In this document: piece after piece, positions 1 through 64,000 of the stretch | How the letters are laid out: each line of letters starts with the position of its first letter | Position numbering within the stretch: the stretch's first letter is position 1 | Source: an uncultured Gammaproteobacteria bacterium | GTDB taxonomy: Bacteria; Pseudomonadota; Gammaproteobacteria; JACCXJ01 | Direction of reading: 5' to 3' | Length of the DNA: 64,000 nucleotides | NCBI GenBank assembly: GCA_963764725.1 | Contig: CAVXTM010000001.1 | Span: forward strand, 1-64,000 | Notes under the pieces: generated by a model | What the model saw: only the letters and a program-made list of their open reading frames with translations | What the model was told of the DNA's origin: nothing | Database searches by the model: none | Program-made: the position numbers and the translations under genes

Positions 1-243
1 AAGATCCCAGCGCAACTGAACGTTCATCCAAAAATCAGCCGACATGCCAAAGAACCTCTCTAACCGAAGCGCTGTGCTTGGCGTGATTCCCCGGCGCTCA
101 TTGATAATTTCGTTAATACGCTGGTACGGGACGTGAATAGCGTCCGCCAGCTCGCGCTGGGTCAAACCCGTGGGATTCAGAAATTCCTCCAACAACATCT
201 CGCCGGGATGCGTGGGGGAGCGGTCTGTGGGAATGCGAACCAT
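1..243 (-). CDS. higA: HigA-family antitoxin (XRE HTH), runs off window start
   Basis: Manual translation from ATG at 243: MVRIPTDRSPTHPGEMLLEEFLNPTGLTQRELADAIHVPYQRINEIINERRGITPSTALRLERFFGMSADFWMNVQLRWDL; HPGExL and FWxNxQ motifs; directly downstream of higB. Confidence 0.92.
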   Translation of the reverse strand, partial: MVRIPTDRSPTHPGEMLLEEFLNPTGLTQRELADAIHVPYQRINEIINERRGITPSTALRLERFFGMSADFWMNVQLRWDL

Positions 244-256
244 GGCTTAACCCTCT

Positions 257-547
257 TTAGCTGTCACCGATTTCCACTTGATCAGGACCCTGTTCCGACC
301 AGACAAAGCAGATTCTGTAGCGGTCGTTGATACGGATGCTATGCTGCCCTTTGCGATCGCCATAAAGGGCTTCCAGGCGATTACCGGGCGGTATATGTAG
401 TTCATCCAGTGTTGTAACGGAGTCAAGCTGATCGAGCTTTCGGACTGCGACCTTCCATAACGATACCGGACAGGTTTTGCGCGCAGCTTTGGTGTTCCTG
501 CCATGAAAAAGGTCTTCTGTACCCCCGTCTCCAAATGAGACGATCAT
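257..547 (-). CDS. higB: HigB (RelE-superfamily) toxin
   Basis: MIVSF...PPGNRLEALYGDRKGQHSIRINDRYRICFVW, typical HigB killer protein; toxin-first order with higA. Confidence 0.92.
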   Translation of the reverse strand: MIVSFGDGGTEDLFHGRNTKAARKTCPVSLWKVAVRKLDQLDSVTTLDELHIPPGNRLEALYGDRKGQHSIRINDRYRICFVWSEQGPDQVEIGDS

Positions 548-557
548 AATACCATGA

Positions 558-576
558 TAGCATGGAAGTCATGCTA
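558..576. promoter_or_regulatory. Inverted repeat, probable HigA operator
   Basis: TAGCATG-GAAGT-CATGCTA immediately upstream of higB, in the 105-bp gap shared with divergent RT-cas1. Confidence 0.55.
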
Positions 577-652
577 CTATAGCAACGCCTACTCACTGTC
601 GGCGAAGGTTTCGCCCTATCCCGTAACCGAGCCATCGAAACGCTGAATCACC

Positions 653-2933
653 ATGCCCGCCCTCCTGCATCAAGTCCTCGCTTTCGCCACCCTGCGCGAC
701 GCTTGGCACAGGGTGCGAGAAAACCGGGGCTGCGCGGGCGGGGACGGGGAAACGCTGGAGCAGTTCGAGACGCATCTGGAGACCCAGCTCGCGGCGCTTC
801 GCAACGAGGTCGTTCAAGGCAGCTACGAGCCGCGTCCGCTCTTGAGCGTCGTCGTGGGATCTCCCGGCAAGCAGCCGCGGCAGCTCGCGGTGCCCGCGGT
901 GCGGGATCGGGTGCTGCAAACGGCGGCGGCGCTCGTGCTCACGCCCCTCTTCGAGGCCGAGTTCGAGGACTGCAGCTTCGCCTATCGCCGCGGGCGCTCG
1001 GTCGATCAAGCCGTCCGCCGCATCATGCAGTACCGGGATCAGGGCTTCCGCTGGGTTGTAGACGCGGACATCGCCTCCTTCTTCGCCGAGATCGATCACG
1101 AGCGCTTGCTGCGCGAGGTGGCCGAGCTGGTTCAGGACGTGCGGATCATAGATCTCATAAAGATATGGCTCAAAGCACCGCTCACGGACTTTGAGACGAC
1201 CTGGCGGCCGACGAAAGGCATCGCACTGGGATCGCCGATTTCGCCGCTGCTTGCGAATCTTTATCTCGATCATCTCGACGAGGCCCTGCTCGGGGAAAAT
1301 CTGCGCTTGGTGCGCTTCTCGGACGATTTCCTGGTCCTCTGCAAGCACGAGGAGCAGGCGGCGCGCGCGCTCGATCTCACCGAAGAGGTCCTGGGGGTCA
1401 TGCGATTGCGGCTGAATCGGGAGAAGACGCGCATCGTCGATTTCGAGCGCGGCTTTCGGTTCCTGGGGGTGGAGTTTGTCCGCAACCTGGTGCTTAAATG
1501 CCGCACGACCGACGAGCAAACCGACTACGCCGAGATGCTGCCGCCGGAGGAGCCGGGCGCCGATAACGCCGGTGCCGTTGTACGTGGAAGCCGAAGCGGT
1601 GCTGGTGGAGGCCGAGCCCGCGATCCAAGGGGCTTTGACGTTGGCCCTGACTGAGGTGCTTAAGCAAAAGCAGGAGGACACGGCGCCGGGCGCGGATGCA
1701 GAGGACAGCCTCGCGATCGACGACAGAGGAGGAGCCGACCGCGGACAGTGATCCTATCCTCCGCACCTTATATCTCATGGAGCACGGTTGCGTCCTGGGA
1801 AAAGAATCCGAGCGTCTGGTGGTGCGAAAGAACGGCGAGGTGCTGCAGGAGGTGCCGGCCATCAAGGTTGATCAGATCATGGTGTTCGGTAACTCGCAGA
1901 TCACGACCCAGGCGATGGCGTTCTGTCTCATCGAGCGCATCCCCATCGTGCTGCTCTCCGGCCGGGGCCGCTACTACGGGGTGATCGACTCGCTGGATAC
2001 CGATCCGGTCCTGCTGCAACGCGATCAGTTCCAACGGTCGGCCGATCCGGACTTCTGCCTTGAGGTGGCGCGGGCGATCGTGACCGGCAAGCTCCAGAAC
2101 ATGCGGCTCATCCTCCGGCGCTATGCGCGCAAGCGCGAGGCGCCGGCCTTGACGGCGGCCGAGCGGTCGCTGCAGGGCTTTGTTGCGGACATCGAAAAGG
2201 CCCGGACGCTCGATGCGCTACGAGGTTACGAAGGCATAGGCTCCAAGGCGTATTTCGAAGCGCTGCGCACGCTCTTGCCCGCGGCGTGGGGATTCAAGAA
2301 ACGCGTCCGCCAGCCGCCGACGGATCCGTTCAATGCCCTCCTGTCCTACGGCTACACCTTGCTCTTCTACAACATCTATGCCCTGGTGAGGGCGCGTGGT
2401 CTGAGCCCACACGCAGGCTTTTTGCATCCGCTCCGCGCCGGTCATCCGGCCCTGGTCTCGGATCTCATCGAGGAGTTCCGTGCGTTGGTCGTGGATGCCC
2501 TGGTGCTGTCACTGGTCCTGAATGGGCGCCTTGCCCTCGAGGATTTCACCTACGCCGAGACGCCGGATAATTCCGGTTCCAGTTCAAAAGTAGAACGCGA
2601 AGCCGACGAGCGAGCGACGAGACATACCGTAGATGGTAGGCGAGGAGTGAGTGAGGAAAGCCAGGCCCAGGGACGGCGCCTGCTTGGCGCGCCGAGGATG
2701 CAAGGCGACAAAGTTATACAATGAAATGGGAGCGGAATAAGGCCTGTATGCTCAGCGATGACGCACGCAAGACGTTCATCCACGCCTTCGAGGCCAAGAT
2801 GAACGCCGCGGTCACCCATCCCGCCACCGGCCAGCGGCTGGATTACCGGCGCTGTGTCGACGAACAGGTAATGACCATGGCGAGCGTCATCCGGGGCAAG
2901 CAAGTCTCCTACACGCCGATGGTGCTCAGATGA
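653..2933 (+). CDS. cas1: Reverse transcriptase-Cas1 fusion (about 700 aa reconstructed), broken by two +1 frameshifts (~1558, ~1723) and a MITE at 2571-2737
   Basis: RT motifs (PAVRDRVLQ, SFAYRRGRS, VVDADIASFF, GIALGSPISPLLANLYL, RFSDDF, FRFLG) in 653-1654; acidic linker in the 1476 frame; Cas1 motifs (RTLYLMEHG, RGYEG, NALLSYGY, GFLH, SDLIEEFR) in 1696-2570; Cas1 C-terminus in 2741-2933. Confidence 0.9.
2571..2737. mobile_element. 167-bp MITE-like insertion in cas1
   Basis: Flanked by TAA duplication (2568-2570, 2738-2740); imperfect 16-bp terminal inverted repeats TTCCGGTTCCAGTTCA / TGAAATGGGAGCGGAA (13/16); removal restores the cas1 frame ...YAETPD-KACMLSDD... Confidence 0.88.
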
Positions 2934-3212
2934 GTCGCTGGTGGATCGTCTCTTACGACATCAGCCGACGATGGGCGCCGCCGCCGGATCGCAGAGATCC
3001 TGGAGGGCTACGGCCAGCGCGTGCAATGGAGCGTCTTCGAGTGTTCTCTGGACGATCGGGTGCTCGAGGAGTTGCGGGCCCGTCTGCGCGAAGAGTTGGA
3101 CGGCGATGCGGACAGCCTCCGCTACTATCCGCTCTGCCTCTGGTGCCGCGAGCGGGTAATCTGGCGAGGACGGGGCATGGCCGCGACCGACTGGAAATAC
3201 ACCGTCGTCTGA
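2930..3212 (+). CDS. cas2: CRISPR-associated Cas2 (first copy), +1 frameshift near 2966
   Basis: WIVSYDI.DDGRRRRIAEILEGYGQRVQWSVFEC...DSLRYYPLC; overlaps cas1 stop (ATGA). Confidence 0.9.
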
Positions 3213-3262
3213 TTGCCAGATACAGGGATGTATCGCCTTACGCACCTAAGGATGGAACGCTT

Positions 3263-3540
3263 ATGTTCGTATTGGTGTGTTACGATATCACCGATGATCG
3301 ACGCCGCTATCGCGTTGCCTCCGAGCTTGAGAATTTTGGCTGCCGGGTGCAGTACAGCGTGTTCGAGTGTCATCTGGAGGAGCCGCAGCTACAAGAGCTG
3401 CAAGCGCGTTTGCTCGACCCTGATCGATGAAGCAAGAGGACCACGTGCGCTATTACGCGCTCTGTCCCAAAGATGAGACTGCGGTACTCGTCGACGGGTT
3501 GGGCCGGAAGACGCCCGACTGGGATTATCGGGTTGTTTGA
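3263..3540 (+). CDS. cas2: CRISPR-associated Cas2 (second copy), two +1 frameshifts near 3420 and 3437
   Basis: MFVLVCYDITDDRRRYRVASELENFGCRVQYSVFEC...DHVRYYALCPKD...DWDYRVV. Confidence 0.9.
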
Positions 3541-3770
3541 GAGTGCATCTCATTGTCAGCGGCCCGAATCGTCAAATTAACGCCGCATGGCGGAAAGCGC
3601 TTGCCGATCAGGAGGTTAGGCTAGTACCTCGTCACGCACGGGCAGATCCTTGATTTATCGAGAGAAACAGGCGAAAAACCGCTTGCATCGCGGACTTGAT
3701 TATGGCAATTTGGGCATGGGCCGCAGGGAAGGGAAATATTGAAAGTGTGTCAAGGAATTGCAGACGAAGG
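3541..3770 (+). promoter_or_regulatory. CRISPR leader
   Basis: Non-coding, lower-GC stretch between cas2 stop and first repeat. Confidence 0.75.
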
Positions 3771-5376
3771 GCTGTTTAACCGACCGGGATCAGAACGGGA
3801 TTGAAACTGTAGACAGCCAGAAGCTCCACTAGATGAAGTTGATCGGCTGTTTAACCGACCGGGATCAGAACGGGATTGAAACCTTCAGTATCTGCGAACA
3901 TGCTAGTCTGTCAACCTCATCGGCTGTTTAACCGACCGGGATCAGAACGGGATTGAAACATCCGATGCTTCGACGTCTCACGCCTGATCATGCTCGTGCT
4001 GTTTAACCGACCGGGATCAGAACGGGATTGAAACATGCTATGATCGACATGTCTAAGCTGCCAAGACTCTGCGCTGTTTAACCGACCGGGATCAGAACGG
4101 GATTGAAACCTGATCATGACGACTAAGCACGTTCGGCACACTCCTTGCTAGCTGTTTAACCGACCGGGATCAGAACGGGATTGAAACCTGTCCAGCTCTG
4201 GTCAACGATCAGGACTACATCGCTACGGCTGTTTAACCGACCGGGATCAGAACGGGATTGAAACCGTACCGCTGACTCGAGTCACCCAATACGTCATACC
4301 GGCTGTTTAACCGACCGGGATCAGAACGGGATTGAAACTTGATAGCCAGAACTGCGTCACGATTGCCAGCTGCCGACCAGTTGCTGTTTAACCGACCGGG
4401 ATCAGAACGGGATTGAAACAGTTATGCCGCATGTCTCATGCGCGATTGCTGAACCAGTGGCTGTTTAACCGACCGGGATCAGAACGGGATTGAAACGTCA
4501 TGGTCGACATCGGTCATCGACGGCAATCAGCAGCTGTTTAACCGACCGGGATCAGAACGGGATTGAAACTCATCTGAGACATCTTGCCCAGGCGATGTCG
4601 ATGCTGTTTAACCGACCGGGATCAGAACGGGATTGAAACTGTACTGCGAGCTTAGCGACGCTCGCGATGACGTGCTTGACGCATGCAGCTGTTTAACCGA
4701 CCGGGATCAGAACGGGATTGAAACTTCCTATGGCGAGACCGCTGTTTAACCGACCGGGATCAGAACGGGATTGAAACTAGTCGACGCATCGTGGGTCGCT
4801 GTTTAACCGACCGGGATCAGAACGGGATTGAAACTCATGCTCGGGTGCTTAGCTGGCTCGGTAGCATCGTGGCTGTTTAACCGACCGGGATCAGAACGGG
4901 ATTGAAACTTCTGCAGATCTGACGGTCACGCTCGTCGTCATCGCTCGATGGCTGTTTAACCGACCGGGATCAGAACGGGATTGAAACCGATGCGCTACTG
5001 CCGTACGCATTGGATACGCTGACGGAGCTGTTTAACCGACCGGGATCAGAACGGGATTGAAACCACTACGCTGATGATGCGATCGCGATATCCATCGCTG
5101 CGGCTGTTTAACCGACCGGGATCAGAACGGGATTGAAACTCCAATGCTGTGCCATCGGCATGACCCATAGCTCTCATTGAGCGCTGTTTAACCGACCGGG
5201 ATCAGAACGGGATTGAAACACAACTTGTCTGCAGCGACGCTGGCTACCTGCGTTGGTCGCTGTTTAACCGACCGGGATCAGAACGGGATTGAAACCTCAC
5301 GAAACTACGCTGTCAGCGGTCACTGTAAGATTGCACGTGGCTGTTTAACCGACCGGGATCAGAACGGGATTGAAAG
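3771..5376 (+). CRISPR. CRISPR array, 22 repeats of 37 bp (GCTGTTTAACCGACCGGGATCAGAACGGGATTGAAAC), 21 spacers of 16-48 bp
   Basis: Repeats counted directly; 21 identical, last ends GAAAG; ATTGAAAC 3' end, leader on the left and degenerate terminal repeat on the right give + orientation. Confidence 0.99.
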
Positions 5377-5381
5377 ATCGG

Positions 5382-5544
5382 ATGTAGGGTGGGTGAGCCG
5401 CGCTGTTTGCGGCGTAACCCACCAACCCGTCGGCCGCAGGCCGACACCTCAACCTGCTTGCGAAGCCGAAATCTAAGGTGACGCGCTTCGCGCGTCGGAT
5501 CGGTGCGTTACGGCGTAAAAAAGCACGCCTAACGCACCCTACAT
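5382..5544. repeat. Inverted pair of GTAG-family REP palindromes (REPIN-like)
   Basis: ATGTAGGGTGGGTGAGCCGC...GCGGCGTAACCCACC at left and GGTGCGTTACGGCG...CGCCTAACGCACCCTACAT at right; GTAG/CTAC feet with hairpins. Confidence 0.75.
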
Positions 5545-5776
5545 TCCTAGAGTCGACAATTTCAAATATCTTCGGCTAGGGACTTGAACGAGGCGGCCGC
5601 CTTTCGCACCGGGAGTGGGAGCTAATCCATAGTTACTCACGAACTTTTCGGAAGAGTCGAAAATTCTGTACCCAGCCCGCGCATTCCCTGTAACATGCAC
5701 GGCCCAGTATAGACACTTGGCATTAGGCTTGACTGGTAATCGTTCACGGAACCCCATAGAAACTTGGCACGCGACG

Positions 5777-6589
5777 ATGAATTTGATCCTATTGTTACCC
5801 GCCTTGATCATGGGCACTCTCGAGGGTCTCACGGAGTTCCTGCCCATCTCGAGCACCGGCCATTTGATTATCGCGGGCGAGCTGTTGGACTTCACCGGCG
5901 AGAGGGCAAAGACCTTCGAGATCGTCATCCAATTGGGCGCCATCCTGGCCGTGTGCTGGTATTATCGCGCGAAGCTTGTCGAGGTGGCGCGCGGGATCAC
6001 GCACAATGCCATTACCCAGCGTTTTCTCGGCAACCTCGCGCTGGCCTTTCTCCCCGCGGCATTCTTGGGCGTGCTGCTGCACCGATTCATCAAAGATCAC
6101 CTGTTTCATCCGATCACGGTGGCCGCGGCCTTGATCCTGGGGGGAGTCGTGATCCTTCTGGTCGAGCGCTCGAAGGGCGAGGCCAGGGTGCATGCGGTCG
6201 AGGACATGTGTTGGCCGGAGGCGCTCAAGATCGGCTGCGTCCAGGCGCTGGCCTTGATCCCCGGCACCTCGCGTTCCGGGGCGACGATCATCGGCGGATT
6301 GGTGTTCGGCCTATCGCGGCAGGCGGCGACGGAATTCTCGTTCTTTCTCGCGATCCCGACCATGTTCGCCGCGACCTTCTATGAGGGCGTAAACAACTGG
6401 CATCTGTTACAGGAGGGCGATCTATCGCTATTCGGGATCGGGTTTACCGCGGCCTTCATCTCCGGCCTCGCTGCCGTCAAGGCGTTGCTTCATTTCGTAA
6501 AAAATCATAGCTTTTGCGTCTTTGCTTACTACCGGATCGTTTTCGGAGGGGTAGTGCTTTCTTATTTTTGGTTAGTTCCAGGGAGTTGA
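5777..6589 (+). CDS. uppP: Undecaprenyl-diphosphate phosphatase
   Basis: EGLTEFLPISSTGH and PGTSRSGAT motifs of BacA/UppP. Confidence 0.95.
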   Translation: MNLILLLPALIMGTLEGLTEFLPISSTGHLIIAGELLDFTGERAKTFEIVIQLGAILAVCWYYRAKLVEVARGITHNAITQRFLGNLALAFLPAAFLGVLLHRFIKDHLFHPITVAAALILGGVVILLVERSKGEARVHAVEDMCWPEALKIGCVQALALIPGTSRSGATIIGGLVFGLSRQAATEFSFFLAIPTMFAATFYEGVNNWHLLQEGDLSLFGIGFTAAFISGLAAVKALLHFVKNHSFCVFAYYRIVFGGVVLSYFWLVPGS

Positions 6590-6592
6590 TGA

Positions 6593-7216
6593 ATGTCTGA
6601 CTACGCAACGCTCGTAGCTACGCTTAACCGCTGTGCCGAACGCGCGCGCGAAGAGACTCTTACCTTGGGGCAGGTGCTCGACTCCATCGAAGAAGCCGCC
6701 TTTGCGTTCATCTGCATCATCATGGCGTTGCCGTTTCTGCAACCGCTCACGCTCGGCCCCTTGTCGGTGATCGGCGGGCTCAGCTTCGCCGCCTTAGGCT
6801 GGCAGCTTTTCCGGGGTCATCCGACGCCGATGCTGCCCGAAAGGGCGAGGAATACCGTCATCGGCCACAAAACCTGGGATGTCTTAATCGGCATATGCTT
6901 GAAGATCCTCGGGTGGTGCCGGCGGTTTACCAAACCGCGTTATAGCTATTGGGTCACCGGAGAGAAAGGCCGGCAGATCAGCGGCCTCACGATCATGACC
7001 GGCGGCTTGTTGATGGCGATACCCGCCTTCGGTTTGCCCTTCAACAACTTGATCCCCGCGCTCGCCATTTTTTTTGTGTGCGTCGCCGAGCTGGAGCAGG
7101 ACGGGTTAATGGTCTTCGTGGCCTTCGGCTGGTTGATCGCCACGGTGCTCTATTTCGTCGTCGCTTTTGCGCTGGTGTGGTTCCTTGGCGAGGAGGCTCT
7201 GTCCTTCTTTCACTAG
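6593..7216 (+). CDS. exoD: ExoD-family membrane protein
   Basis: TLGQVLD, LPF, PxLP, PFxNxIPA..E.DG pattern with hydrophobic helices. Confidence 0.75.
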   Translation: MSDYATLVATLNRCAERAREETLTLGQVLDSIEEAAFAFICIIMALPFLQPLTLGPLSVIGGLSFAALGWQLFRGHPTPMLPERARNTVIGHKTWDVLIGICLKILGWCRRFTKPRYSYWVTGEKGRQISGLTIMTGGLLMAIPAFGLPFNNLIPALAIFFVCVAELEQDGLMVFVAFGWLIATVLYFVVAFALVWFLGEEALSFFH

Positions 7217-7277
7217 CGTCTATCCGATAAAGAAACTCCACTCGCGAGAGCCCTACCCCAATCGGCGATCGTGGGGT

Positions 7278-7664
7278 TTAGAGTTCGGCTATAGCTATTT
7301 TCAGCGCACGCGCCGCCGCCAGCAACCGCTCGTCGTAACTCGCCAGCGCTACGGTTTGACCCTGGTTGCGGAGGAATTCCATTGAAGCCAGGTGTAACGC
7401 GTCTAAGGTCCGAACAGGCCGGGGGAAAGGCTCCAGCGCACGAGCGAGCACCGGCGGAGCTAGCTCCAGCAAGGCCACGCGGCCTACGAGGGCGCGCACG
7501 TGTTCGCCGTGGGAATGGGCGAGTTTGCGAGCATGGATGCGGGTCCAAAGCTCGTATTCGAGCAAGCGGCTCGCCACCAGCATCTCGTGCCAGAGGCTTT
7601 CCGGCGGCAAGCGATCCTCGGCCAGTAAGTATGCAAGGGCGACCGAGGTATCAAGGTAGATCAC
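7278..7664 (-). CDS. vapC: PIN-domain VapC toxin
   Basis: IYLDTS, RTLDALHLAS, SYDERL motifs. Confidence 0.9.
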   Translation of the reverse strand: MIYLDTSVALAYLLAEDRLPPESLWHEMLVASRLLEYELWTRIHARKLAHSHGEHVRALVGRVALLELAPPVLARALEPFPRPVRTLDALHLASMEFLRNQGQTVALASYDERLLAAARALKIAIAEL

Positions 7665-7951
7665 CGCTCCGAGCGATCCTGCGCAAGCTCTTGCAGGAGT
7701 TGATGATGCGGGGCGACAGGCGCGCGTGCCGGCGGAACGCCCGTCGGCAGCGACGGCGGGATCAGCCAGCCGCGGCGTACCGACTCGGCCAGCAATGCAT
7801 CCGCCAGTAACGGGCTCCTCTCGGCGCGGGGTGGCGTGAGTTCGGCAACCACACGGTCGCGATCCGTGACCAGCACTGTCTCCCCGCTCGCCGCGAGGCG
7901 CACGTACTCACTCAGCTTGTTCTTAAGTATCTTAAGGCCGACCGATCGCAT
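7661..7951 (-). CDS. Phd/YefM-family antitoxin
   Basis: VGLKILKNKLSEYVRLAASGETVLVTDRDRVVAEL; overlaps vapC start. Confidence 0.88.
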   Translation of the reverse strand: MRSVGLKILKNKLSEYVRLAASGETVLVTDRDRVVAELTPPRAERSPLLADALLAESVRRGWLIPPSLPTGVPPARAPVAPHHQLLQELAQDRSER

Positions 7952-7960
7952 GACTACAAG

Positions 7961-7978
7961 GTAGCTTCCGGAAGCTAC
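7961..7978. promoter_or_regulatory. Perfect 18-bp palindrome, probable antitoxin operator
   Basis: GTAGCTTCCGGAAGCTAC, 10 bp upstream of the antitoxin start. Confidence 0.65.
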
Positions 7979-8051
7979 TATGTCAAGCTTCGCGGGGCTA
8001 TCGAACTGCGCGCGCCGTAAAGGTCGCGATCCGCGCCCGTTGACTTTTTCA

Positions 8052-8234
8052 CTAACAGCAACGCCGCACTCCGCTCCACTTGCGCTCGACTTCGGCTTTA
8101 AAAAACTCGGCGCGGGTCATCGGCGTCGCTTCCTCGGCCGCGTGCCGGGCGCGCCAGTGGGTTAGGTAACGCTCATAGGCGTCATCGCCGCTGAGGGCGC
8201 GGAAGATCTGCCATATTCGTTGCAAAAAGCGCAT
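8052..8234 (-). CDS. YbdD/YjiX-family small protein (DUF466)
   Basis: GDDAYERYL..H...PMTRAEFF...RCC C-terminus. Confidence 0.8.
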   Translation of the reverse strand: MRFLQRIWQIFRALSGDDAYERYLTHWRARHAAEEATPMTRAEFFKAEVERKWSGVRRCC

Positions 8235-8274
8235 GCAGTGTTATTCCACTGGAATTAGTAACGCGCCGGGCGGG

Positions 8275-8766
8275 TTACTCTTTCGAGTCCTTGTCGCCGC
8301 CACTCTCGGCGGCTTTCCCGTATAGAAACTGACCGATGACTTGTTCGAAGACCACGGCGGATTGTGTATCCGTGATCACGTCCCCGCCTTTGAGGAATTC
8401 TTCGCTGCCCCCGGGAGCAAGGCTGATGTATTGCTCACCGAGTAACCCGGCCGTGTAGACGTTGGCGCCGGTATCCGCTGGGATCTGATTATACTGCTTG
8501 TCGATCTGTAAAATGGCAACCGCGGTGTACGATTTTGAGTCGAATTCGATGGCGTTGACGCGCCCCACGGTGACACCCGCCATCTTGACCGGCGAACGCA
8601 CCTTCAGTCCGCCGATATTGTCGAACATAGCGCGTATCTCGTAGGTGCTGTCGGCGCCGAAACTGCTGAGACTCAAGTTACTTATTCGCATGGTGAGCAC
8701 CAGCAGCGCTCCCAAGCCGAGCGCGACGAAGGCTCCGACAATGGTTTCGATCCATTTTGAATGCAT
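8275..8766 (-). CDS. mlaD: MCE-domain lipid asymmetry protein MlaD
   Basis: FDNIGGLKVRSPVKMAGVTVGRV, TAGLLGEQYI. Confidence 0.93.
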   Translation of the reverse strand: MHSKWIETIVGAFVALGLGALLVLTMRISNLSLSSFGADSTYEIRAMFDNIGGLKVRSPVKMAGVTVGRVNAIEFDSKSYTAVAILQIDKQYNQIPADTGANVYTAGLLGEQYISLAPGGSEEFLKGGDVITDTQSAVVFEQVIGQFLYGKAAESGGDKDSKE

Positions 8767-8779
8767 CAGGAATAGCCCT

Positions 8780-9556
8780 TTAGTCGAACATCAAAGCGGT
8801 GAGCACGAAATCGAGCCCCAGCACCGCGAGGCTGGAGTTTACCACGGTCCGAGTCGTCGCGCGGCTGATGCCTTCCGCGGTGGGGGCCGTATCATATCCC
8901 TCGAATACGGCAATCCAGGTGACCGCGATGCCGAAGACAAGACTCTTGATGACGCCGTTCAGGATATCGTCCTGAAAATCAACCGCCGACTGCATCTGGG
9001 ACCAGAAAGCGCCCTCATCGACGCCAAGCAATCCCACGCCGACGAAGTAGCCCCCATAGACGCCGACCGCGCTGAAGATCGCCGCGAGCAAGGGCATGGC
9101 CAGGATCCCGGCGAGCAGCCTTGGCGCGACCACGCGGTGCAGCGGATCGACGGCCATCATCTCCATGGCCGCCAACTGCTCGGTGGTTTTCATGAGCCCG
9201 ATCTCGGCCGTCAAGGCCGAACCGGCGCGCCCCGCGAACAGCAGCGCCGAGACCACCGGTCCGAGCTCGCGCACCAGCGACAATGCCAGCAGGATCCCGA
9301 GCGACTCCTCGGCGCCGAAATCCACCAGGGTGTTATAGCCTTGCAACCCTAGCACCATGCCGACGAAAAGCCCCGAAACCACGATGATGACGAGCGACAG
9401 CACCCCGAGCGCGAAAACCTGCAAGGTGAGTAAGCGCCAGCGATATAGCGTGGCCGGCAACCCGCCGAGGGTGTATAGCAGAAAGATGTGTCCGCGCCCG
9501 AGGCGCTCGAAAAAGCTCAATCCGGCGCGGCCCAAGGCGCGCAGCGGGCTCATCAC
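8780..9556 (-). CDS. mlaE: ABC permease MlaE
   Basis: [27 protein letters not shown]. Confidence 0.95.
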
Positions 9557-10377
9557 TCGTCACCTCCCGCCAATAAATCCTCGGCAATGTCGCGCGCCGG
9601 GTAGTGGAAGTGCACCGGGCCGTCGGGGCGAGCGTCCATGAATTGCCGTACCCATTCGGAGTCGCTGACATCGAGTTGATCGGGCGTGCCCTCACCGATG
9701 ATCTTTCCGCCGGAAAGCACGTAAATGTAATCGGCGATCGACGCCGTCTCGCGCACATCGTGCGACACGATGACGCTGGTGGTGCCGAGGGCCTCGTTCA
9801 TCTGCTCGATGAGGCGCAACAGGACCCCCATGGAGATAGGATCCTGACCGGTAAAAGGCTCATCGTACAGGATGATCATGGGATCGAGCGCGATGGCCCT
9901 GGCCAGGGCGACCCGGCGCGCCATGCCGCCCGAAAGCTCGCTCGGCATCAGATCGCGTGCGCCCCGCAGCCCCACCGCCTCGAGCTTCATCAGCACCAAA
10001 TCCCGGACCATCCGCTCGGGCAGCCGGGTGTGCTCGCGTAACGGGAAGGCCACGTTATCGAACACCGAGAGATCGGTTAAGAGTGCACCGCTCTGGAACA
10101 GCATGCCCATGCGCTGGCGCAAGCTCATCAACGCTCCTCGCGATAACGCCGTGACCTCCTGCCCGTCGACCTGCACACTCCCCGATAGGGGCTTGAGCTG
10201 ACCGCCGATCATGCGCAGCAGGGTGGTTTTACCGCAGCCGCTCGGTCCCATGATGGCCGTGATCTTTCCGCGCGGCATGGATAAATCGATGTGGTCGAAG
10301 ATGTCTCGCTCGCCACGGCGGAAACAGAGATCACGGATACGGACGAGAGGTTCTAGGTCTTGATTATTGTTTTGCAT
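9553..10377 (-). CDS. mlaF: ABC ATPase MlaF
   Basis: Walker [33 protein letters not shown]. Confidence 0.95.
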
Positions 10378-10467
10378 TGGCCTTATGGAGGCGTGAGGGC
10401 GTGATTCTCGGGAAGTCGCGGCCCAAGGTCAACCCGAGCGCCGAAATTGCCGCCGGAGCGCGGCGAC

Positions 10468-10599
10468 TGCTAGAGGGCTAAAGATGGAAGAACTAAAAGG
10501 GCGCTCACTGATGATCCGTGCGGGTGGCGATAATTATTCCGACCTGCCCGACAAGGGAGGCGGGGCGGCGCCCGCATCGCCTGCGGCGTCATCCCGTAA
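10468..10599 (+). pseudogene. sodC: C-terminal fragment of Cu/Zn superoxide dismutase
   Basis: LKGRSLMIRAGGDNYSDLPDKGG then frameshift to ARIACGVIP*; matches the SodC C-terminus (usually [22 protein letters not shown]); N-terminal part absent. Confidence 0.75.
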
Positions 10600-10993
10600 C
10601 CGGGCGGCGCGCCGGATCCTCAAGCAGCTCGATCTTGTAGCCGTCGGGGTCTTCCACGAAGGCGAGCACGGCCGTACCCCCTTTCATCGGCCCGGCGTCG
10701 CGCACGATCTTGCCGCCGCGCCCGCGGACCGCCTCGCAAGCCGCGTACACGTCATCGACGCCGATAGCGATATGCCCGTAGCCGTTTCCCGGCTCGTACC
10801 GGCTGGTGTCCCAATTGTGCGTAAGCTCTAAGACGGCCGTGTCGCGCTCCTCGCCGTAACCGAGATAGGCCAAGGTAAAGCGGCCCTCGGAATAATCGGC
10901 CCGCCGCAACAGCGTCATGCCGAGAACCTCGGTATAGAATTGCAATGAGCGGCCGAGATCCCCGACCCGTAACATGGTATGCAACATACGCAT
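10589..10993 (-). CDS. gloA: Lactoylglutathione lyase (glyoxalase I)
   Basis: [37 protein letters not shown]. Confidence 0.95.
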
Positions 10994-11040
10994 TGGTGAC
11001 GCCTCCCAAAAGTTCCTAAAACGTTATCACATGGAGGTAT

Positions 11041-11733
11041 CTAAACGGAATATAGCCGCGGCCGGCCCTGTGGCCTCGCTTCGCGCCGCTGCCCCGTCAT
11101 GCGCTCTATCTTGGCATGGAAGCGCCCATTTCCCAAGGGCTGACTTTGGTTCAGCGCGAGTCGTATGGCGCGGAGGGTCTTCTCATCGAGAGGGGACTGG
11201 AACAAACCGCGGTAGGCCACTCGCCGTGCCTTGTCGGCCGGCCCGAGTGCCAGGTAGACCCGATGAGGGATTAGCAGCGGTGACACTTGTCCGAGGGCGT
11301 TGGCTCGGTAACTGGTCCAACGGTAATGGGCCGGATCGTCCACCATCGCCGCGCGAACGGGATTGAGTTCGATGTAACGCATGGCGGTGAGTAGATTGGT
11401 CTCCGCCTGGATAAGTGAGGACTTGTAACGGCTCTCCCAGAGCGTGCCCGTACGCCGGTACTCCCGGTTGATATACTGCACGTAGCGCCGGCCCAAGGAG
11501 ATGATGAGCTTCGGTACCGCCGCTGCTCTCTTGGGGGTGAGGAGCAGGTGCACGTGGTTGGGCATGAGTGCATAGGCATGTAGCGAACAGCCTGTCTCCT
11601 TCAATGCCTCACCTAGCCAGCGCAGGTAGGTCACGTAGTCTTCTTCTCCAAAGAAGCACGGCTCGCGGTGGTGGCCGCGTTGCGCGATGTGCAGGGGCAT
11701 TCCATCGAGATGAACACGCGGGTGGCGGGGCAT
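11041..11733 (-). mobile_element. Y1 (HUH) transposase, REP-associated tyrosine transposase-like
   Basis: MPR..R, HIAQRG, AYALMPNHVHLL (HUH), RYIELNPVRA, YRWTSY; short AAACCGAGCCTGGCCCC motif upstream (~11754). Confidence 0.85.
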
Positions 11734-12017
11734 GATCCCAATATATCATGAACAAACCGAGCCTGGCCCCTATAGTCTCCAGACATCGGCCGGGTCTTTG
11801 CCGAAATGTTCTGCAATGCCAGCGACAACACTTTGATCGCAGAGAGCGCTCTCGATTCCATGTAGTGGAAGAACAGCATTTATGGCAGGATCCCAGTGCC
11901 GACCTCGATCCGGGTTATGAAGCGCCGGGTGCAACGGGACAATCGCGGTGGAAAACGTACCGCGAATATGTCAGGCTGCGGGTGTGGCGCGGTCTTGTCC
12001 GCTAACCTCTTTCGCTC

Positions 12018-13070
12018 ATGGAAACCCAATTACTTCGCAACTGCTGGTATCTGGCGCAGTCAGGCAGCCACCTCAAGCACGGCCAGCTGATCGCCAAGAC
12101 CCTGCTGGGCGAACCGGTGGTGATCGGCCGGCGCGACGATGGCGGCGTTTTCTGTCTGCGCAACATCTGCCCACACCGTGGCATTCCCCTCAGTTACGGC
12201 TGGCTCAAGGACTGCACCCTGCAGTGCTGCTACCACGGCTGGACCTTCGATACGCGCAACGGCGCCTGCGTCGAAATCCCTTCGCTCCCGCCGGATGACA
12301 CTAGTCTTCCGCTGAGCGCCATCAAGGTGCGTTCCTATCCCTGCCGGGAGGTGCAGGGCAACGTCTGGGTGTTCGTGCCCGGCGAGGGTTACGCGGAAGG
12401 CCAGGCGCTGCCGCCGGTGCCGCTGATCCCGGATTTCCCCGAAGATGCCCGGCCGCAAGTCGGTGAGACCAGGCATTTTCCCTGCAACGTCGACCACGCG
12501 GTCATGGGCCTGATGGACCCGGCGCACGCTTCCTACGTGCACACCTCCTGGTGGTGGCGCGCGCGCAATCTCAAGCTGCGCGAGGTGAAAAAGGACTACG
12601 AGCCCATCCCCAACGGTTTCCGCATGGTGCGTTACGAACTGAAGCAGAGCGCCAAGCTCTACAAGCTGCTGGGGCAGAACGTGTCCACCGAGATCAGCTT
12701 CCAGCTGCCCGCGGTGCGCATCGAGCACATCAAGTGCGACAAGCACACCGTGGTGTCACTGACCTGCTGCACCCCGCTTAACGACACGGAGAGTGAGGTG
12801 CACCAGTTCCTGTACTGGACCTTGCCGCTGCTGACGCTGCTCAAGCCCGTGGCGCGCAGCCTGCTGCACAGATTCCTCAGCCAGGACCGACAGGTGGTGG
12901 TGAGGCAGGAAGAGGGCCTGCGCTACAAACCGCCGATCATGTTCATCAAGGATACCGACACCCAGGCCAAGTGGTACTTCAGCCTCAAGCGCGAGTGGGA
13001 CAAGAGCCAGCAGGAGAAGCGGCCGTTCAACAATCCGGTGAAGGCACGGACACTGCGCTGGATGAGTTGA
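12018..13070 (+). CDS. Rieske [2Fe-2S] oxygenase (VanA/PaO-like alpha subunit)
   Basis: CPHRG...CCYHGW Rieske motif; DPAHASYVH mononuclear iron motif. Confidence 0.9.
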   Translation: METQLLRNCWYLAQSGSHLKHGQLIAKTLLGEPVVIGRRDDGGVFCLRNICPHRGIPLSYGWLKDCTLQCCYHGWTFDTRNGACVEIPSLPPDDTSLPLSAIKVRSYPCREVQGNVWVFVPGEGYAEGQALPPVPLIPDFPEDARPQVGETRHFPCNVDHAVMGLMDPAHASYVHTSWWWRARNLKLREVKKDYEPIPNGFRMVRYELKQSAKLYKLLGQNVSTEISFQLPAVRIEHIKCDKHTVVSLTCCTPLNDTESEVHQFLYWTLPLLTLLKPVARSLLHRFLSQDRQVVVRQEEGLRYKPPIMFIKDTDTQAKWYFSLKREWDKSQQEKRPFNNPVKARTLRWMS

Positions 13071-13260
13071 TGACCCTTAAAACCGTGTGAGCGCGAATAG
13101 GAGCAACGACATGAGGCATCGGTGGTTCACAATCTACCTTGGCCTTTCCATTGCGGTACCCGATTGAGTTAAAATTGCCACCTTTATAACTAACACGCCG
13201 AATGTACAGCCGGGGGTTGGACGGACGCGACAACCGCCGAATATCTCCGCGAGAACACCG

Positions 13261-14256
13261 ATGAGCGGCTACAAGGCCTTTCGGGTCCATCAAGAGGACG
13301 GGAAGATCCACGCCCGGATCGAAACCCTGCAGCGGGAAGATCCGCGCCCCGGCGAGGTGCTGATCCGCGGTGTTTATTCCAGCGTGAATTACAAGGACGC
13401 GCTCGCCGCCACGGGAGCAGGAAAGATTCTGACGCGCTTTCCCTTGGTGGCGGGGGTCGATATTTCCGGAATCGTCGCGGAGTCGGATGATGCTCGCTAC
13501 CGGCCCGGCGACAAGGTGCTGGTGACCGGCTATGACTTCGGCGTGAGTCGCGATGGGGGCTACGCGGAGTTTGCGAGTGTCCCGGCCGAGTGGGTAGTGC
13601 CCCTGCCCGCGGGTTTCTCCTTATACGAAGCGATGGCGATCGGTTCCGCAGGGTTTACGGTCGCCATCTGCGTGAAGCGCTTGGAAGATAACGGGCAAAC
13701 GCCGGCCAGCGGCCCGGTGGTGGTTACGGGTGCGACCGGGGGTGTGGGGAGCCTCGCGATTGATATTCTCGCCGGACGCGGATACGAAGTGGTTGCGGTT
13801 ACCGGCAAGATGGCGGAAGCGCTCTATCTGCGCAGCCTTGGCGCGCGCATGGTCTTGGACCGCAATACGCTCGATCTGGGATCGCGGCCGCTCGAAAAAG
13901 GCCAATGGGCGGGCGCCATCGATAACGTCGGCGGGAAGCTGCTCGCCTGGCTTACCCGGACCCTGCGCCCGTGGGGGAATATCTGCGCGGTGGGTCTAGC
14001 GGGCGGCAGCGAGCTGCATACTACCGTTATGCCCTTTATCCTGCGCGGCGTAAGCATACTAGGCATCAGCTCCGCGGGCTGCCCGACGGAGCTCCGGCAG
14101 GCGCTGTGGCAACGGTTGGCCGCGGATCTGCGGCCGCGTCATCTCGATAAGATTGCCGCGCGCACGGTGGCATTGGAAGATCTGCCCGCGGTTTTCGGCG
14201 CGATGCTCCAGGGACAAGCGCGAGGGCGGACGGTGGTTAAGATCGCCGACGAATAA
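13261..14256 (+). CDS. acuI: YhdH/AcuI-family NADPH oxidoreductase
   Basis: YSSVNYKDALA, VTGATGGVGS, TTVMPFILRGV. Confidence 0.85.
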   Translation: MSGYKAFRVHQEDGKIHARIETLQREDPRPGEVLIRGVYSSVNYKDALAATGAGKILTRFPLVAGVDISGIVAESDDARYRPGDKVLVTGYDFGVSRDGGYAEFASVPAEWVVPLPAGFSLYEAMAIGSAGFTVAICVKRLEDNGQTPASGPVVVTGATGGVGSLAIDILAGRGYEVVAVTGKMAEALYLRSLGARMVLDRNTLDLGSRPLEKGQWAGAIDNVGGKLLAWLTRTLRPWGNICAVGLAGGSELHTTVMPFILRGVSILGISSAGCPTELRQALWQRLAADLRPRHLDKIAARTVALEDLPAVFGAMLQGQARGRTVVKIADE

Positions 14257-14279
14257 CGGCCCGGTATTGAACACGCTCC

Positions 14280-15680
14280 ATGGTTGCTAAAACCTTATAC
14301 GACAAACTTTGGGACAGCCACGTTGTGCAGGACTGCGGCGACGGGACGGCGCTCATCTACATCGATCGGCATCTCATCCATGAGGTGACCTCGCCTCAAG
14401 CCTTCGAGGGGTTACGGATCGCACGCCGAAAACCGTGGCGCATAGACGCGAATCTCGCGGTTTCCGATCACAATGTTCCAACCACCGACCGGACGACTAT
14501 CGACGATCCGGTCTCGCGCCTGCAGCTCGAAACCTTGGATCACAACTGCGCAAGCTTTGGTATCCGCCAGTTCAAGATGAGCGACGTCCGTCAAGGGATC
14601 GTGCACGTGATCGGGCCGGAACAGGGGTTTTCGTTGCCCGGCATGAGCATCGTTTGCGGCGACTCGCATACCTCCACGCACGGTGCTCTGGCGGCATTGG
14701 CTTTCGGCATCGGCACCTCCGAGGTCGAGCATGTCTTGGCGACACAATGTTTGATCCTGAAAAAATCGCGCAATATGTTGGTTCAGATCAACGGCGCGCT
14801 CGGCCGCGGCGTGACCGCCAAGGATATGATCCTCGCGGTCATCGGACGCATCGGCACGGCAGGCGGCACGGGGCACACCATCGAGTTTTCCGGCCCCGCG
14901 ATCCGCGCGTCCTCGATGGAAGCGCGCATGACGGTGTGCAACATGAGCATCGAAGCCGGTGCGCGGGCAGGACTTATCGCGGTGGACGAGACGACGATCG
15001 ATTACGTCGCGGACCGCACCATGGCGCCCACGGGCGGGCTCTGGGATCAGGCTATCGCCGCCTGGCGCGATTTGCGTTCCGATCCCGGCGCCGCGTTCGA
15101 CCGTGTGGTCGAGATCGACGCCGATGGCATCCAACCGCAGGTGTCCTGGGGCACCTCCCCGGAGATGGTTGTATCCGTCGATGGGCGGGTCCCGGACCCC
15201 GGGGTTGAGAGCGATCCCGTCAAGCGCGACGGTATGCGCAAGGCGCTGGCCTACATGGGCTTGCAAGCGAATGTCCCGATCACCGATATTCCCTTGGATA
15301 AGGTGTTCATCGGGTCTTGCACCAATTCGCGCATCGAGGACTTGCGCGCCGCCGCCGAGGTCGTGCGCGGTAAGCGCATCGCATCGAATATCATGCAAGC
15401 TCTGGTGGTGCCGGGTTCGGGACTCGTGCGCAAGCAAGCCGAGCAAGAGGGTCTGGATCGGGTGTTCATCGAGGCCGGGTTCGAGTGGCGCGAGGCGGGC
15501 TGTTCGATGTGCTTGGGGATGAATCCCGATCGGCTGTCGCCGGGCGAGCGCTGCGCTTCGACCTCGAACAGGAATTTCGAAGGGCGGCAGGGCCCCGGCG
15601 GACGGACTCATCTGGTTAGTCCGCCGATGGCTGCCGCGGCGGCGATCGCCGGACATTTTGTCGATGTACGGGAATTCTGA
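14280..15680 (+). CDS. leuC: 3-isopropylmalate dehydratase large subunit
   Basis: [51 protein letters not shown]. Confidence 0.97.
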
Positions 15681-15738
15681 AGCGAATGGGACGGCGTGGA
15701 ACGACGAACGGCGTTGGATATTTTGCCAGGTGGGGGAT

Positions 15739-16428
15739 ATGGAGCCGTTTAACAAACTGACGGGGCTGGTGGCGCCGCTCGATCGCCACAACGTCGACAC
15801 CGACGCGATCATACCGAAACAGTTCTTGAAATCGATCCACCGCACGGGATTCGGACCGAACCTCTTCGACGAATGGCGGTATCTCGATCGGGGTGAGCCG
15901 GGCCAGGATTGCGCTCATCGGCCATTGAATCCGGATTTCGTGCTGAATCATGAGCGCTATCGCGGAGCTCAAATCCTCTTGGCGCGGGGCAACTTCGGTT
16001 GCGGGTCCTCGCGCGAACACGCGGTATGGGCGCTGTTGGACTACGGGATCCGCTGCGTGATCGGGCCGAGCTTCGCGGATATATTTTTCAGCAACGCCCA
16101 CAAGAACGGTCTTTTAACAGTCATGCTCGAGAATCCAACGATGGACAGGCTATTCCAGGATGTCTCGCGCGCGCCCGGCTATAAGCTCACTGTGGATCTC
16201 AAGGCGCAGACGCTCGTTACGATGGAGCAACGAGTTATCGACTTCAGCATCGACCCGGTCATTAAGCGGCGGTTAATGGAAGGTCTGGATGATATCGGCA
16301 TCACGCTGCAAACGGCGGAGCTCATTCGCGCCTACGAGCAGCGGCGTCGTCAGGATGCGCCGTGGCTGTTCTCGGAGGATATAAGCAGCGCGGATTCATT
16401 GACAGGGCAGAACGAATCGACTACATAG
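15739..16428 (+). CDS. leuD: 3-isopropylmalate dehydratase small subunit
   Basis: [24 protein letters not shown]. Confidence 0.97.
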
Positions 16429-16567
16429 CGGTCTTTCGCGTCCGCGTGACACTTGAACTTTGTGTCCGACGGTGCGTCGAAGGTGGTGGCATGTTCCAGG
16501 ATGTACATGGCTGTTTAACCCGCCAGGGTTGGTGAGAACTTTATAAAGAAAATTGGAGAGATAACGC

Positions 16568-17014
16568 ATGCAGATCAATAAAACGCTTATTGCCGGCTTA
16601 GCCGTCTCTGGGCTGGTGCTTTCGGGCAACGTAGCGGCCGAGACGGTTGAAGTGAAGGCCTCGGGGATGAAGTTCGATCCCGTGGTCGTATTCGTCAAGG
16701 CCGGTGATACGGTGCAGTGGACGGGCCTCCCGTCGGCGAGCCATGATGCCGTGGCCATACCGAGCATGATCCCGGAGGGCGCCGAGGTCTTCAACAAGAA
16801 GGAAGAGGGGGCGACCGTGACGCTTACCGAAGAAGGCGCCTATGTCTACAAGTGCTCGCCTCACCTCGGCTTGGGTATGGCCGGGGCCATCGTCGTGGGT
16901 GACAAGATGCCCGCCAATATGGAGCAGATCCAGAAGAGCCCCGAAAATAAGGGACCGGTCGCGAGAATCGTCAAAGAGCTCCAGAAGGAAGTCGAGGCGA
17001 AGTTCGCCAAGTAA
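16568..17014 (+). CDS. Pseudoazurin-like type-1 copper protein with signal peptide
   Basis: Signal peptide; FDP..V.V..GDTV.W, H ligand, YKCSPHLGLGM (C-x2-H-x4-M). Confidence 0.88.
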   Translation: MQINKTLIAGLAVSGLVLSGNVAAETVEVKASGMKFDPVVVFVKAGDTVQWTGLPSASHDAVAIPSMIPEGAEVFNKKEEGATVTLTEEGAYVYKCSPHLGLGMAGAIVVGDKMPANMEQIQKSPENKGPVARIVKELQKEVEAKFAK

Positions 17015-17071
17015 GGCGTATGGCAGCGACCGGCTTCTCCCGCGGTCGGTTACCTTCGCGAGAAGCAGCGG

Positions 17072-18004
17072 TTGTGTCTGCGTGAGACTTCGCATAGACA
17101 CAATCGCCTGCTTCGCGGGAGCGCTTGGGTGAGCCGCAGGAAGCCTGTCTACAGCGGCCTTTCTCGGCCGCGCCGGTCTTGGGTCGGAGGGATAGTCGCC
17201 GGGGCTCTCTGCTCGCTTGCGGCAGTGGCAGGACCCGAGGATCAGGACCAGCGTAAGGCACTCAAGGTCTGCGCGGATCCCTACAGCCTGCCGAGCTCGA
17301 ACAAGGAGCAGCAAGGCTTCGAGAACAAGATCGCGCAACTGTTCGCCGGCGATCTTAAACTCCCCCTGGAATACACCTGGTTTCCGCAGCGGATCGGCTT
17401 TATTCGCAACACCCTGAGAAACAACGATGCGGCCGACAGGCGGTACAAGTGCGACATCGTGATGGGCGTACCCGCGAACTTTGAGCTTGCGGCCACGACC
17501 AAGCCCTATTACCGTTCGACCTGGACCATGGTCTATGTCAAGGGCCGGGGATGGGACGACATCAAGTCTCAAGAGGACCTCGTCAAGCTCCCGGTTGAAC
17601 GCAAAAAGGCGCTACGGATCGGCCTCTTCGACCGGAGTCCAGCGGCCATGTGGCTCATCAAGAACAACATGATGGAAAACATCATTCCGTACCAAATCAT
17701 GTCGGGCGATGCCCGTGCCTATCCCGGCGAGATCATCGAGAAAGATCTCGTCAGCGACAAAATCAATCTCGCCTTCGTTTGGGGACCGATCGCCGGTTAC
17801 TTCGCCAAACGAGTGCAATCCCCCGAGGTAGTGGTCATCCCCATGCGCTCGGAACCCGGAATAAAATTCGACTTCAGTATTGCCATGGCGGTGCGTTTCG
17901 GCGAAAAGGACTGGAAGCAACAAGTCCAAGCGCTTATCGACAAACACCGTGAGCAGATCCGAGCGATACTAGCAGAATATAGCGTCCCACTATTGGAAGA
18001 TTAA
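17072..18004 (+). CDS. MoxJ/XoxJ-like periplasmic binding protein (PQQ dehydrogenase-associated); start uncertain
   Basis: LKVCADPYSLPSSN, GFENKIA, CDIVMGVP, TKPYYRSTW, WGPIAGYF, IAMAVR. Confidence 0.85.
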   Translation: MCLRETSHRHNRLLRGSAWVSRRKPVYSGLSRPRRSWVGGIVAGALCSLAAVAGPEDQDQRKALKVCADPYSLPSSNKEQQGFENKIAQLFAGDLKLPLEYTWFPQRIGFIRNTLRNNDAADRRYKCDIVMGVPANFELAATTKPYYRSTWTMVYVKGRGWDDIKSQEDLVKLPVERKKALRIGLFDRSPAAMWLIKNNMMENIIPYQIMSGDARAYPGEIIEKDLVSDKINLAFVWGPIAGYFAKRVQSPEVVVIPMRSEPGIKFDFSIAMAVRFGEKDWKQQVQALIDKHREQIRAILAEYSVPLLED

Positions 18005-18060
18005 CGATGGACGAGAGGAGTTTAAATACAATATGTTATAATGACGTTTGAATAGACTTC

Positions 18061-20352
18061 TTGTACTACGTGACTCAAGCAATTCGGAAAAAAGCGGCGC
18101 CGGCATTCTACATCGCCGGCTCGGTCCTCCGGCACCTCAAAGAAGGTGGGGTACTGGCGCTGGTTGCCCTCGCGGTTTTCATGTTCACGGCCCTGATTTC
18201 CTACCATCCCGCGGATCCTGGTTGGACCCACACCGGGCGAGAAGGGGTCATTTTAAACCGGGGGGGTATCGTTGGAGCGTGGTTCGCGGACATCGCCTTT
18301 CACCTCTTCGGCTACCTAGGCTACCTCTTACCGGCCAGTGTGGCATTTACGGCCTGGCTGACGTTTCGCGGGCTGAACAATCACGGCGTCGCCGATTACG
18401 TGCATGGGCTCACGCGCTTTGTCGGCTTGTGGCTCATGGTGACCGTGGGCTGCGGCCTCATCTGGATCCATTTTGATGCGGCTGGAGGTTTTCCATCCCA
18501 CGGCGCCGGATTCGTCGGCCACGTCGTCGGGAAAGAAGCCGCGGAGATCTTCGGCTCCCTCGGCGCCACGGTGCTGATGCTGGCCATGTTTCTAATTGGG
18601 GTGACCTTGTTGACCGGTTTATCGTGGTTCTGGCTCATGGACACAGTCGGGATCGGCATGCTTTGCATAGTGGCGATGGGACGGCGCGCCGTGGCGGTCG
18701 TGACCGACCGTGCCTCCGGAGTGCGGGCGCGCAAGGCGCGTGAGGCGGTCTACGAAGAACAGATCGTGAAGATCACGGAGCGTCCGAAGCCGCGCATTGA
18801 AGCATCCCCATCGCCCCTCGCGACTCCGCCATTGCTCAAAGAGCGGCAAACGTCGTTTTTCGATGCACCGAATACGCATCTGCCTCCGATCGCGTTGCTC
18901 GATCCCCCGCCTCCGCCGAAAGGGGGATTCTCCACGGAAACGCTCGAGGCGATGTCGCGCCAGGTCGAGCTCAAACTGCTGGACTTCGGGATCGAGGTGA
19001 ATGTGGTGGCTGTCCACCCCGGACCGGTGATCACCCGCTTCGAACTGCAACCGGCGCCGGGCATGAAAGCCGCGCGCGTCACGAGCCTGTCCCGGGATCT
19101 GGCGCGCTCGCTCTCCACGGTGAGCGTTCGGGTCGTTGAGGTCATCCCTGGGAAATCCGTGATTGGGCTTGAGATCCCCAATCACCAGAGGGAACTGGTC
19201 AGTTTGCGCGAGATCCTAAGCTCACAGGAATACGAAGCCAATCAATCGGCGTTGACACTCGCGCTCGGCAAGGACATCGGTGGCAAGCCGGTGATCGTAG
19301 ATCTTGGACGCATGCCGCACCTGCTGGTCGCGGGAACGACTGGAGCGGGTAAATCGGTGGCCTTGAACGCGATGATCTTGAGCCTGCTGTATAAAGCGCC
19401 GGTCAAGGACGTGCGGCTCATCATGATCGATCCCAAGATGCTGGAGCTTTCCGTCTACGAAGGGATCCCCTCGTTGCTCGCCCCGGTCGTGACCGACATG
19501 AAGGAGGCGGCCAACGCCTTGCGTTGGTGCGTCGCGGAGATGGAGCGCCGCTACCGGCTGATGGCCACGCTCGGCGTGCGCAATCTGAGCGGCTACAACC
19601 GCAAGGTGCAAGAGGCGATCGGCCTGGGCGAACCGTTGCCGAATCCCTTCTTCGGCGATAAATCGGACGAAGAGACGCTCGCGGCCTTGCCCAATATCGT
19701 GGTCATCGTGGATGAGCTGGCCGATATGATGATGACGGTCGGCAAGAAAGTCGAAGAGCTGATCGCGCGGCTGGCGCAAAAAGCCCGTGCCTCCGGGATA
19801 CACTTGATCTTGGCGACGCAGCGCCCATCGGTAGACGTGATCACCGGACTCATCAAGGCCAATATTCCGAGCCGGATCGCGTTTCAAGTGTCCTCGCGCA
19901 TCGATTCGCGCACGATTCTCGATCAGATGGGCGCGGAGAGTCTGCTCGGACACGGCGACATGCTGTATCTACCTCCAGGCACCGGGGTTCCGGTCAGGGT
20001 GCATGGCGCCTTCGTGTCCGATCAGGAAGTGCATAAGGTGGTCGCGCATCTAAAGCACAGCGGTGCACCCGATTACATAAGCGACATTCTCCGCGGCGAT
20101 GACGAAGCGGCGGATGACGAGGTTGCGGCTCTTATCGAAGCCGGTGGCGACGTCGATGATCTCTATGACGAGGCGGTGCGTTTCGTGACCGAAACCCGCC
20201 GCGCTTCGGTCTCCGGCGTACAACGGCGTCTTAAGATCGGGTATAACCGGGCGGCGCGGATGATCGAGGAGATGGAACGCAGCGGTGTCGTTGGGGCGCT
20301 CCAATCGAATGGCTTTCGCGAAGTCTTGGCTCCGCCGCCGCCCAAAGATTAA
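18061..20352 (+). CDS. ftsK: DNA translocase FtsK
   Basis: N-terminal TM region, [31 protein letters not shown], gamma domain [11 protein letters not shown]. Confidence 0.97.
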
Positions 20353-20461
20353 GCATTGCGGCCGGCATCCGCGGAAATCAATTTGATTTCGCCACCACGG
20401 GGTATGAACCCCATGGCCTGAAAGGAATCCCGCGGCACGACCGCGGCGAATAAATTTATCA

Positions 20462-21091
20462 ATGCATTACAGCCTTGTGCTCACGCTCCTCATCGGGCTA
20501 TGGATCACCCCGGTAGGGGCTGGCAATGAAGCGACGGTACTTAGCCGCTATTTGGAAGGCCTCACCACGCTCAAAGCGGCGTTCCAGCAAGAACTGATCG
20601 ACGAAAGCGGCGTTACCCGCGAGCGCTCGCACGGCACATTCTACCTTCATCGGCCCGGTAAGTTTCGCTGGGAATACGATCGTCCTTATCAACAGTCGAT
20701 CGTGGGTGACGGGCAGCGCGTATGGATCTACGATAAGGACTTGGAGCAGGTGACCGTCAAACCGCTCGGTACGGCCCTGGGCAGCACGCCGGCCTTGCTG
20801 CTCGGGGGCAAGGTGGACCTGAAGGAGGAATTCGTTGTCACTGAGCGTGGCGAGCAGGGCGGGATAAGCGTCCTCCATCTGAAGCCAAAACGCGACGAAG
20901 GCCAATACACCGGGATCCAACTGGGTTTTGAGGGCTCGATGCTCCGGATGATGGAATTGCGCGACAATTTTGGGCAAACCACACGCATCAGATTTGTGAC
21001 GCAAAATCGGAACGTAGCGATCGATCCGCGGTTGTTCGTGTTTACGCCCCCTCCGGGGGTCGATGTCATCGATGCGGCCGAAAACCTGTGA
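20462..21091 (+). CDS. lolA: Outer-membrane lipoprotein carrier LolA
   Basis: RPGKFRWEY, YDKDLEQVT, F.FTPPPGVDVID; conserved position after ftsK. Confidence 0.93.
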   Translation: MHYSLVLTLLIGLWITPVGAGNEATVLSRYLEGLTTLKAAFQQELIDESGVTRERSHGTFYLHRPGKFRWEYDRPYQQSIVGDGQRVWIYDKDLEQVTVKPLGTALGSTPALLLGGKVDLKEEFVVTERGEQGGISVLHLKPKRDEGQYTGIQLGFEGSMLRMMELRDNFGQTTRIRFVTQNRNVAIDPRLFVFTPPPGVDVIDAAENL

Positions 21092-21136
21092 AACGTCTAT
21101 CCTATCGCTAGTAACCTGGTACTGCGATCGCTGGCG

Positions 21137-23766
<2,630 letters not shown>

Positions 23767-23768
<2 letters not shown>

Positions 23769-23801
23769 AAAACCCCAGGGATCTTGCGATCCGTGGGGTT
23801 T
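23767..23801. terminator. Probable bidirectional intrinsic terminator
   Basis: AAAAAACCCCAGGGATC-TTGC-GATCCGTGGGGTTT hairpin between convergent serS and yccA. Confidence 0.7.
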
Positions 23802-23823
23802 CATGGACACTAAGCTTGGGTGG

Positions 23824-24507
23824 TTATTCGTCGCCGGAAAACACGCCCAGCAAATGTAGCAAGCTGGTGAAAAGATTGTAAATAGATACGTACAATCCCA
23901 CCGTCGCCATGATGTAATTGGTTTCGCCTCCGTGGATTATCTCGCTAGTCTGATAGAGGATCATCCCCGCCATCAGGGCTACGAACATCGAAGAGACCGC
24001 GAGCGCCAGCCCCGGGAGCGAGAAAAAGATCGCGCCCAAACCGGCCAAGAAAGCGATCAACACGCCTGCCATGAGGAAACCGCCCATAAAACTAAAGTCC
24101 TTGCGCGTAGTGAGCGCGTAGCCGGAGAGGCCCACGAAGGTGAGGCCGGTGCCGCCCATCGCCATCATGACCAACTGCGAGCCGTTCGCAAAGTGATTGA
24201 CATAGGCGTTCAAGATCGGGCCGAGGGTCAGACCCATGAAGCCGGTCAATGCAAAGACCGCTGCCAGCCCCCACACACTGTCTCTGAGCTTCACTGTCAA
24301 GAACAGCAACCCGAAGTAGCCTATTAAAGTAACCATGATCCCGGGGTAGGGAAAATCGAGGGCCATGGCCAAACCCGCCGTCATCGCGCTGAACAGCAGG
24401 GTCAGCGACAACAAGGCGTAGGTGTTGCGAATTACTTTATTGGTCGCCAGTACCGACGTTGCAGGTTGGGTCGCAGGTTGGGTTACTGGGTATTGAATCG
24501 TTTTCAT
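23824..24507 (-). CDS. yccA: Bax inhibitor-1/YccA family membrane protein
   Basis: NKVIRNTYALL, IIHGGETNYIMATVGLYVSIYNLF. Confidence 0.93.
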   Translation of the reverse strand: MKTIQYPVTQPATQPATSVLATNKVIRNTYALLSLTLLFSAMTAGLAMALDFPYPGIMVTLIGYFGLLFLTVKLRDSVWGLAAVFALTGFMGLTLGPILNAYVNHFANGSQLVMMAMGGTGLTFVGLSGYALTTRKDFSFMGGFLMAGVLIAFLAGLGAIFFSLPGLALAVSSMFVALMAGMILYQTSEIIHGGETNYIMATVGLYVSIYNLFTSLLHLLGVFSGDE

Positions 24508-24656
24508 CAGACGATGTCCTCCATCGATAAAGGGTTTCTCACCTAACTAAGACTTACAAAAGCGCGTGAGGTTCGCTCCAATGATACTGACAGGCGGTAA
24601 AAATGCAACTCCGCTAGGTATTCGTGCGCCGCGGGCTTTCGGTTATGCTGGCGGGA

Positions 24657-24744
24657 GGAGAGGTGGCTGAGCGGTCGAAAGCGGCGGTCTTGAAAACCGT
24701 TGTGGGGCAACCCACCGGGGGTTCGAATCCCTCCCTCTCCGCCA
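24657..24744 (+). tRNA. tRNA-Ser (anticodon TGA)
   Basis: GGAGAGG acceptor stem, anticodon loop CT-TGA-AA, long variable arm, GGTTCGAATCC, CCA end. Confidence 0.97.
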
Positions 24745-25316
24745 ATATTATCAATGAGATATGGCTGTTTCTCCGAGGTTGGTTGTGGAATATTTGTGAA
24801 TTTACATCCAGCTTCGCAGCGGGTCATTATTTCGCGAGGATTTATGATGGGCGCGATATCGTTTCTGGGAACTCGGCCGCCGAGTTCTCCAGCGTTAGTG
24901 GAAGGAAGAGTCCAAAGCCGTAAGCATTTCTATATCGCAATGCCTAGCCGTCCGGTGGCGTTCATCTAACCGGGGCCGGGGCGCTACTGCGGTTAGCGAC
25001 TGGTCGGAAAGCCGACCCATTGCTGCCGTTCGCTACTGCGGTGGCGCTTCCTACTTAGCGGACGTTCAAGAATAGGGCAAAAGCGGTGAGCCACGATGCC
25101 GCACGCAAAGCGCTGGTGCGGTTTCGGCGCTCTCGTTGGGGCAGCGGGGATGCTGGACGGTCGGTGTCGTCATGCGTCTGCTTTTCGCGCGGAGGCTGCA
25201 CGTAGGCCGACAGCCGGTCCAGCCACTCCTTATTCATCCTGGCCCCCGCCATTGCAGCGGGACATTCTAACAGGCAGGTCAGTAACAACTATTGATCGAG
25301 GGATCGTTTAATCGCC

Positions 25317-27510
25317 ATGGAAGAGGATTTGACCGTCGCGGATCTGAGCATCGCATCAGACGCCGATTGGCACTTACCCGGGACGAAGCTTCATCGGTAT
25401 CGAATCGACAGCATCCTCGGCCAGGGAGACTATTGGTTAACCTATTTAGCCAGTGACCTGAACCTGGGCCGCACGGTCATTATTACCGAATACATGCCGT
25501 GCGAGATCGCCGTACGCGATACGCGCGGCGTGATTCATCCTGCCGCTGCGGAGCATGGCGCGGAGTATAAGGCTGGGACTTGAGTGCTTCCTGACTGACG
25601 CGCAAAAGCTCGCCGGGATCAGGCATCAAAATATCGCCCTAGCGTTGAATGCCTTCGAAGCGAACAACAGCGCTTATATCGTCGTCGCGCACGAGCAAGG
25701 CAAGAAAGCAGAACACCTCTTTGATGGCTCAACTGTGGCGGAAAAGGAGCTTCTCGCCTTGGTATTACCGATCCTGGACGGGCTCGAAGCGATCCACGCA
25801 AGCGGCTATATTCACCGCTACATTCAGCCGTCAAACATTATTATTCGTCCAGATGGGAGCCCCGTGTTAACGGGCTTCAACCCGGGCGGCGGCGCTCTCT
25901 TCAACCCCGCTAGCACATTGACCAAGCATTTCCCATCGGACTTCGCGCCCATCGAGCTTTGCTTTGGCGATGGCGAGCTGCATGGCCCGTGGACCGACAT
26001 TTTCAGCCTTGGCGCAACGCTCTACCAGGCAGTGGTTGGCGTTGCACCGGTAGCTGCAATCGAGCGCAGTCGCATGGTCGTCCAAGGCGAAACCGATCCG
26101 CTGATGTCCGTACTGCCGGTTGGGCAGGAAAACTATAGCGATGCCTTTCTTAAAGCCATTGATCATGCCTTACGTTTTTTACCCACGCAGCGGCCGCTGA
26201 CCGTTGCGGCGTGGCGCAAGGAGCTATCCGGGAACGACTCGCTCGACATCGACTTTGTGATCCGGCCTAAATCAGAGCACGTGGCCAAGCTGCGTGATGA
26301 TGTCGAGACACTACGAGCCCAGGAAGATCACAAGCGGCGCGTGGCCGAAGAGGAGCGGACCGTCAGGAAGCTTCTCGACCTCGCGCGCACCGCCATAAGC
26401 GAACACGATCTGCAGACGGCTCAGACCAGGCTCGACGAGGCCGCGGGAATCGCACCGACATCGGAAGCCGTAGCCCACCTTCGCGAGGAGCTCAAGGCAC
26501 GCGAGACCGCGGTCGTACAGCAACGCCTCGTGGAGGAGACGCGGCACCTACAGGCCGAAGAGACCGCGAACGAGTTAGTTACGCTTGGGCGCGATCCGAC
26601 GGGCAACCAAGCACGGCCCGCCGTTGCAGGGAGGAGGGACGGGAAAATTGAGAGCATCCCGGCGTTAAATCGGTCATTACAACCAGCGGATGTTCCGGTG
26701 AACATCCCGATAATGAACGACTGGGTACGGAGCACGGTCGATCCCTCCAATGAAACGGCGGGCGGCAGTCCCCCCGAACGGGACCTGCGACGACGGCACC
26801 GCGGCAAGTGGCTCGGATACTCTGCCGCGATCGCAGGGATAGTGGGTCTGGGACTCTCCTTGGCGTGGATGCGTCCGGGTTCGTTTGCTATCCTCTACGA
26901 TGCGGCAGACGAATGGCTTTCCGGAAACCTCTTTCGTGACGAGCCAACCGAAACCCTGCCCAAGCCGGCGGCCCAAGTACCCGTACCGGGACGTGAGAGA
27001 TGGGCCAAGGCCGGAAGCAGCCGGAGGCCCGCCTTTTCCAACCGCGCTTGGGCACATCGGTCCTGAGGAGCAATGGGACGCGGCTCGGACCAGGCTCGAA
27101 ACGGCGGCCGGCCGTGAACGCACCGGAATCGGAAACCGTAGCCGGGGCCTGATCGGGCGACGGGCTCAAGGCGCGCGAGACCAGGCAAGTAGCGATCCGA
27201 GAGGTCACCCCTTCGCGTGTTCGTGTGAGGCCGGGCGAGACCGTACGGTTTTATACCGAATATTCTCTAAGCCTTCCGTCAAGCGACACGGAAGCTCATG
27301 TGAAAGCCACCTGGGTGTTGCTTCGAGACGGCCGGAAAATCGGGCGAGAAGGTATCGACAATCGATACGCAAGGGCAGGCCTCAATACCGCGGTAACCGA
27401 GCTGACATTACCCCCCTCTGACCGCATCCGGGCAATACACCGTCGAGCATCGGGTGCAGGTGGGTGATAGCTTCGATGTGGCGCACTCGCGTTTTGTCCT
27501 AGCGAGGTAG
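25317..27510 (+). CDS. Ser/Thr kinase-like protein with degenerate catalytic motifs, coiled coil, TM helix and C-terminal beta-rich domain; several frameshifts
   Basis: YRIDSILGQGDYWLTY, HRYIQPSNIII (usually HRDIKP), LTGF (usually DFG), APIE, WTDIFSLGATLY; ORFs 25317, 25555 and 27225 abut in shifted frames. Confidence 0.7.
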
Positions 27511-27702
27511 TGCGGCCCTGGCCTCGCTATCCGTAGTGTTGTTTATAACAACAGTCAGCACTTTCCGGTTCGAGAATTCGGCAACCTAGGCACGGATGTG
27601 TCAGGGTACGAGGACGCTTAGAAGTGGACTAATCTGGCGTAGTGTATAACTGGTGTCGATGAAGACCGAGATCATTGCTAAGTGAGATAGGGATCATGAT
27701 GC

Positions 27703-27900
27703 CCATGGCGTGCTCTCGCCCTACGCCAGGCTGCGTCCCGAGATCATTCCATCCTCGGGGCGCCAAGCAGGCAAACATCCCTGTGCCTGGCTCCAGGCGC
27801 GTCAATCAACGCCACTGACACCTCAGACGATCCCGGTGACGTGCCCCAGCGCTCGGCGTCTGCGCGCATGAGCTGGGCCCGGCTGCTTAAGCGGGTGTTC
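27703..27900 (+). pseudogene. IS91-family transposase C-terminal remnant containing a 44-bp insertion
   Basis: HGVLSPYARLRPEIIP...ARMSWARLLKRVF reads in one frame after removing 27749-27792. Confidence 0.75.
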
Positions 27901-28105
27901 GGGGTATAGGGGATAGGAAACCAAGGTCAGCCTCGTTTCCCCGATCCCCGACTTCACCATCCTGTCACATGTAGGACATTCGTTGACATCAGAATGGGCC
28001 TTCGTCCGATTTCAACCGTCTATTGCGGCCCGGACAATACGCGGTCATGCCGCAAGCTCATGTCGGGCGGCGGGTTTGAGCACTAAATCCAGAGAGGAGA
28101 CACCG

Positions 28106-28588
28106 ATGCAAAATCCTTCACAACAATTTATTGAACTCGGCAAGCAGAACTTCGCGATCTTGATGCGCTTCACCGATTTGTCGCTGCAAGGCGCGACCCG
28201 TATTTTCAGGGCGCAAACCGAAGCCGCGAAAGAAGTCTATGCCGAGAACGCGAAAAGTCTTAAAGCGACGCTTGAAAACGGACTGAATCGAAACGTGGAT
28301 CCGGGCCAGGCGTTTACCGTTTATCGCACCGCAATGGAAAAAAGCTGGGACTTGACCCGGGACTGCATCGAAGCCGTGACGCAAACACAATCCGAGATGT
28401 CGCAAATGCTATCCGAGCAGATGTCGAAGCTGAACGAAGGCGTCAGTTGGAATCTCGATCAGATCACTCAGTTCGCCCAGCGCGGGGCGCAGGAAACGCA
28501 AAAGACCGCGCACGACATCGAGAATCAGGCCGGCAAAACCGGTGAAGTAGCGCAGCGCGGCGCACAACGTGTACAAAACAGAAGATAG
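28106..28588 (+). CDS. Phasin-like helical protein
   Basis: GAGGAG RBS; Gln/Ala/Glu-rich amphipathic helices resembling PhaP phasins. Confidence 0.6.
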   Translation: MQNPSQQFIELGKQNFAILMRFTDLSLQGATRIFRAQTEAAKEVYAENAKSLKATLENGLNRNVDPGQAFTVYRTAMEKSWDLTRDCIEAVTQTQSEMSQMLSEQMSKLNEGVSWNLDQITQFAQRGAQETQKTAHDIENQAGKTGEVAQRGAQRVQNRR

Positions 28589-28862
28589 AAAAATGAGAAT
28601 CGCTGCACACGGCCCCTCTGCCGGACTGTTTCGCACAGACGATCGCGGCTTGCATACATTCGTCGATAAACGCTGGTGCGAAATGGCGGGTTTGACTCCG
28701 CGGCAGGCGCAGGGACAAGGCTGAGTGCAGGCCGTTCGCGCGGACGATCGCGACCGTGTGCTCGTCGACCAGCGCTTCGCTCCAGTCCGTCAGCGGGCGG
28801 TACCTGTCCAGCAGCTCTCAGCTCTGGTTCTAGCGGGCCTGCGGCCCAGCGAGGGCCTCGTG

Positions 28863-29561
28863 TTACCGCGCCGTAAGGAAGCGCAGAATCTCGCGCATCA
28901 GCCGCTCCCCCTGATCCGTGCCGAATACGAACTGAGCGTGCGCGGAGCCGTCGAGGACGACCAACTCTTTCGGCTCCGGAGATCGCTGGTACTGCCGGCG
29001 AATCTTCGGAAGTCTCAGGCCCGCGTCGTTGGCGTCGTCGCGCGTCACGATGAACAGCTTGCGACCGATCAATTTTCTGGGCGGCCCGTAGGCGTTGTGC
29101 GCCAGTAGCACGGCGCGATCGATCTCGCCGGGCGTCGCGAGGCCGAGGGCGTCTTCCGTCGCGTCGCCTCCCGTGCTTGCACCAACCACCGCCACGGTCT
29201 TTGCGCCTGTCTTCCGCAGATAGCGCACAGCGGCCAGCACGTCGAACGACGTGGCCTCGCGGTTGGCGGACAGCGGGCCATCGTGGGACAGGCCGAACCC
29301 TCGCAGGTCGATCGCGAGCACGCGAAAGCCTGCCTTCACGAGTACCTGCGCCTGCTCCTTCCAATCACTCTTCGTCTTCCCGCCTCCATGGACCAGCACC
29401 ACGCCGCGATCACTCCCTCCGTACAGGTCCGCGTGGATGATCCACCCGTCCTGCGCGGGAAACGAGATCCGGTCCTGTGCCCCGATGAGGATGATTATAG
29501 CGAGGACGGCCAGGATCGCCGCGATCGCCAGGGCGGACTGTGGCGTGAGCTTGGTACGCAT
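28863..29561 (-). CDS. Alpha/beta hydrolase
   Basis: VLVHGG, DLRGFG, nucleophile elbow GASTG, C-terminal GSAHAQ. Confidence 0.85.
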   Translation of the reverse strand: MRTKLTPQSALAIAAILAVLAIIILIGAQDRISFPAQDGWIIHADLYGGSDRGVVLVHGGGKTKSDWKEQAQVLVKAGFRVLAIDLRGFGLSHDGPLSANREATSFDVLAAVRYLRKTGAKTVAVVGASTGGDATEDALGLATPGEIDRAVLLAHNAYGPPRKLIGRKLFIVTRDDANDAGLRLPKIRRQYQRSPEPKELVVLDGSAHAQFVFGTDQGERLMREILRFLTAR

Positions 29562-29671
29562 GTTGAAGCGCTCGGGCTGAGCGCGGCTATCCTAACTCTG
29601 ACTGCTCTTCTTAACAAACTAGAAGAGCGTTGGGCACACTCCTAGGCACACTAGCCTCTCCGCATTGAGTA

Positions 29672-29875
29672 TTATTGGGGAGTAATCGCATCGTCAGTAT
29701 TGGATTGAGAGGGAATATCCGGTGTCGTGTTCGGCACGGGAAGGGTGCTTTCTGGAGTGGTGCTTTCGCGCGGCATTTCGGAGCTACGCCTATTGCTTTC
29801 CTTCAACTCGTCGCATCCGGCAAGGATCATACATGCAAGCACAAAGCCCGGTATGCGCCTTCGATTCATTTTCAT
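29672..29875 (-). CDS. Small putative lipoprotein
   Basis: Basic N-terminus, hydrophobic core, lipobox LAGC, GGAG RBS; low-complexity tail. Confidence 0.5.
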   Translation of the reverse strand: MKMNRRRIPGFVLACMILAGCDELKESNRRSSEMPRESTTPESTLPVPNTTPDIPSQSNTDDAITPQ

Positions 29876-30403
29876 GTTTCCTCCTATTCGCATCGCTTGG
29901 AATGATTTTCTCACCCATTAGGCCGGACGAAAATGCATAGCGAATATGCTCCGGCCGGGCAGAGCACTCGTCAACCTGTAATCCTTTGTCGAGCTTTCTT
30001 CTTCTATCGATACTTGCTATCGACCGCCCGATCGGCCGTAAGGCCTGACGAACGAATCCCATGCGATCAGGCTACACCGATTTCTCAGCGGCTCGCTAGC
30101 GGTTTCCCAAAAACCGGAGTAACACCCGGTCGGAGATTAACAGCACAGAGGCCGGAAAGGCGGGGCGGCTCTGCGTCGCGTTAGTAGCGGCCGTAAACGC
30201 GTCCCTTACCCGAGCCAAGCTCCTGTAGAAGTTCCTCGACCGTCTGGTAATTGTTACCGATATCTATCGTCGTCCCTTGACTTAACAACTTGATTTATAG
30301 AGATATATCCAATTGCACGAAGCTTGACCACTATACAGAAGACGCGCGAGCGGTGTATCCGCTCGCGATGGTACGAACGTCAACGAACCCGGAGGTTAAT
30401 ACG

Positions 30404-30550
30404 ATGCACGATGAAATGAATAAGCTTCTGAAAAGTGCATTGTCGGCGATAGAAACCTATCAGCAGGCTTTAGAGAAGAAAGACACCGATCCCGCGCACG
30501 TAACGGCAATCGACGCACTGAGTCGAATTCTCGCCGACCATCAAAGAGCA
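30404..30550 (+). pseudogene. Truncated ferritin-like (DUF2383-like) stress protein
   Basis: MNKLLKSALSAIETYQQALEK...L.RI..DH with GGAGG RBS; similarity lost after ~50 codons. Confidence 0.5.
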
Positions 30551-30866
30551 AGATCAGAAGACGCTCATCAGCGATCTACTCGCAACCCAGCGGATGCACG
30601 TTCGAACAATCGATGGCTTGATGTCGAGGGTCTGAACGTCGCCGTAGCGAACGGCGTGTCGCATCCGTGGCGCCGGGGTCCGTATCCCGCTACGTTATCC
30701 TGTTGCCATCCCCCCGCTCAATAGCGAAATGAGGGGCCGAAAGACAATAAATGCGGATCACAGTTATGACTGAAAACGTTACGATGTTGAAAATCTTGCT
30801 TTTCGAGTTATTCTACAGGCTGTTAGCTGTTGTTGAAGCTCACCCGACGACGATGGAGGGCAAAAC

Positions 30867-31157
30867 ATGAGCAAAAGAGACGAGTACGTTGAGAAGCTCA
30901 AGGCGCAACTTGATGAGTGCAACGCGGAGGTCAGGAAGTGGGAGGCAAAAGCCAAGGGGACCCAGGCCGACGTGCGCACCGAATATGAGAAGCAACTGGA
31001 GGCATTCCGCCGCCAACGCGACCAAGCGGTGGAGCAAATGCGGCAGGTCCAGGCGGCCGCAGGCGACGCTTGGCTAGACCTTGCACGGGGTGCTGACGAA
31101 GCTTGGGCAAAGGCGCGTGAGGCGTTCGAGAAGGCGCGCTCCCACTTCCACAAGTAG
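30867..31157 (+). CDS. Conserved small coiled-coil protein
   Basis: RDEYVEKLKAQLDE...AAGDAW.DL..GA.EAW...AFEKA; GGAGG RBS. Confidence 0.75.
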   Translation: MSKRDEYVEKLKAQLDECNAEVRKWEAKAKGTQADVRTEYEKQLEAFRRQRDQAVEQMRQVQAAAGDAWLDLARGADEAWAKAREAFEKARSHFHK

Positions 31158-31179
31158 TCTGCTCTCCTACGGCGACGCT

Positions 31180-31597
31180 GTACCAAAGGAAGTGGATCCG
31201 GACCGACCGTTAACCGATACCGGGCGTCGGGACATCGAGCGGGCTTGCCAAGTTTCTTAATGCCGCTAAGGTGCGCGTATCGCGGATCATTCACAGCGGT
31301 AAGACTCGTGCACAGCAAACCGCCGAGATCCTCGCCAAGGACTCAGGGAGAAACGTGAGTATTGACGCAATGTCCGGTCTCAACCCCGATGATCCGCCAA
31401 TGAAGTTCGCAAAGCAGATTGAGGAGATCGGTGCCGGAGCCGTGATCATCAGTCATCTGCCGTTTCTGAGTTTACTAGTGTCACATCTCGTCGCGGATGA
31501 TGGGGATCAACCGGTCGTGAGTTTCAAACCCGGCTCAGCAGTTTGTATGGAGATGAAGCAGGGCGTTGGTCAACTACGCTTGTTGTTCGGCCCATAG
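31180..31597 (+). pseudogene. sixA: Phosphohistidine phosphatase SixA, N-terminus missing
   Basis: EVDPDRPLTDTG (shifted frame), HSGKTRAQQTAEIL, ISHLPFL; catalytic RHG motif absent. Confidence 0.7.
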
Positions 31598-31988
31598 TTA
31601 TAGCGACGAGCGCTCGCGCGCATGGGCAAGATATCAATCATGACGTAGATCTGCTTTGACCAGGAACTGCATCATGCAGCATTACCCGTGATGATGCCGT
31701 AATGCGCTCGACCCAACCCCGACTTAGAGTTTGCTACCACACCTTGAACTCCTAGAAGTCCAGCTGTCAGTTAATCCGGTGTCAGATGAATAGGGCTAAG
31801 GCCGACCACTGTGCGCAGATCACAATTCGCGAACTCGTGGACTTGCCAGAGTGAGGCAGCTTCACGGTTCCGCCACACGCACAGCGCTACCCGTCCATGT
31901 CGGTACCACCGGGTTGTCTAAGATCGCTCGGCATTTTGTCCACGAATTCCAAGGGGCATCGGCATCCGCCATGACCGGCAAAGGCCGC

Positions 31989-32777
31989 TCAGATCAATCC
32001 CGCGGCCAGCCCTCCGCCCACCAACAGCATCATTACCGCCACAACGACCTGCACCGCGCGCTGCGTGATCTTGCGCAGCAGCCGCTTGCCAAGAACCGCA
32101 CCGATGAAGGCACACGCTATACCCACCACGACGGGAATCATCAGTTCCTGTGACTGGGCGAAGTGTTCGGCCAGGAAAGTGACGCCATACACGACTAGAC
32201 GCACCGCGTCAACGATCACCGCCGACACGACGCTCGTAGCCACAAAAGCCTCTTTGGCCAGCCCGGCCTTGATCAGAAAGGCCGAACGAAACGCGCCCTG
32301 GTTGCCCGACAGGCCTCCGAAGAATCCGGACAGTAAGCCGCCCCAAAACAGATAGCGTGGCGGTAAGACGAGCGCCTGAAATCGTGGCGAAAGCTCTAGC
32401 AGCGCGAATGCGATGATCAGCACGCCAATCACCGCTTTAACCACCGTAATTTCGTGCATTCCGCCACCCAGCGAGTAACGCAGCAGGACTGGCAAACGGT
32501 CAAACCAGAACAAGATAGCAGCCCCGACGACCGCGGCCAAGGCGGCCGGAATGCAGAACCGGAACACGACCCGCCAATCCGCCTGCCGCGCCATCAGCCC
32601 GAGCTTAAACAGGTTGTTAGCGAAATGGACGACCGCCGTTGCCGCCACCGCCAGGGTCACCGGGAAGAAGAGGGCAAAGACTGGCGTCAGCGCGGTGCCC
32701 AAGCCGAAACCCGAGAAGAGCGTCAACCCAGAGACCAAGCAGGCAGCTATGCCAATAACCAGGAGTTCCAATGCCAA
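31989..32777 (-). CDS. TauE/SafE (TSUP) family transporter
   Basis: FSGFGLGT and GFFGGLSGNQG repeats; multiple TM helices. Confidence 0.85.
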   Translation of the reverse strand: MALELLVIGIAACLVSGLTLFSGFGLGTALTPVFALFFPVTLAVAATAVVHFANNLFKLGLMARQADWRVVFRFCIPAALAAVVGAAILFWFDRLPVLLRYSLGGGMHEITVVKAVIGVLIIAFALLELSPRFQALVLPPRYLFWGGLLSGFFGGLSGNQGAFRSAFLIKAGLAKEAFVATSVVSAVIVDAVRLVVYGVTFLAEHFAQSQELMIPVVVGIACAFIGAVLGKRLLRKITQRAVQVVVAVMMLLVGGGLAAGLI

Positions 32778-32957
32778 TTATCTTATTTCGTTATCGAATC
32801 CCTCTTGGACGGCTACTTGCCACGACGCACTGCCCCACGTCCGGCGTGAGGTTCACAAATCCGACCCGAGTCGGAAGTTTGAACCAGAATTCTTGTAGGG
32901 TTTCCTTAGGACTTGCTGCCCCTCTTAGTTCACGCATTCGTGCAGCAAGCGTCTCAT

Positions 32958-33566
32958 TCAACGGTAGGAGCGAATCAATCCGACAACGACACCTTGGATA
33001 CTAACGCGGTCAGGTGCAAATTCCATCGGCGCATAGGTGGCGTTCGCAGGATGCAAGATGATGCGGCGCCGATGTTGTTCGATCCGCTTCAGCGTTGTCT
33101 CATGGCCGTCGATGAGCGCGACGACAATTTCGCCGTTGCGAGCCTCCTCGCGATGTTCGACGATGATCTGATCCCCATCGAAGATCCCCTCCTCCACCAT
33201 CGAATCCCCCTTGACCCGCAGTACGTAGCACGGCCGGCGCGTGCGTAAAGTGATAGGCACTTCCACCGTCTCCTCATCAGAGACCGCTTCAATCGGACGC
33301 CCGGCCGCTATCGTTCCAAGCAGCGGCAATGGCTCCGCTCCCGCCTCACTGTGCTGGCTAACCAGCCGGACACCGCGCTGCTTGTGATCCATGGGTTCGA
33401 CGAGTCCCGCGTCCACCAAGGCCTGAATATGGCGATGCAAGGACCCACGGGAACTGAGCTTCAGTGCGCGACACAACTCATCCAAGGTCGGCGGATAGGG
33501 AAAGTCGTCCGCCTGTTCCTGGAGGTAGTCATAGATCTCCTGTTGCCGCCGCGTGAGCCTCACCAT
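32958..33566 (-). CDS. lexA: LexA repressor
   Basis: LTRRQQEI wHTH, cleavage site G.IAAG.P, GDSM catalytic Ser, TLK catalytic Lys. Confidence 0.93.
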   Translation of the reverse strand: MVRLTRRQQEIYDYLQEQADDFPYPPTLDELCRALKLSSRGSLHRHIQALVDAGLVEPMDHKQRGVRLVSQHSEAGAEPLPLLGTIAAGRPIEAVSDEETVEVPITLRTRRPCYVLRVKGDSMVEEGIFDGDQIIVEHREEARNGEIVVALIDGHETTLKRIEQHRRRIILHPANATYAPMEFAPDRVSIQGVVVGLIRSYR

Positions 33567-33614
33567 TCCTGCTTGCTTGCACATGATCGAAGGCTCTTAT
33601 ATTCTCACAAATAA

Positions 33615-33629
33615 GAACCAATTGAGAAC
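33615..33629. promoter_or_regulatory. Candidate LexA box GAAC-N7-GAAC
   Basis: GAAC-CAATTGA-GAAC in the 67-bp divergent lexA/helicase gap; matches the alphaproteobacterial LexA direct-repeat consensus. Confidence 0.55.
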
Positions 33630-33633
33630 AGCC

Positions 33634-36031
33634 ATGCGTAACCTCGCCGAGCAGCCAACGGATGCTACCCGCGCGCGCCCCCTTAGCGTCAACACATTCA
33701 TCGCAGGCCTCAAACGCAAATACGCTGGCCGGATCACCGGAGAGCTCGTCATCCCCGCCCGCGAAGGTCGGTATGCCGAATTCCCGCCGGATCTGGATTT
33801 AAGACTCGTGTCCGCGCTCCGGAAACGCGGCATCGAACGGCTCTACCGACATCAACGCGAGGCCTGGGACTTAGTTGCGCAAGGAAGGCCGACGGTGATC
33901 GTCACGCCGACGGCTTCCGGGAAGACGCTTTGCTATAACCTGCCGGTACTCCAGGGGGCGCTCCAGGACCAAGCCAAGTCGCTCTACCTATTTCCGACCA
34001 AAGCCCTATCGCAAGATCAAGTCACCGAAATTCTGGAACTCAATCAGGCCGGTGGCTTAGGCGTCCGCGCGTATACCTTCGACGGTGATACGCCAGGCGA
34101 CGCCCGCAAAGCGGTCCGCACTCGGGGCGATATCGTTGTCTCCAATCCCGACATGCTGCACCAGGGGATCTTGCCCCACCACACCAAATGGGCCCAATTC
34201 TTCGAGGCCTTACGCTTTGTCGTCATCGACGAATTGCACACCTACCGCGGTGTCTTCGGTTCGCATATGGCGAATGTCATTCGTCGGCTGCGACGGGTAT
34301 GCCGCTTCTACGGATCCGATCCGATTTTCATCTTGTCGTCTGCCACGATCGCTAATCCCGCCGAGCTCGCCGAAGAGTTGATTGGCTGTCCGATAGCCGC
34401 CGTGACAGACAGCGGCGCACCGCAGGGGCAAAAGCATCTTCTCCTCTGGAATCCGCCGGTCATCAATCCCGACCTCGGTCTGCGTGCCTCGAGTCGCTCG
34501 CAAGTCACTCGTATCGCGAGATCCGCTCTGGTACACGGACTGAAAACCATCGTCTTTGCTAACTCGCGGCTGATGGTCGAAGTGCTGACCAAGTATCTCA
34601 AGGATGTATTTGATCGGGATCCGCGCAAGCCATCGCGGGTGAGGGCTTATCGGGGCGGCTACCTGCCGAGCGAGCGGCGTGCGACCGAGAAGGAGCTGCG
34701 CGCCGGCCGCTTGGACTGTATCATCACGACCAGCGCGCTGGAATTGGGTGTCAACATCGGTGCTCTCGATGTCTGTCTGCTCAATGGCTATCCCGGCACC
34801 ATCGCCGGAACCTGGCAGCGGCTTGGGCGGGCCGGTCGCCGCCAGCGGGCAGCACTCGGCGTCTTGGTCGCAACCAGTGATCCCTTGGATCAATTCCTGG
34901 TCCGCAACCCCGACTTCTTCATGGGCAGCTCCCCCGAGCATGCGCGGATCGCACCCGATCAATTGCTCGATCCTGATGGACCACGTCCGCTGCGCGGCTT
35001 TCGAGTTACCGTTTAGGGACGGCGAGCCGTTCGGTCAAGAACCGCTCGATGAGGTCCTGGCTTATCTCGAAGAACACGGGATCCTGCATCATGAAGCGCC
35101 TCAATGGCACTGGATAGCCGACAGTTATCCTGCCAATAGTGTAGGCCTGCGCTCGGTGGCCGAGGGCAACTTCGTGGTAATCGATACGACCGGCGGCAAG
35201 CAGGAGATCATTGCCGAAGTCGACTACTCCAGCGCACCGATGACGATCTACGAAGGCGCCATTTATCTCATCCAAGCCCAACCCTGGCAAGTCGAACGGC
35301 TCGACTGGGAAGGACGCAAGGCCTTCGTCACCCGTACGCACGCGGACTACTACACCGATGCGATCGACTATACGAAACTGAAAGTCTTGGACGAATTCGA
35401 GCAACAAGAGCGTTCAGGTTCCGCCTGTGCTCGTGGCGAAGTGCATTTAGTTAGGCGCATTGCCGGTTACAAGAAGATCCGCTATTACACGCACGAAAAC
35501 ATCGGCTACGGCAACATCCATTTGCCCGATCAAGAAATGCACACGACCGCTGTTTGGTGGCAAATAAACCCTGCGGCGCTGGAAGCCGCCTTTCCCGCCC
35601 GATGGCAAGCTCTCGATGGATTTCTCGGCGCCGCCTACGCCCTCCACCACGTCGCGGCACTGCTCACGATGTCTGAACGGCGAGATCTAGGACGCTCGGT
35701 CGGCGATAGTCAACACACGTGGTTTGCCGTGACGGGTCCGAACGGACGCGGACGGGCGCAAGCCTTCGATGGCGGGACTATCGATATCGAACAATCAACG
35801 CAAGCCTTCCTTCCTACGGTCTTCCTCTATGACAACTATCCAGGCGGCATAGGGCTATCCACGCCGCTCTATGATCTCCGTGCGACGGTCGTCACCAAAA
35901 CCCATGACTTGATCGCCGCGTGTCCCTGCCTCCTGGGATGCCCAACCTGCATCGGTCCTATTCTAGCGTCCGATGAAACGCATTCACCGAAGGCGGCCGC
36001 CTTGAGTGTGCTGGCGCTATTCCAAAGGTAA
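33634..36031 (+). CDS. DEAH helicase with DUF1998 Zn domain (MrfA/YprA/SftH/Hrq1 family); +1 frameshift near 34968
   Basis: TPTASGKT, DELH, SATIANP, QRLGRAGR, LYDNYPGGIG, C-terminal CPCLLGCPTC. Confidence 0.9.
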
Positions 36032-36066
36032 GTGCTCGTCGGTACTGAGACTAACTACCGCGGCGC

Positions 36067-37278
36067 ATGGATCTGAAAGCACGATTGTCGGCTCTGAAAG
36101 GCCAACGCGGCGCGCCGGCAAGTGCCGAACCTGCCATCCCAGAAACGACTATCAGTGAACGCCTGCGACGCCTCACCGTGCAAGCGACCCACACGAAGCG
36201 CGACTGCACCGATGACCAAGAAGTCGCTGCGCGCTTGCAGGGGCAGGCTCTCGCACCCGGACTGATCCGTATCGAGCAGCGTCGATTACTGGCGCATGTA
36301 CCCGGTTGGGAGAGAGTCTCGGCAACGGCGTTTACGCGCTTCTCCCTACTTACCAGCGGTGACGCCATTGAGCCCAACGAGCTCTTGTTTCTCGACACCG
36401 AAACCACAGGCCTCGCGGGAGGCACGGGGACGCTACCGTTCTTATTAGGGCTCGCGCGCATCGATGGCGATGAGCTGCACGTATGTCAATGGTTCCTCAC
36501 GGGCTTTCGGGGCGAAGCCACTTTACTGGAAGATGCATGTAGCTGGTATGGCCAGGCACGGCATTTGGTGAGTTTCAACGGTAAGGCCTTCGATGTACCA
36601 CTTCTCACAACGCGTTACCGCCTAGCGCACCTCGCGGAACCCCTTTCGGTAATAAAACACCTGGATCTCTTGCATCCCACGCGCCGCGCCTTCGGAAGCC
36701 GTTGGCCCGATTGCCGTCTGCAGACCGCCGAACGCGAATTGCTCGCCTTTGAACGAGAAGATGATTTGCCGGGCCACCTTGTGCCCGAGGCATGGGCCGC
36801 GTTTGTACGCTCGGGCGCGTTCACCGAGGTGCCGCGCATCCTCCATCACAACTTGCTGGATTTGATAACGCTGACGGGCTTACTCTCCACGTTGGTCCGC
36901 GTCTATGCCGAACCCGGATATGGGGAGTCCGATACACACGCCATTGCGCGCGGTTTCCGCAAACGAGGTCACGAAGCGATTGCTTATCAGTACTTATGCG
37001 GCCGAGCCGACGAACTTGATGCGGCGGGGCTCATGGAGCTGGCCGATTTGCATCGGCAACGCCGGCTTTGGCGGGAAGCCGTGCAGATCTGGACGCGACT
37101 TGCTTATGAGGATCATGCCCTAGCGATGGAACGCTTAGCGAAGTACTATGAACACGTGCGCCGGGATCCTCGGACGGCCTTGCTATGGAGCAGCCGACTG
37201 TTGCAGGTACAAGCGGAGGATCGGCAACACCATGGCCGTCAAGCACGCTTGCTTGAGCGGATAAACGCAAGCAGCTAG
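36067..37278 (+). CDS. DEDD/RNase H-like exonuclease with TPR-like C-terminus (MrfB/YprB family)
   Basis: FLDTETTGLAGGTG, SFNGKAFDVP, HLDLLH, HNLLD, LAKYYEH. Confidence 0.88.
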   Translation: MDLKARLSALKGQRGAPASAEPAIPETTISERLRRLTVQATHTKRDCTDDQEVAARLQGQALAPGLIRIEQRRLLAHVPGWERVSATAFTRFSLLTSGDAIEPNELLFLDTETTGLAGGTGTLPFLLGLARIDGDELHVCQWFLTGFRGEATLLEDACSWYGQARHLVSFNGKAFDVPLLTTRYRLAHLAEPLSVIKHLDLLHPTRRAFGSRWPDCRLQTAERELLAFEREDDLPGHLVPEAWAAFVRSGAFTEVPRILHHNLLDLITLTGLLSTLVRVYAEPGYGESDTHAIARGFRKRGHEAIAYQYLCGRADELDAAGLMELADLHRQRRLWREAVQIWTRLAYEDHALAMERLAKYYEHVRRDPRTALLWSSRLLQVQAEDRQHHGRQARLLERINASS

Positions 37279-37325
37279 TCTATTGATCTCCGCGCTACTT
37301 CCCCCCTCACCCCATCGGCGGTTTG

Positions 37326-37731
37326 ATGCAGCGACGAGTCGCCCATCTGGACATGGATGCCTTTTATGCATCGGTGGAGCTCTTGCGGTATCCACAATTG
37401 AGAGGCTTGCCAGTGGTGATTGGCGGTCGGCATCACGGGCACCTCCGGACGGGGGACACCTTTCCTCGCCTTCGTGATTATGTTGGGCGAGGTGTCGTCA
37501 CCACCGCGACCTATGAGGCGCGGGCATTCGGCGTCCACTCAGGCACGGGCATCATGAAAGCCGCGAGGCTCGCGCCTGATGCGATCTTGCTACCGGCGGA
37601 CTTCGAACAATATCGGCATTACTCTCGCTTGTTCAAAGCGGCCGTCGCCGAAATCGCACCGGAAATTGAAGACCGTGGCATCGACGAGATTTATATCGAT
37701 CTGACCAAGCTTCCCGGTGACACCGTGGAAC
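37326..37731 (+). pseudogene. dinB: DNA polymerase IV, 5' part only, fused to a rimI-like 3' tail
   Basis: HLDMDAFYASVE, ATYEARAFGV, GIDEIYID; sequence switches at 37732 to a 53/56 copy of 55762-55817. Confidence 0.88.
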
Positions 37732-37856
37732 TCAGGGCATTGAGGCCGCGATCCGCATGGCGCGTGATCTGAGTGCCGGTTAGCCTCTAACGAAGACCGG
37801 CGGTCCGTCCTTCCACCCAGTCGTCAGGGGGCGGCGCCCTGCGCTAAACTCATGGC

Positions 37857-38861
37857 ATGCGCAAGCTGATGGCCATCGCGGTGCTGTTGCTCTTGATAGG
37901 GGGCGCGGCCTATCTCTACTACGTGCGTGGGGTTGGCGTCTCGGCCCAGATCCCGCGGCCTGCGACTATCGAACGGGCAGGGCGGGTGCGCACCTACACC
38001 TGGGGTGTAAGCACGGCCATGCCGACACCCCGCACCGAGGTCGCCGCGGCGGTGCTCGCGGGCAAGATCTATGTGATCGGAGGATTCGATGGCCTCGGCC
38101 AGACGGTCGCGACAGTCGAGGTCTACGATCCTGCCAGCGGGCTTTGGGCAGCTGGCCCCGACCTGCCGGCGCCCCGCCACCACATAGCGGCCGTCACAGC
38201 TGGGGACGCTCTCTACGCGCTGGGCGGCTACACCGGTTCGAGCTTCGAACCCCATGCCGAGGTCTACGCGCTGGTTGCACGGACTACGTCTTGGAGGCCA
38301 GTGGCCCCGCTGCCGGCGGCGCGAGGGGCCATGGCCGCGGCCGCGCTCGGCGGCAAACTCTATCTCGTCGGCGGCGTAGGGCCCGAGGGGCTCGCGAATG
38401 AGCTTTACGTCTACGACACCGTAGCGGACCACTGGGAGGAACGGCGGCCGGCGCCGACCCGCCGGGACCACCTGGCGGCCGCCGCACTGCACGGCCGGCT
38501 CTACCTCGGCGGGGGGCGCGAGCAGAGCTTGTCGAAGAACCTGCCCACGCTCGAAGTCTACGATCCGACGGCTGACACCTGGAACGTGGGAGCGAACATG
38601 CCTACTCCTCGCGGCGGGGTGGCGGGGGCGGCCTTCGACGGGCTTTTCGTCGTAGTGGGTGGAGAGCGTCCGAGCGCGACCCACGCGGAGGTCGAAGCCT
38701 TTGATCCAGAGAGCGGCCGCTGGCTGAGCCTGCCCCCCTTACCGACGGCCCGGCATGGCCTCGCCGCGGCGGTCGTGGGTAACGTCCTCTACGTGATCGG
38801 CGGCGGCACGCACCCCGGGCTATCGGTCTCGGGGCGCGTGGAGGCCTTGGAGGTGCACTGA
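37857..38861 (+). CDS. Membrane-anchored or secreted Kelch-repeat beta-propeller protein
   Basis: Six repeats of P..R....A.....YVIGG....VEVYDP...W. Confidence 0.9.
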   Translation: MRKLMAIAVLLLLIGGAAYLYYVRGVGVSAQIPRPATIERAGRVRTYTWGVSTAMPTPRTEVAAAVLAGKIYVIGGFDGLGQTVATVEVYDPASGLWAAGPDLPAPRHHIAAVTAGDALYALGGYTGSSFEPHAEVYALVARTTSWRPVAPLPAARGAMAAAALGGKLYLVGGVGPEGLANELYVYDTVADHWEERRPAPTRRDHLAAAALHGRLYLGGGREQSLSKNLPTLEVYDPTADTWNVGANMPTPRGGVAGAAFDGLFVVVGGERPSATHAEVEAFDPESGRWLSLPPLPTARHGLAAAVVGNVLYVIGGGTHPGLSVSGRVEALEVH

Positions 38862-38883
38862 GCCGAGCAGTCACGGTCCCGAT

Positions 38884-39738
38884 ATGGAACCGCTGATCCC
38901 CCTTCTCCTCATGGGCGCACTGTTGGCCACCTTCCTGCTCGGCCCGCCGATGCTCAAGGCTCGGCGCCGCCAGCGCCTGCAACGGACCCCTTTTCCCCCG
39001 GAGTGGGAGAGAATCCTGTTCGAACGTCTGCGCTTCTACCCGCGGATGCCTGAGCTCTTAAGACAAGAACTGCGGCGACATATCGCGGTCTTCCTCGCCG
39101 AGAAGCACTTCTACGGCTGTGGTGGATTGGAGATCAGTGATGCGATACGGGTGCTCATCGCTGCGCAGGCCTGTCTTCTCATACTGAACCGCAAGACCGA
39201 TAACTATAGAAAGCTCCAATCGATCCTGGTCTACCCTTCGGCCTTCATCGTCAACCGCGAACTGGTAGACGCGGCGGGGGTCTGTACGACTCGTCGTGAG
39301 CCTCGTATCGGGGAGTCCTGGGAGGTGGGCCGGGTGATCATCGCCTGGGACGAGGTGGAGGGTGATGCAGGGGATCGCTTTGAGGGTGAGAACGTCGTCC
39401 TCCATGAGTTCGCCCACCAACTGGACCAGGAGGACGGGATCGCAGACGGGACGCCGGTGCTCGACAGCGTAGCCCGTTACCGGATGTGGGCGGAAGTGCT
39501 GGGCAGTGAGTTCCGGACCCTGCGCGACAAGGCGTCGCGCGGGGAGGCGACGGTCATGGCCCACTACGGCGCCGAGGACGCCGGCGAGTTCTTCGCCGTG
39601 GCCACAGAGTCCTTCTTCGAACAGCCGGAACGCCTGTCTAGAGAGCACCCTGCGCTCTACGCGGCGCTGCGGGACTACTACCTGGTGGATCCTGCCGCAT
39701 GGCATACGATGGTAGGTGCGGGACCGACCGCTCAATAA
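38884..39738 (+). CDS. MtfA/M90-family zinc peptidase
   Basis: IAAQAC, LVYP, NVVLHEFAHQLD, EFFAVATESFFE.P. Confidence 0.88.
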   Translation: MEPLIPLLLMGALLATFLLGPPMLKARRRQRLQRTPFPPEWERILFERLRFYPRMPELLRQELRRHIAVFLAEKHFYGCGGLEISDAIRVLIAAQACLLILNRKTDNYRKLQSILVYPSAFIVNRELVDAAGVCTTRREPRIGESWEVGRVIIAWDEVEGDAGDRFEGENVVLHEFAHQLDQEDGIADGTPVLDSVARYRMWAEVLGSEFRTLRDKASRGEATVMAHYGAEDAGEFFAVATESFFEQPERLSREHPALYAALRDYYLVDPAAWHTMVGAGPTAQ

Positions 39739-39821
39739 CAAAGGAGCGACCCGCGACCTTCACGTGCGACCCAGGCAGTCCGACGTCCTACTGTGACGGC
39801 GGTGTGCATCCAGTGACAACG

Positions 39822-40115
39822 ATGAAGCTACTAATCAACGTTGACGTCGACGACCTTGATAAGGCTGTAGAGTTCTATGCCAGTGCCATCGGGCTTCACC
39901 CTGGGCGTCGTCCTTTCGGAGATACCGTCGCCACTGGACGCCCGTGCACCCTGATTTCGTCGTTGACGATGTCTGGGCCGCGGTCCAACGTGCGTTGAAT
40001 GCGGGGGGCCAAGCTCGAAGGCGAGGTCCAATGCGACCCTTGGGGCTATCTAGGCACAATCAGCGACCGATTAGGCAGCGGTTACGATGAGGTCGAGTCG
40101 ACGGCGGCCTCCTAG
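39822..40115 (+). pseudogene. Degenerate VOC/glyoxalase-family gene
   Basis: LLINVDVDDLDKAVEFY, then shifted PVHPDFVVDDV..AV.RAL.AG.KLE. Confidence 0.6.
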
Positions 40116-40127
40116 ACAGGGCGTTAT

Positions 40128-40208
40128 ATGAAGAAGACATACCCCGGAAGCTGCCACTGCGGCGCGGTCCGCTTTGAGGCGGACATTGACCTGAGCGCAG
40201 GTACATAG
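40128..40208 (+). pseudogene. N-terminal fragment of GFA (CENP-V) family protein
   Basis: [26 protein letters not shown] then stop. Confidence 0.7.
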
Positions 40209-40804
40209 TATGAAGAGCCGTTAAGTCACATTGCTGATCACATAACCAGTACTCAGCCAGCAGCAGACATCTAGTATGGCGGTATTCAATAATCAGGACC
40301 GCGGCATCTCCCTCGATGTTTTTGGGCTGCTTTTGCTTTAAGCTTATGGTCCTGGGAAGACATTATCGAGGAAGAGCAGCTCTTCTGGCAGTTTCACGCC
40401 AAGAGCGCGGCCCAACCCCAAACACCCAATTACCCGCTGAGGCCGAGTGAGCGGTCGCTGCTGAGCATAGGGTTAAATCGGATGTTCCTCTGCTTGTCAG
40501 CCGTGCGGCGATCTGCGCTGCGCGATTGCGCGCCAGTCGTGAGCGCGCAGCAGCGAATCAGGGAACTGGCCAGGTTCACGCGCCAGTCCGCGGAGGAGAG
40601 CGAGTGCTATCATTCGCCCTCCGATCTTGATGTCTATCGGGCCTGACTTCGCGCTCACGTACCCTACGCACGCCGGTGGGAGCTGCTTCAATCCCGAAAG
40701 GGGCCATACGCGCTCCTACAAGGGCAATTCATCATCTTGCCGCCTATTATTTTGTCTGATGGCGTCGATGAGACTCCTGTGTTGCGATGCGCTAGCATCT
40801 CCCT

Positions 40805-41243
40805 ATGACTGCCGAACTCGTCTGCTGGAAATGCGGTGCCGCGCTCGACGAAATACCACTGCCCTTGTCGCGTTAGGCACAGTGCCCGGCCTGCCACGCC
40901 GAACTTCACGCCTGCCGCATGTGCCGGTTTTTCGAACCCCAGTAGGCGGGGCTGTCGCGAACGGCGCGCGGAAGAGATCATGGAGCGCGACCGCGCCAAC
41001 TTCTGTGAGTGGCTGCAACCGCAACCCGGCGTCTGGCAAGCCGGAGCATCGACGGTCGAGGACGCGCGGGCGAAGCTCGACACGCTATTTGGTGAAAAGA
41101 AGGATGAGGAGCGTGTCGAACCGGCGCTGCCAGAGTCATCGAAAGCCGACCGCGCACGCGCGGAGCTTGAAGAACTGTTCGGCCGCCCCAAGAAATCGTA
41201 CCAGCCCGCCCTGAAGGTGATACGGATATCCGCAAGTCAGTAA
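40805..41243 (+). pseudogene. Cys-rich (Zn-ribbon) conserved hypothetical gene with in-frame stop and frameshift
   Basis: MTAELVCWKCG...LSR*AQCPACHAELHACRMCRFF then shifted C.E.RAE....RANFCEW. Confidence 0.6.
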
Positions 41244-41289
41244 CCTGCACAGGCGGGAACAAGTTCGGTGAACACCTTAGGCATCAATC

Positions 41290-41640
41290 TCTCGCTGTCG
41301 TCGGTTCGCGAGGATACCTGGAAGAGATCAAGACCGTTCCCTTCGTTCCGCAGTCGCATCCTTTCGTGGAACGCGTGATCGGTACGCTATGGCGCGCGTA
41401 TCTCGATCATCTTTTCTTCTGGAATGGACAGATCTTGAACGGAAGCTCCTTGCGTACCGAGACTACTATAACCAGCACCGTTGCCATGCCGGCTTAAGCG
41501 GAGAAACGCCGAACCGCTACGGGACGGAACATACGGCTCCATGTGCAACGATTGAGTCCTATGAGTGGCTCAGCCATTGCCATGGAATGTTTCATCTGCC
41601 TGTTGCTGCATAAGAGCTGGAATTCGCAACAAACACGCTT
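41290..41640 (+). pseudogene. Integrase-core (rve) transposase 3' remnant
   Basis: EIKTVPFVPQSHPFVERVIGT, RKLLAYRDYYNQHR.H..L.G.TP. Confidence 0.65.
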
Positions 41641-41686
41641 GTCGAGAAATCGTTTGCGTTCTTGCTAGCCCGCGAGCCCAATACTA

Positions 41687-42941
41687 GTATAACGATTCTA
41701 TAAAACATTTACTTTTATGAGTAGCGGTGTCATCCTGGCTTCCCAGGCTTATCCATGGTCTGGGAGGGTGATGATGGCGGGAAAGACAAGGCGGGCGGCG
41801 CTGGAGGTTTCGGCAGATGAACGCAAGAGGTTGGAGCGTTTGCGGGATTCGCGCAAGGCGCCGAAGCGGGAAGTCGAACGCGCGGCGATCCTGCTGCGCT
41901 ACGCCGTGGGTGAGGGTCCGGCGGCGATCCAACAGGCGTTGGGGGTGAGCCGGCCGACTATTTACAAATGCATCGACAAGGCGCTGGCGGCCGGGGTGGA
42001 CGCTGGACTGAAAGATCACTACCACCGCCCCAAGGAGCCGCTGATTACACAGCAGGCGAAGGCGTGGGTGTTGAATATAGCGTGCACGAAGCCCACCGAT
42101 CATGGCTTGGCGGCGGAGTTGTGGACGCTCTCCGCGCTCGCCCGCTATACCCGCGAGCACGCCCCTGTCGCGGGGCATGGGAGCCTGGCGCAGGCGGGCA
42201 AGGCCACGATCTGGCGCATCCTGCACGCTGCTGAGATCAAACCCCATAAGGTGGAGTACTACCTGGAGCGCCGCGATGCGCAGTTTGAAGAGAAAATGTG
42301 CGAGGTGTTGATGGTCTACCAGGAAGTCGCCCTTGCCAATGCCGCGCAGGCCTTGGGCGAGGACGCCGGTTCGGTCATTACCGTCAGCGTGGACGAGAAA
42401 CCGGGCGTTCAGGCGATCGAGACTACCGCGCCCGATTTGCCGCCGGTGCCAGGGCAGCACGGCACCTGGAGTCGGGACCACGAGTACCAGCGCCATGGAA
42501 CCCTGTCCATTCTCGCGGCCGTTGACTTGCACACCGGCGAAGTCATCGCACAAGTTCATCCGCGCCACCGTAGCCGCGAGTTCATCCTGCTGCTCAAGGA
42601 ACTCGATGAGCACTACCCGAAGGCGTGCACCATTCGCGTGATCCTGGACAACCATTCAGCGCATATCTCCAAGGAAACCATGGCCTACCTCGCTTCTCGG
42701 CCCAACCGGTTCATCTACGTCCATACGCCTAAGCATGGCTCTTGGCTGAACCTGATCGAAACCGTGTTCGGAAAAATGGCCCGTACGTTCCTCAAGGCTA
42801 TACGCGTCAAGTCTCGCGAGGAACTTAAGAAGCGCATCTTGCAAGGTGTGCATGAGATGAATCTCGCCCCAGTCGTTGTGCGCTGGACGAAGTTCGATCT
42901 GGGGCTGGCATAACAGTAAGCTAATTGATGAATCGTTATAC
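41687..42941 (+). mobile_element. Complete IS630-family element
   Basis: Inverted repeats GTATAACGATTC / GAATCGTTATAC, TA duplication (41685-41686, 42942-42943), palindromic target ATAC-TA-GTAT. Confidence 0.92.
41771..42913 (+). CDS. IS630 transposase
   Basis: HTH N-terminus; DDE: SVDEKPG, ILDNHSAH, SWLNLIE. Confidence 0.93.
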   Translation: MMAGKTRRAALEVSADERKRLERLRDSRKAPKREVERAAILLRYAVGEGPAAIQQALGVSRPTIYKCIDKALAAGVDAGLKDHYHRPKEPLITQQAKAWVLNIACTKPTDHGLAAELWTLSALARYTREHAPVAGHGSLAQAGKATIWRILHAAEIKPHKVEYYLERRDAQFEEKMCEVLMVYQEVALANAAQALGEDAGSVITVSVDEKPGVQAIETTAPDLPPVPGQHGTWSRDHEYQRHGTLSILAAVDLHTGEVIAQVHPRHRSREFILLLKELDEHYPKACTIRVILDNHSAHISKETMAYLASRPNRFIYVHTPKHGSWLNLIETVFGKMARTFLKAIRVKSREELKKRILQGVHEMNLAPVVVRWTKFDLGLA

Positions 42942-43424
42942 TAGTATCCTGCGGAGCTTCGAACTGCCCGTCATCTGTCGGTACTTTCCGGAGTACGAAA
43001 CGACGATTAAAAAAATGCTCGGCTAGCTTGGTCGCCACCGAGCATCACCAACGCCATTAATAGCGATTATAGCTTTTTGTGTCCATGCCGCTTTTCTCCT
43101 CAACACTCATCTCAACGTTTTTCATAGGTTACCGTTACTGTCCATTGATTCTGCGCTCTGGTTGAACTGCCTGTGAAAGATCCGTTGAAGTAGGTGACTT
43201 GGCGGTCTTTCTGAATAAACGCCAACTCAACCAGACATCATTTCAAAATTGCGTTGGCCATGCTATAAGCGCGTAACGTGCCGTGCGGTTAATCCCCTAA
43301 TAGCTTGTTCCGTAAGCCTTGCTGCCACTCTCCACGCGTGGCGCCGATTTCGCCTATTACAGGATTCATAAAACGGCCAGCCCAGACGAGGCTACCCCTA
43401 GGTGCGAAGGCCAAAACGAGTACG

Positions 43425-43700
43425 TGACCTAGACGCCGACGTCGGGGGGCCTGCCCTCATGTCACGCCCCGTATGCAGCAACTGCTCCTTTGGTGAGGAC
43501 CTCGTCGCCTCGCCTCTAGTAATGCCACCCGAAGATCCGCGTCATTACGATGGCGTCTGTCGGGCATGCCTCCTCGCAGAAGCCACAGTAAACGCGCTTG
43601 AACAAGTCGATGTCGTATTGTGTCGTGCGCCGAGTGGCGTCTACCCGCTCCTGGGACTCCATCGTAATGGCCACTGCGGGACACAGTCACGCTGGGTTCG
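43425..43700 (-). pseudogene. nuoI: NuoI-like 2x[4Fe-4S] protein remnant (copy 1)
   Basis: [13 protein letters not shown]...[24 protein letters not shown], internal stop. Confidence 0.7.
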
Positions 43701-44012
43701 TTCCTCAACCCAACTATGCGGGCTCAAAGTATAGTGCTGCCCCTTCGTCCTGTACTAGAGAAATAGATAGCATAAGTGGGCCCAATGTGCTACATTGCCA
43801 ATGCCCAACGTGTTTTCTAGCTAGGGCATTTGGTGACTTCCCTCCCGAATGCAGCGCGCTTCTATCCACCGCTTCCTTCCTGAAGTTCTCGCCCAATACC
43901 CAGCGCTCCAACTGGAGCCAAACATGGATGGTAATCCCTCTGACTAGATGATAGTCGGAGGAACTTTCGAGAATACTGCGTCCGCTATTGAGGCGGGCAT
44001 GGAGCTATAGAA

Positions 44013-44306
44013 ATGTCCACGAATATCTATGTTGGAAATCTCTCTCCCCGTACTACCCAAGATGAGGTTCGTAATCTGTTTACACCGTATGGCGAAGTTG
44101 ACTCAGTCAACCTCATCACGGACCGATACTCCGGTGATTCCCGCGGTTTTGGCTTCGTCATAATGACCGACACGGGCGCTACGCAGGCTATCGCCGGTCT
44201 CGATAGGAAGTCTGTGGATGGCCAAAACATAAAAGTTAACGAGGCGAGATCACGCCAACAACGAGTCACGCAGGGCGCAAGCGCCGAGGCGGGGAGCCCA
44301 CGATAG
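44013..44306 (+). CDS. Single-RRM RNA-binding protein
   Basis: RNP2 IYVGNL, RNP1 RGFGFV, KVNEAR. Confidence 0.92.
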   Translation: MSTNIYVGNLSPRTTQDEVRNLFTPYGEVDSVNLITDRYSGDSRGFGFVIMTDTGATQAIAGLDRKSVDGQNIKVNEARSRQQRVTQGASAEAGSPR

Positions 44307-44312
44307 CCGCGT

Positions 44313-44460
44313 TGTCAACGATGATTGAAAATTGACCCACTTTTTAGAAAACGGCGATCTAATTTTGATCCACTAGATTGTGGGGTTATTGGGAGTGTAT
44401 GTAAAACACCGGCGTTGCGTTTATCTTTTAGTCGATAGCTCTCTCCTTGGATGTGTGCGA
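44313..44460 (-). mobile_element. IS21-family right end (IstB C-terminus plus terminal repeat)
   Basis: IQGESYRLKDKR on minus strand; TGTCAACG...AAAATTGACCCA terminus with a second internal copy. Confidence 0.7.
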
Positions 44461-44607
44461 GAGGGGCTTGGACCGCCGCGGACCTCAGATAGGTTGCAAC
44501 GGTCTCCATCAGGTGACCCGCCTGCTCATGCCGCTTTCCCAGGAAACCGCGTAGTCGCCAATAGAGTTCCTCCCGTTATCGTCGGCTTCATGCCACAAGG
44601 ACTCTAA

Positions 44608-46872
44608 ATGCTTGGCACCCTGCAACACATCGTGCAACAGGTCAATGAGGCGGCCAACCTCGACGAGGCCCTCGCCATCATCGTGCACCGGGTCAAGGAA
44701 GCAATGGCTGTTGATGCATGCTCGGTCTGTATAAAAAACGCAACCGCCGATCACTATGTCCTGATGGCGTCCGACGGCCTCAATCCTGAGTCCGTCGGCA
44801 AAGTCCAATTGGCCGCTAACGAGGGTCTCGTCGGACTGATTGCAGCCCGCCAGGAACTGGTCAATCTAGAAAACGCCGCTGATCATCCAGCCTACCGCTA
44901 TGTTCCTGAGACGGGGGAAGAACGCTACCACAGCTTCCTCGGTGTTCCCCTGGTGCATTTTCGTAAGGTGGTGGGCGTGCTCTACATCCAGCGGCACACA
45001 CGACAGATGTTCGGCCAGGACGAGGTGGCCTTTCTCGTCACCATTGCGGCTCAGCTTGCGGGTGCCCTGAACTCCGCAGCGCCGGACGGCGTTATCACCG
45101 TCTTGCAGAACGATAGGCCCCATAGTGTTAGTTTCAACCAGGGATTGCCCGGTGCGCCCGGGATCGCCATCGGGACGATCGTTCTGCCCTCGCCGTTCGC
45201 GAGCCTCGAGTCGGTCTCGGATCGCGCGCTTCAAGACCTTGTCGTGGAAGAGGCGGCCTTTCGAGAGGCCGTCAGCGCCGTGCAAGAGGAGCTACGCAAC
45301 AGCGCAGAGCTCATGGCGACCCGACTCCCCAGTGAGGCACGTGCCATTTTCGATGTCTATGCGCTGATGTTAGGCAGTGACAGTCTGGTGGAGAAGACGG
45401 TCGCGCGGATCCGGGCTGGCAATTGGGCACCTGGCGCGCTGCGCGACACGATCGCAGAGCATGCGAGGGCTTTCGATCAGATGGAAGACCTCTATCTCCG
45501 GGGCCGGGCCGAGGACGTTCGCGCCATTGGTCGTCGTATCCTCATGTACTTGCAATCCGATGCGCGCGAACCGCGCGCGTACCCGGAAAACAGTATCTTG
45601 CTGGGTGTTGAGGTCAGTCTCGCGCGTATCGCCGAGGTCCCGGCGAACCGACTGGCAGGTGTCGTCTGCCTGCGCGGCTCGGTGCTCTCCCATATTGCGA
45701 TCATCGCCAAGGCTCTGGGCATTCCTGCCGTCATGGATCTAGGGCATCTCCCGATTGGAAACCTGGAGGGTCATCCGATCGTGGTCGACGGCTATCAAGG
45801 GCGGGTGTTTATCGATCCTTCCCCGATAGTCATCGAGGAATTTGAGCGGCTCGTTCACGCGGAGAAGGAACGCACCGTCGAACTGAGGAAATTGCGTGAC
45901 TTGCCTGCGGAAACACTGGACGGGGTGAAGGTGACGCTGAACGTCAATATCGGGCTCATATCCGAGACCAACGAGGTGGAGGAAAGTGGCGCAGACGACG
46001 TAGGGCTATACCGTACCGAGTTCACGTTTATGGTGCGTCACGCCTTTCCCGTGGAGGATGAGCAATACCACGTCTACCGCCAGATACTGGAATCCTTTGC
46101 CCCAAAACCAGTGACCATGCGCACCTTGGACGTGGGTGGGGACAAGCCCTTGCCCTACTATCCTATAAAGGAAGACAACCCGTCTTTGGGCTGGCGAGGG
46201 GTCCGCTTTACCCTGGATCATCCCGAGATCTTCTTAATCCAGCTTCGGGCCCTGCTACGGGCCAATGCGGGGCTCAACAACCTGCGCCTCCTTTTCCCTA
46301 TGGTAAGCCAAGTCCATGAGGTCAAGGAGGCCCGGGCACTACTGGCTCGGGCCCACCGTGAGCACCTCGAGGAAAGGAGAGACTCCGCCATGCCGCCGGT
46401 GGGTATGATGATCGAGGTGCCTTCGACCGTCTACCAGGTTCCGGCACTCGCCAGGTACGTTGATTTCTTCTCCATCGGGACTAATGATCTTACCCAACAC
46501 CTGCTTGCCGTAGACAGAAACAACCCGAATGTGGCGAGGCTTTACGATAGCCTGCACCCGGCGGTGCTGAGGGCGTTGCGCGCCGTTACCAGGATCGCCC
46601 GACGGTATGGTAAACCCGTGAGCGTCTGTGGCGAGATGGCGGGTGATCCGGCTGCCATGATCTTGCTGCTCGGGATGGGCATTGATACGTTCAGTATGAG
46701 CGCAGGGAGTATCCCACGGATTAAATGGGCGATCCGCAGTATTACCCGCAGGCATGCGAAAGCGGTTCTCCGGGAGGCGCTGCAGATGGACAACGCCCGG
46801 GATATCCGCCAGATGCTGAACAGCGAGCTCGAACAGGCGGGCCTCGGCGGGCTTATTCGGCCGGGTAAATAA
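44608..46872 (+). CDS. ptsP: GAF-containing PTS enzyme I (Ntr)
   Basis: N-terminal GAF (PETGEERYHSFLGVP), phospho-His GSVLSHIAI, GLYRTEF, RTLDVGGDK, FSIGTNDLTQ, CGEMAGDP. Confidence 0.93.
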   Translation: MLGTLQHIVQQVNEAANLDEALAIIVHRVKEAMAVDACSVCIKNATADHYVLMASDGLNPESVGKVQLAANEGLVGLIAARQELVNLENAADHPAYRYVPETGEERYHSFLGVPLVHFRKVVGVLYIQRHTRQMFGQDEVAFLVTIAAQLAGALNSAAPDGVITVLQNDRPHSVSFNQGLPGAPGIAIGTIVLPSPFASLESVSDRALQDLVVEEAAFREAVSAVQEELRNSAELMATRLPSEARAIFDVYALMLGSDSLVEKTVARIRAGNWAPGALRDTIAEHARAFDQMEDLYLRGRAEDVRAIGRRILMYLQSDAREPRAYPENSILLGVEVSLARIAEVPANRLAGVVCLRGSVLSHIAIIAKALGIPAVMDLGHLPIGNLEGHPIVVDGYQGRVFIDPSPIVIEEFERLVHAEKERTVELRKLRDLPAETLDGVKVTLNVNIGLISETNEVEESGADDVGLYRTEFTFMVRHAFPVEDEQYHVYRQILESFAPKPVTMRTLDVGGDKPLPYYPIKEDNPSLGWRGVRFTLDHPEIFLIQLRALLRANAGLNNLRLLFPMVSQVHEVKEARALLARAHREHLEERRDSAMPPVGMMIEVPSTVYQVPALARYVDFFSIGTNDLTQHLLAVDRNNPNVARLYDSLHPAVLRALRAVTRIARRYGKPVSVCGEMAGDPAAMILLLGMGIDTFSMSAGSIPRIKWAIRSITRRHAKAVLREALQMDNARDIRQMLNSELEQAGLGGLIRPGK

Positions 46873-47016
46873 AATGATCCCGGTTGCCAAACGGGTCGTG
46901 GCCGTGAGCGATTGCGGGTGTTCCGGAAGTTGCGCTGATCTCGGTCGGGTCAAGGCGTTTAGGATCCCGCAAAAATGTCGGCGGTTCACGAGCACCATCG
47001 ACGCAGAGGGTAGGTC

Positions 47017-47514
47017 ATGTCTAAGCTAGCACTGAAGATCCAACGCTACTGCAAGAGCTTGCTGCTCTTGGAGCTTCTTAAAGAGCTCGCGCTCACGGGG
47101 CGACACTTGCAGGAAGAAGATCACGATTTTCTATCCGGAGGAAAAGACGCCACAATCGGGACGGTTTCGAGGCCTCCATGCGCTGCGGCGCTATCCGAAT
47201 GGAGAAGAGCGGTGTATCGCCTGCAAGCTCTGTGAGGCCGTGTGCCCCGCAGTAGCCATTACGATCGACTCTGAGGAGAGGGCAGACAGAACTCGGCCAC
47301 GACACGATACGACATCGACTTGTTCAAGCGTGTTTACTGTGGCTTCTGCGAGGAGGCATGCCCGACAGATGCCATCGTGCAGACACGGATTTTCGAGTGG
47401 CATTACGAGAAGCGAGGCGACGAGGTCATCGGCAAGGAGCGCTTGCTGGCGATCGGCGACCGCATGGAAGCAGAGATCGCAGCGAACCGTGCGTTGGATG
47501 CACCCTATCGGTGA
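47017..47514 (+). pseudogene. nuoI: NuoI-like gene, frameshifted (copy 2)
   Basis: [17 protein letters not shown]...[45 protein letters not shown]...DAPYR across frames. Confidence 0.8.
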
Positions 47515-47571
47515 CAGCTCCACATCTGCTCAGCTGTCAGCGGACGTGGCTAAAGCTCGGAGAAGAGGTTT

Positions 47572-47757
47572 ATGGTGGAGCACAAGATAGAGATGAGAAA
47601 TTCTAGACAACTCTCACCCACGGATAACCTTGAGGCGCAGGACTCGTTGGAAGTGGATAAAGCACTCGATGAGGCACTGGAATTGACGTTTCCCGCGAGC
47701 GATCCGATTGCTGTGTCGCCCGGCGCACCGCATCAAACTCCGGCCTCTCTTGGCTGA
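47572..47757 (+). CDS. Small conserved hypothetical protein
   Basis: [14 protein letters not shown] motif; GAGG RBS. Confidence 0.55.
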
Positions 47758-47777
47758 ACCAGCCCTTTCGGCTGCCG

Positions 47778-48917
47778 GTGTCTCAATACCATCGCCAAGC
47801 TCCGTTGAAAGAGAGAAACCTGCGTGGGGCACGTCCTCCCAGCTCGCTACCCATTTCGGTGCCGCTCATTGTCCTGATTTTGTTGGCGGGGATCGGCCTG
47901 TGGACGTCTTACTACACGATTCCGGCCGAGTCAGAGGGCGTTGTGCTCCGATTCGGAAAGTACATCGATAAGGTCCCGCCAGGTCTGCATTTTAAACTCC
48001 CGTTCGGAATCGACGCCGTCATCGCGGTACCGATCCAGCGGCAGTTGAAACAGGAGTTCGGCTTCGCCACCCCCGACGCCACCCATCCGGATCAGGTGGG
48101 GGCCGAACCAGCAAAAGAACAATCCATGGTCACGGGAGACCTCAATTCCGTGCTGGTCGAGTGGATCGTGCAATACCGTATCACCGACTCGGAGAAATAC
48201 TGGTTCGCGGTGCGCGAGCCGGGCCAAACGCTACGCGATATCTCCGAGTCCGTCATGCGGGAGGCGGTCGGGGATCGGACGGTCGACGAAGTCATCACGG
48301 TGGGGCGGCAAGATATTGAGACTACCGCCCTCAACCGGATGCGCGAGATGGCGGAGCGCTATCATCTGGGCGTATCTGTCGACCAGGTGCAGTTGAAGAA
48401 CGTAAATCCGCCCGAGCCCGTACAAGCCTCCTTTAATGAGGTGAACCGGGCGCAGCAGGACCGGGAGAATTTTATCAACGTGGCCAACGGTGAGTACAAC
48501 AAGGCCGTGCCCCGTGTGCGCGGGGAGGCGGACCAGAAAATACGCGCGGCCGAGGGCTTGCTCGAACGCATCCACCAGCGCATGATCAGCGAGCGGCTAC
48601 AGATCGTGCAGCGATTCCGTTCCGAAGGAGCGGGCGAGGCCGCGCGGATCTCCGGGAAGAAGGAACGCGACATTAACGAGATCGTGTCCACGGCCTACAA
48701 GCGGGTGCAGGAGATCCGTGGAGAGGCGGACGCCAAGGCCACGGAGATCTACGCTAAAGCTTACACGCAGCGGCCTGAAGCGGCCGACTTCTACAGGTTT
48801 CTGAAGAGCATGGCAACCTATCGCAAGGTCATCACCAACGACGCCACGATCGTCCTCTCAACCAACAGCGATCTCTTCGCACTGCTCAGGCGCATTGAGC
48901 CGAAGAGCCGAGACTAG
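47778..48917 (+). CDS. HflK-HflC chimeric SPFH protein
   Basis: HflK-like to YNKAVPRVRGEADQKIRAAEG, then abruptly HflC-like RMISER...RFRSEG...IRGEADA...FYRFLKSM. Confidence 0.8.
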   Translation: MSQYHRQAPLKERNLRGARPPSSLPISVPLIVLILLAGIGLWTSYYTIPAESEGVVLRFGKYIDKVPPGLHFKLPFGIDAVIAVPIQRQLKQEFGFATPDATHPDQVGAEPAKEQSMVTGDLNSVLVEWIVQYRITDSEKYWFAVREPGQTLRDISESVMREAVGDRTVDEVITVGRQDIETTALNRMREMAERYHLGVSVDQVQLKNVNPPEPVQASFNEVNRAQQDRENFINVANGEYNKAVPRVRGEADQKIRAAEGLLERIHQRMISERLQIVQRFRSEGAGEAARISGKKERDINEIVSTAYKRVQEIRGEADAKATEIYAKAYTQRPEAADFYRFLKSMATYRKVITNDATIVLSTNSDLFALLRRIEPKSRD

Positions 48918-48938
48918 ATGCCTAGTTGTGTGCATTAA

Positions 48939-49822
48939 GGAACCTCTGAACAAGAAATCAAGAATGGTTGCGCGGCGTGCATACGAATCGATTTCAGACG
49001 GAAACGCGGCCGGGAGGCCCGTTTTTCATCGTTCAGGGGCCATTTTCGCGCCGTTTACCATGCTGCAGACATACTACGCCCCCGACAGTCGCCACAGCCG
49101 CCGGCGCATCAGGTACAGATTGGTCAGCGCACAGGTGACGAACAGGCGGTGTGCGCTCCATCCTCAGGGCGCCAAGCAGGCCCATCCTTGGGCCTGGCTC
49201 TCTTCGCCAACCCCTTGTAGCGGGTCTTCACGAAGCCGAAGATACGCTTAATGATGAGAAAGGGGTGCTCGACCTTGGCGCGCACGCTGGACTTGGTTTT
49301 GTTCTTCGCCCGTTGGATAACGGTAACGTCGATGGGTGAAATCGGTGGCCTTCGGTGCGTGCTTGCGTATGACCTCACTCTGCCCCTGATAGGCCGAGTC
49401 GCCCCAGACGCATGTCTCCTCCCCGTGCAAGAGATCGGGCAGACACACCGAGTCGTGCACATGGGCCGGGGTGGCGACCACCGCGTGGATGAGCTTGGTT
49501 TGACTGTCCACACCGATGTGCGCTTCATCCCGAAATACCACTGATTGCCTTTCTTGGTCGGATGCATGTCCGGGTCACGGCACTTGTCTTTGTTCTTGGT
49601 CGAGGGCGGGGCGCTGATAATCGTGGCATCGACAATCGTGCCGGTGCCAATCTTGATGCCCTGGCGCTCCAAGTACCCATGCACCTGCTCGAACAGCTTC
49701 TCACCCAGCCCATGTGCCTCCAACAAATGGCGGAAGCGCAGCACCGTGGACTCATCGGGCACCGGCATCTCCCCCAAGTCGATGCCCGCAAACCGGCGCA
49801 TCGACACCGAGTCGTACAGGGT
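48939..49822 (-). mobile_element. Truncated, frameshifted IS5-family element
   Basis: PDESTVLRFRHLLE, TIVDATII.APPSTKN, QWYFGMK, VRAKVEHPF; terminal GGAACCTCTGAACAA after TTAA. Confidence 0.85.
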
Positions 49823-50142
49823 CAAGGTCATACGACTGCCTCCGCGATCGCCGAATTTGAATGCCTACGCCGAGCGCTTCGTACGTTCAATCAAGGACGA
49901 ATTAATCTATCGCATGATCTTCTTCGGCGAGGTCTCGCTGCGTCGGGCATTCAAAGAATACATGGCTCATTATCACACCGAACGGAATCATCAGGGCATG
50001 GGAAATCGACTGATCGCGCCCTCGAATGTGGTTGCACTCAGACAGGGAGTCGTTCAACACCGTGATCGGCTCGGTGGAATGTTGCGCTACTACCATCGGG
50101 AAGCCGCGTAAACTGGCCCCGTCATAAATTTGGACAATACGG
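49823..50142 (+). pseudogene. Integrase-core (rve) transposase 3' remnant
   Basis: LPPRSPNLNAYAERFVRSIK...HYHTERNHQG...RLGGMLRYY.R.AA. Confidence 0.75.
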
Positions 50143-50224
50143 CATATGACTTTACATTTTGACATTGCGACTTTAACCCTGCTCAAATGGTGCCCTCGAC
50201 CCAAATTAAATATAAGGAGTTCTT

Positions 50225-50560
50225 ATGAAAGCGCTTTTGCTCACAGCCTTGATGATCGCCCCCTTCGCCTCCTCCGCCGCGAGCTCTTACAGCTGCGTCC
50301 TCAGAGGCAAAGCCGGCGTGAAGTATGAAACATTGCAAGAGATCATCTCCATCGAAAACGCCAACTTAGCCAGCCGCCGAGCTGAAATCGAAGCCAACTA
50401 TCGTGAAGAGATGAGCAAATTGCACTGCAATACCTGCTCTGAAGCGGCCAATCGCCTGGTCGTGGAACGCAACGGAGCCATGGCTGCCTCTGTGGACGGC
50501 TGGCGCGCCGACCTACAAGACCAATGCTCCGTTAAAGGCTGCCAAGTTATTTGCGAATAG
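50225..50560 (+). CDS. Small secreted Cys-containing hypothetical protein
   Basis: AGGAG RBS, signal peptide, six Cys including CxxC. Confidence 0.6.
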   Translation: MKALLLTALMIAPFASSAASSYSCVLRGKAGVKYETLQEIISIENANLASRRAEIEANYREEMSKLHCNTCSEAANRLVVERNGAMAASVDGWRADLQDQCSVKGCQVICE

Positions 50561-50741
50561 TTATTTCTGAGCTTTCAAATTGGCGAGAACGGTCGCGACT
50601 TTGTCGGCATCTTTAACCGGATCGACTTCTTTGTCGATGGCCCGGATTTTCAATTCAGGATCGAGGATAAACGTCCACCGCTTGGACATATTCATCATTG
50701 GCATTTTGGTGCCGTAGAGCTTGATGATATCGACCTGAGCT
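50560..50741 (-). pseudogene. Peroxiredoxin (BCP-like) C-terminal fragment
   Basis: IIKLYGTKMPMMNMSKRWTFILDPELKIRAIDKEVDPVKDA..V. Confidence 0.55.
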
Positions 50742-50799
50742 TACACACCGTCCCCAGCCAAACGGCACCGCCCACCCAACAGCGCTGTGTCAGCGAACA

Positions 50800-51263
50800 G
50801 GGCAACGTACCAGGCAAAGCCCTTAGTGTAGAGCGGGTTGTCGGCCAGAAAGTCCAGACGCTCGCGCTTCACCGTAGCGCACTTCCGACAGCGCACCCGC
50901 CGGATCTCCAACTCGAGCCACACGCGTGTGTCGCCGCAAGAAAGGTCCCGTACCTGCCGGACCTTCTTGTCGTACCAGCTCCGATGCACGGTCCCGCAGG
51001 CCCCGCAAATCGTTTTTTTGAGCCTCGGACGAGCGTGATGATGCGGGCCTTCGGTTCCCCGAAGACACCGCGTACGGTTGCCCGCGGACGGAAGCCTTCG
51101 AAGGCGTATGTGTCGGTGAGCCGACGGGGGCGTTTGCATTGGGTTGCCATCGCCGCAGCATGCCAGAAATCACCGCCCCTTCAACCGGACCCAACGCCTC
51201 GCCTGGCAAGCCTCGCAGCGTGATCATGACCCCTAAACTACCCACACGACTTCACGAAGACCC
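50800..51263 (-). mobile_element. ISL3-family 5' remnant
   Basis: CGACG...YD...RQVRDLSCG...LE.RRV.C..C zinc finger; GGGTCTT terminus near 51263. Confidence 0.75.
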
Positions 51264-51570
51264 TATAAAGTTTTGTATGACCTTTTAGACAAACTTTCCT
51301 AAAAGGATACGTTGTGGCTCATTAACTTCTATATTTGTATCCAAGGTAACCTCCAACGAGTGAGGACTGGTTCACACCCTGGGGTTCAGTATCGCACTTT
51401 ACGATGGACACGACACACGCATAGTCGCTACTCACATCGGCCCGCCACGCCCAGTTTGCGATGATGCACGAGCAATGGTACTAGGATAGCGTATTATCTC
51501 ACCATCAGAGAATCTCCCTGTTCAGTGGATCACGCTCCAATATAAGCTCGAAATAAACGTCAACGACGAA

Positions 51571-53130
51571 GTGTCCGTGTCCGCGCCGAAAGACCTTATG
51601 GAGGCTGTCTTGGATCGCCCCAACCGCATCGCGCAATCGCTACGTGCGGGGCGATTCTTCTGGACTATCGAGTTCGTCGCCTCCAGCACCCCCGTGCTCC
51701 GCGAAGACCTGGTGATCATCGATGCCTTTGTGCGCGCGCTGGCCGGGCGCCCGGAGATCGCCGGCTTCTCGGTCACCGACCGTGTCCATTCCGACCAGGA
51801 CCCCGATCCGGTGACGATGGCGGTCCAGGTGCGGGAGCACAGCGGGAGCGAGCCGCTCATCCATTGGGCGGGCAAGGACCGGGACCTCGAGGATCTCGAC
51901 GCGACCTTGCAGCGGATGCAGGGGCAGCGCTTGGAAAACCTGTTGTTGCTGAGCGGCGATAAACTCAAGGATCCACCCGTTGACCGACGCCCACGCTACC
52001 TCGAGTCGGTGCCGGCGATCCGCGCCGCGAGACAAGCCATGCCGGACCTCATAATCGCGGCGGCCCTAAACCCGTTCAAGTATCGCGAAGAAGAGGCGAT
52101 GGCCCAGTACCTGAAACTCGGCAAGAAGGTCGCCGCCGGCGCCGATTTCATCGTCACCCAGATAGGCTTCGATAGCAACAAGTTCGAGGAGGCGCTGTTC
52201 TGGATGGACACGCGCGGCTACCGCGTGCCGATGGTGGCCGATGTGATGGCATTATCCGCGCGGCGGGCTCGCTATATTCGTAAGAATCCGCTCCCCGGGG
52301 TTACCATCACGGACTCCTATCATCGCCTACTGGACGAAGAGGAGCGACTGATGCCCGAGCGGGCCCGGGCGCGAGTGACGCGCCGTCTGGCTCTCCAAAT
52401 CCTAAGCTTGCGCATGCTTGGGTACTCCGGTGTACAGCTCACTGCCATCCACTCGCTAGAGACTCTGGTAACACTGCTCCATCAGATCGACTACCTCGCC
52501 GACCGATGTCCCGATCGCATGAGCTGGAATAAGGCTTGGGCAGAGGCTCTGTCCCTGCCCAATGGCGTTCGCGCCGATCCGGTGCCCGAAGCGCCCTGGT
52601 ACATGGTAGACCGACACGTCCGCCACGCGCCTCGCCGAGACATGATCAAATATGTAGTCATGGAGAAAGCGCATCGGGTCTTGTTCGAAGACGGGGCGGG
52701 TGCGCGTTTCCTGGGTGGGTTGGTACGGGGTATTCGGCGGCAAAGCCGGGCGGACCGGTGGTTAGAGCGTTTCGAACGGATCATAAAAGCACCCTTGTTT
52801 GGTTGTGAAAGCTGCGGCCTATGCCGGCTGGCAGCGACGCAGTATGTATGCCCGGAGACCTGTCCGAAAGGGCTTGCCAACGGCGCCTGCGGTGGGACGC
52901 ACATGAACCGCTGTGAGTTTGAAGACCGTGAGTGTATCCATAGCCGGAAGTACCGAATTGCCAAGGACGCCGGCATCCTACAGCAGCTAGAACGCTGGCT
53001 GATCCCGGCGGTTCCGAAGGCGATCCGGCATACCTCGTCGTGGCCGCCGCACTTCCGGGGTGAAGGTCCGGCGATCGAGATGGTGGATATGAGCGGTTAC
53101 GGCGGGCGTGGCGGGACGGAGAAAGTTTAA
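51571..53130 (+). CDS. metF: Methylenetetrahydrofolate reductase with Cys-rich C-terminal (MetV-like) domain
   Basis: H..GKDR, LLLSGD, NPFKY, KKVAAGADFIVTQIGFD; C-terminal CESCGLC...CPETCPKGLANGACGG...CE....CIH. Confidence 0.82.
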   Translation: MSVSAPKDLMEAVLDRPNRIAQSLRAGRFFWTIEFVASSTPVLREDLVIIDAFVRALAGRPEIAGFSVTDRVHSDQDPDPVTMAVQVREHSGSEPLIHWAGKDRDLEDLDATLQRMQGQRLENLLLLSGDKLKDPPVDRRPRYLESVPAIRAARQAMPDLIIAAALNPFKYREEEAMAQYLKLGKKVAAGADFIVTQIGFDSNKFEEALFWMDTRGYRVPMVADVMALSARRARYIRKNPLPGVTITDSYHRLLDEEERLMPERARARVTRRLALQILSLRMLGYSGVQLTAIHSLETLVTLLHQIDYLADRCPDRMSWNKAWAEALSLPNGVRADPVPEAPWYMVDRHVRHAPRRDMIKYVVMEKAHRVLFEDGAGARFLGGLVRGIRRQSRADRWLERFERIIKAPLFGCESCGLCRLAATQYVCPETCPKGLANGACGGTHMNRCEFEDRECIHSRKYRIAKDAGILQQLERWLIPAVPKAIRHTSSWPPHFRGEGPAIEMVDMSGYGGRGGTEKV

Positions 53131-53398
53131 CCATCCGAAAACAAACTAGGCGCTTACGGCGGTTAAAGTCACATGTTGGTAGTAAGTAATAAAGCTCCGC
53201 TTGTTAGAAATCTTCCTGGCCTTGCCAACGGACGTAATTTCGTACCGGAATTGATCTGATCTTCTTGGAGTTTTTGTCTCGCCGATGGGGCGTAGATGAC
53301 AAAGTGTACGAGGTGAAGGGGCAGTGCACCTCTGGAATAATATTGAGTATGTAACAACTTGCCGAGACGGCCCGTCAAAGCAATCGGTCACAAAGGTG

Positions 53399-53426
53399 TT
53401 GACAAACCTATGCTGCAATGCAACAA
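53399..53426 (+). promoter_or_regulatory. Promoter (-35 TTGACA) overlapping a PhaR-like TGC-rich site
   Basis: TTGACAAACCTATGCTGCAATGCAACAA upstream of a phasin gene. Confidence 0.55.
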
Positions 53427-53477
53427 TACCGCATTGGAACAACGACACCGTTCCCTAACCTAACTGCGAGAATGCTA

Positions 53478-53849
53478 ATGAAAAACGACATCTTCGAATA
53501 TTGGACCAAATCTGGAAACACCTTTTCTGAATCGATGGAGGCACTCACCGAGATCAACACCAAGGCCTTCACCAAGTTGACCGAGCAACAGCAGGCCCTC
53601 GTGACTAACCTGAGCGAAGTCTGCGCCCACCAGATCCAGCTGGCCACTGAGTCTAAAGGGCATGCGGAGCTGTTGTCCGGCCAGGCCAAACTAGCGGCCA
53701 AGCAGCGTGAAAAGCTGCTCACCATCGTCAGCGATACGACCAGTGTGCTCGAAGCTGCCAGAGCCGAACTCACCGCTTGGGTGGAAAAAGGCTTCGAAGC
53801 CGTGACTCAGCCCTTGAGCAAGGTCGCGGGTGCCAAGCAGGCTGCGTAA
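53478..53849 (+). CDS. Phasin family protein
   Basis: L.EINTKAF.KL.EQQ...R.EL..W.EK; helical PhaP-like; upstream TGC-rich site. Confidence 0.75.
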   Translation: MKNDIFEYWTKSGNTFSESMEALTEINTKAFTKLTEQQQALVTNLSEVCAHQIQLATESKGHAELLSGQAKLAAKQREKLLTIVSDTTSVLEAARAELTAWVEKGFEAVTQPLSKVAGAKQAA

Positions 53850-53876
53850 CCAATACTCATCGCCTGCTTTTGTTCT

Positions 53877-53910
53877 GCCGGTATCCCACGAAGGTGGGAC
53901 ACCGGCTTTT
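53877..53910 (+). terminator. Intrinsic terminator
   Basis: GCCGGTATCCCAC-GAAG-GTGGGACACCGGC followed by TTTT. Confidence 0.75.
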
Positions 53911-54094
53911 CCCCACCAGCTTGTTTATTTCTGCAACTCTTGCGCAGAGGCAGCAGCGCGATGGCGGACGTTAGCGGGGAGATGCGTTGGGGTGTGAGCT
54001 CACATTCGCTATTGGGTTCTGGCCTGACGCTCGGTCTCGGTTGCCTACGTTTTTCGATGAACTCGATATAAGAAACCTATCCGGGAGGCGATGA

Positions 54095-54728
54095 ATGAAA
54101 CAGGAATTCACGGTATCCGCTCTTCAACGCCAACGACGACGCTACCGCGGTTCAGTCGGGATCAGCCAAATGAACCAAGGGCACGGATTCCGAGCCGCGT
54201 TTAGGGACGCTGAAACCGGCATCATTTACGGTTGTTGTTACGCCGACGGCCGCCCCGCCCCCGTTCATCTCCTCGATGGATTGCCAGTTTCCTTGGTGCT
54301 CGCGCGGGCACCTAGCGGGAAAGTCACCGCTGTCAAGAGGTCCGTCGTCGCCGGCTTTGTCCCGGGACGGACGCTTCTACACCCGCGATGAGGCGGTGCG
54401 GAGCGTAACGAGCGAGGTGGGATCTGTAATTTCCCTCGGAGCGTGCGATGCGATCACGGTCGCCGGACCACCGAGCAGAGACGAATTCGATCAGCGCTAT
54501 GACGCCGATTCTTGTGGCCAGATCATGGAGTGCGGTTGGTTGGCTTTCCGGGTCACGGCCGCAGCTCTAGAAACAAGATGGCTCGCGCTGGCGGAGTTGG
54601 CGTCTCGCCTACTGCTACCCCACGCCTCAATGCTGGGCGGCGATTTGGTGGGGCGGCTGTTTTGCCCGAGCCATACCCCCGGATCTGCCTGTCTGTCGCG
54701 AATTCCTAAGGAACTTCTGAACAGGTAG
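54095..54728 (+). CDS. Conserved hypothetical protein, +1 frameshift near 54360; end uncertain
   Basis: GGAGG RBS; GF.AAFRD.ETG....ADGRPAPVHLLDGLP...VAGF then shifted RDGRFYTRDEA. Confidence 0.5.
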
Positions 54729-54835
54729 CGAAATTCAGTAGCCCCGCCGCCTCTAGCACACCGTACAGTGGCAGCCCGTAGAACACCCCAGTCCGCTTGT
54801 TTGTCACAACCTTGTCACACCCAGAATGACGCAAT

Positions 54836-54867
54836 ATGATTAATCATGATGCATCATGATTAATCAT
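54836..54867. repeat. Perfect 32-bp palindrome near island right end
   Basis: ATGATTAATCATGATG-CATCATGATTAATCAT. Confidence 0.95.
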
Positions 54868-54949
54868 TGTTACGCTATTTTTCGATCTATCAAAGGATTA
54901 GGCGTGTAAGTGCTTGACATAAAAAAACAAATAATTTCGCAGCGGCGCA

Positions 54950-55005
54950 CTTGAAAACCGTTGTGGGGCAACCCACCGGGGGTTCGAATCCCTCCCTCTC
55001 CGCCA
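54950..55005 (+). repeat. Duplicated 3' 56 bp of tRNA-Ser(TGA) (att site)
   Basis: Identical to 24689-24744; IHF consensus TATCAAAGGATTA at 54888-54900 and TTGTCACA direct repeats at ~54801-54819 just upstream. Confidence 0.93.
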
Positions 55006-55024
55006 TGCAAAACAAGTAGTTACC

Positions 55025-55340
55025 TCTCGGCAGCGACGTTTACGCGATTTTGGTGAGTTTCAACGGTAAGGCCTTCGATGTGCCACTCCTCACCACACGC
55101 CCGATTGCCGTCGGCAGACCGCCGACCGCTCGCCTTTGACAACCGAGAATGATGCTTTGCCGGGCCACCTTGTGCCCGAGGTATGGGCAGCATGCTGGTA
55201 GCGAGGTTTGGACCGTGTGTATCAAACTCCGCTACGATGGTTCGGGACCGTGACCTGCGACGTCACGCTAGAGGAAGCGACGGCGGATCCAGAGACCATC
55301 CGAGCTACAGCGCGAACAGCGGTTGATACCCAACGGTAGA
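55025..55340 (+). pseudogene. Deleted remnants of MrfB-like exonuclease and dinB 3' end
   Basis: Segments match ~36317-36338, ~36564-36615 and ~36706-36800; then TVCIKLRYDG..TVTCDVTLEEATAD (DinB little-finger-like). Confidence 0.85.
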
Positions 55341-55345
55341 TTGGA

Positions 55346-55813
55346 ATGAAATGCCAGAGCCCCACACTGCGTTTAGCGGGACTCGCTGATGCCCAGAAAA
55401 TCGCTCGCATGTCACGCGATCTCGTTGAGGTGGGCCTCGGTTGGTCGTGGACACCGGATCGAGTGAGACGATCGATTCAGTGTCCTGATACGGTTGTCTT
55501 GAGTGCGCATGATGGCCCACGCATGCTGGGCTTTGCCATCATGAAATTCCTTGAAAAGGAGGCGCATTTGGAACTGTTGGCAGTAGACCCGAGTTACCGT
55601 CGTGCAGGCCTTGGCCGACGCCTCGTTCGATGGCTTGAGGAATCCTGCACGGTGGCCGGTAGCTTCGTTGTCTATCTGGAAGTGCGCGCCAGTAACCTGG
55701 GTACCCGCGCCTTTTACCAAGCGCTTGGATATCGCTCTGTCGCTCACGTCCCTCGCTATTATCAGGGCATTGAGGCGGCGATCCGCATGGCGCGTGATCT
55801 GAGGGTCGGTTAG
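55346..55813 (+). CDS. RimI-like GNAT acetyltransferase
   Basis: AHLELLAVDPSYRRAGLG, LEVRASN....FY..LG, RYY.G.E.AIRM. Confidence 0.85.
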   Translation: MKCQSPTLRLAGLADAQKIARMSRDLVEVGLGWSWTPDRVRRSIQCPDTVVLSAHDGPRMLGFAIMKFLEKEAHLELLAVDPSYRRAGLGRRLVRWLEESCTVAGSFVVYLEVRASNLGTRAFYQALGYRSVAHVPRYYQGIEAAIRMARDLRVG

Positions 55814-56116
55814 CCTCCTAATAAATTTAAAGGCGGGAAAGATTTTTCGGTCCAACGGCATCCATTTCAACGGGATCGAAGCAGCAGGCATCTTACTCTA
55901 CTGCCGCACGGGCGGACGCCCCGGCCTCGCCGCGCAGAGGGTGCTAGGACGACGTTCTTGACCAGACCTACCGTTCGTATTGCACGCGGAAGAGAAATTG
56001 GCGGAAAAGGCCGTTGCTGTTTGTGGCGCCTGAATCAATAATGATATCTTTCGTTGAGATTGTTACAACGATGAGAACCGTCGGTTCCGACGTAATCATG
56101 AACGGTCAGGAGACTT

Positions 56117-56737
56117 ATGCAGAGCAGCCCGCAAGCACACCCTGAGTGGAAATTGGAAGGTACCTACTTCGAGGCCTGCAACTGTGAAACGGCTTGTCCT
56201 TGTGTATGGTTCAACGCGCCGAGTGAAGGCAATTGCAAGCTCTTTGTCGCCTGGCACATAGACCAGGGGCACTATGGCGATCAAACGCTTGATGGTTTGA
56301 ATGTCGCCCTCGCCTGTTACGCCCCCGGGCATATGAAAGACGGCCAGTGGCAGGCCGCACTTTACCTCGACGAGCGCGCCACTGTGGCGCAGAGTGACGC
56401 ACTTAAGCAAGTCTACACGGGTAAAGCCGGCGGCCATCTGGCAGTTCTGATGTCATTCGTTGGCACCGTGCTTGGAGTGAAGATGGTTCCGATGACCTAC
56501 CGTGCCGAAGGCGACCGCCGCAGCCTATCCATTCCAGAGACGGCAGATATAGGCGTAGAAGCGATCGCCGGGATCGCCGGTGGCTCCGCCACGATCACCA
56601 ATCCGCCCCTCTGCGTCGCACCGTCGCATCCGTCCGTAGTGGCCCGCTCGACGGCATATCATTACCAAGACTACGGTTTCGACTGGACGATCTCCGAGCG
56701 CAATGGCTATTTCTCGCCATTCACCTACGAACCCTGA
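56117..56737 (+). CDS. DUF1326 family protein
   Basis: W.LEG.YFEACNC..ACPC....P..G.C, LDERA...Q..AL....G..GG. Confidence 0.82.
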   Translation: MQSSPQAHPEWKLEGTYFEACNCETACPCVWFNAPSEGNCKLFVAWHIDQGHYGDQTLDGLNVALACYAPGHMKDGQWQAALYLDERATVAQSDALKQVYTGKAGGHLAVLMSFVGTVLGVKMVPMTYRAEGDRRSLSIPETADIGVEAIAGIAGGSATITNPPLCVAPSHPSVVARSTAYHYQDYGFDWTISERNGYFSPFTYEP

Positions 56738-56849
56738 TGAGTCGCCACAGCTTCGTTTAGTCACGCAAGCAGCGAAGGGCGTGATCCGCTCAGGCTTGCC
56801 TCAGCCTTTCGCGTCGCACCAATCTCCCACTCATCCCCCCTCCGTAGGC

Positions 56850-57593
56850 ATGCCGCGCCCACTCGCTCTGATGCTCGTTCTAATCGCAGTCCTGGCCTGG
56901 GGCTATCTTATCCATGAGCACCGCTTGATGAGTGCGCCCACGATGTCCCAGATGTGGATGCCGCCAAGTGGCGTATGGGCGTGGGCATGGTTCGACTTCT
57001 GGATGACGTTCGTGATGTGGACGGTCATGATGGCCGCTATGATGGCACCCGCGGCTCTGCCCCTGGTGCCCATGCTCGCGAGAGCCTATCGGTCGCGACA
57101 TAGCGTCGCCGAATGCCAGATCCTGGCCGGTCTCTTCTTAGCGACCTACTTGGGTCTCTGGGTTCTGTTCGGCGCAGCGATGACGCTCTTGCAATGGCAG
57201 CTGCACGCGTGGTCGATACTGACGCCCATGATGGAGGCCAACAATCACTTATGGGCGGGTCTCGTACTCCTAGCCTCCGGGGCCTACCAATTCACACGCT
57301 GGAAACACGCGTGCCTCAGCACCTGCCGCACACCGCTTGGTTTCGTGTTGACAGACTGGCGAGACGGCAAAGCGGGCGCAGTCGTGATGGCGTGGCGCTA
57401 CGCCAGATACTGTGTCGGATGCTGCGGGATGCAAATGGTGGTGATGTTCTCGGTGGGCGTAATGAACCTGCTGTGGATGGGCATCATCACGCTCAGCATC
57501 CTGGCGGAAAAGACCCTGCCGCATCCGAACCAAGTCCGAACGATCACCGGCATCGGATTAATGGGTTACGGAATACGGCTGCTGGCAGCGTAA
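56850..57593 (+). CDS. DUF2182 Met-rich metal-binding membrane protein
   Basis: MWTVMMAAMMAP, YQFT.WK..CL..CR.P, YCVGCC, GVMNLLWM, EK. Confidence 0.82.
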   Translation: MPRPLALMLVLIAVLAWGYLIHEHRLMSAPTMSQMWMPPSGVWAWAWFDFWMTFVMWTVMMAAMMAPAALPLVPMLARAYRSRHSVAECQILAGLFLATYLGLWVLFGAAMTLLQWQLHAWSILTPMMEANNHLWAGLVLLASGAYQFTRWKHACLSTCRTPLGFVLTDWRDGKAGAVVMAWRYARYCVGCCGMQMVVMFSVGVMNLLWMGIITLSILAEKTLPHPNQVRTITGIGLMGYGIRLLAA

Positions 57594-57636
57594 GCCTCTG
57601 CGCCGCACGGCTCGCTCCTGTCTAATTACGATAGCA

Positions 57637-58371
57637 TCAAAAAGATTCCTTGAAGGGCCGCAGATCCAGCTCGTGCGTCCAGGCGCTGCGCGCCTGACGA
57701 TGCAAGACCCAGTAGCTGTCGGCGATGGCATCCGGTTCAAGAAGACCGTCCTCCCCTTTGGCTCGAACGAAGTCAGGGAAGGTGCTGCGCGCATAGTCGC
57801 CCGCAATAACGCCATCGACCACGACGTGGGCCACATGTATCCCTTGCGGCCCAAACTCCCGCGCCAAGCCCTGCGCAACAGCCCGCAGGGCGGCCTTGGC
57901 GGAGGCGAATGCGGTGAAGGGCGGACGCGCACGCAGCGAGGCAGTCGCCCCGGTGTAGAGCAGGGTGCCCCGTTGCTGCGGCAGCATCGAGCGCACGGCT
58001 TCCCGCCCCACCAGAAACCCGCCGAGTGCGTTCTGCCGCCAGATACTCTCGAAAAAGTCCGCGCTCACCTGAAGCAAAGGGACCATCGCATTGTTACCTA
58101 TGTTGTAGACGACGAGCTCGGGGAACCCGTCCTCTGCTGAGGTGGCTACGCGAAACAGACGAATCACCTCAGCTTCACGCGTGACATCGGTCACCACGGG
58201 ATGCGCTATCCCGCCGGTATCGTGGATCTCCTCCGCGACGGCCTCCAGTCGCTCCGCGGTCCGGCCGGCCACGTACACCCGCAAGCCCTCGCGCGCGAAA
58301 CGACGCGCCAAAGCCGCGCCAAGGCCCGAACGCGCCCCGACTCCGACGACCACTGCGGTACCTTTCATCAT
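57637..58371 (-). CDS. Short-chain dehydrogenase/reductase
   Basis: VVGVGARSGLG, TGATASLR, F..AK, HVAHVVVDG, WTHELDLRP. Confidence 0.88.
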   Translation of the reverse strand: MMKGTAVVVGVGARSGLGAALARRFAREGLRVYVAGRTAERLEAVAEEIHDTGGIAHPVVTDVTREAEVIRLFRVATSAEDGFPELVVYNIGNNAMVPLLQVSADFFESIWRQNALGGFLVGREAVRSMLPQQRGTLLYTGATASLRARPPFTAFASAKAALRAVAQGLAREFGPQGIHVAHVVVDGVIAGDYARSTFPDFVRAKGEDGLLEPDAIADSYWVLHRQARSAWTHELDLRPFKESF

Positions 58372-58438
58372 GGCTATCCCCTTCGGATTAGAAACCCCTG
58401 GCCGTGTACCAAGCGCATGACCAGGGGAACGATTTCGA

Positions 58439-58560
58439 CTACGACGTTTGACCCGCCTCCATGGCCGCCTTCACCTCCAGCAGTCGGTCCGATTTCACTT
58501 CATAGATGAAACCGTAAATCGGAATATTCTTCGGCACCAAGGAGTGTGATCTCGCTTTCC
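58439..58560 (-). pseudogene. Beta-carbonic anhydrase C-terminal fragment
   Basis: RSHSLVPKNIPIYGFIYEVKSDRLLEVKAAMEAG. Confidence 0.65.
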
Positions 58561-58745
58561 GACGGTGCTCGGAATCCTCATGTATTTCAATATACATTCC
58601 GGTTGCTGCGCTCCGGCGGGAAGGCAGGGTCAGGGGCGAGTACCCGAGCGCCAGCGAAGCTAGCGGGGCCGAAGGCGGCCCTGCGTGGCGCGTCGAGGAT
58701 GCAGCGCAACCTTCCTTCGCTCGCGAGATTTTTTCACAACCTCGG

Positions 58746-59396
58746 TCAGGCCCTGCCAAACATCAGGATGAAATTATTGGCCGGCATATCGACCTGTCGT
58801 TGCAAATTTAGACCATATCTCTTGGCCGCCGTCCGTAAATCCGCTATGTCCTTGAGCCCCCATTCGGAAACTCCCGCGGAACGAACCTCCTTGTCGAAGG
58901 ATTCATTTGAGTCAGTGGTGTAACGCCCTTCCACTTTGAAGGGTCCGTAGATTGAGAGAAAGCCTGTATCTTTCAGAACCGTCGCCGCACAATCCATCAT
59001 CCCGTCAGCAATTGAGATGGGTGCCACCTGGAAGATGTTGATGCAAAAGATCGCGTCATAGCGCCGATCCTCTGGGGTAGGCCAAGTTTCGGGCTTGGTG
59101 AGATCGAGCTTGATGGGATCTTCCACGTTGGAGTTTCCCCGATCCGACTTGAGCTTCTTGATGGTCGCGAACACGTCTTCGTTCACGTCGGAGGGTTGAA
59201 ATCGCATCTCCGGGAAGTGCGGGGCAAAGTAGTTCATGTGCATCCCACTGCCACTGGCGAACTCGAGTACATTCCCTGCGTTTGTCGGAAAGTATTGCTT
59301 GAAAACTTCGAGAATCGGGTCGCGGTTGCGGCGTCCCGCCCAGGCGACATAGTCACTGAGCGGATAGGGATCTAAAGCGGGTCTATCGTCGTACAT
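58746..59396 (-). CDS. DUF938 SAM-dependent methyltransferase-like protein
   Basis: RNRDPIL, VLEFASGSGMH, FQPSD, YGPF...G, SN..FD, WGLKD, MPANN. Confidence 0.85.
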   Translation of the reverse strand: MYDDRPALDPYPLSDYVAWAGRRNRDPILEVFKQYFPTNAGNVLEFASGSGMHMNYFAPHFPEMRFQPSDVNEDVFATIKKLKSDRGNSNVEDPIKLDLTKPETWPTPEDRRYDAIFCINIFQVAPISIADGMMDCAATVLKDTGFLSIYGPFKVEGRYTTDSNESFDKEVRSAGVSEWGLKDIADLRTAAKRYGLNLQRQVDMPANNFILMFGRA

Positions 59397-59699
59397 GGTC
59401 TCCACCTCATTGCTTAATGTGATTACATAACCACCCCTTTGGGTGGCAATCTTGTGCAGCGTTGCGCTGTCCCGGCTCGACGCCCTGAAATTGAGCTCTC
59501 AGCTGGGAATGTGCTTTGCTGCACGCAGAGCCCGTGCCTAAAGCAGGACGATGAATACCCCTTTATTTCATGGAGTTATGATTCAGCCTGCCGCGCGGGC
59601 GAGAAGATGGTTTTCACTTATTGCAACTGGGCTTCACGTTCCCCACAATGCGTTCAACGACCGATGCATTACCGACGGGCTTATCTTGCACCTCAAGCG

Positions 59700-61337
59700 A
59701 TGAAATCCATCGACATGAGAAACCGACGACAAAACGACTCAACTTCCGAAGTGGCGCCACAATTTCCGTTCTCGAATCTGAGTCCAAGTGCCTTCCTGCA
59801 GGCGTTCCTCAATGAAATGATGCGGGTCTGCGACGAGCACGGACTCAGCCGCCGCGACGAGCTTATCGAGCATATCGGTCTCAACGCAGGGGAGAATTTC
59901 GAAAGCGCCTACCGCTATGAATTCGCGTTGGGAGCATCGCTTGACGCCGAGCGGTATGCTGACCTGATCCTGGGAATTAAGAACCGGATAGGGGGCAATT
60001 TCTCTCTAGCCTCGAGTACCAAGGATTGCGTTCGTGTGGTCAACACCCGCTGCCCCTTCGGCGATCGCGTCAAGGATTTCCCCGAGTTGTGCCATATGAC
60101 CTCGAGCGTCTTCGGCGGGATCGCAGCCCGAAATTTTGGTTACGCGAAGGTCGAACTGAGAAAGCGTATCGCCACACACGATGGAATGTGTGAGGTGTGC
60201 ATTCACACCAATCCCAAAGAGGCGACCAAGTACGCCGGCACCGAGTACCGGCGCGATAACGTACCGGCTATCAAACCCCTGCCGTGCGAGACGCGGCAGC
60301 GCGTGGAAGAACGGATGCGTGCGGTCTGGTGCCCAGTGGGCAAACCTGTGGCACCAAAAAAAGAACGTGAGCGCGCCAGTATCGTGGCGCACTCGCCATT
60401 GATGCACGACATCCTGCTCGCGGTGGAAATGGTCGCGCCAACCCTGGCCACGGTCTTGATTACGGGTGAGACCGGGGTCGGCAAAGAAGTCGTTGCGCGG
60501 GCCATCCACGCCATGAGCGACCGCTGGAATAGGAACTTTGTAGCGGTCAACTGTGGGGCGATCCCGGAGACCCTTATCGAGACCACGCTATTCGGCCATG
60601 AGAAGGGCGCCTTCACCGGCGCCTATGAGGTCCACCATGGGCTCTTTCACCGAGCCGAGGGAGGGACGCTTTTCCTGGACGAGGTAAACACCCTCTCGGC
60701 CGCGACCCAAGTCAAGCTATTGCGCGTGCTGCAGGAAGGCGAATACGAGCGCGTGGGTGGAAATCATAGTTTGTCGTCCGACGTCCGTATCATCGCGGCC
60801 AGTAATTTTCCTCTGGATCAAGCCCTCGTACGCGGTGAGTTTCGGCAAGACCTTTTTTACCGGCTAAACGTTGTTCACCTGGAAGTTCCACCATTGCGAG
60901 TAAGGCCTGAGGACATCCCATACTTAGTGGACCACCTACTCGGTAAGCTTCGCCACAAGCACCATAAGCCCATACATGCCGTAAGCTCCCGTGTCATGCG
61001 CCAGCTCACCGAGTACGCCTGGCCGGGGAACGTGCGGGAGCTTGAAAATGTGTTGGAACGCAGCTTCGTATTCGCGACGGGCAGCCGAATCGAGCAAGTA
61101 GAACTGCCAAAACAAACCGACAAGTTCGCCAGCCCTTCTAACGAACTCTCTGCTCCGTGGGCAGAAGTTAGGAAACAAGCCTTGGAGGACATCGAAAAAC
61201 GCTATCTTGAACTTACTTTGAAGCGCTTTAATGGGAACGTGACGGTTGTGGCAAAGTGGATGGACTTGACACCCCGCGCTGTCTATCAAAAGATGACACG
61301 CTACCGCTTAAACCCTGGCGCGTTCCGGGTGTTATAG
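59700..61337 (+). CDS. Sigma-54 enhancer-binding protein with N-terminal MetOD1/V4R-like domain
   Basis: [36 protein letters not shown]-terminal HTH; N-terminal CPFG...LC.MTSSVFG.IAA.N.GYAKV.L...IA.....C. Confidence 0.9.
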
Positions 61338-61361
61338 TCGGTTTTTTTTTGACAGGCCGCA

Positions 61362-61868
61362 ATGAGACTAAAGAGCATTGTGACGACGGGCGCGGTATTG
61401 CTGCTGGCCACGGCCATATACTCCGCGAGTGGTACCGATATAGAAGCTCCATCAAGTAAACGGCAGACTGATATAGCCCATCGCGGCGCGAATATCATGC
61501 CCTTTGACCTCAGCCGCACCACACACGTATTCGACGATAAATCCGACGGCGGATTGCAAACCGTCATCGCCAATGATCCCGCCGACACCGCGCAAACCTA
61601 CCTTATCCGCGACCATCTCGCGGACCTTGCCAATCGTATGGCGCGTGGCGATTTCTCGGATCAGGCCTGGTTGCACGGTCCGGATATGCCCGGTTTGGCC
61701 GAACTCAGTACGGGCTATAGAAAGATCAAGATTACCTACCAGGTGCTGCCCAACGGGGCGAGCCTACGGCTGGCGAGTAATGACGCGACGATCGTAGCGG
61801 CCATACATAAATATTTTCTGGCACAACGTACCGACCACGCCGCGCATGGGAAGGTGCATCGTCACTGA
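61362..61868 (+). CDS. Secreted hypothetical protein
   Basis: Signal peptide; MPFDL..T.H.F, GG.Q.V, IR.HL, HG.DMPGL, Q..DH. Confidence 0.65.
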   Translation: MRLKSIVTTGAVLLLATAIYSASGTDIEAPSSKRQTDIAHRGANIMPFDLSRTTHVFDDKSDGGLQTVIANDPADTAQTYLIRDHLADLANRMARGDFSDQAWLHGPDMPGLAELSTGYRKIKITYQVLPNGASLRLASNDATIVAAIHKYFLAQRTDHAAHGKVHRH

Positions 61869-61932
61869 ATGAGTGTCTTATCACTTATCTTGTAAAGGCC
61901 ACGCTAATTTCACTCGCGGGAGGACACGTCTG

Positions 61933-62337
61933 ATGGCGGCGCTGACATCCAAGATGAAAGAAGCAATGATGAAGGTGGAGCTATTCCCGTTTGCGACAGC
62001 CTCGTCAGCCGGGCTCCCTAACGTGGTGCCGATCAAGTTTCTTTACGTCGCGACGGACGATACGCTCTGGATTACGGATAACTATCTCAACAAGACCCTG
62101 GCGAACCTGAAGGAAAATCCCCGGGCCTCGGTGTATGTCTGGTCTTCCGATACGCAAGAGTGCTTCCAGGTTAAGGGCACCATCGAGATTAAGACTGGTG
62201 GGGACGACTACGAGAAGATGAAGACAATGGTACGGGCCAAAATGCCAGACCTACCCGCGAGGGCCCTCGTGGTCGTGCACATTACGGCCATCTTTGATTG
62301 CATGCCGGGCGTGAGCGCGGGCAGACAGCTCGCCTAA
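61933..62337 (+). CDS. Pyridoxamine 5'-phosphate oxidase-like FMN-binding protein
   Basis: ATAS..G.PNVVP, DNYLNKT..NL.ENP, FQVKG. Confidence 0.85.
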   Translation: MAALTSKMKEAMMKVELFPFATASSAGLPNVVPIKFLYVATDDTLWITDNYLNKTLANLKENPRASVYVWSSDTQECFQVKGTIEIKTGGDDYEKMKTMVRAKMPDLPARALVVVHITAIFDCMPGVSAGRQLA

Positions 62338-62477
62338 GAAGCTGTTCTCAACATCCGTCGGCCGAAGGCCCAAAACGCCTCGTCCTCACCGGGGCAGGCG
62401 ACGCCGAAAAGTCCACGGTGATGCGCAGCATCCCCCTGCGAACCCCTTTGCTGCTGTTCGTTCCGCTTCGGCAGATC

Positions 62478-62560
62478 ACGGCATGGCACCCGACCTCACG
62501 GCCGCCGCGGAATATGGCAAGCGTCGGGATGCCGCGGATATTGAACGACTGGGCGAGGGT
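62478..62560 (-). pseudogene. Thioredoxin C-terminal fragment
   Basis: LAQSFNIRGIPTLAIFRGGREVG. Confidence 0.55.
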
Positions 62561-62592
62561 CGAGGTGAGGATTCCTAGCACAGTAGACTCTT

Positions 62593-63465
62593 TCACAAGC
62601 TCTCAGCCCGTGTGATCGGAATCTTGAGATAAGATCGTCCATTCGACTCAGGTGGCGGAAACTGACCGGCACGCATATTAATCTCAACCGAGGGGAAGAG
62701 GAGCTTTGGCGTTGCGAGCTGCTTATCCCGAGCATTGCGGAACTGGACGTAAGGCTCTTCGCTGGTCGCCGAGTTGATTTGGATGTTGTGTTCCCGCTGT
62801 TCGGCCACCGTGGTCTCCCAGCGGTGTGTTTGCCGCTTTTCAGTCAAATAGTCATGACAGAGGAGAAGCCGCGTCTCGGACGGCAGTGCATAGAGCTTTT
62901 GGATCGAGCGATAGAGCGTACGGGCATCGCCTCCTGGGAAGTCCGCTCGCGCCGAGCCGTAATCGGTCATGAACAAGGTATCGCCGATGAAGGCCGCATC
63001 CCCGATGAGATAAGTCACGTCGGCCCGGGTGTGGCCGGGAGTGTAAAGTACATGCCCTTCGAGCGCCCCGATCCGAAAACGCTCTCCCTCCTTGAACAGG
63101 TGATCGAATTCCGAGCCATCGGCCCTGAACTCATTACCTAGATTTAGAATGCCCTTCCAGATCTGCTGCACCTCGACGATGTGCTCGCCGATCCCGATTT
63201 GCCCGCCGCACTGCGCCTTCACATCCTGTGCGGCGCTCAGCCGATCGGCATGGGCATGGGTCTCCAGGATCCAGTCGATGGTCAGCCCCCGCTCTCGAAT
63301 AAAAGCGATCACCGGCTCGATGCTCGCGGTACTCGTCCGCGAAGCCTGATTGTCGTAGTCGAGCACCGGATCGACGACCGCGCAACGGGAACCATCAAGC
63401 TCCCGCACCACGTAGGTGAGCGAACCGGTGGGCTCGTGCATGAAGGCGGTAACGATGGGGTTCAT
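62593..63465 (-). CDS. Persulfide dioxygenase-like MBL-fold hydrolase (ETHE1/Blh type)
   Basis: DPVLDYD, ETHAHAD, TPGHT, GDTLF..DYG.AR.DFPGG, CHDY, YLKIP. Confidence 0.88.
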   Translation of the reverse strand: MNPIVTAFMHEPTGSLTYVVRELDGSRCAVVDPVLDYDNQASRTSTASIEPVIAFIRERGLTIDWILETHAHADRLSAAQDVKAQCGGQIGIGEHIVEVQQIWKGILNLGNEFRADGSEFDHLFKEGERFRIGALEGHVLYTPGHTRADVTYLIGDAAFIGDTLFMTDYGSARADFPGGDARTLYRSIQKLYALPSETRLLLCHDYLTEKRQTHRWETTVAEQREHNIQINSATSEEPYVQFRNARDKQLATPKLLFPSVEINMRAGQFPPPESNGRSYLKIPITRAESL

Positions 63466-63530
63466 GGTTACGGTCCTATGGCGCTTATCGATTTCATACT
63501 GCCCGCAGTACATTCATCCTACGTTCGCTT

Positions 63531-63974
63531 CTAGGGTGTCGCGAGCGCGCGCAGGTAATGGATCAGGGTCCAGCCCTCCCGTTCGCTCAGCACGGAAGGA
63601 ATAAAGGACGCCATCGCCGTTCCCCTGCTGCCGTTCTTCAGCACCCATAGCAGCTCGCCATCGCTGCGGGCGGTTTGCCATTCTATGTCGGTAAAGTTGG
63701 TGGGCAAGGCGCCCTTGAGGAGGGAGGGATCGACATCCGTGATCCCGCGCCCATCGCGCCCGTGGCAGGCGACACAAAATCCTTTGCCGCGGTAGAGCCC
63801 CTGTCCTAGGGCGATGGTCGCGGGCGTGCGCTTCATCGGATTCTTGAGGGCACGCGCCGCCGCAAGCTCCGGTTCAGGGACTCGGGGGTGCAGCACATCG
63901 ACGTCAGTCGCCGGAGCAATGCCCGAGCCTACGAGCAGTGTGAAAATGGTGGGAAAAGTCATTGGATTTTTCAT
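63531..63974 (-). CDS. Monoheme c-type cytochrome
   Basis: Signal peptide, CVACHG, G..GTAM axial Met. Confidence 0.85.
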   Translation of the reverse strand: MKNPMTFPTIFTLLVGSGIAPATDVDVLHPRVPEPELAAARALKNPMKRTPATIALGQGLYRGKGFCVACHGRDGRGITDVDPSLLKGALPTNFTDIEWQTARSDGELLWVLKNGSRGTAMASFIPSVLSEREGWTLIHYLRALATP

Positions 63975-64000
63975 CGTCCTATCTTTTCGCCCGCAACGGC

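Follow-up and report, generated by a model that had tools for sequence, protein, structure and literature searches.

A family of very small, single-hairpin transposable elements, most likely moved by HUH enzymes, in uncultured Gammaproteobacteria

Copies in the window and the elements that carry them

The window, which is the whole 64-kb stretch of DNA analysed, contains four firm copies of a mini-element, three in a short form and one in a long form, together with the mobile-element DNA that carries them and a RAYT-like Y1 gene (Table 1). The copies were scored with a covariance model trained on 47 distinct copies, and the whole window was searched with filters off. The boundaries of copy 1 were set by the logic of filled and empty sites. 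A 23-nt motif from the 5' part of the element had four matches in the window at three or fewer mismatches and none in 100 dinucleotide-preserving shuffles. A sequence-only reading had placed three copies inside mobile elements. All three are present, the interval 2659-2700 given there being the core of copy 1, and all four firm copies lie in mobile-element DNA.

Copy 2 is missing the usual TY at its 3' end and copy 3 has CTC on each side. In copy 4, the 5' arm and the outer stem are as in the short form and the loop is replaced by about 40 nt of small hairpins; this copy aligns with the long forms of L013, L073, and L079 (L numbers denote loci from other genomes). The doubtful fifth copy lies between two cas2 genes and has the layout of the family with a different stem. 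A similar diverged copy, comparable to it, occurs at L013:952-985 (20 bits).

Table 1. Mini-element copies, their host elements and the Y1 gene in the window.
Feature	Position	Strand	Evidence
MITE-like repeat, 175 bp, carrying copy 1	2568..2742	-	cas1 reading frame broken here
Copy 1, short form, 45 nt	2657..2701	-	R1 covariance model 72.1 bits, E 1.5e-17
Doubtful fifth copy, possibly a degenerate relative	3209..3258	-	model 12.6 bits, E 0.15 only
RAYT-like Y1 (HUH) gene, candidate mover	11041..11733	-	Pfam Y1_Tnp E 8.6e-14
IS91-family (HUH Y2) transposase gene, C-terminal remnant, host of copy 2	27704..27908	+	tblastn, ISCR2 residues ~392-447
Copy 2, short form, 44 nt	27749..27792	+	model 58.6 bits, E 6e-14
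IS5-family transposase remnant, host of copy 3	49095..49864	-	Pfam DUF772/DDE_Tnp_1; NCBIfam IS5 model E 1e-49; tblastn
Copy 3, short form, 44 nt	49158..49201	+	model 63.2 bits, E 3.7e-15
Palindromic TIR-MITE family member, truncated, host of copy 4	~58548..58744	-	aligns with F1/F2 MITEs
Copy 4, long form, 83 nt	58620..58702	-	model hit 58657-58705, 34.5 bits, E 1.8e-7

Copies 2 and 3 interrupt remnants of transposase genes. In the IS91-family remnant, HGVLSPYARLRPEIIP and GASINA...MSWARLLKRVF map to adjoining residues of the ISCR2 transposase, and the remnant and ISCR2 each have 24 residues between P and M; the similarity to ISCR2 is weak (E 0.016 and 5e-6; a separate search gave the right-hand piece E 1e-4). 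In the IS5-family remnant, a 44-nt insert lies between KGLAK and SAHRLF when compared with an Acidovorax IS5 transposase, and without it the spacing is the same as in this reference. The first ~83 residues, at the N-terminus, are absent. Removal of 44 bp had been said to restore both transposase frames; this holds locally, in both alignments, but the IS5 gene keeps two more frame changes.

The repeat around copy 1 recurs in L044 with the same flanks around the module, and L044 has the long form at that position. The host MITE of copy 4 is located just downstream of a DUF938 gene and its right TIR is absent; the ends given for it are approximate. Copies 1 and 4 are modules carried by spreading MITE families and not separate hits on mobile DNA.

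Structure of the element and its insertion sites

The unit was 45 nt long at 17 of 26 sites and 44 nt long at eight, and the long form measures about 83-90 nt. The first base is G or C and is followed by an invariant 22-nt 5' arm (CATCCTC, three variable bases and GCGCCAAGCAGG), a hairpin with compensatory stem changes, and the 3' end GGCTTY. In the stem, CAGG(G/C).. pairs with ..(C/G)CCTG, and 96.1% of cells were paired compared to 83.7 ± 1.3% in shuffles, with none of 500 shuffles reaching the observed value. One stem pair switches between GC (24 sequences) and CG (20), another between CG (24) and AU (six). The support for the hairpin is this covariation; single copies do not fold exceptionally well (z = 0.57, 0.14, -2.03, and -0.49 against shuffles, only copy 3 being better). 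The short hairpin described earlier was correct in kind, and its CAAGGATG/CAGGGATG "core" corresponds to the loop and the 3' arm of the stem. The first base covaries with base 11 (GC in 38 sequences, CG in eight, another combination in one), and the base before CATCC thus belongs to the element. The alignment of family copies confirmed the lack of terminal inverted repeats. The 45-nt form is free of stops in all six frames, and an Rfam search of the element gave no matching family.

Four independent filled/empty pairs each revealed a clean gain of 44-45 nt. The element is a true insertion of this length, as proposed when it was first described as a tiny non-autonomous insertion unit. Pairs 1 and 2 are arms A and B of one palindromic MITE family, in which F1 has arm A filled and arm B empty and F2 the reverse. 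Pair 3 is an IS91-family tnpA (filled in L054, empty in L013), and pair 4 is a copy nested in the long-form loop (filled in L038; empty in L079, L013, and window copy 4). In all four pairs the insert has TT on its left and C on its right, and it runs from an initial G to a terminal GGCTTY. The IS5 and IS91 remnants of the window are two further cases of insertion at the protein level.

The target profile was compiled from 26 sites, one per flank family. The element enters sites that resemble GGCGTT^C, at the step from T to C (G at -5 in 17 sites, C at -4 in 23, G at -3 in 17, T at -2 in 18, T at -1 in 25, and C at +1 in 23). The element's own end, GGCTTT^C (GGCTTY^C), resembles the target, and the 3' end plus C nearly re-creates it. 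Head-to-tail tandems were found in L104 and L013, as expected if the element end is itself a target. In both MITE arms, the base at -2 before the element correlates with the last base of the element (C with C, T with T or C, and one C with T).

No clear target duplication is present at the insertion sites, and the T's at both junctions leave room for one of 2-3 bp. It is improbable, nevertheless, that a DDE transposase moves the element as an ordinary MITE and duplicates TT or TTC. The 45-nt gain could then be divided into an element of 42-43 nt and a duplication of 2-3 bp, consistent with the CTC on both sides of copy 3 and with the TTC on either side of the C-type copies L019, L041, and L063. 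However, such a MITE would be one without terminal inverted repeats, the left "copy" in the four pairs would be TTG while the right one is TTC or TTT, and the 3' TT is kept where the 5' flank is GT or AT (L004, L009, L031, and L033). The covariation of the base before CATCC with an internal base also makes that base part of the element and not of a duplication.

The filled/empty pairs already contradict an immobile functional motif (a terminator, a binding site for a protein or an RNA element, dispersed through recombination or convergent selection) as the sole explanation, and we regard this reading as very improbable. Conservation speaks for it: copies at corresponding loci are better conserved than their flanks (L045 and L066 share 84% identity over 2 kb, with two changes in the element; the elements of L027 and L061 are identical), and the 5' arm never varies across copies. 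In addition, copy 4 directly follows a gene that has the same orientation. It must be set against four insertion polymorphisms resolved to the single base, some of them inside coding sequence or another copy, and against the lack of an Rfam match. A host function could have been gained after insertion, alongside mobility.

Distribution in relatives and genomic context

Family copies were detected in 76 of 104 loci from a scan of public genome contigs. Nearly all carriers belong to one uncultured Gammaproteobacteria group of USC-gamma-like MAGs, and the relatives with the element are uncultured soil and cave bacteria with dozens of sites. Among L001-L100, 78 of 94 model hits scored at least 28.8 bits and all 78 were within this MAG group; L103 and L104 fall outside this set. 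The numbers of copies per MAG, as lower bounds, were at least 14, 12, 9, 8, 8, and 8.

A transposase domain (Pfam) was detected in the flanks of only four of 27 solo loci, and the remainder adjoin ordinary genes. A later tblastn search with ISCR2 TnpA detected IS91-family fragments in three more of the 27 (L031, L046, and L060). The idea that the element survives only in mobile DNA is refuted, as most independent copies in relatives adjoin ordinary genes. Transposase genes are over-represented as hosts, above all those of the IS91 family. Fragments of IS91-family tnpA were present at or adjoining the element in seven of 105 sources (L013, L031, L046, L054, L064, L092, and the window), which together contain 10 copies at roughly six distinct positions of tnpA. 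The association is far stronger than the abundance of such genes in a genome would predict. The element also interrupts IS5/IS1182-like and IS110 genes, and the transposase frame stays open through the element in L058, L009, L092, and L013. The earlier proposal that the element targets mobile DNA is borne out to the extent that some preference is real, but targeting as such finds little or no support with 23 of 27 solo loci free of a Pfam transposase domain.

It is unlikely that the element is a specialised parasite or controller of insertion sequences, a hyperparasite seeking out transposase genes. Such a role would fit the location of all four firm window copies, the interruption of transposase genes from three families and the stop-free short form, through which several transposase frames stay open. 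It fits poorly with the 23 solo loci, even with IS91-family fragments later found in three of them, and with copies 1 and 4, which move with their MITEs. Copies beside ordinary genes are also kept at corresponding places in pairs of MAGs (L045/L066, L027/L061, and L019/L041). The tolerance of dead IS copies for insertions accounts for much of the pattern, and by a rough estimate a 45-mer with 70% G+C has a chance of about 18% of lacking stops in all six frames.

Probable HUH-type movement and candidate enzymes

The copies form a family of minute non-autonomous transposable elements, REP-like and with a single hairpin, that is probably moved by an HUH enzyme. Their anatomy is HUH-like, with a short specific target, a 3' end resembling the target, a subterminal hairpin, no terminal inverted repeats and no clear target duplication. 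Movement would be an HUH-type cut-and-join reaction on a single strand, comparable to that of IS200/IS605, REP/RAYT or IS91. After binding the hairpin, the enzyme would cut behind the ..TT of the left flank and behind the ..TTY at the right end, and the released strand would be joined to a site of like sequence that is accessible as single-stranded DNA. A possible guide is the AAG immediately 5' of the foot of the hairpin, which is complementary to CTT at the cut sites; the proposed guide bases and the cut-site bases are nearly invariant. According to excerpts of PMC6006769 and PMC3479197, the guide of IS200/IS605 and REP systems is a tetranucleotide that lies 5' of the hairpin foot and pairs with cleavage-site bases, and the target flanks the left end. 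In contrast to the two hairpins of IS200/IS605 ends, the mini-element has one. Counting against HUH-type movement, the canonical REP tag GT[AG]G, and also CGTC, is absent from the aligned copies, and no HUH gene flanked by the element or sharing its ends was found.

We infer both the HUH chemistry and the kind of enzyme involved, for which the candidates in these genomes are a RAYT-like Y1 protein and IS91-family Y2 transposases. The Y1 gene, suggested as the mover in the sequence-only reading, proved a weak candidate. Its translation has HVH and Y-x3-NP motifs, and the NCBIfam model that it matches best is that of the REP-associated tyrosine transposase (REP_Tyr_transpos; E 9e-19), at 67.8 bits, which is below the curated cut-off of 80. 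A REP-RAYT system with an unusual REP, driven by this protein, is doubtful. Several features are compatible with it: Y---NP is given as the class 2 signature (PMC6006769, in excerpt), the window has one copy of the gene, the typical state for RAYTs (PMC5581495, in excerpt), and the excerpt of PMC3479197 presents E. coli TnpA-REP as monomeric, acting on a single hairpin and cutting at a dinucleotide that may be on either side. However, REPtrons are flanked by their REPs (PMC6006769, in excerpt), and no model hit was obtained between 9477 and 13813 around the Y1 gene, even at E up to 10. The element is missing the GTAG tag, and relatives of Y1 near the element amounted to one 39-aa fragment among the 104 scan loci and two reference loci. 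Subclass 2.1 (long class 2 proteins with C-terminal extensions) is reported without nearby REPs in the excerpt of PMC6006769.

An IS91-family Y2 HUH rolling-circle transposase is a tentative alternative that concerns the identity of the enzyme inside the HUH frame. The mini-element would then be a minimal ori-plus-ter unit or would prefer single-stranded IS91-family intermediates. This would agree with the association with tnpA fragments and with the four empty sites, each of which has GTTC or CTTC spanning the insertion point. The excerpt of PMC13181058 gives CTTG, GTTC, and GTCC as IS91-family targets, T always being second, and characterizes the family by a tetranucleotide target without target duplication, subterminal palindromes, a palindrome adjoining the ter cleavage site, and movement through a single-stranded circle. 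Insertion of the mini-element falls within the tetranucleotide, however, and not beside it, and 45 nt is far under the 82-89-bp ends of mini-IS91 constructs (PMC13181058, in excerpt). Its orientation relative to tnpA is mixed, with about six copies antisense and two sense. The ends of ISCR2, the closest plasmid IS91 relative examined (56% identity), are unlike the element, with no CATCC or GGATG motif within 500 nt. On the other hand, IS801 mobilises miniature right-end fragments of 229-679 nt (PMC3189936, in excerpt).

The copies in MITEs and transposase genes are probably explained by some host MITE families multiplying the module and by the tolerance of such DNA for insertions. A true preference for IS91-family DNA may exist in addition.

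Copies in the window and anatomy of the mini-element

The covariance model R1, built from an alignment of 47 distinct copies of the mini-element (A1), was run over the window without filters. The three copies that the sequence-only reading had placed in a MITE, an IS91 remnant and an IS5 remnant were found where it had put them, and a fourth copy of a longer form lies inside another MITE. The 23-nt 5' motif of the element had four matches in the window at three or fewer mismatches and none in 100 shuffles. The 3' end of copy 2 is shortened, and all six frames of copy 1 are free of stops.

Mini-element copies and other features of the window
Feature	Position	Strand	Remarks
RT	647-1651		best hit group II intron RT/maturase, under the cut-off; cas1 directly after
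MITE-like repeat splitting cas1	2568-2742		175 bp; then two cas2-like genes and the CRISPR array
Copy 1	2657-2701	minus	45 nt; R1 72.1 bits at 2654-2704
Doubtful further copy	3209-3258	minus	R1, E 0.15; between two cas2 genes
CRISPR array	3770-5375		37-nt repeat
RAYT-like Y1 gene	11041-11733	minus
Copy 2	27749-27792	plus	44 nt; R1 58.6 bits at 27746-27797
IS630-family gene	41717-42913		looks intact
IS graveyard	49095-51251		decayed IS5 remnant, then rve_3 and ISL3 fragments
Copy 3	49158-49201	plus	44 nt; R1 63.2 bits at 49155-49204
rve_3 integrase-core fragment	49545-50108
ISL3 zinc-ribbon fragment	50744-51169
Palindromic MITE	~58548-58744
Copy 4	58620-58702	minus	83 nt, long form; R1 34.5 bits at 58657-58705

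The window is DNA of a G+C-rich (~59%) proteobacterium and contains an RT-Cas1-Cas2 locus, a CRISPR array, FtsK, LolA, SerS, several IS remnants and the RAYT-like Y1 gene. Since cas1 is broken, the CRISPR adaptation module is probably dead. A link between the mini-element and CRISPR was rejected because the array repeat is unrelated, and a sigma-54 promoter on the reverse strand was rejected by eye because the spacing does not fit.

In A1, the mini-element begins with G or C. An invariant arm follows, made up of CATCCTC and GCGCCAAGCAGG with three variable bases between them, and then come a hairpin and the end GGCTTY. The length was 45 nt in 17 of 26 copies and 44 nt in eight. The short hairpin proposed from the sequence was borne out by covariation, not by stability. 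Hairpin cells were paired at 96.1% compared to 83.7 ± 1.3% in shuffles, none of 500 shuffles reached the observed value, and two pairs covary (GC in 24 copies and CG in 20; CG in 24 and AU in 6). Folding of single copies was no better than that of shuffles, with the exception of copy 3. Base 1 covaries with base 11 (GC in 38 copies, CG in eight, other in one), each state occurring with several hairpin types, so base 1 belongs to the mini-element.

In the long form, the loop is replaced by ~40 nt of three small hairpins. Long and short forms occupy the same place in the same flanks (L069 vs. L002; L044 vs. copy 1 of the window; L numbers denote loci from public genomes). All 14 true occurrences of the long-form insert motif, 13 in the loci and one in copy 4, are inside a mini-element. 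The insert was therefore rejected as a separate element, its motif never being found outside a mini-element; the other 10 matches look chance-like. Copies are mostly single, with a few pairs arranged head-to-tail (L104 and L013) or nested (L038).

A diverged second subfamily may exist with the same layout (CCATCCTTAGG-type arm, another stem and a TGGC-type end); its candidate members, which have weak scores, are the doubtful copy of the window and L013:952-985 (E 0.0036). The latter lies within an IS91 tnpA, where it forms a tandem with a long-form copy.

Insertion sites and target

Insertion of the mini-element was observed in four filled/empty pairs, i.e., the same site with and without the element. 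In all four, the insert lies between TT and C, starts with G, ends with GGCTTY and is accompanied by no clean duplication. F1 and F2, two families of palindromic MITEs, are a single MITE that has TIRs of its own; in F1, arm A is filled with the module and arm B is empty, and in F2 the reverse is true. The empty F1/F2 sites read GCG-TT-CCG and the filled sites have an additional 45 nt between TT and C. Inversion within the MITE as a source of the arm-B copies was ruled out, their 3' flank being arm-B sequence. A further pair is in an IS91-family tnpA (L054 filled, L013 empty), and a nested pair is in the loop of a long-form copy (filled in L038, empty in L079, L013 and copy 4 of the window). 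The empty sites contain GTTC in two pairs and CTTC in two, and the insert splits this tetranucleotide.

No target site duplication (TSD) of 1, 2 or 3 bp fits all four pairs without extra mutations, although a 2-3-bp duplication at the junctions is formally still allowed. A1 agreed with the sequence-only reading that the mini-element has no terminal inverted repeats. A DDE-type MITE was rejected accordingly: TIRs are lacking, and in each of the four pairs the bases that would be duplicated differ (TTG vs. TTC or TTT). In F1/F2 (e.g., L008, L022, L025, and L090), the base two positions upstream of the element correlates with the element's last base in each of the two independently filled arms: C goes with C and T with T or C, apart from one C found with T; the empty arms always have TT.

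The earlier claim that removal of 44 nt restores two transposase frames was borne out locally. The two pieces of the IS91 remnant adjoin one another when aligned to an ISCR2 transposase, and the same landmarks are 24 residues apart in each. In the IS5 remnant, the spacing after removal equals that of an Acidovorax IS5 transposase, but two more frame changes are present and the N-terminus is missing.

Many copies share longer flanks. The target was determined from 26 sites, one per flank family, out of the 47 rows of A1, with the other flank-family members and all long forms left out. The preferred bases were G at position -5 (17 of 26), C at -4 (23), G at -3 (17), T at -2 (18), T at -1 (25) and C at +1 (23). 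The target is GGCGTT^C, and the element's own end plus flank, GGCTTT followed by C, is almost identical. The head-to-tail tandems in L104 and L013 agree with the element end being itself a target. Complementarity to the CTT of GGCTTY, and in part to the target, is seen in the AAG that precedes the hairpin foot; these columns hardly vary.

Placement of targets in hairpin loops (13 of 26 sites compared to 52% of controls) was uninformative as a measure. Rebuilt empty sites had a mean folding energy of -3.35 kcal/mol, compared to -2.27 at 576 random TTC sites, and nine of 5000 resamples were as low; this effect is weak and confounded by G+C content, and L031 was trimmed 2 nt short in this comparison.

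The family in other genomes and its host DNA

A scan of genome contigs with a degenerate 22-position pattern returned at least 104 loci. True family members were present in 76 of the 104 listed loci. The hosts of the listed members are 13 MAGs labelled Gammaproteobacteria or Chromatiales, whose names include USCg_Taylor, Frasassi, Lehman Caves, MGR_bin175, SAR169, and the SD80xx series, and six MAGs had at least 14, 12, 9, 8, 8, and 8 copies, respectively. Three more copies came under other MAG labels (L069 and the short contigs L009, 1.2 kb, and L037, 5.1 kb). The remaining 28 listed loci belong to unrelated phyla and are without the 3' half of the mini-element. In L001, L049, L067, L100, L091, L071, L052, and L010 (Nitrospirota, cyanobacterial and other MAGs), the pattern matched another conserved sequence, 90% identical over ~440 nt between L001 and L049 and with no relation to the mini-element past the first 22 nt. 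Flanks of L081-L104 were 300 nt only, and the R1 search covered L001-L100.

Copies at corresponding loci in different MAGs were retained and conserved above their flanks. L045 and L066 are 84% identical over 2 kb with two changes in the element, L019 and L041 are 82% identical with three changes in the element, and the elements of L027 and L061 are identical. The frame of a squalene-hopene cyclase, taken from stop to stop, continues through an element copy just past the end of the Pfam match in L027 (942-2021, minus strand) and L061, and the C-terminal residues and stop region of the protein may come from the mini-element.

The mini-element had no match in the plasmid or phage collections. The IS91-remnant region of the window had no DNA match in plasmids, and plasmid matches to the IS5 region were found only away from the insertion point. 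No Rfam family matched the mini-element in eight loci at E ≤ 1, and the window searched at gathering score gave only a tRNA. Motif strings of the mini-element gave no match in a literature search.

The sequence-only reading proposed that the element targets mobile DNA or survives only there. In the window, all four firm copies are in mobile-element DNA, copies 1 and 4 being in MITE families that carry the module along. A Pfam scan of 27 solo loci, which covered 150 ORFs of 88 aa or more close to the element and excluded five loci having only 300-nt flanks, detected transposase domains in four, namely L009 (IS110), L013 and L054 (IS91), and L058 (DDE), and the others adjoin ordinary genes. A tblastn search with ISCR2 TnpA added IS91-family fragments in L031, L046, and L060. 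The element is thus not confined to mobile DNA, and tolerance of insertions accounts for much of the mobile-DNA pattern, but the excess of IS91-family genes is real and we flag these genes as a preferred landing place. Such genes were present at the element in seven of 105 listed sources (L013, L031, L046, L054, L064, L092, and the window), which together contain ten copies at about six sites, about six antisense and two sense.

The palindromic MITEs of L003-L103 (F1, F2, and a third family, F3) and the one around copy 4 form a superfamily of 170-330 bp with shared TIRs and optional nested hairpin modules. A 66-nt three-hairpin module is present in L008 and L017 and absent from L003, L007, and L043; several MITE copies are at contig ends. 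Repeats of these relatives of atmospheric methane oxidisers are built from nested hairpin modules.

Known systems and candidate enzymes

The mini-element behaves as a REP or a miniature element of the IS200/IS605 or IS91 type would, but it lacks features that define each of these. Like REPs and REPINs, it has one short hairpin extended on the 5' side by conserved sequence and occurs in tens of dispersed copies per genome within one lineage, kept at corresponding loci. Its 44-45 nt fall within the 21-65 nt of REPs, which are imperfect palindromes in many dispersed copies, and the genome has a single-copy RAYT-like gene as in REP/RAYT systems. REPs are also reported from within ORFs, palindromic repeats and transposase genes (PMC3733652, PMC6006769). 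Unlike in REPs, no GT[AG]G or CGTC tag occurs 0-2 nt from the hairpin foot in the 47 copies of A1, which on either strand have CCAAG before the foot and GCTTY after it, and the conserved 5' arm is ~19-22 nt rather than 4. Copies are singlets, not the inverted doublets of REPINs, and no element copies flank the Y1 gene of the window, so that no REPtron was seen. Clean empty sites define a specific target for the mini-element; to our knowledge, such a target has not been established for REPs.

PATE-like elements are non-autonomous derivatives of the IS200/IS605 family. The mini-element resembles members of this family (IS608 and ISDra2) in lacking TIRs and TSDs and inserting 3' of a short specific sequence. 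It also has a subterminal hairpin, immediately 5' of whose foot a guide may lie, and a right end that resembles the target. It differs in having one hairpin rather than separate left-end and right-end hairpins within a total of 45 nt, and a tnpA or tnpB partner sharing its ends was not found, the 1-kb flanks yielding only Y1 remnants in L069 and L070. With the IS91 family (IS91, IS801, IS1294, and ISCR) it shares the lack of a TSD and, here, a physical association with IS91-family genes; the GTTC or CTTC of its empty sites recalls the tetranucleotide targets of that family (CTTG, GTTC and the like), which have T in second place and adjoin the ori end. That family uses HUH chemistry, with a palindrome and a target-like tetranucleotide at the ter cut site and a single-stranded circle as intermediate. 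The mini-element inserts inside GTTC/CTTC, not beside it, its ends are unlike those of ISCR2, the closest plasmid relative (56% identity), and it is far smaller than the IS801 miniatures, which are 229 nt or longer (PMC3189936).

The 45-nt form of the mini-element recalls Rickettsia palindromic elements (RPEs) and intragenic REPs in that its length is a multiple of three and its frames lack stops, and transposase ORFs stay open through the element in L058, L009, L092, and L013. Unlike RPEs, the hosts seen are transposase genes, and the two genic copies of the window (copies 2 and 3) are 44 nt and shift the frame. RPEs are also longer and carry a CGTC tag (PMC3733652). The mini-element explains frameshifts and odd 15-residue inserts in the transposase genes of this clade, which is of use in annotation. 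As in BIMEs and other mosaic repeats, the module helps to build composite repeats (F1/F2, F3, and F5), in which further optional small hairpin modules also occur, but here TIRs are found on the larger units themselves, which resemble DDE-type MITEs that the module entered.

HUH-type single-strand transposition is, in our view, the most likely mechanism of movement, as the guide/target logic is that of IS200/IS605, of REP systems and, in outline, of IS91. In IS200/IS605 and REP systems, a guide on the 5' side of the hairpin foot base-pairs at the cleavage site, and the target lies next to the left end (PMC6006769, PMC3479197). The IS91 family has no TSD, a tetranucleotide target, a palindrome beside the ter site and a single-stranded circle (PMC13181058). 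The E. coli REP enzyme cuts and joins REP DNA in vitro, but the mechanism by which REPs propagate is called unclear (PMC3479197, PMC6006769).

The Y1 gene, earlier suggested as the mover, is a weak candidate. Its product matched the NCBIfam REP-associated transposase model best, at 67.8 bits, below the cut-off of 80. The region around the gene (9477-13813) had no R1 match at E ≤ 10, and its other repeats were only short chance-like matches. Among the 104 listed loci and two reference loci, the only relative of the protein near an element was one 39-aa fragment. The excess of IS91-family genes might reflect movement of the element by an enzyme of that family, or single-stranded IS91 intermediates that serve well as targets.

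We regard as improbable, though worth stating, a wider reading in which the mini-element would be the smallest self-sufficient HUH substrate yet, with 45 nt, one hairpin and a guide for both ends. It would prefer single-stranded intermediates or genes of IS91-family and other IS elements and, being 15 codons without stops in any frame, would remodel or disable transposases, a parasite of parasites tempering IS activity in slow-growing soil and cave bacteria.

Natural insertion sites at base resolution seem rare. The family offers such sites, filled and empty, in four contexts, together with a defined target that the element's own end echoes, covariation in the hairpin and covariation of the first base with an internal base. 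On this footing, one or two candidate enzymes could readily be assayed for cleavage and strand transfer. Two remnants lie a few hundred bases from element copies: a Y1 pseudogene fragment (L069:520-636), 79% identical to the RAYT-like protein of the window over 39 aa, and a short IS200-like C-terminal remnant (L070:491-829).

Follow-up and report, generated by a model that had tools for sequence, protein, structure and literature searches.

At the start of contig C1 of an uncultured gammaproteobacterium (genome G000), a reverse transcriptase (RT) domain is followed by a Cas1 domain, two cas2 genes, a leader, and a CRISPR array. The analysis covered a window of 64,000 nucleotides that opens the contig, and the parts listed in a preliminary description of this DNA, including the 22 repeats, were all found (Table 1). 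The locus raises the question of whether it encodes a working, RNA-capable adaptation module or the broken remains of one.

Table 1. Features at the left end of the window.
Feature	Position	Strand	Basis
higA-like HTH antitoxin	1..243	-	HTH_3 PF01381 E 4e-11
higB-like toxin, 96 aa, intact	257..547	-	HigB-like_toxin PF05015 E 1e-13
RT domain of RT-Cas1, group II intron-like, motif FSDD	653..1566	+	RVT_1 E 1.4e-31
Acidic RT-Cas1 linker, second frame	1568..1723	+	ORF 1476-1751
Cas1 domain, N-terminal and main part	1725..2569	+	Cas_Cas1 E 1.1e-85
MITE-like insert within cas1, 170 nt	2570..2737	+	absent from several relatives
Cas1 C-terminal 65-70 codons, third frame	2738..2933	+	ORF 2721-2933 vs orthologue residues 647-711
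cas2a	2930..3212	+	Cas2 profile positions 29-73 in ORF 3021-3212
cas2b	3263..3540	+	Cas2 profile positions 1-50, E 2.4e-19
Leader, cas2b to first repeat	3541..3770	+	no indel vs G005
CRISPR array, 22 repeats and 21 spacers	3771..5376	+	repeats 37 nt

The RT-Cas1 protein and its two Cas2 partners

The RT domain is group II intron-like and contains a catalytic xxDD motif. RVT_1 matches the ORF at 653-1654, and Cas_Cas1 matches the ORF at 1696-2724 over profile positions 1-264 of 283. Among solved structures, the RT part is most similar to the group II intron enzyme GsI-IIC RT (PDB 6ar1, E 4e-47), from which it differs in being fused to Cas1; Rfam detected no intron RNA in positions 1-6000. It also matches the Thiomicrospira Cas6-RT-Cas1-Cas2 integrase (PDB 7kft/7kfu; 7kft, E 2.5e-39), as does the Cas1 part (E 8.2e-29), whose better match is Cas1 7cr6 (E 1.3e-40). 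The order of RT and then Cas1 is shared with that integrase; however, the Thiomicrospira protein and its type III-B counterpart in Marinomonas mediterranea have Cas6 as an N-terminal domain and function with just one Cas2. No Cas6 domain is present here, as the preliminary description had stated, and there is no space for one because the ORF begins 105 nt from the divergent higB.

As written, the two domains do not share one ORF: they are separated by two +1 steps (~1567 and ~1724), which confirms the original observation, and the frame changes again at ~2720, within the insert of 170 nt. The proposal that they form a fusion was nevertheless right. Orthologues encode RT and Cas1 in single ORFs, including P0001 and P0002 (699-700 aa, 87% identity) and an open frame of 711 aa in the unpublished genome G008, and RVT_1 and Cas_Cas1 occur together in all 120 of the longer homologues listed (~670-810 aa). 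The linker encoded by ORF 1476-1751 is that of the intact L037 and G008 proteins. The G008 orthologue scores 268.7 bits against TIGR04416, which is under the 300-bit cut-off. FSDD, which had been singled out as departing from the usual YADD, is indeed the motif here and is kept in G005 and G008, but it is a minor variant that retains the catalytic DD: the 120 homologues listed carry FADD (82), YADD (25), FSDD (7), YSDD (5), and LVDD (1).

Two different cas2 genes lie directly downstream, as first described, with profile matches at 3021-3212 and 3263-3430, though both are out of frame here. The start of cas2a overlaps the stop of cas1 (ATGA). Both genes adjoin RT-Cas1 in L037, L034, L038, and L020, and their products in L037 are 46% identical. 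Lineage-specific codon changes in relatives (G005 and G008, unpublished) are mostly synonymous for both genes, with synonymous to non-synonymous counts of 12:5 for cas2a and 13:2 for cas2b.

A module of this type is known from Vibrio vulnificus YJ016, whose type III-D RT-Cas1/Cas2A/Cas2B system belongs to "RT-CRISPR clade 6" (Gonzalez-Delgado et al. 2019, PMC6821258). According to that paper, acquisition depends on both of the Cas2 proteins, the spacers are 34-38 bp long, and having two Cas2 proteins typifies clade 6 and is frequent in clade 13. An intron-containing reporter served in V. vulnificus to demonstrate RNA origin. The idea of a heteromeric Cas2, raised in the preliminary description, is therefore not new. 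Both systems combine a Cas6-less RT-Cas1 of ~690-700 aa with two distinct cas2 genes immediately downstream, an adjoining array, and a nearby type III-D effector, although in the present group the effector is found in relatives only. They differ in the active-site motif (YADD in V. vulnificus) and in the identity between the two Cas2 proteins, which is about 70% in Vibrio. Unlike in V. vulnificus, the relatives' effector is accompanied by CorA-like and DHH genes and set apart from the module by Uma2 and higBA, and this window's copy is frameshifted and contains a MITE.

By analogy with V. vulnificus, a complex of RT-Cas1, Cas2a, and Cas2b in working relatives would integrate spacers of ~35-41 nt at the leader end, taken either from DNA or from RNA through reverse transcription. 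A Cas10/Csm-type complex, whose genes lie upstream on the far side of Uma2 and higBA, would in turn be armed by the crRNAs; the CorA-like and DHH-hydrolase genes are probably ancillary to it. For the copy in this window, a capability for RNA is suggested by homology, and none of its three genes is workable as written.

Genes broken as written, an insert in cas1, and no effector in the assembly

Six single-base indels interrupt the module: extra bases at ~1567, ~1724, ~2963, ~3413, and ~3433, and a missing base at ~2720. RT-Cas1, cas2a, and cas2b are all broken, and no module gene is intact. The extra base at ~1567, where the RT frame is lost, is seen against G005, G008, and L037; that at ~2963 in cas2a against G005, G008, L037, L038, and L034; and the two in cas2b against five relatives. 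The extra bases in the cas2 genes were missed or understated in the preliminary description, as were the insertion in cas1 and the loss of a base at ~2720.

The MITE-like insert contains a REP-like core of 48 nt (2656-2703). It is missing from G008, L037, L038, L034, and contigs of runs X2-X4, in which position 2566 is joined to 2737, and is common to G005, there minus 45 nt. Another copy, 95% identical, lies at C8:7468-7642 between lexA-like and imuA-like ORFs, names that come from their translations and not from a family scan. The copy in cas1 is one base short at ~2720 relative to these two. Its full form of 171 nt corresponds to 57 codons and is free of stops once the missing base is allowed for; the G005 version of 126 nt is in-frame. 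A search of Rfam over positions 1-6000 at E <= 1 returned no RNA family and no intron RNA, and the insert is therefore not a known ribozyme or intron.

Substitutions have also accumulated in the cas genes. G000-specific changes there number 201 (50/41/110 by codon position), compared with 101 in G005 and 91 in G008, whereas the three lineages are level with one another across 10 flanking genes (333/305/293 changes, 68-71% at position 3). Transitions and transversions among the G000-specific changes in 653-3540 stand at 113/90, near the relatives' values. The ratio of changes at positions 1 and 2 to those at position 3 is 0.83, which counts against decay, as it lies within the range of intact genes (pairwise values, 75th percentile 0.78, 95th percentile 1.47). 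Selection on RT combined with decay of Cas1 and Cas2 is not seen, as the RT core has 18/13/35 changes by codon position and Cas1 has 14/13/39. The module is often damaged in relatives as well, with a deletion of 20 nt in G005, a single frame change in L037, large deletions in L034, and fragments in several frames in G010, G014, and G009.

The contig begins inside higA, which has lost ~22 codons (the L037 orthologue has 103 aa). The neighboring higB aligns with its relatives in one frame, and the pairing of a HigB-like RelE-fold toxin with an HTH antitoxin identifies a type II HigBA system. In L037, G005, and G008, RAMP/Cas10 genes, Uma2, and higBA all lie upstream of RT-Cas1, and the effector cluster upstream of Uma2-higBA is of type III-D with CorA and a DHH hydrolase. 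Its families in the unpublished genomes G008 and G005 include CorA-like (4.6e-41), DHH_CorA (7e-39), and Cas10 (4e-42); Csm4/Cas5-IIId, Cas7-IIId, and TIGR03986 RAMP are further families in relatives. The suggestion that higBA separates the module from its effector thus holds in these three relatives; in G000, the contig starts in higA and no effector was found.

A genome-wide search for cas10, cas7, and cas6 likewise found no effector gene in the G000 assembly, which is 96.9% complete and breaks exactly at the module island. The RAMP, Cmr2, and Cas6 families (PF03787, TIGR02577, PF10040, PF01881) have no match in it. When effector-cluster ORFs from G005 and G008 were compared with the 19 contigs by tblastn, 0 of 15 matched; among 17 queries in all, only two Uma2 ORFs did, and these to paralogues of 30-41% identity. 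That an assembly broken at the island contains no effector genes is no proof that the cell lacks them.

The module in this genome is probably, at modest confidence, an orphan in decay because a mobile element sits in cas1, the assembly holds no effector, substitutions are doubled and spread out over codon positions, and all three genes are out of frame. The single-base lesions may, however, be errors of the record, which counts against decay.

Lesions and spacers as possible products of the record

It is possible, if rather unlikely, that the cell has an intact, functioning module, with the indels (all six) and the unusual spacers being long-read consensus errors at a strain-variable locus, the MITE being tolerated in-frame, and the effector lying on unassembled or unbinned sequence past the contig start. 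The assembly is judged to be long-read-like because a 1.69-kb element was assembled in at least five near-identical internal copies (99.1-99.8% identity). Other genes carry comparable lesions with no sign of relaxed selection: compared with G008, 5 of ~120 other orthologous genes hold eight unmatched +1 insertions and no unmatched -1. One of them, LigD, has three such insertions at a normal divergence (5.2%) and codon-position ratio (0.54, median 0.57). Frameshifted genes outside the module lie at C15:274.5-275.7 kb, C15:107.0-107.2 kb, C8:9.5 kb, C7:46.1 kb, and C18:378.1 kb. Insertions make up 13 of the 14 unmatched frameshifts in total, whereas the usual bias in bacterial pseudogenes is toward deletions. 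An impression that the inserted bases never equal a neighbor did not hold up genome-wide, as 8 of 20 single extra bases do. The break of the contig exactly at the island and an insert that reads through in its 171-nt form, and in-frame in G005, also favor an intact module.

Against this stand the excess of G000-specific cas substitutions, with their spread over codon positions and natural transition share, and the lack of effector homologues on any of the 19 contigs. The surroundings are also clean: every real gene over 19 kb downstream is in a single frame, and a drop in quality at the contig end is rejected since the first 1.5 kb (higBA and the RT core) contains no frame-breaking indel. No public sequencing run holds the strain's own reads (best share of words 0.26), and four metagenome runs mapped on the locus yielded relatives only.

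The array bears on the same question. It starts 230 nt past cas2b, and its 22 repeats of 37 nt end in ATTGAAAC; 21 are identical and the last has a final G in place of C. This is 1 change in 814 nt, compared with ~30 predicted at ~4% neutral divergence, and such perfect repeats favor an intact module. The leader, the 22 repeats, and spacers of 33-48 nt with two short exceptions are all as the preliminary description gave them; the short ones measure 16 and 20 nt. Variable spacer length is a feature of the recorded array but not of the CRISPR family, as seven further arrays that share its repeat have 68 of their 69 spacers within 35-41 nt.

In their statistics, the 21 recorded spacers do not resemble natural DNA. 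Identical neighbors make up a fraction of 0.114, against 0.251 +/- 0.015 (z -8.8), identity at lag 2 is 0.179 against 0.250 +/- 0.016, and 4-mers of four different letters reach 0.204 against 0.087 +/- 0.013; the 69 spacers of the seven same-repeat arrays have a normal composition. Decay gives no explanation for this composition. Many variants of same-repeat arrays coexist within single metagenomes, which is a precondition for a muddled consensus. However, when the majority consensus of unrelated spacers was crudely simulated (20 MAFFT trials each with 6 or 20 "reads"), the consensus lengthened to 36-60 nt but had identical-neighbor fractions of 0.22-0.29, and the composition was thus not reproduced. 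Homopolymer compression alone is also rejected, as it would shorten spacers and gives no depletion at lag 2. Given the signs of consensus error in this record, its spacer sequences should not be accepted as they stand.

It is very unlikely that the spacers are genuine yet had no ordinary nucleic acid as their template, arising, for example, by template-independent or "random" RT-linked synthesis before integration. Silas et al. (2017, PMC5513706) mention "a random process" as a possible but unsupported origin of RT-linked spacers. Avoidance of the previous one and two letters fits such a source, as do lengths that range from 33 to 48 nt and the searches with the whole array, in which only repeat matches and chance hits came up: phages gave no match, the genome itself only chance matches of 12-21 nt, plasmids nothing beyond chance (one 59-nt match of 78%, E 0.4), and 15 family genomes only other arrays. 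No second CRISPR array was found in G000. Yet the 69 normal spacers with the same repeat include those of close relatives with FSDD or FADD enzymes, the enzyme is broken here, and the record has other quality flags. To our knowledge, no polymerase bias yields avoidance of the last two letters.

Expression of RT and Cas1 by programmed +1 frameshifting, or from genes split by design, is barely credible: two +1 steps do fall in the linker and ORF 1696-2724 has its own ATG, but five relatives lack the extra bases, which lie in unrelated places with no common slippery motif; both cas2 genes and the cas1 tail are disrupted as well, and the orthologues are single ORFs.

Meaning for the gammaproteobacterial group

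The combination of RT-Cas1 and two Cas2 proteins in association with type III-D is already published and functionally tested, and the present system is ordinary in kind and of doubtful quality. It adds little, as intact orthologues of the same gene are in public data. The record serves as a caution that +1 insertions and non-natural spacers in a long-read-type assembly can mimic interesting frameshifts or spacer-length biology. The locus would be relevant to the unsettled origin of RT-linked spacers only if its own spacers were real, in which case it would be an RT-linked array of sequences with no template in ordinary genomes or transcripts. For this gammaproteobacterial group, the analysis reveals a module that has been repeatedly broken by different lesions and a MITE-like element that landed in-frame in cas1, and in relatives the module is linked, over a spacer of higBA and Uma2, with a type III-D cluster that includes CorA-like and DHH genes.

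Layout of the locus and its reading frames

The window is the opening 64 kb of C1, one of 19 contigs in the 4.21 Mb assembly of this bacterium (G000). The elements named in the preliminary description (RT, Cas1, two cas2 genes, a leader, and 22 repeats) were largely borne out, with domains and array located as listed in the table. Twenty-one repeats are identical and the last differs in its final base; an Rfam search of window positions 1-6000 gave no RNA family match. Right behind the array stands a 68-nt repeated element with a weaker inverted copy; it has ~9 copies in G000 and a depth of thousands to tens of thousands in metagenome runs. Further downstream, two overlapping small ORFs resemble another type II toxin-antitoxin pair.

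Features of the module, its surroundings, and extra bases elsewhere in G000
Feature	Position	Strand	Basis
HTH antitoxin (higA), truncated by contig start	1-243	-	profile match
HigB-like toxin	257-547	-	profile match
ORF with reverse-transcriptase domain	653-1654	+	RVT_1, E 1.4e-31
ORF with Cas1 domain	1696-2724	+	E 1.1e-85, profile 1-264 of 283
Insert within cas1, 170 nt	2570-2737		
REP-like core of insert, 48 nt	2656-2703		
70-codon ORF, Cas1 C-terminus in other frame	2721-2933	+	
First Cas2 gene (cas2a), split over two frames	2930-3212	+	
Second Cas2 gene (cas2b), split over two frames	3263-3540	+	
Leader, 230 nt, between cas2b and array		+	
CRISPR array, 22 repeats of 37 nt	3771-5376	+	
68-nt element; weaker inverted copy	5381-5449; 5476-5544		
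Putative PIN-like toxin and small antitoxin (128 + 96 aa)	7278-7951	-	translations alone
Unmatched extra bases versus G008	C15:274585, 274913, 275624; C15:107068, 107125; C8:9550; C7:46103; C18:378117		

The proposed RT-Cas1 fusion is correct. RVT_1 and Cas_Cas1 are both present in all 120 longer RT homologues among the matches listed, which are mostly 670-750 aa and include two at 87% identity (699-700 aa). In G008, an unpublished genome of the same genus, RT-Cas1 is one open frame of 711 codons, and two unbroken cas2 genes come after it. Against these, five positions in the window (~1567, ~1724, ~2963, ~3413, and ~3433) each have a single surplus base, as seen in three-way and pairwise DNA alignments with the unpublished relatives G005 and G008 and with metagenome contigs L037, L038, and L034 where the sites are covered. 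Gap counts in contigs from two metagenome runs agree at the cas2 sites. The five extra bases, the fusion, the two cas2 genes, and the higBA-Uma2-RAMP synteny also have public support (L034, L037, L038, and the orthologues P0001 and P0002). As written, the module copy in the window is non-functional.

Between the two cas2 genes, the window and L037 have 44 nt that are missing from G005, G008, L038, L034, and two runs; this is a polymorphism and not a lesion. Among public relatives, L037 is the closest, with 91% DNA identity to window 1-2570. One frame change of its own, around L037 4189-4231, falls within the RT domain, where L037 is one base short opposite the window's five-G run (~1467-1471).

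The insert within cas1 is absent from G008, L037, L038, L034, and contigs of metagenome runs X2-X4, in which 2566 is joined to 2737, and is common to G005 minus 45 nt. Its second full copy, 95% identical, lies at C8:7468-7642 between lexA-like and imuA-like ORFs (named from translations only), and the ends of that copy resemble imperfect inverted repeats. The core has ~30 further copies in G000 (e.g., C1:193600-193647 and C18:213174-213221). Patchy presence in relatives, the C8 copy, and the core copies together mark the insert as a small, MITE-like mobile element. In four metagenome runs, depth over the core exceeds that on either side 7- to 30-fold, and loose ends occur at 2655/2656 and 2702/2703. 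The complete element measures 171 nt and can be read through without loss of frame; the window's copy is one base short at ~2720 versus both other copies, which shifts the Cas1 tail into a third frame.

Effector genes in relatives and in the assembly

Upstream of RT-Cas1 in G005, G008, and L037 are higBA, then a Uma2 nuclease, and then a type III-D-like cluster. This cluster comprises a TIGR03986-family RAMP, a double Cas7/Csx7-like RAMP, Csm4/Cas5-IIId-like pieces, a small Cas10 (PADLOC 4e-42; Pfam palm2 24.7 bits, below the cut-off of 27), a CorA-associated type of DHH hydrolase, and a CorA-like protein; the Cas10, CorA, and DHH annotations rest on unpublished genomes. The suggestion that higBA separates the module from its effector thus holds for the gene order of these relatives. 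In G000, the contig starts inside higA, and no effector genes were found in the assembly. In relatives, effector genes seem to be split as well: L037 has its TIGR03986-type RAMP in two ORFs of 155 and 319 aa (L037 7276-8717), and in G008 separate ORFs of 389 and 286 aa each match one half of a single 652-position Csm4 (III-D) profile (L017 6989-8910).

RAMPs, Cmr2, and two Cas6 families have no match anywhere in the G000 assembly, which is 96.9% complete. Of 17 tblastn queries, 15 were effector-cluster ORFs of G005 or G008 and found no match in G000; the two Uma2 ORFs matched only paralogues at 30-41%. Apart from the module, the only cas DNA is the remnant of another CRISPR system at C12:284.4-285.3 kb (L003 9412-10324). 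It consists of a cas2 and a truncated cas1 that encodes the Cas1 C-terminal half (profile 178-283), adjoins a 1,328-aa ORF of unknown kind, and has no array and no repeats within 20 kb.

Probable degeneration, possible consensus error, and the spacers

The module is somewhat more likely than not an orphan in real decay, to which some errors have been added. The insert in cas1 is real, and the modules of other relatives are broken in different ways. G000-specific changes in the cas genes number 201 (50/41/110 by codon position) versus 101 and 91 in two relatives, an excess spread about evenly across codon positions, whereas no lineage stands out across ten flanking genes of 3,746 codons (333/305/293, 68-71% at third positions). 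Transitions and transversions among G000-specific changes in 653-3540 (113/90) are near those of G005 (57/44), and over the next 19 kb downstream each real gene lies in one frame. These observations are evidence for decay. An intact system spoiled by errors in the record is a less likely alternative, and the findings of the next paragraph caution against trusting the single-base lesions as recorded. The codon counts, the sharing of the insert with G005, and the frameshift survey below draw on unpublished genomes (G005, G008, G010, G014, G009, and G012).

In that survey, ORFs from 400 kb of G008 were compared with G000 at ≥80% identity. Among 131 with a counterpart, 114 were full-length in one frame, 11 partial, and six multi-frame. 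An IS copy accounts for one of these six, and the remaining five hold eight unmatched +1 insertions (three in LigD, two in an HsdR_N protein, and one each in PAP2, a GT4 glycosyltransferase, and a ZIP transporter) and no unmatched -1. Several stand after a run of A. These bases are either consensus errors or the product of an unusual insertion-only spectrum, and insertions make up 13 of 14 unmatched frameshifts. LigD has ordinary divergence and an ordinary codon-position ratio, which favours errors over an old pseudogene. At ~4% neutral change, the 22 repeats should carry ~30 substitutions, yet they are nearly free of change. The assembly contains at least five full, internally placed copies, 99.1-99.8% identical, of a 1.69-kb IS-like element with an ORF of ~500-546 codons (C1:192785-194475, C9:32686-34379, C15:363547-365239, C5:42556-44244, and C18:212347-214039), so it was built with long reads or similar; two copies contain single extra bases. 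The strain was found in no public sequencing run.

The array is the only one in G000. Among its 21 spacers, the identical-neighbour fraction is 0.114, a count of 88 versus a mean of 193 in 5,000 length-matched genome samples (SD 12, minimum 146), and the depletion is seen in 20 of them. Lag-2 identity is 0.179 versus 0.250 ± 0.016, lags 3-8 are normal, and 4-mers with four different letters reach 0.204 versus 0.087 ± 0.013 (maximum 0.139, 1,000 samples). No 300-nt genome window is as extreme on both measures, and words common between spacers are no more frequent than expected under a first-order model. In seven further arrays built on the identical repeat (L033-L039, 69 spacers), the identical-neighbour fraction is 0.24-0.30. 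The described variable lengths are present as recorded, at 33-48 nt plus a neighbouring pair of 16 and 20 nt that sums to 36, as if a repeat were set into one spacer, but 68 of the 69 spacers in those seven arrays measure 35-41 nt. The spacers and their recorded lengths are treated as unreliable. A muddled consensus is possible because many array variants with the same repeat coexist in single metagenomes, but a crude simulation of it did not reproduce the composition. No spacer matched the phages, plasmids, own genome, or family genomes searched, and it is very improbable that the recorded spacers are real.

Relation to known RT-Cas1 modules

The best solved-structure matches are a group II intron RT (6ar1, 4e-47), Cas6-RT-Cas1 (7kft, 2.5e-39 for RT and 8.2e-29 for Cas1), and Cas1 (7cr6, 1.3e-40). 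Unlike 7kft, the module has no Cas6 domain. FSDD does replace YADD in the RT, as described; the 120 listed homologues carry FADD (82), YADD (25), FSDD (7), YSDD (5), or LVDD (1), which makes FSDD a minor variant with the catalytic aspartates kept. G005 and G008 keep FSDD, and L037 has FADD. In the intact relative L037, Cas2a and Cas2b share 46% identity, and the changes in both genes among relatives are mostly synonymous.

A working type III-D adaptation module is described from Vibrio vulnificus YJ016. It combines an array with a 690-aa RT-Cas1 of 'RT-CRISPR clade 6' and two different Cas2 proteins, of which both are required and a heterodimer is proposed; its spacers are mostly 34-38 bp, with RNA as a possible source (PMC6821258). 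According to the same study, a pair of Cas2 proteins characterizes clade 6 and often occurs in clade 13 (PMC6821258). The arrangement of RT-Cas1, two Cas2, and an array is already published, and the earlier interpretation of an RNA-capable module with a possibly heteromeric Cas2 describes a known system.
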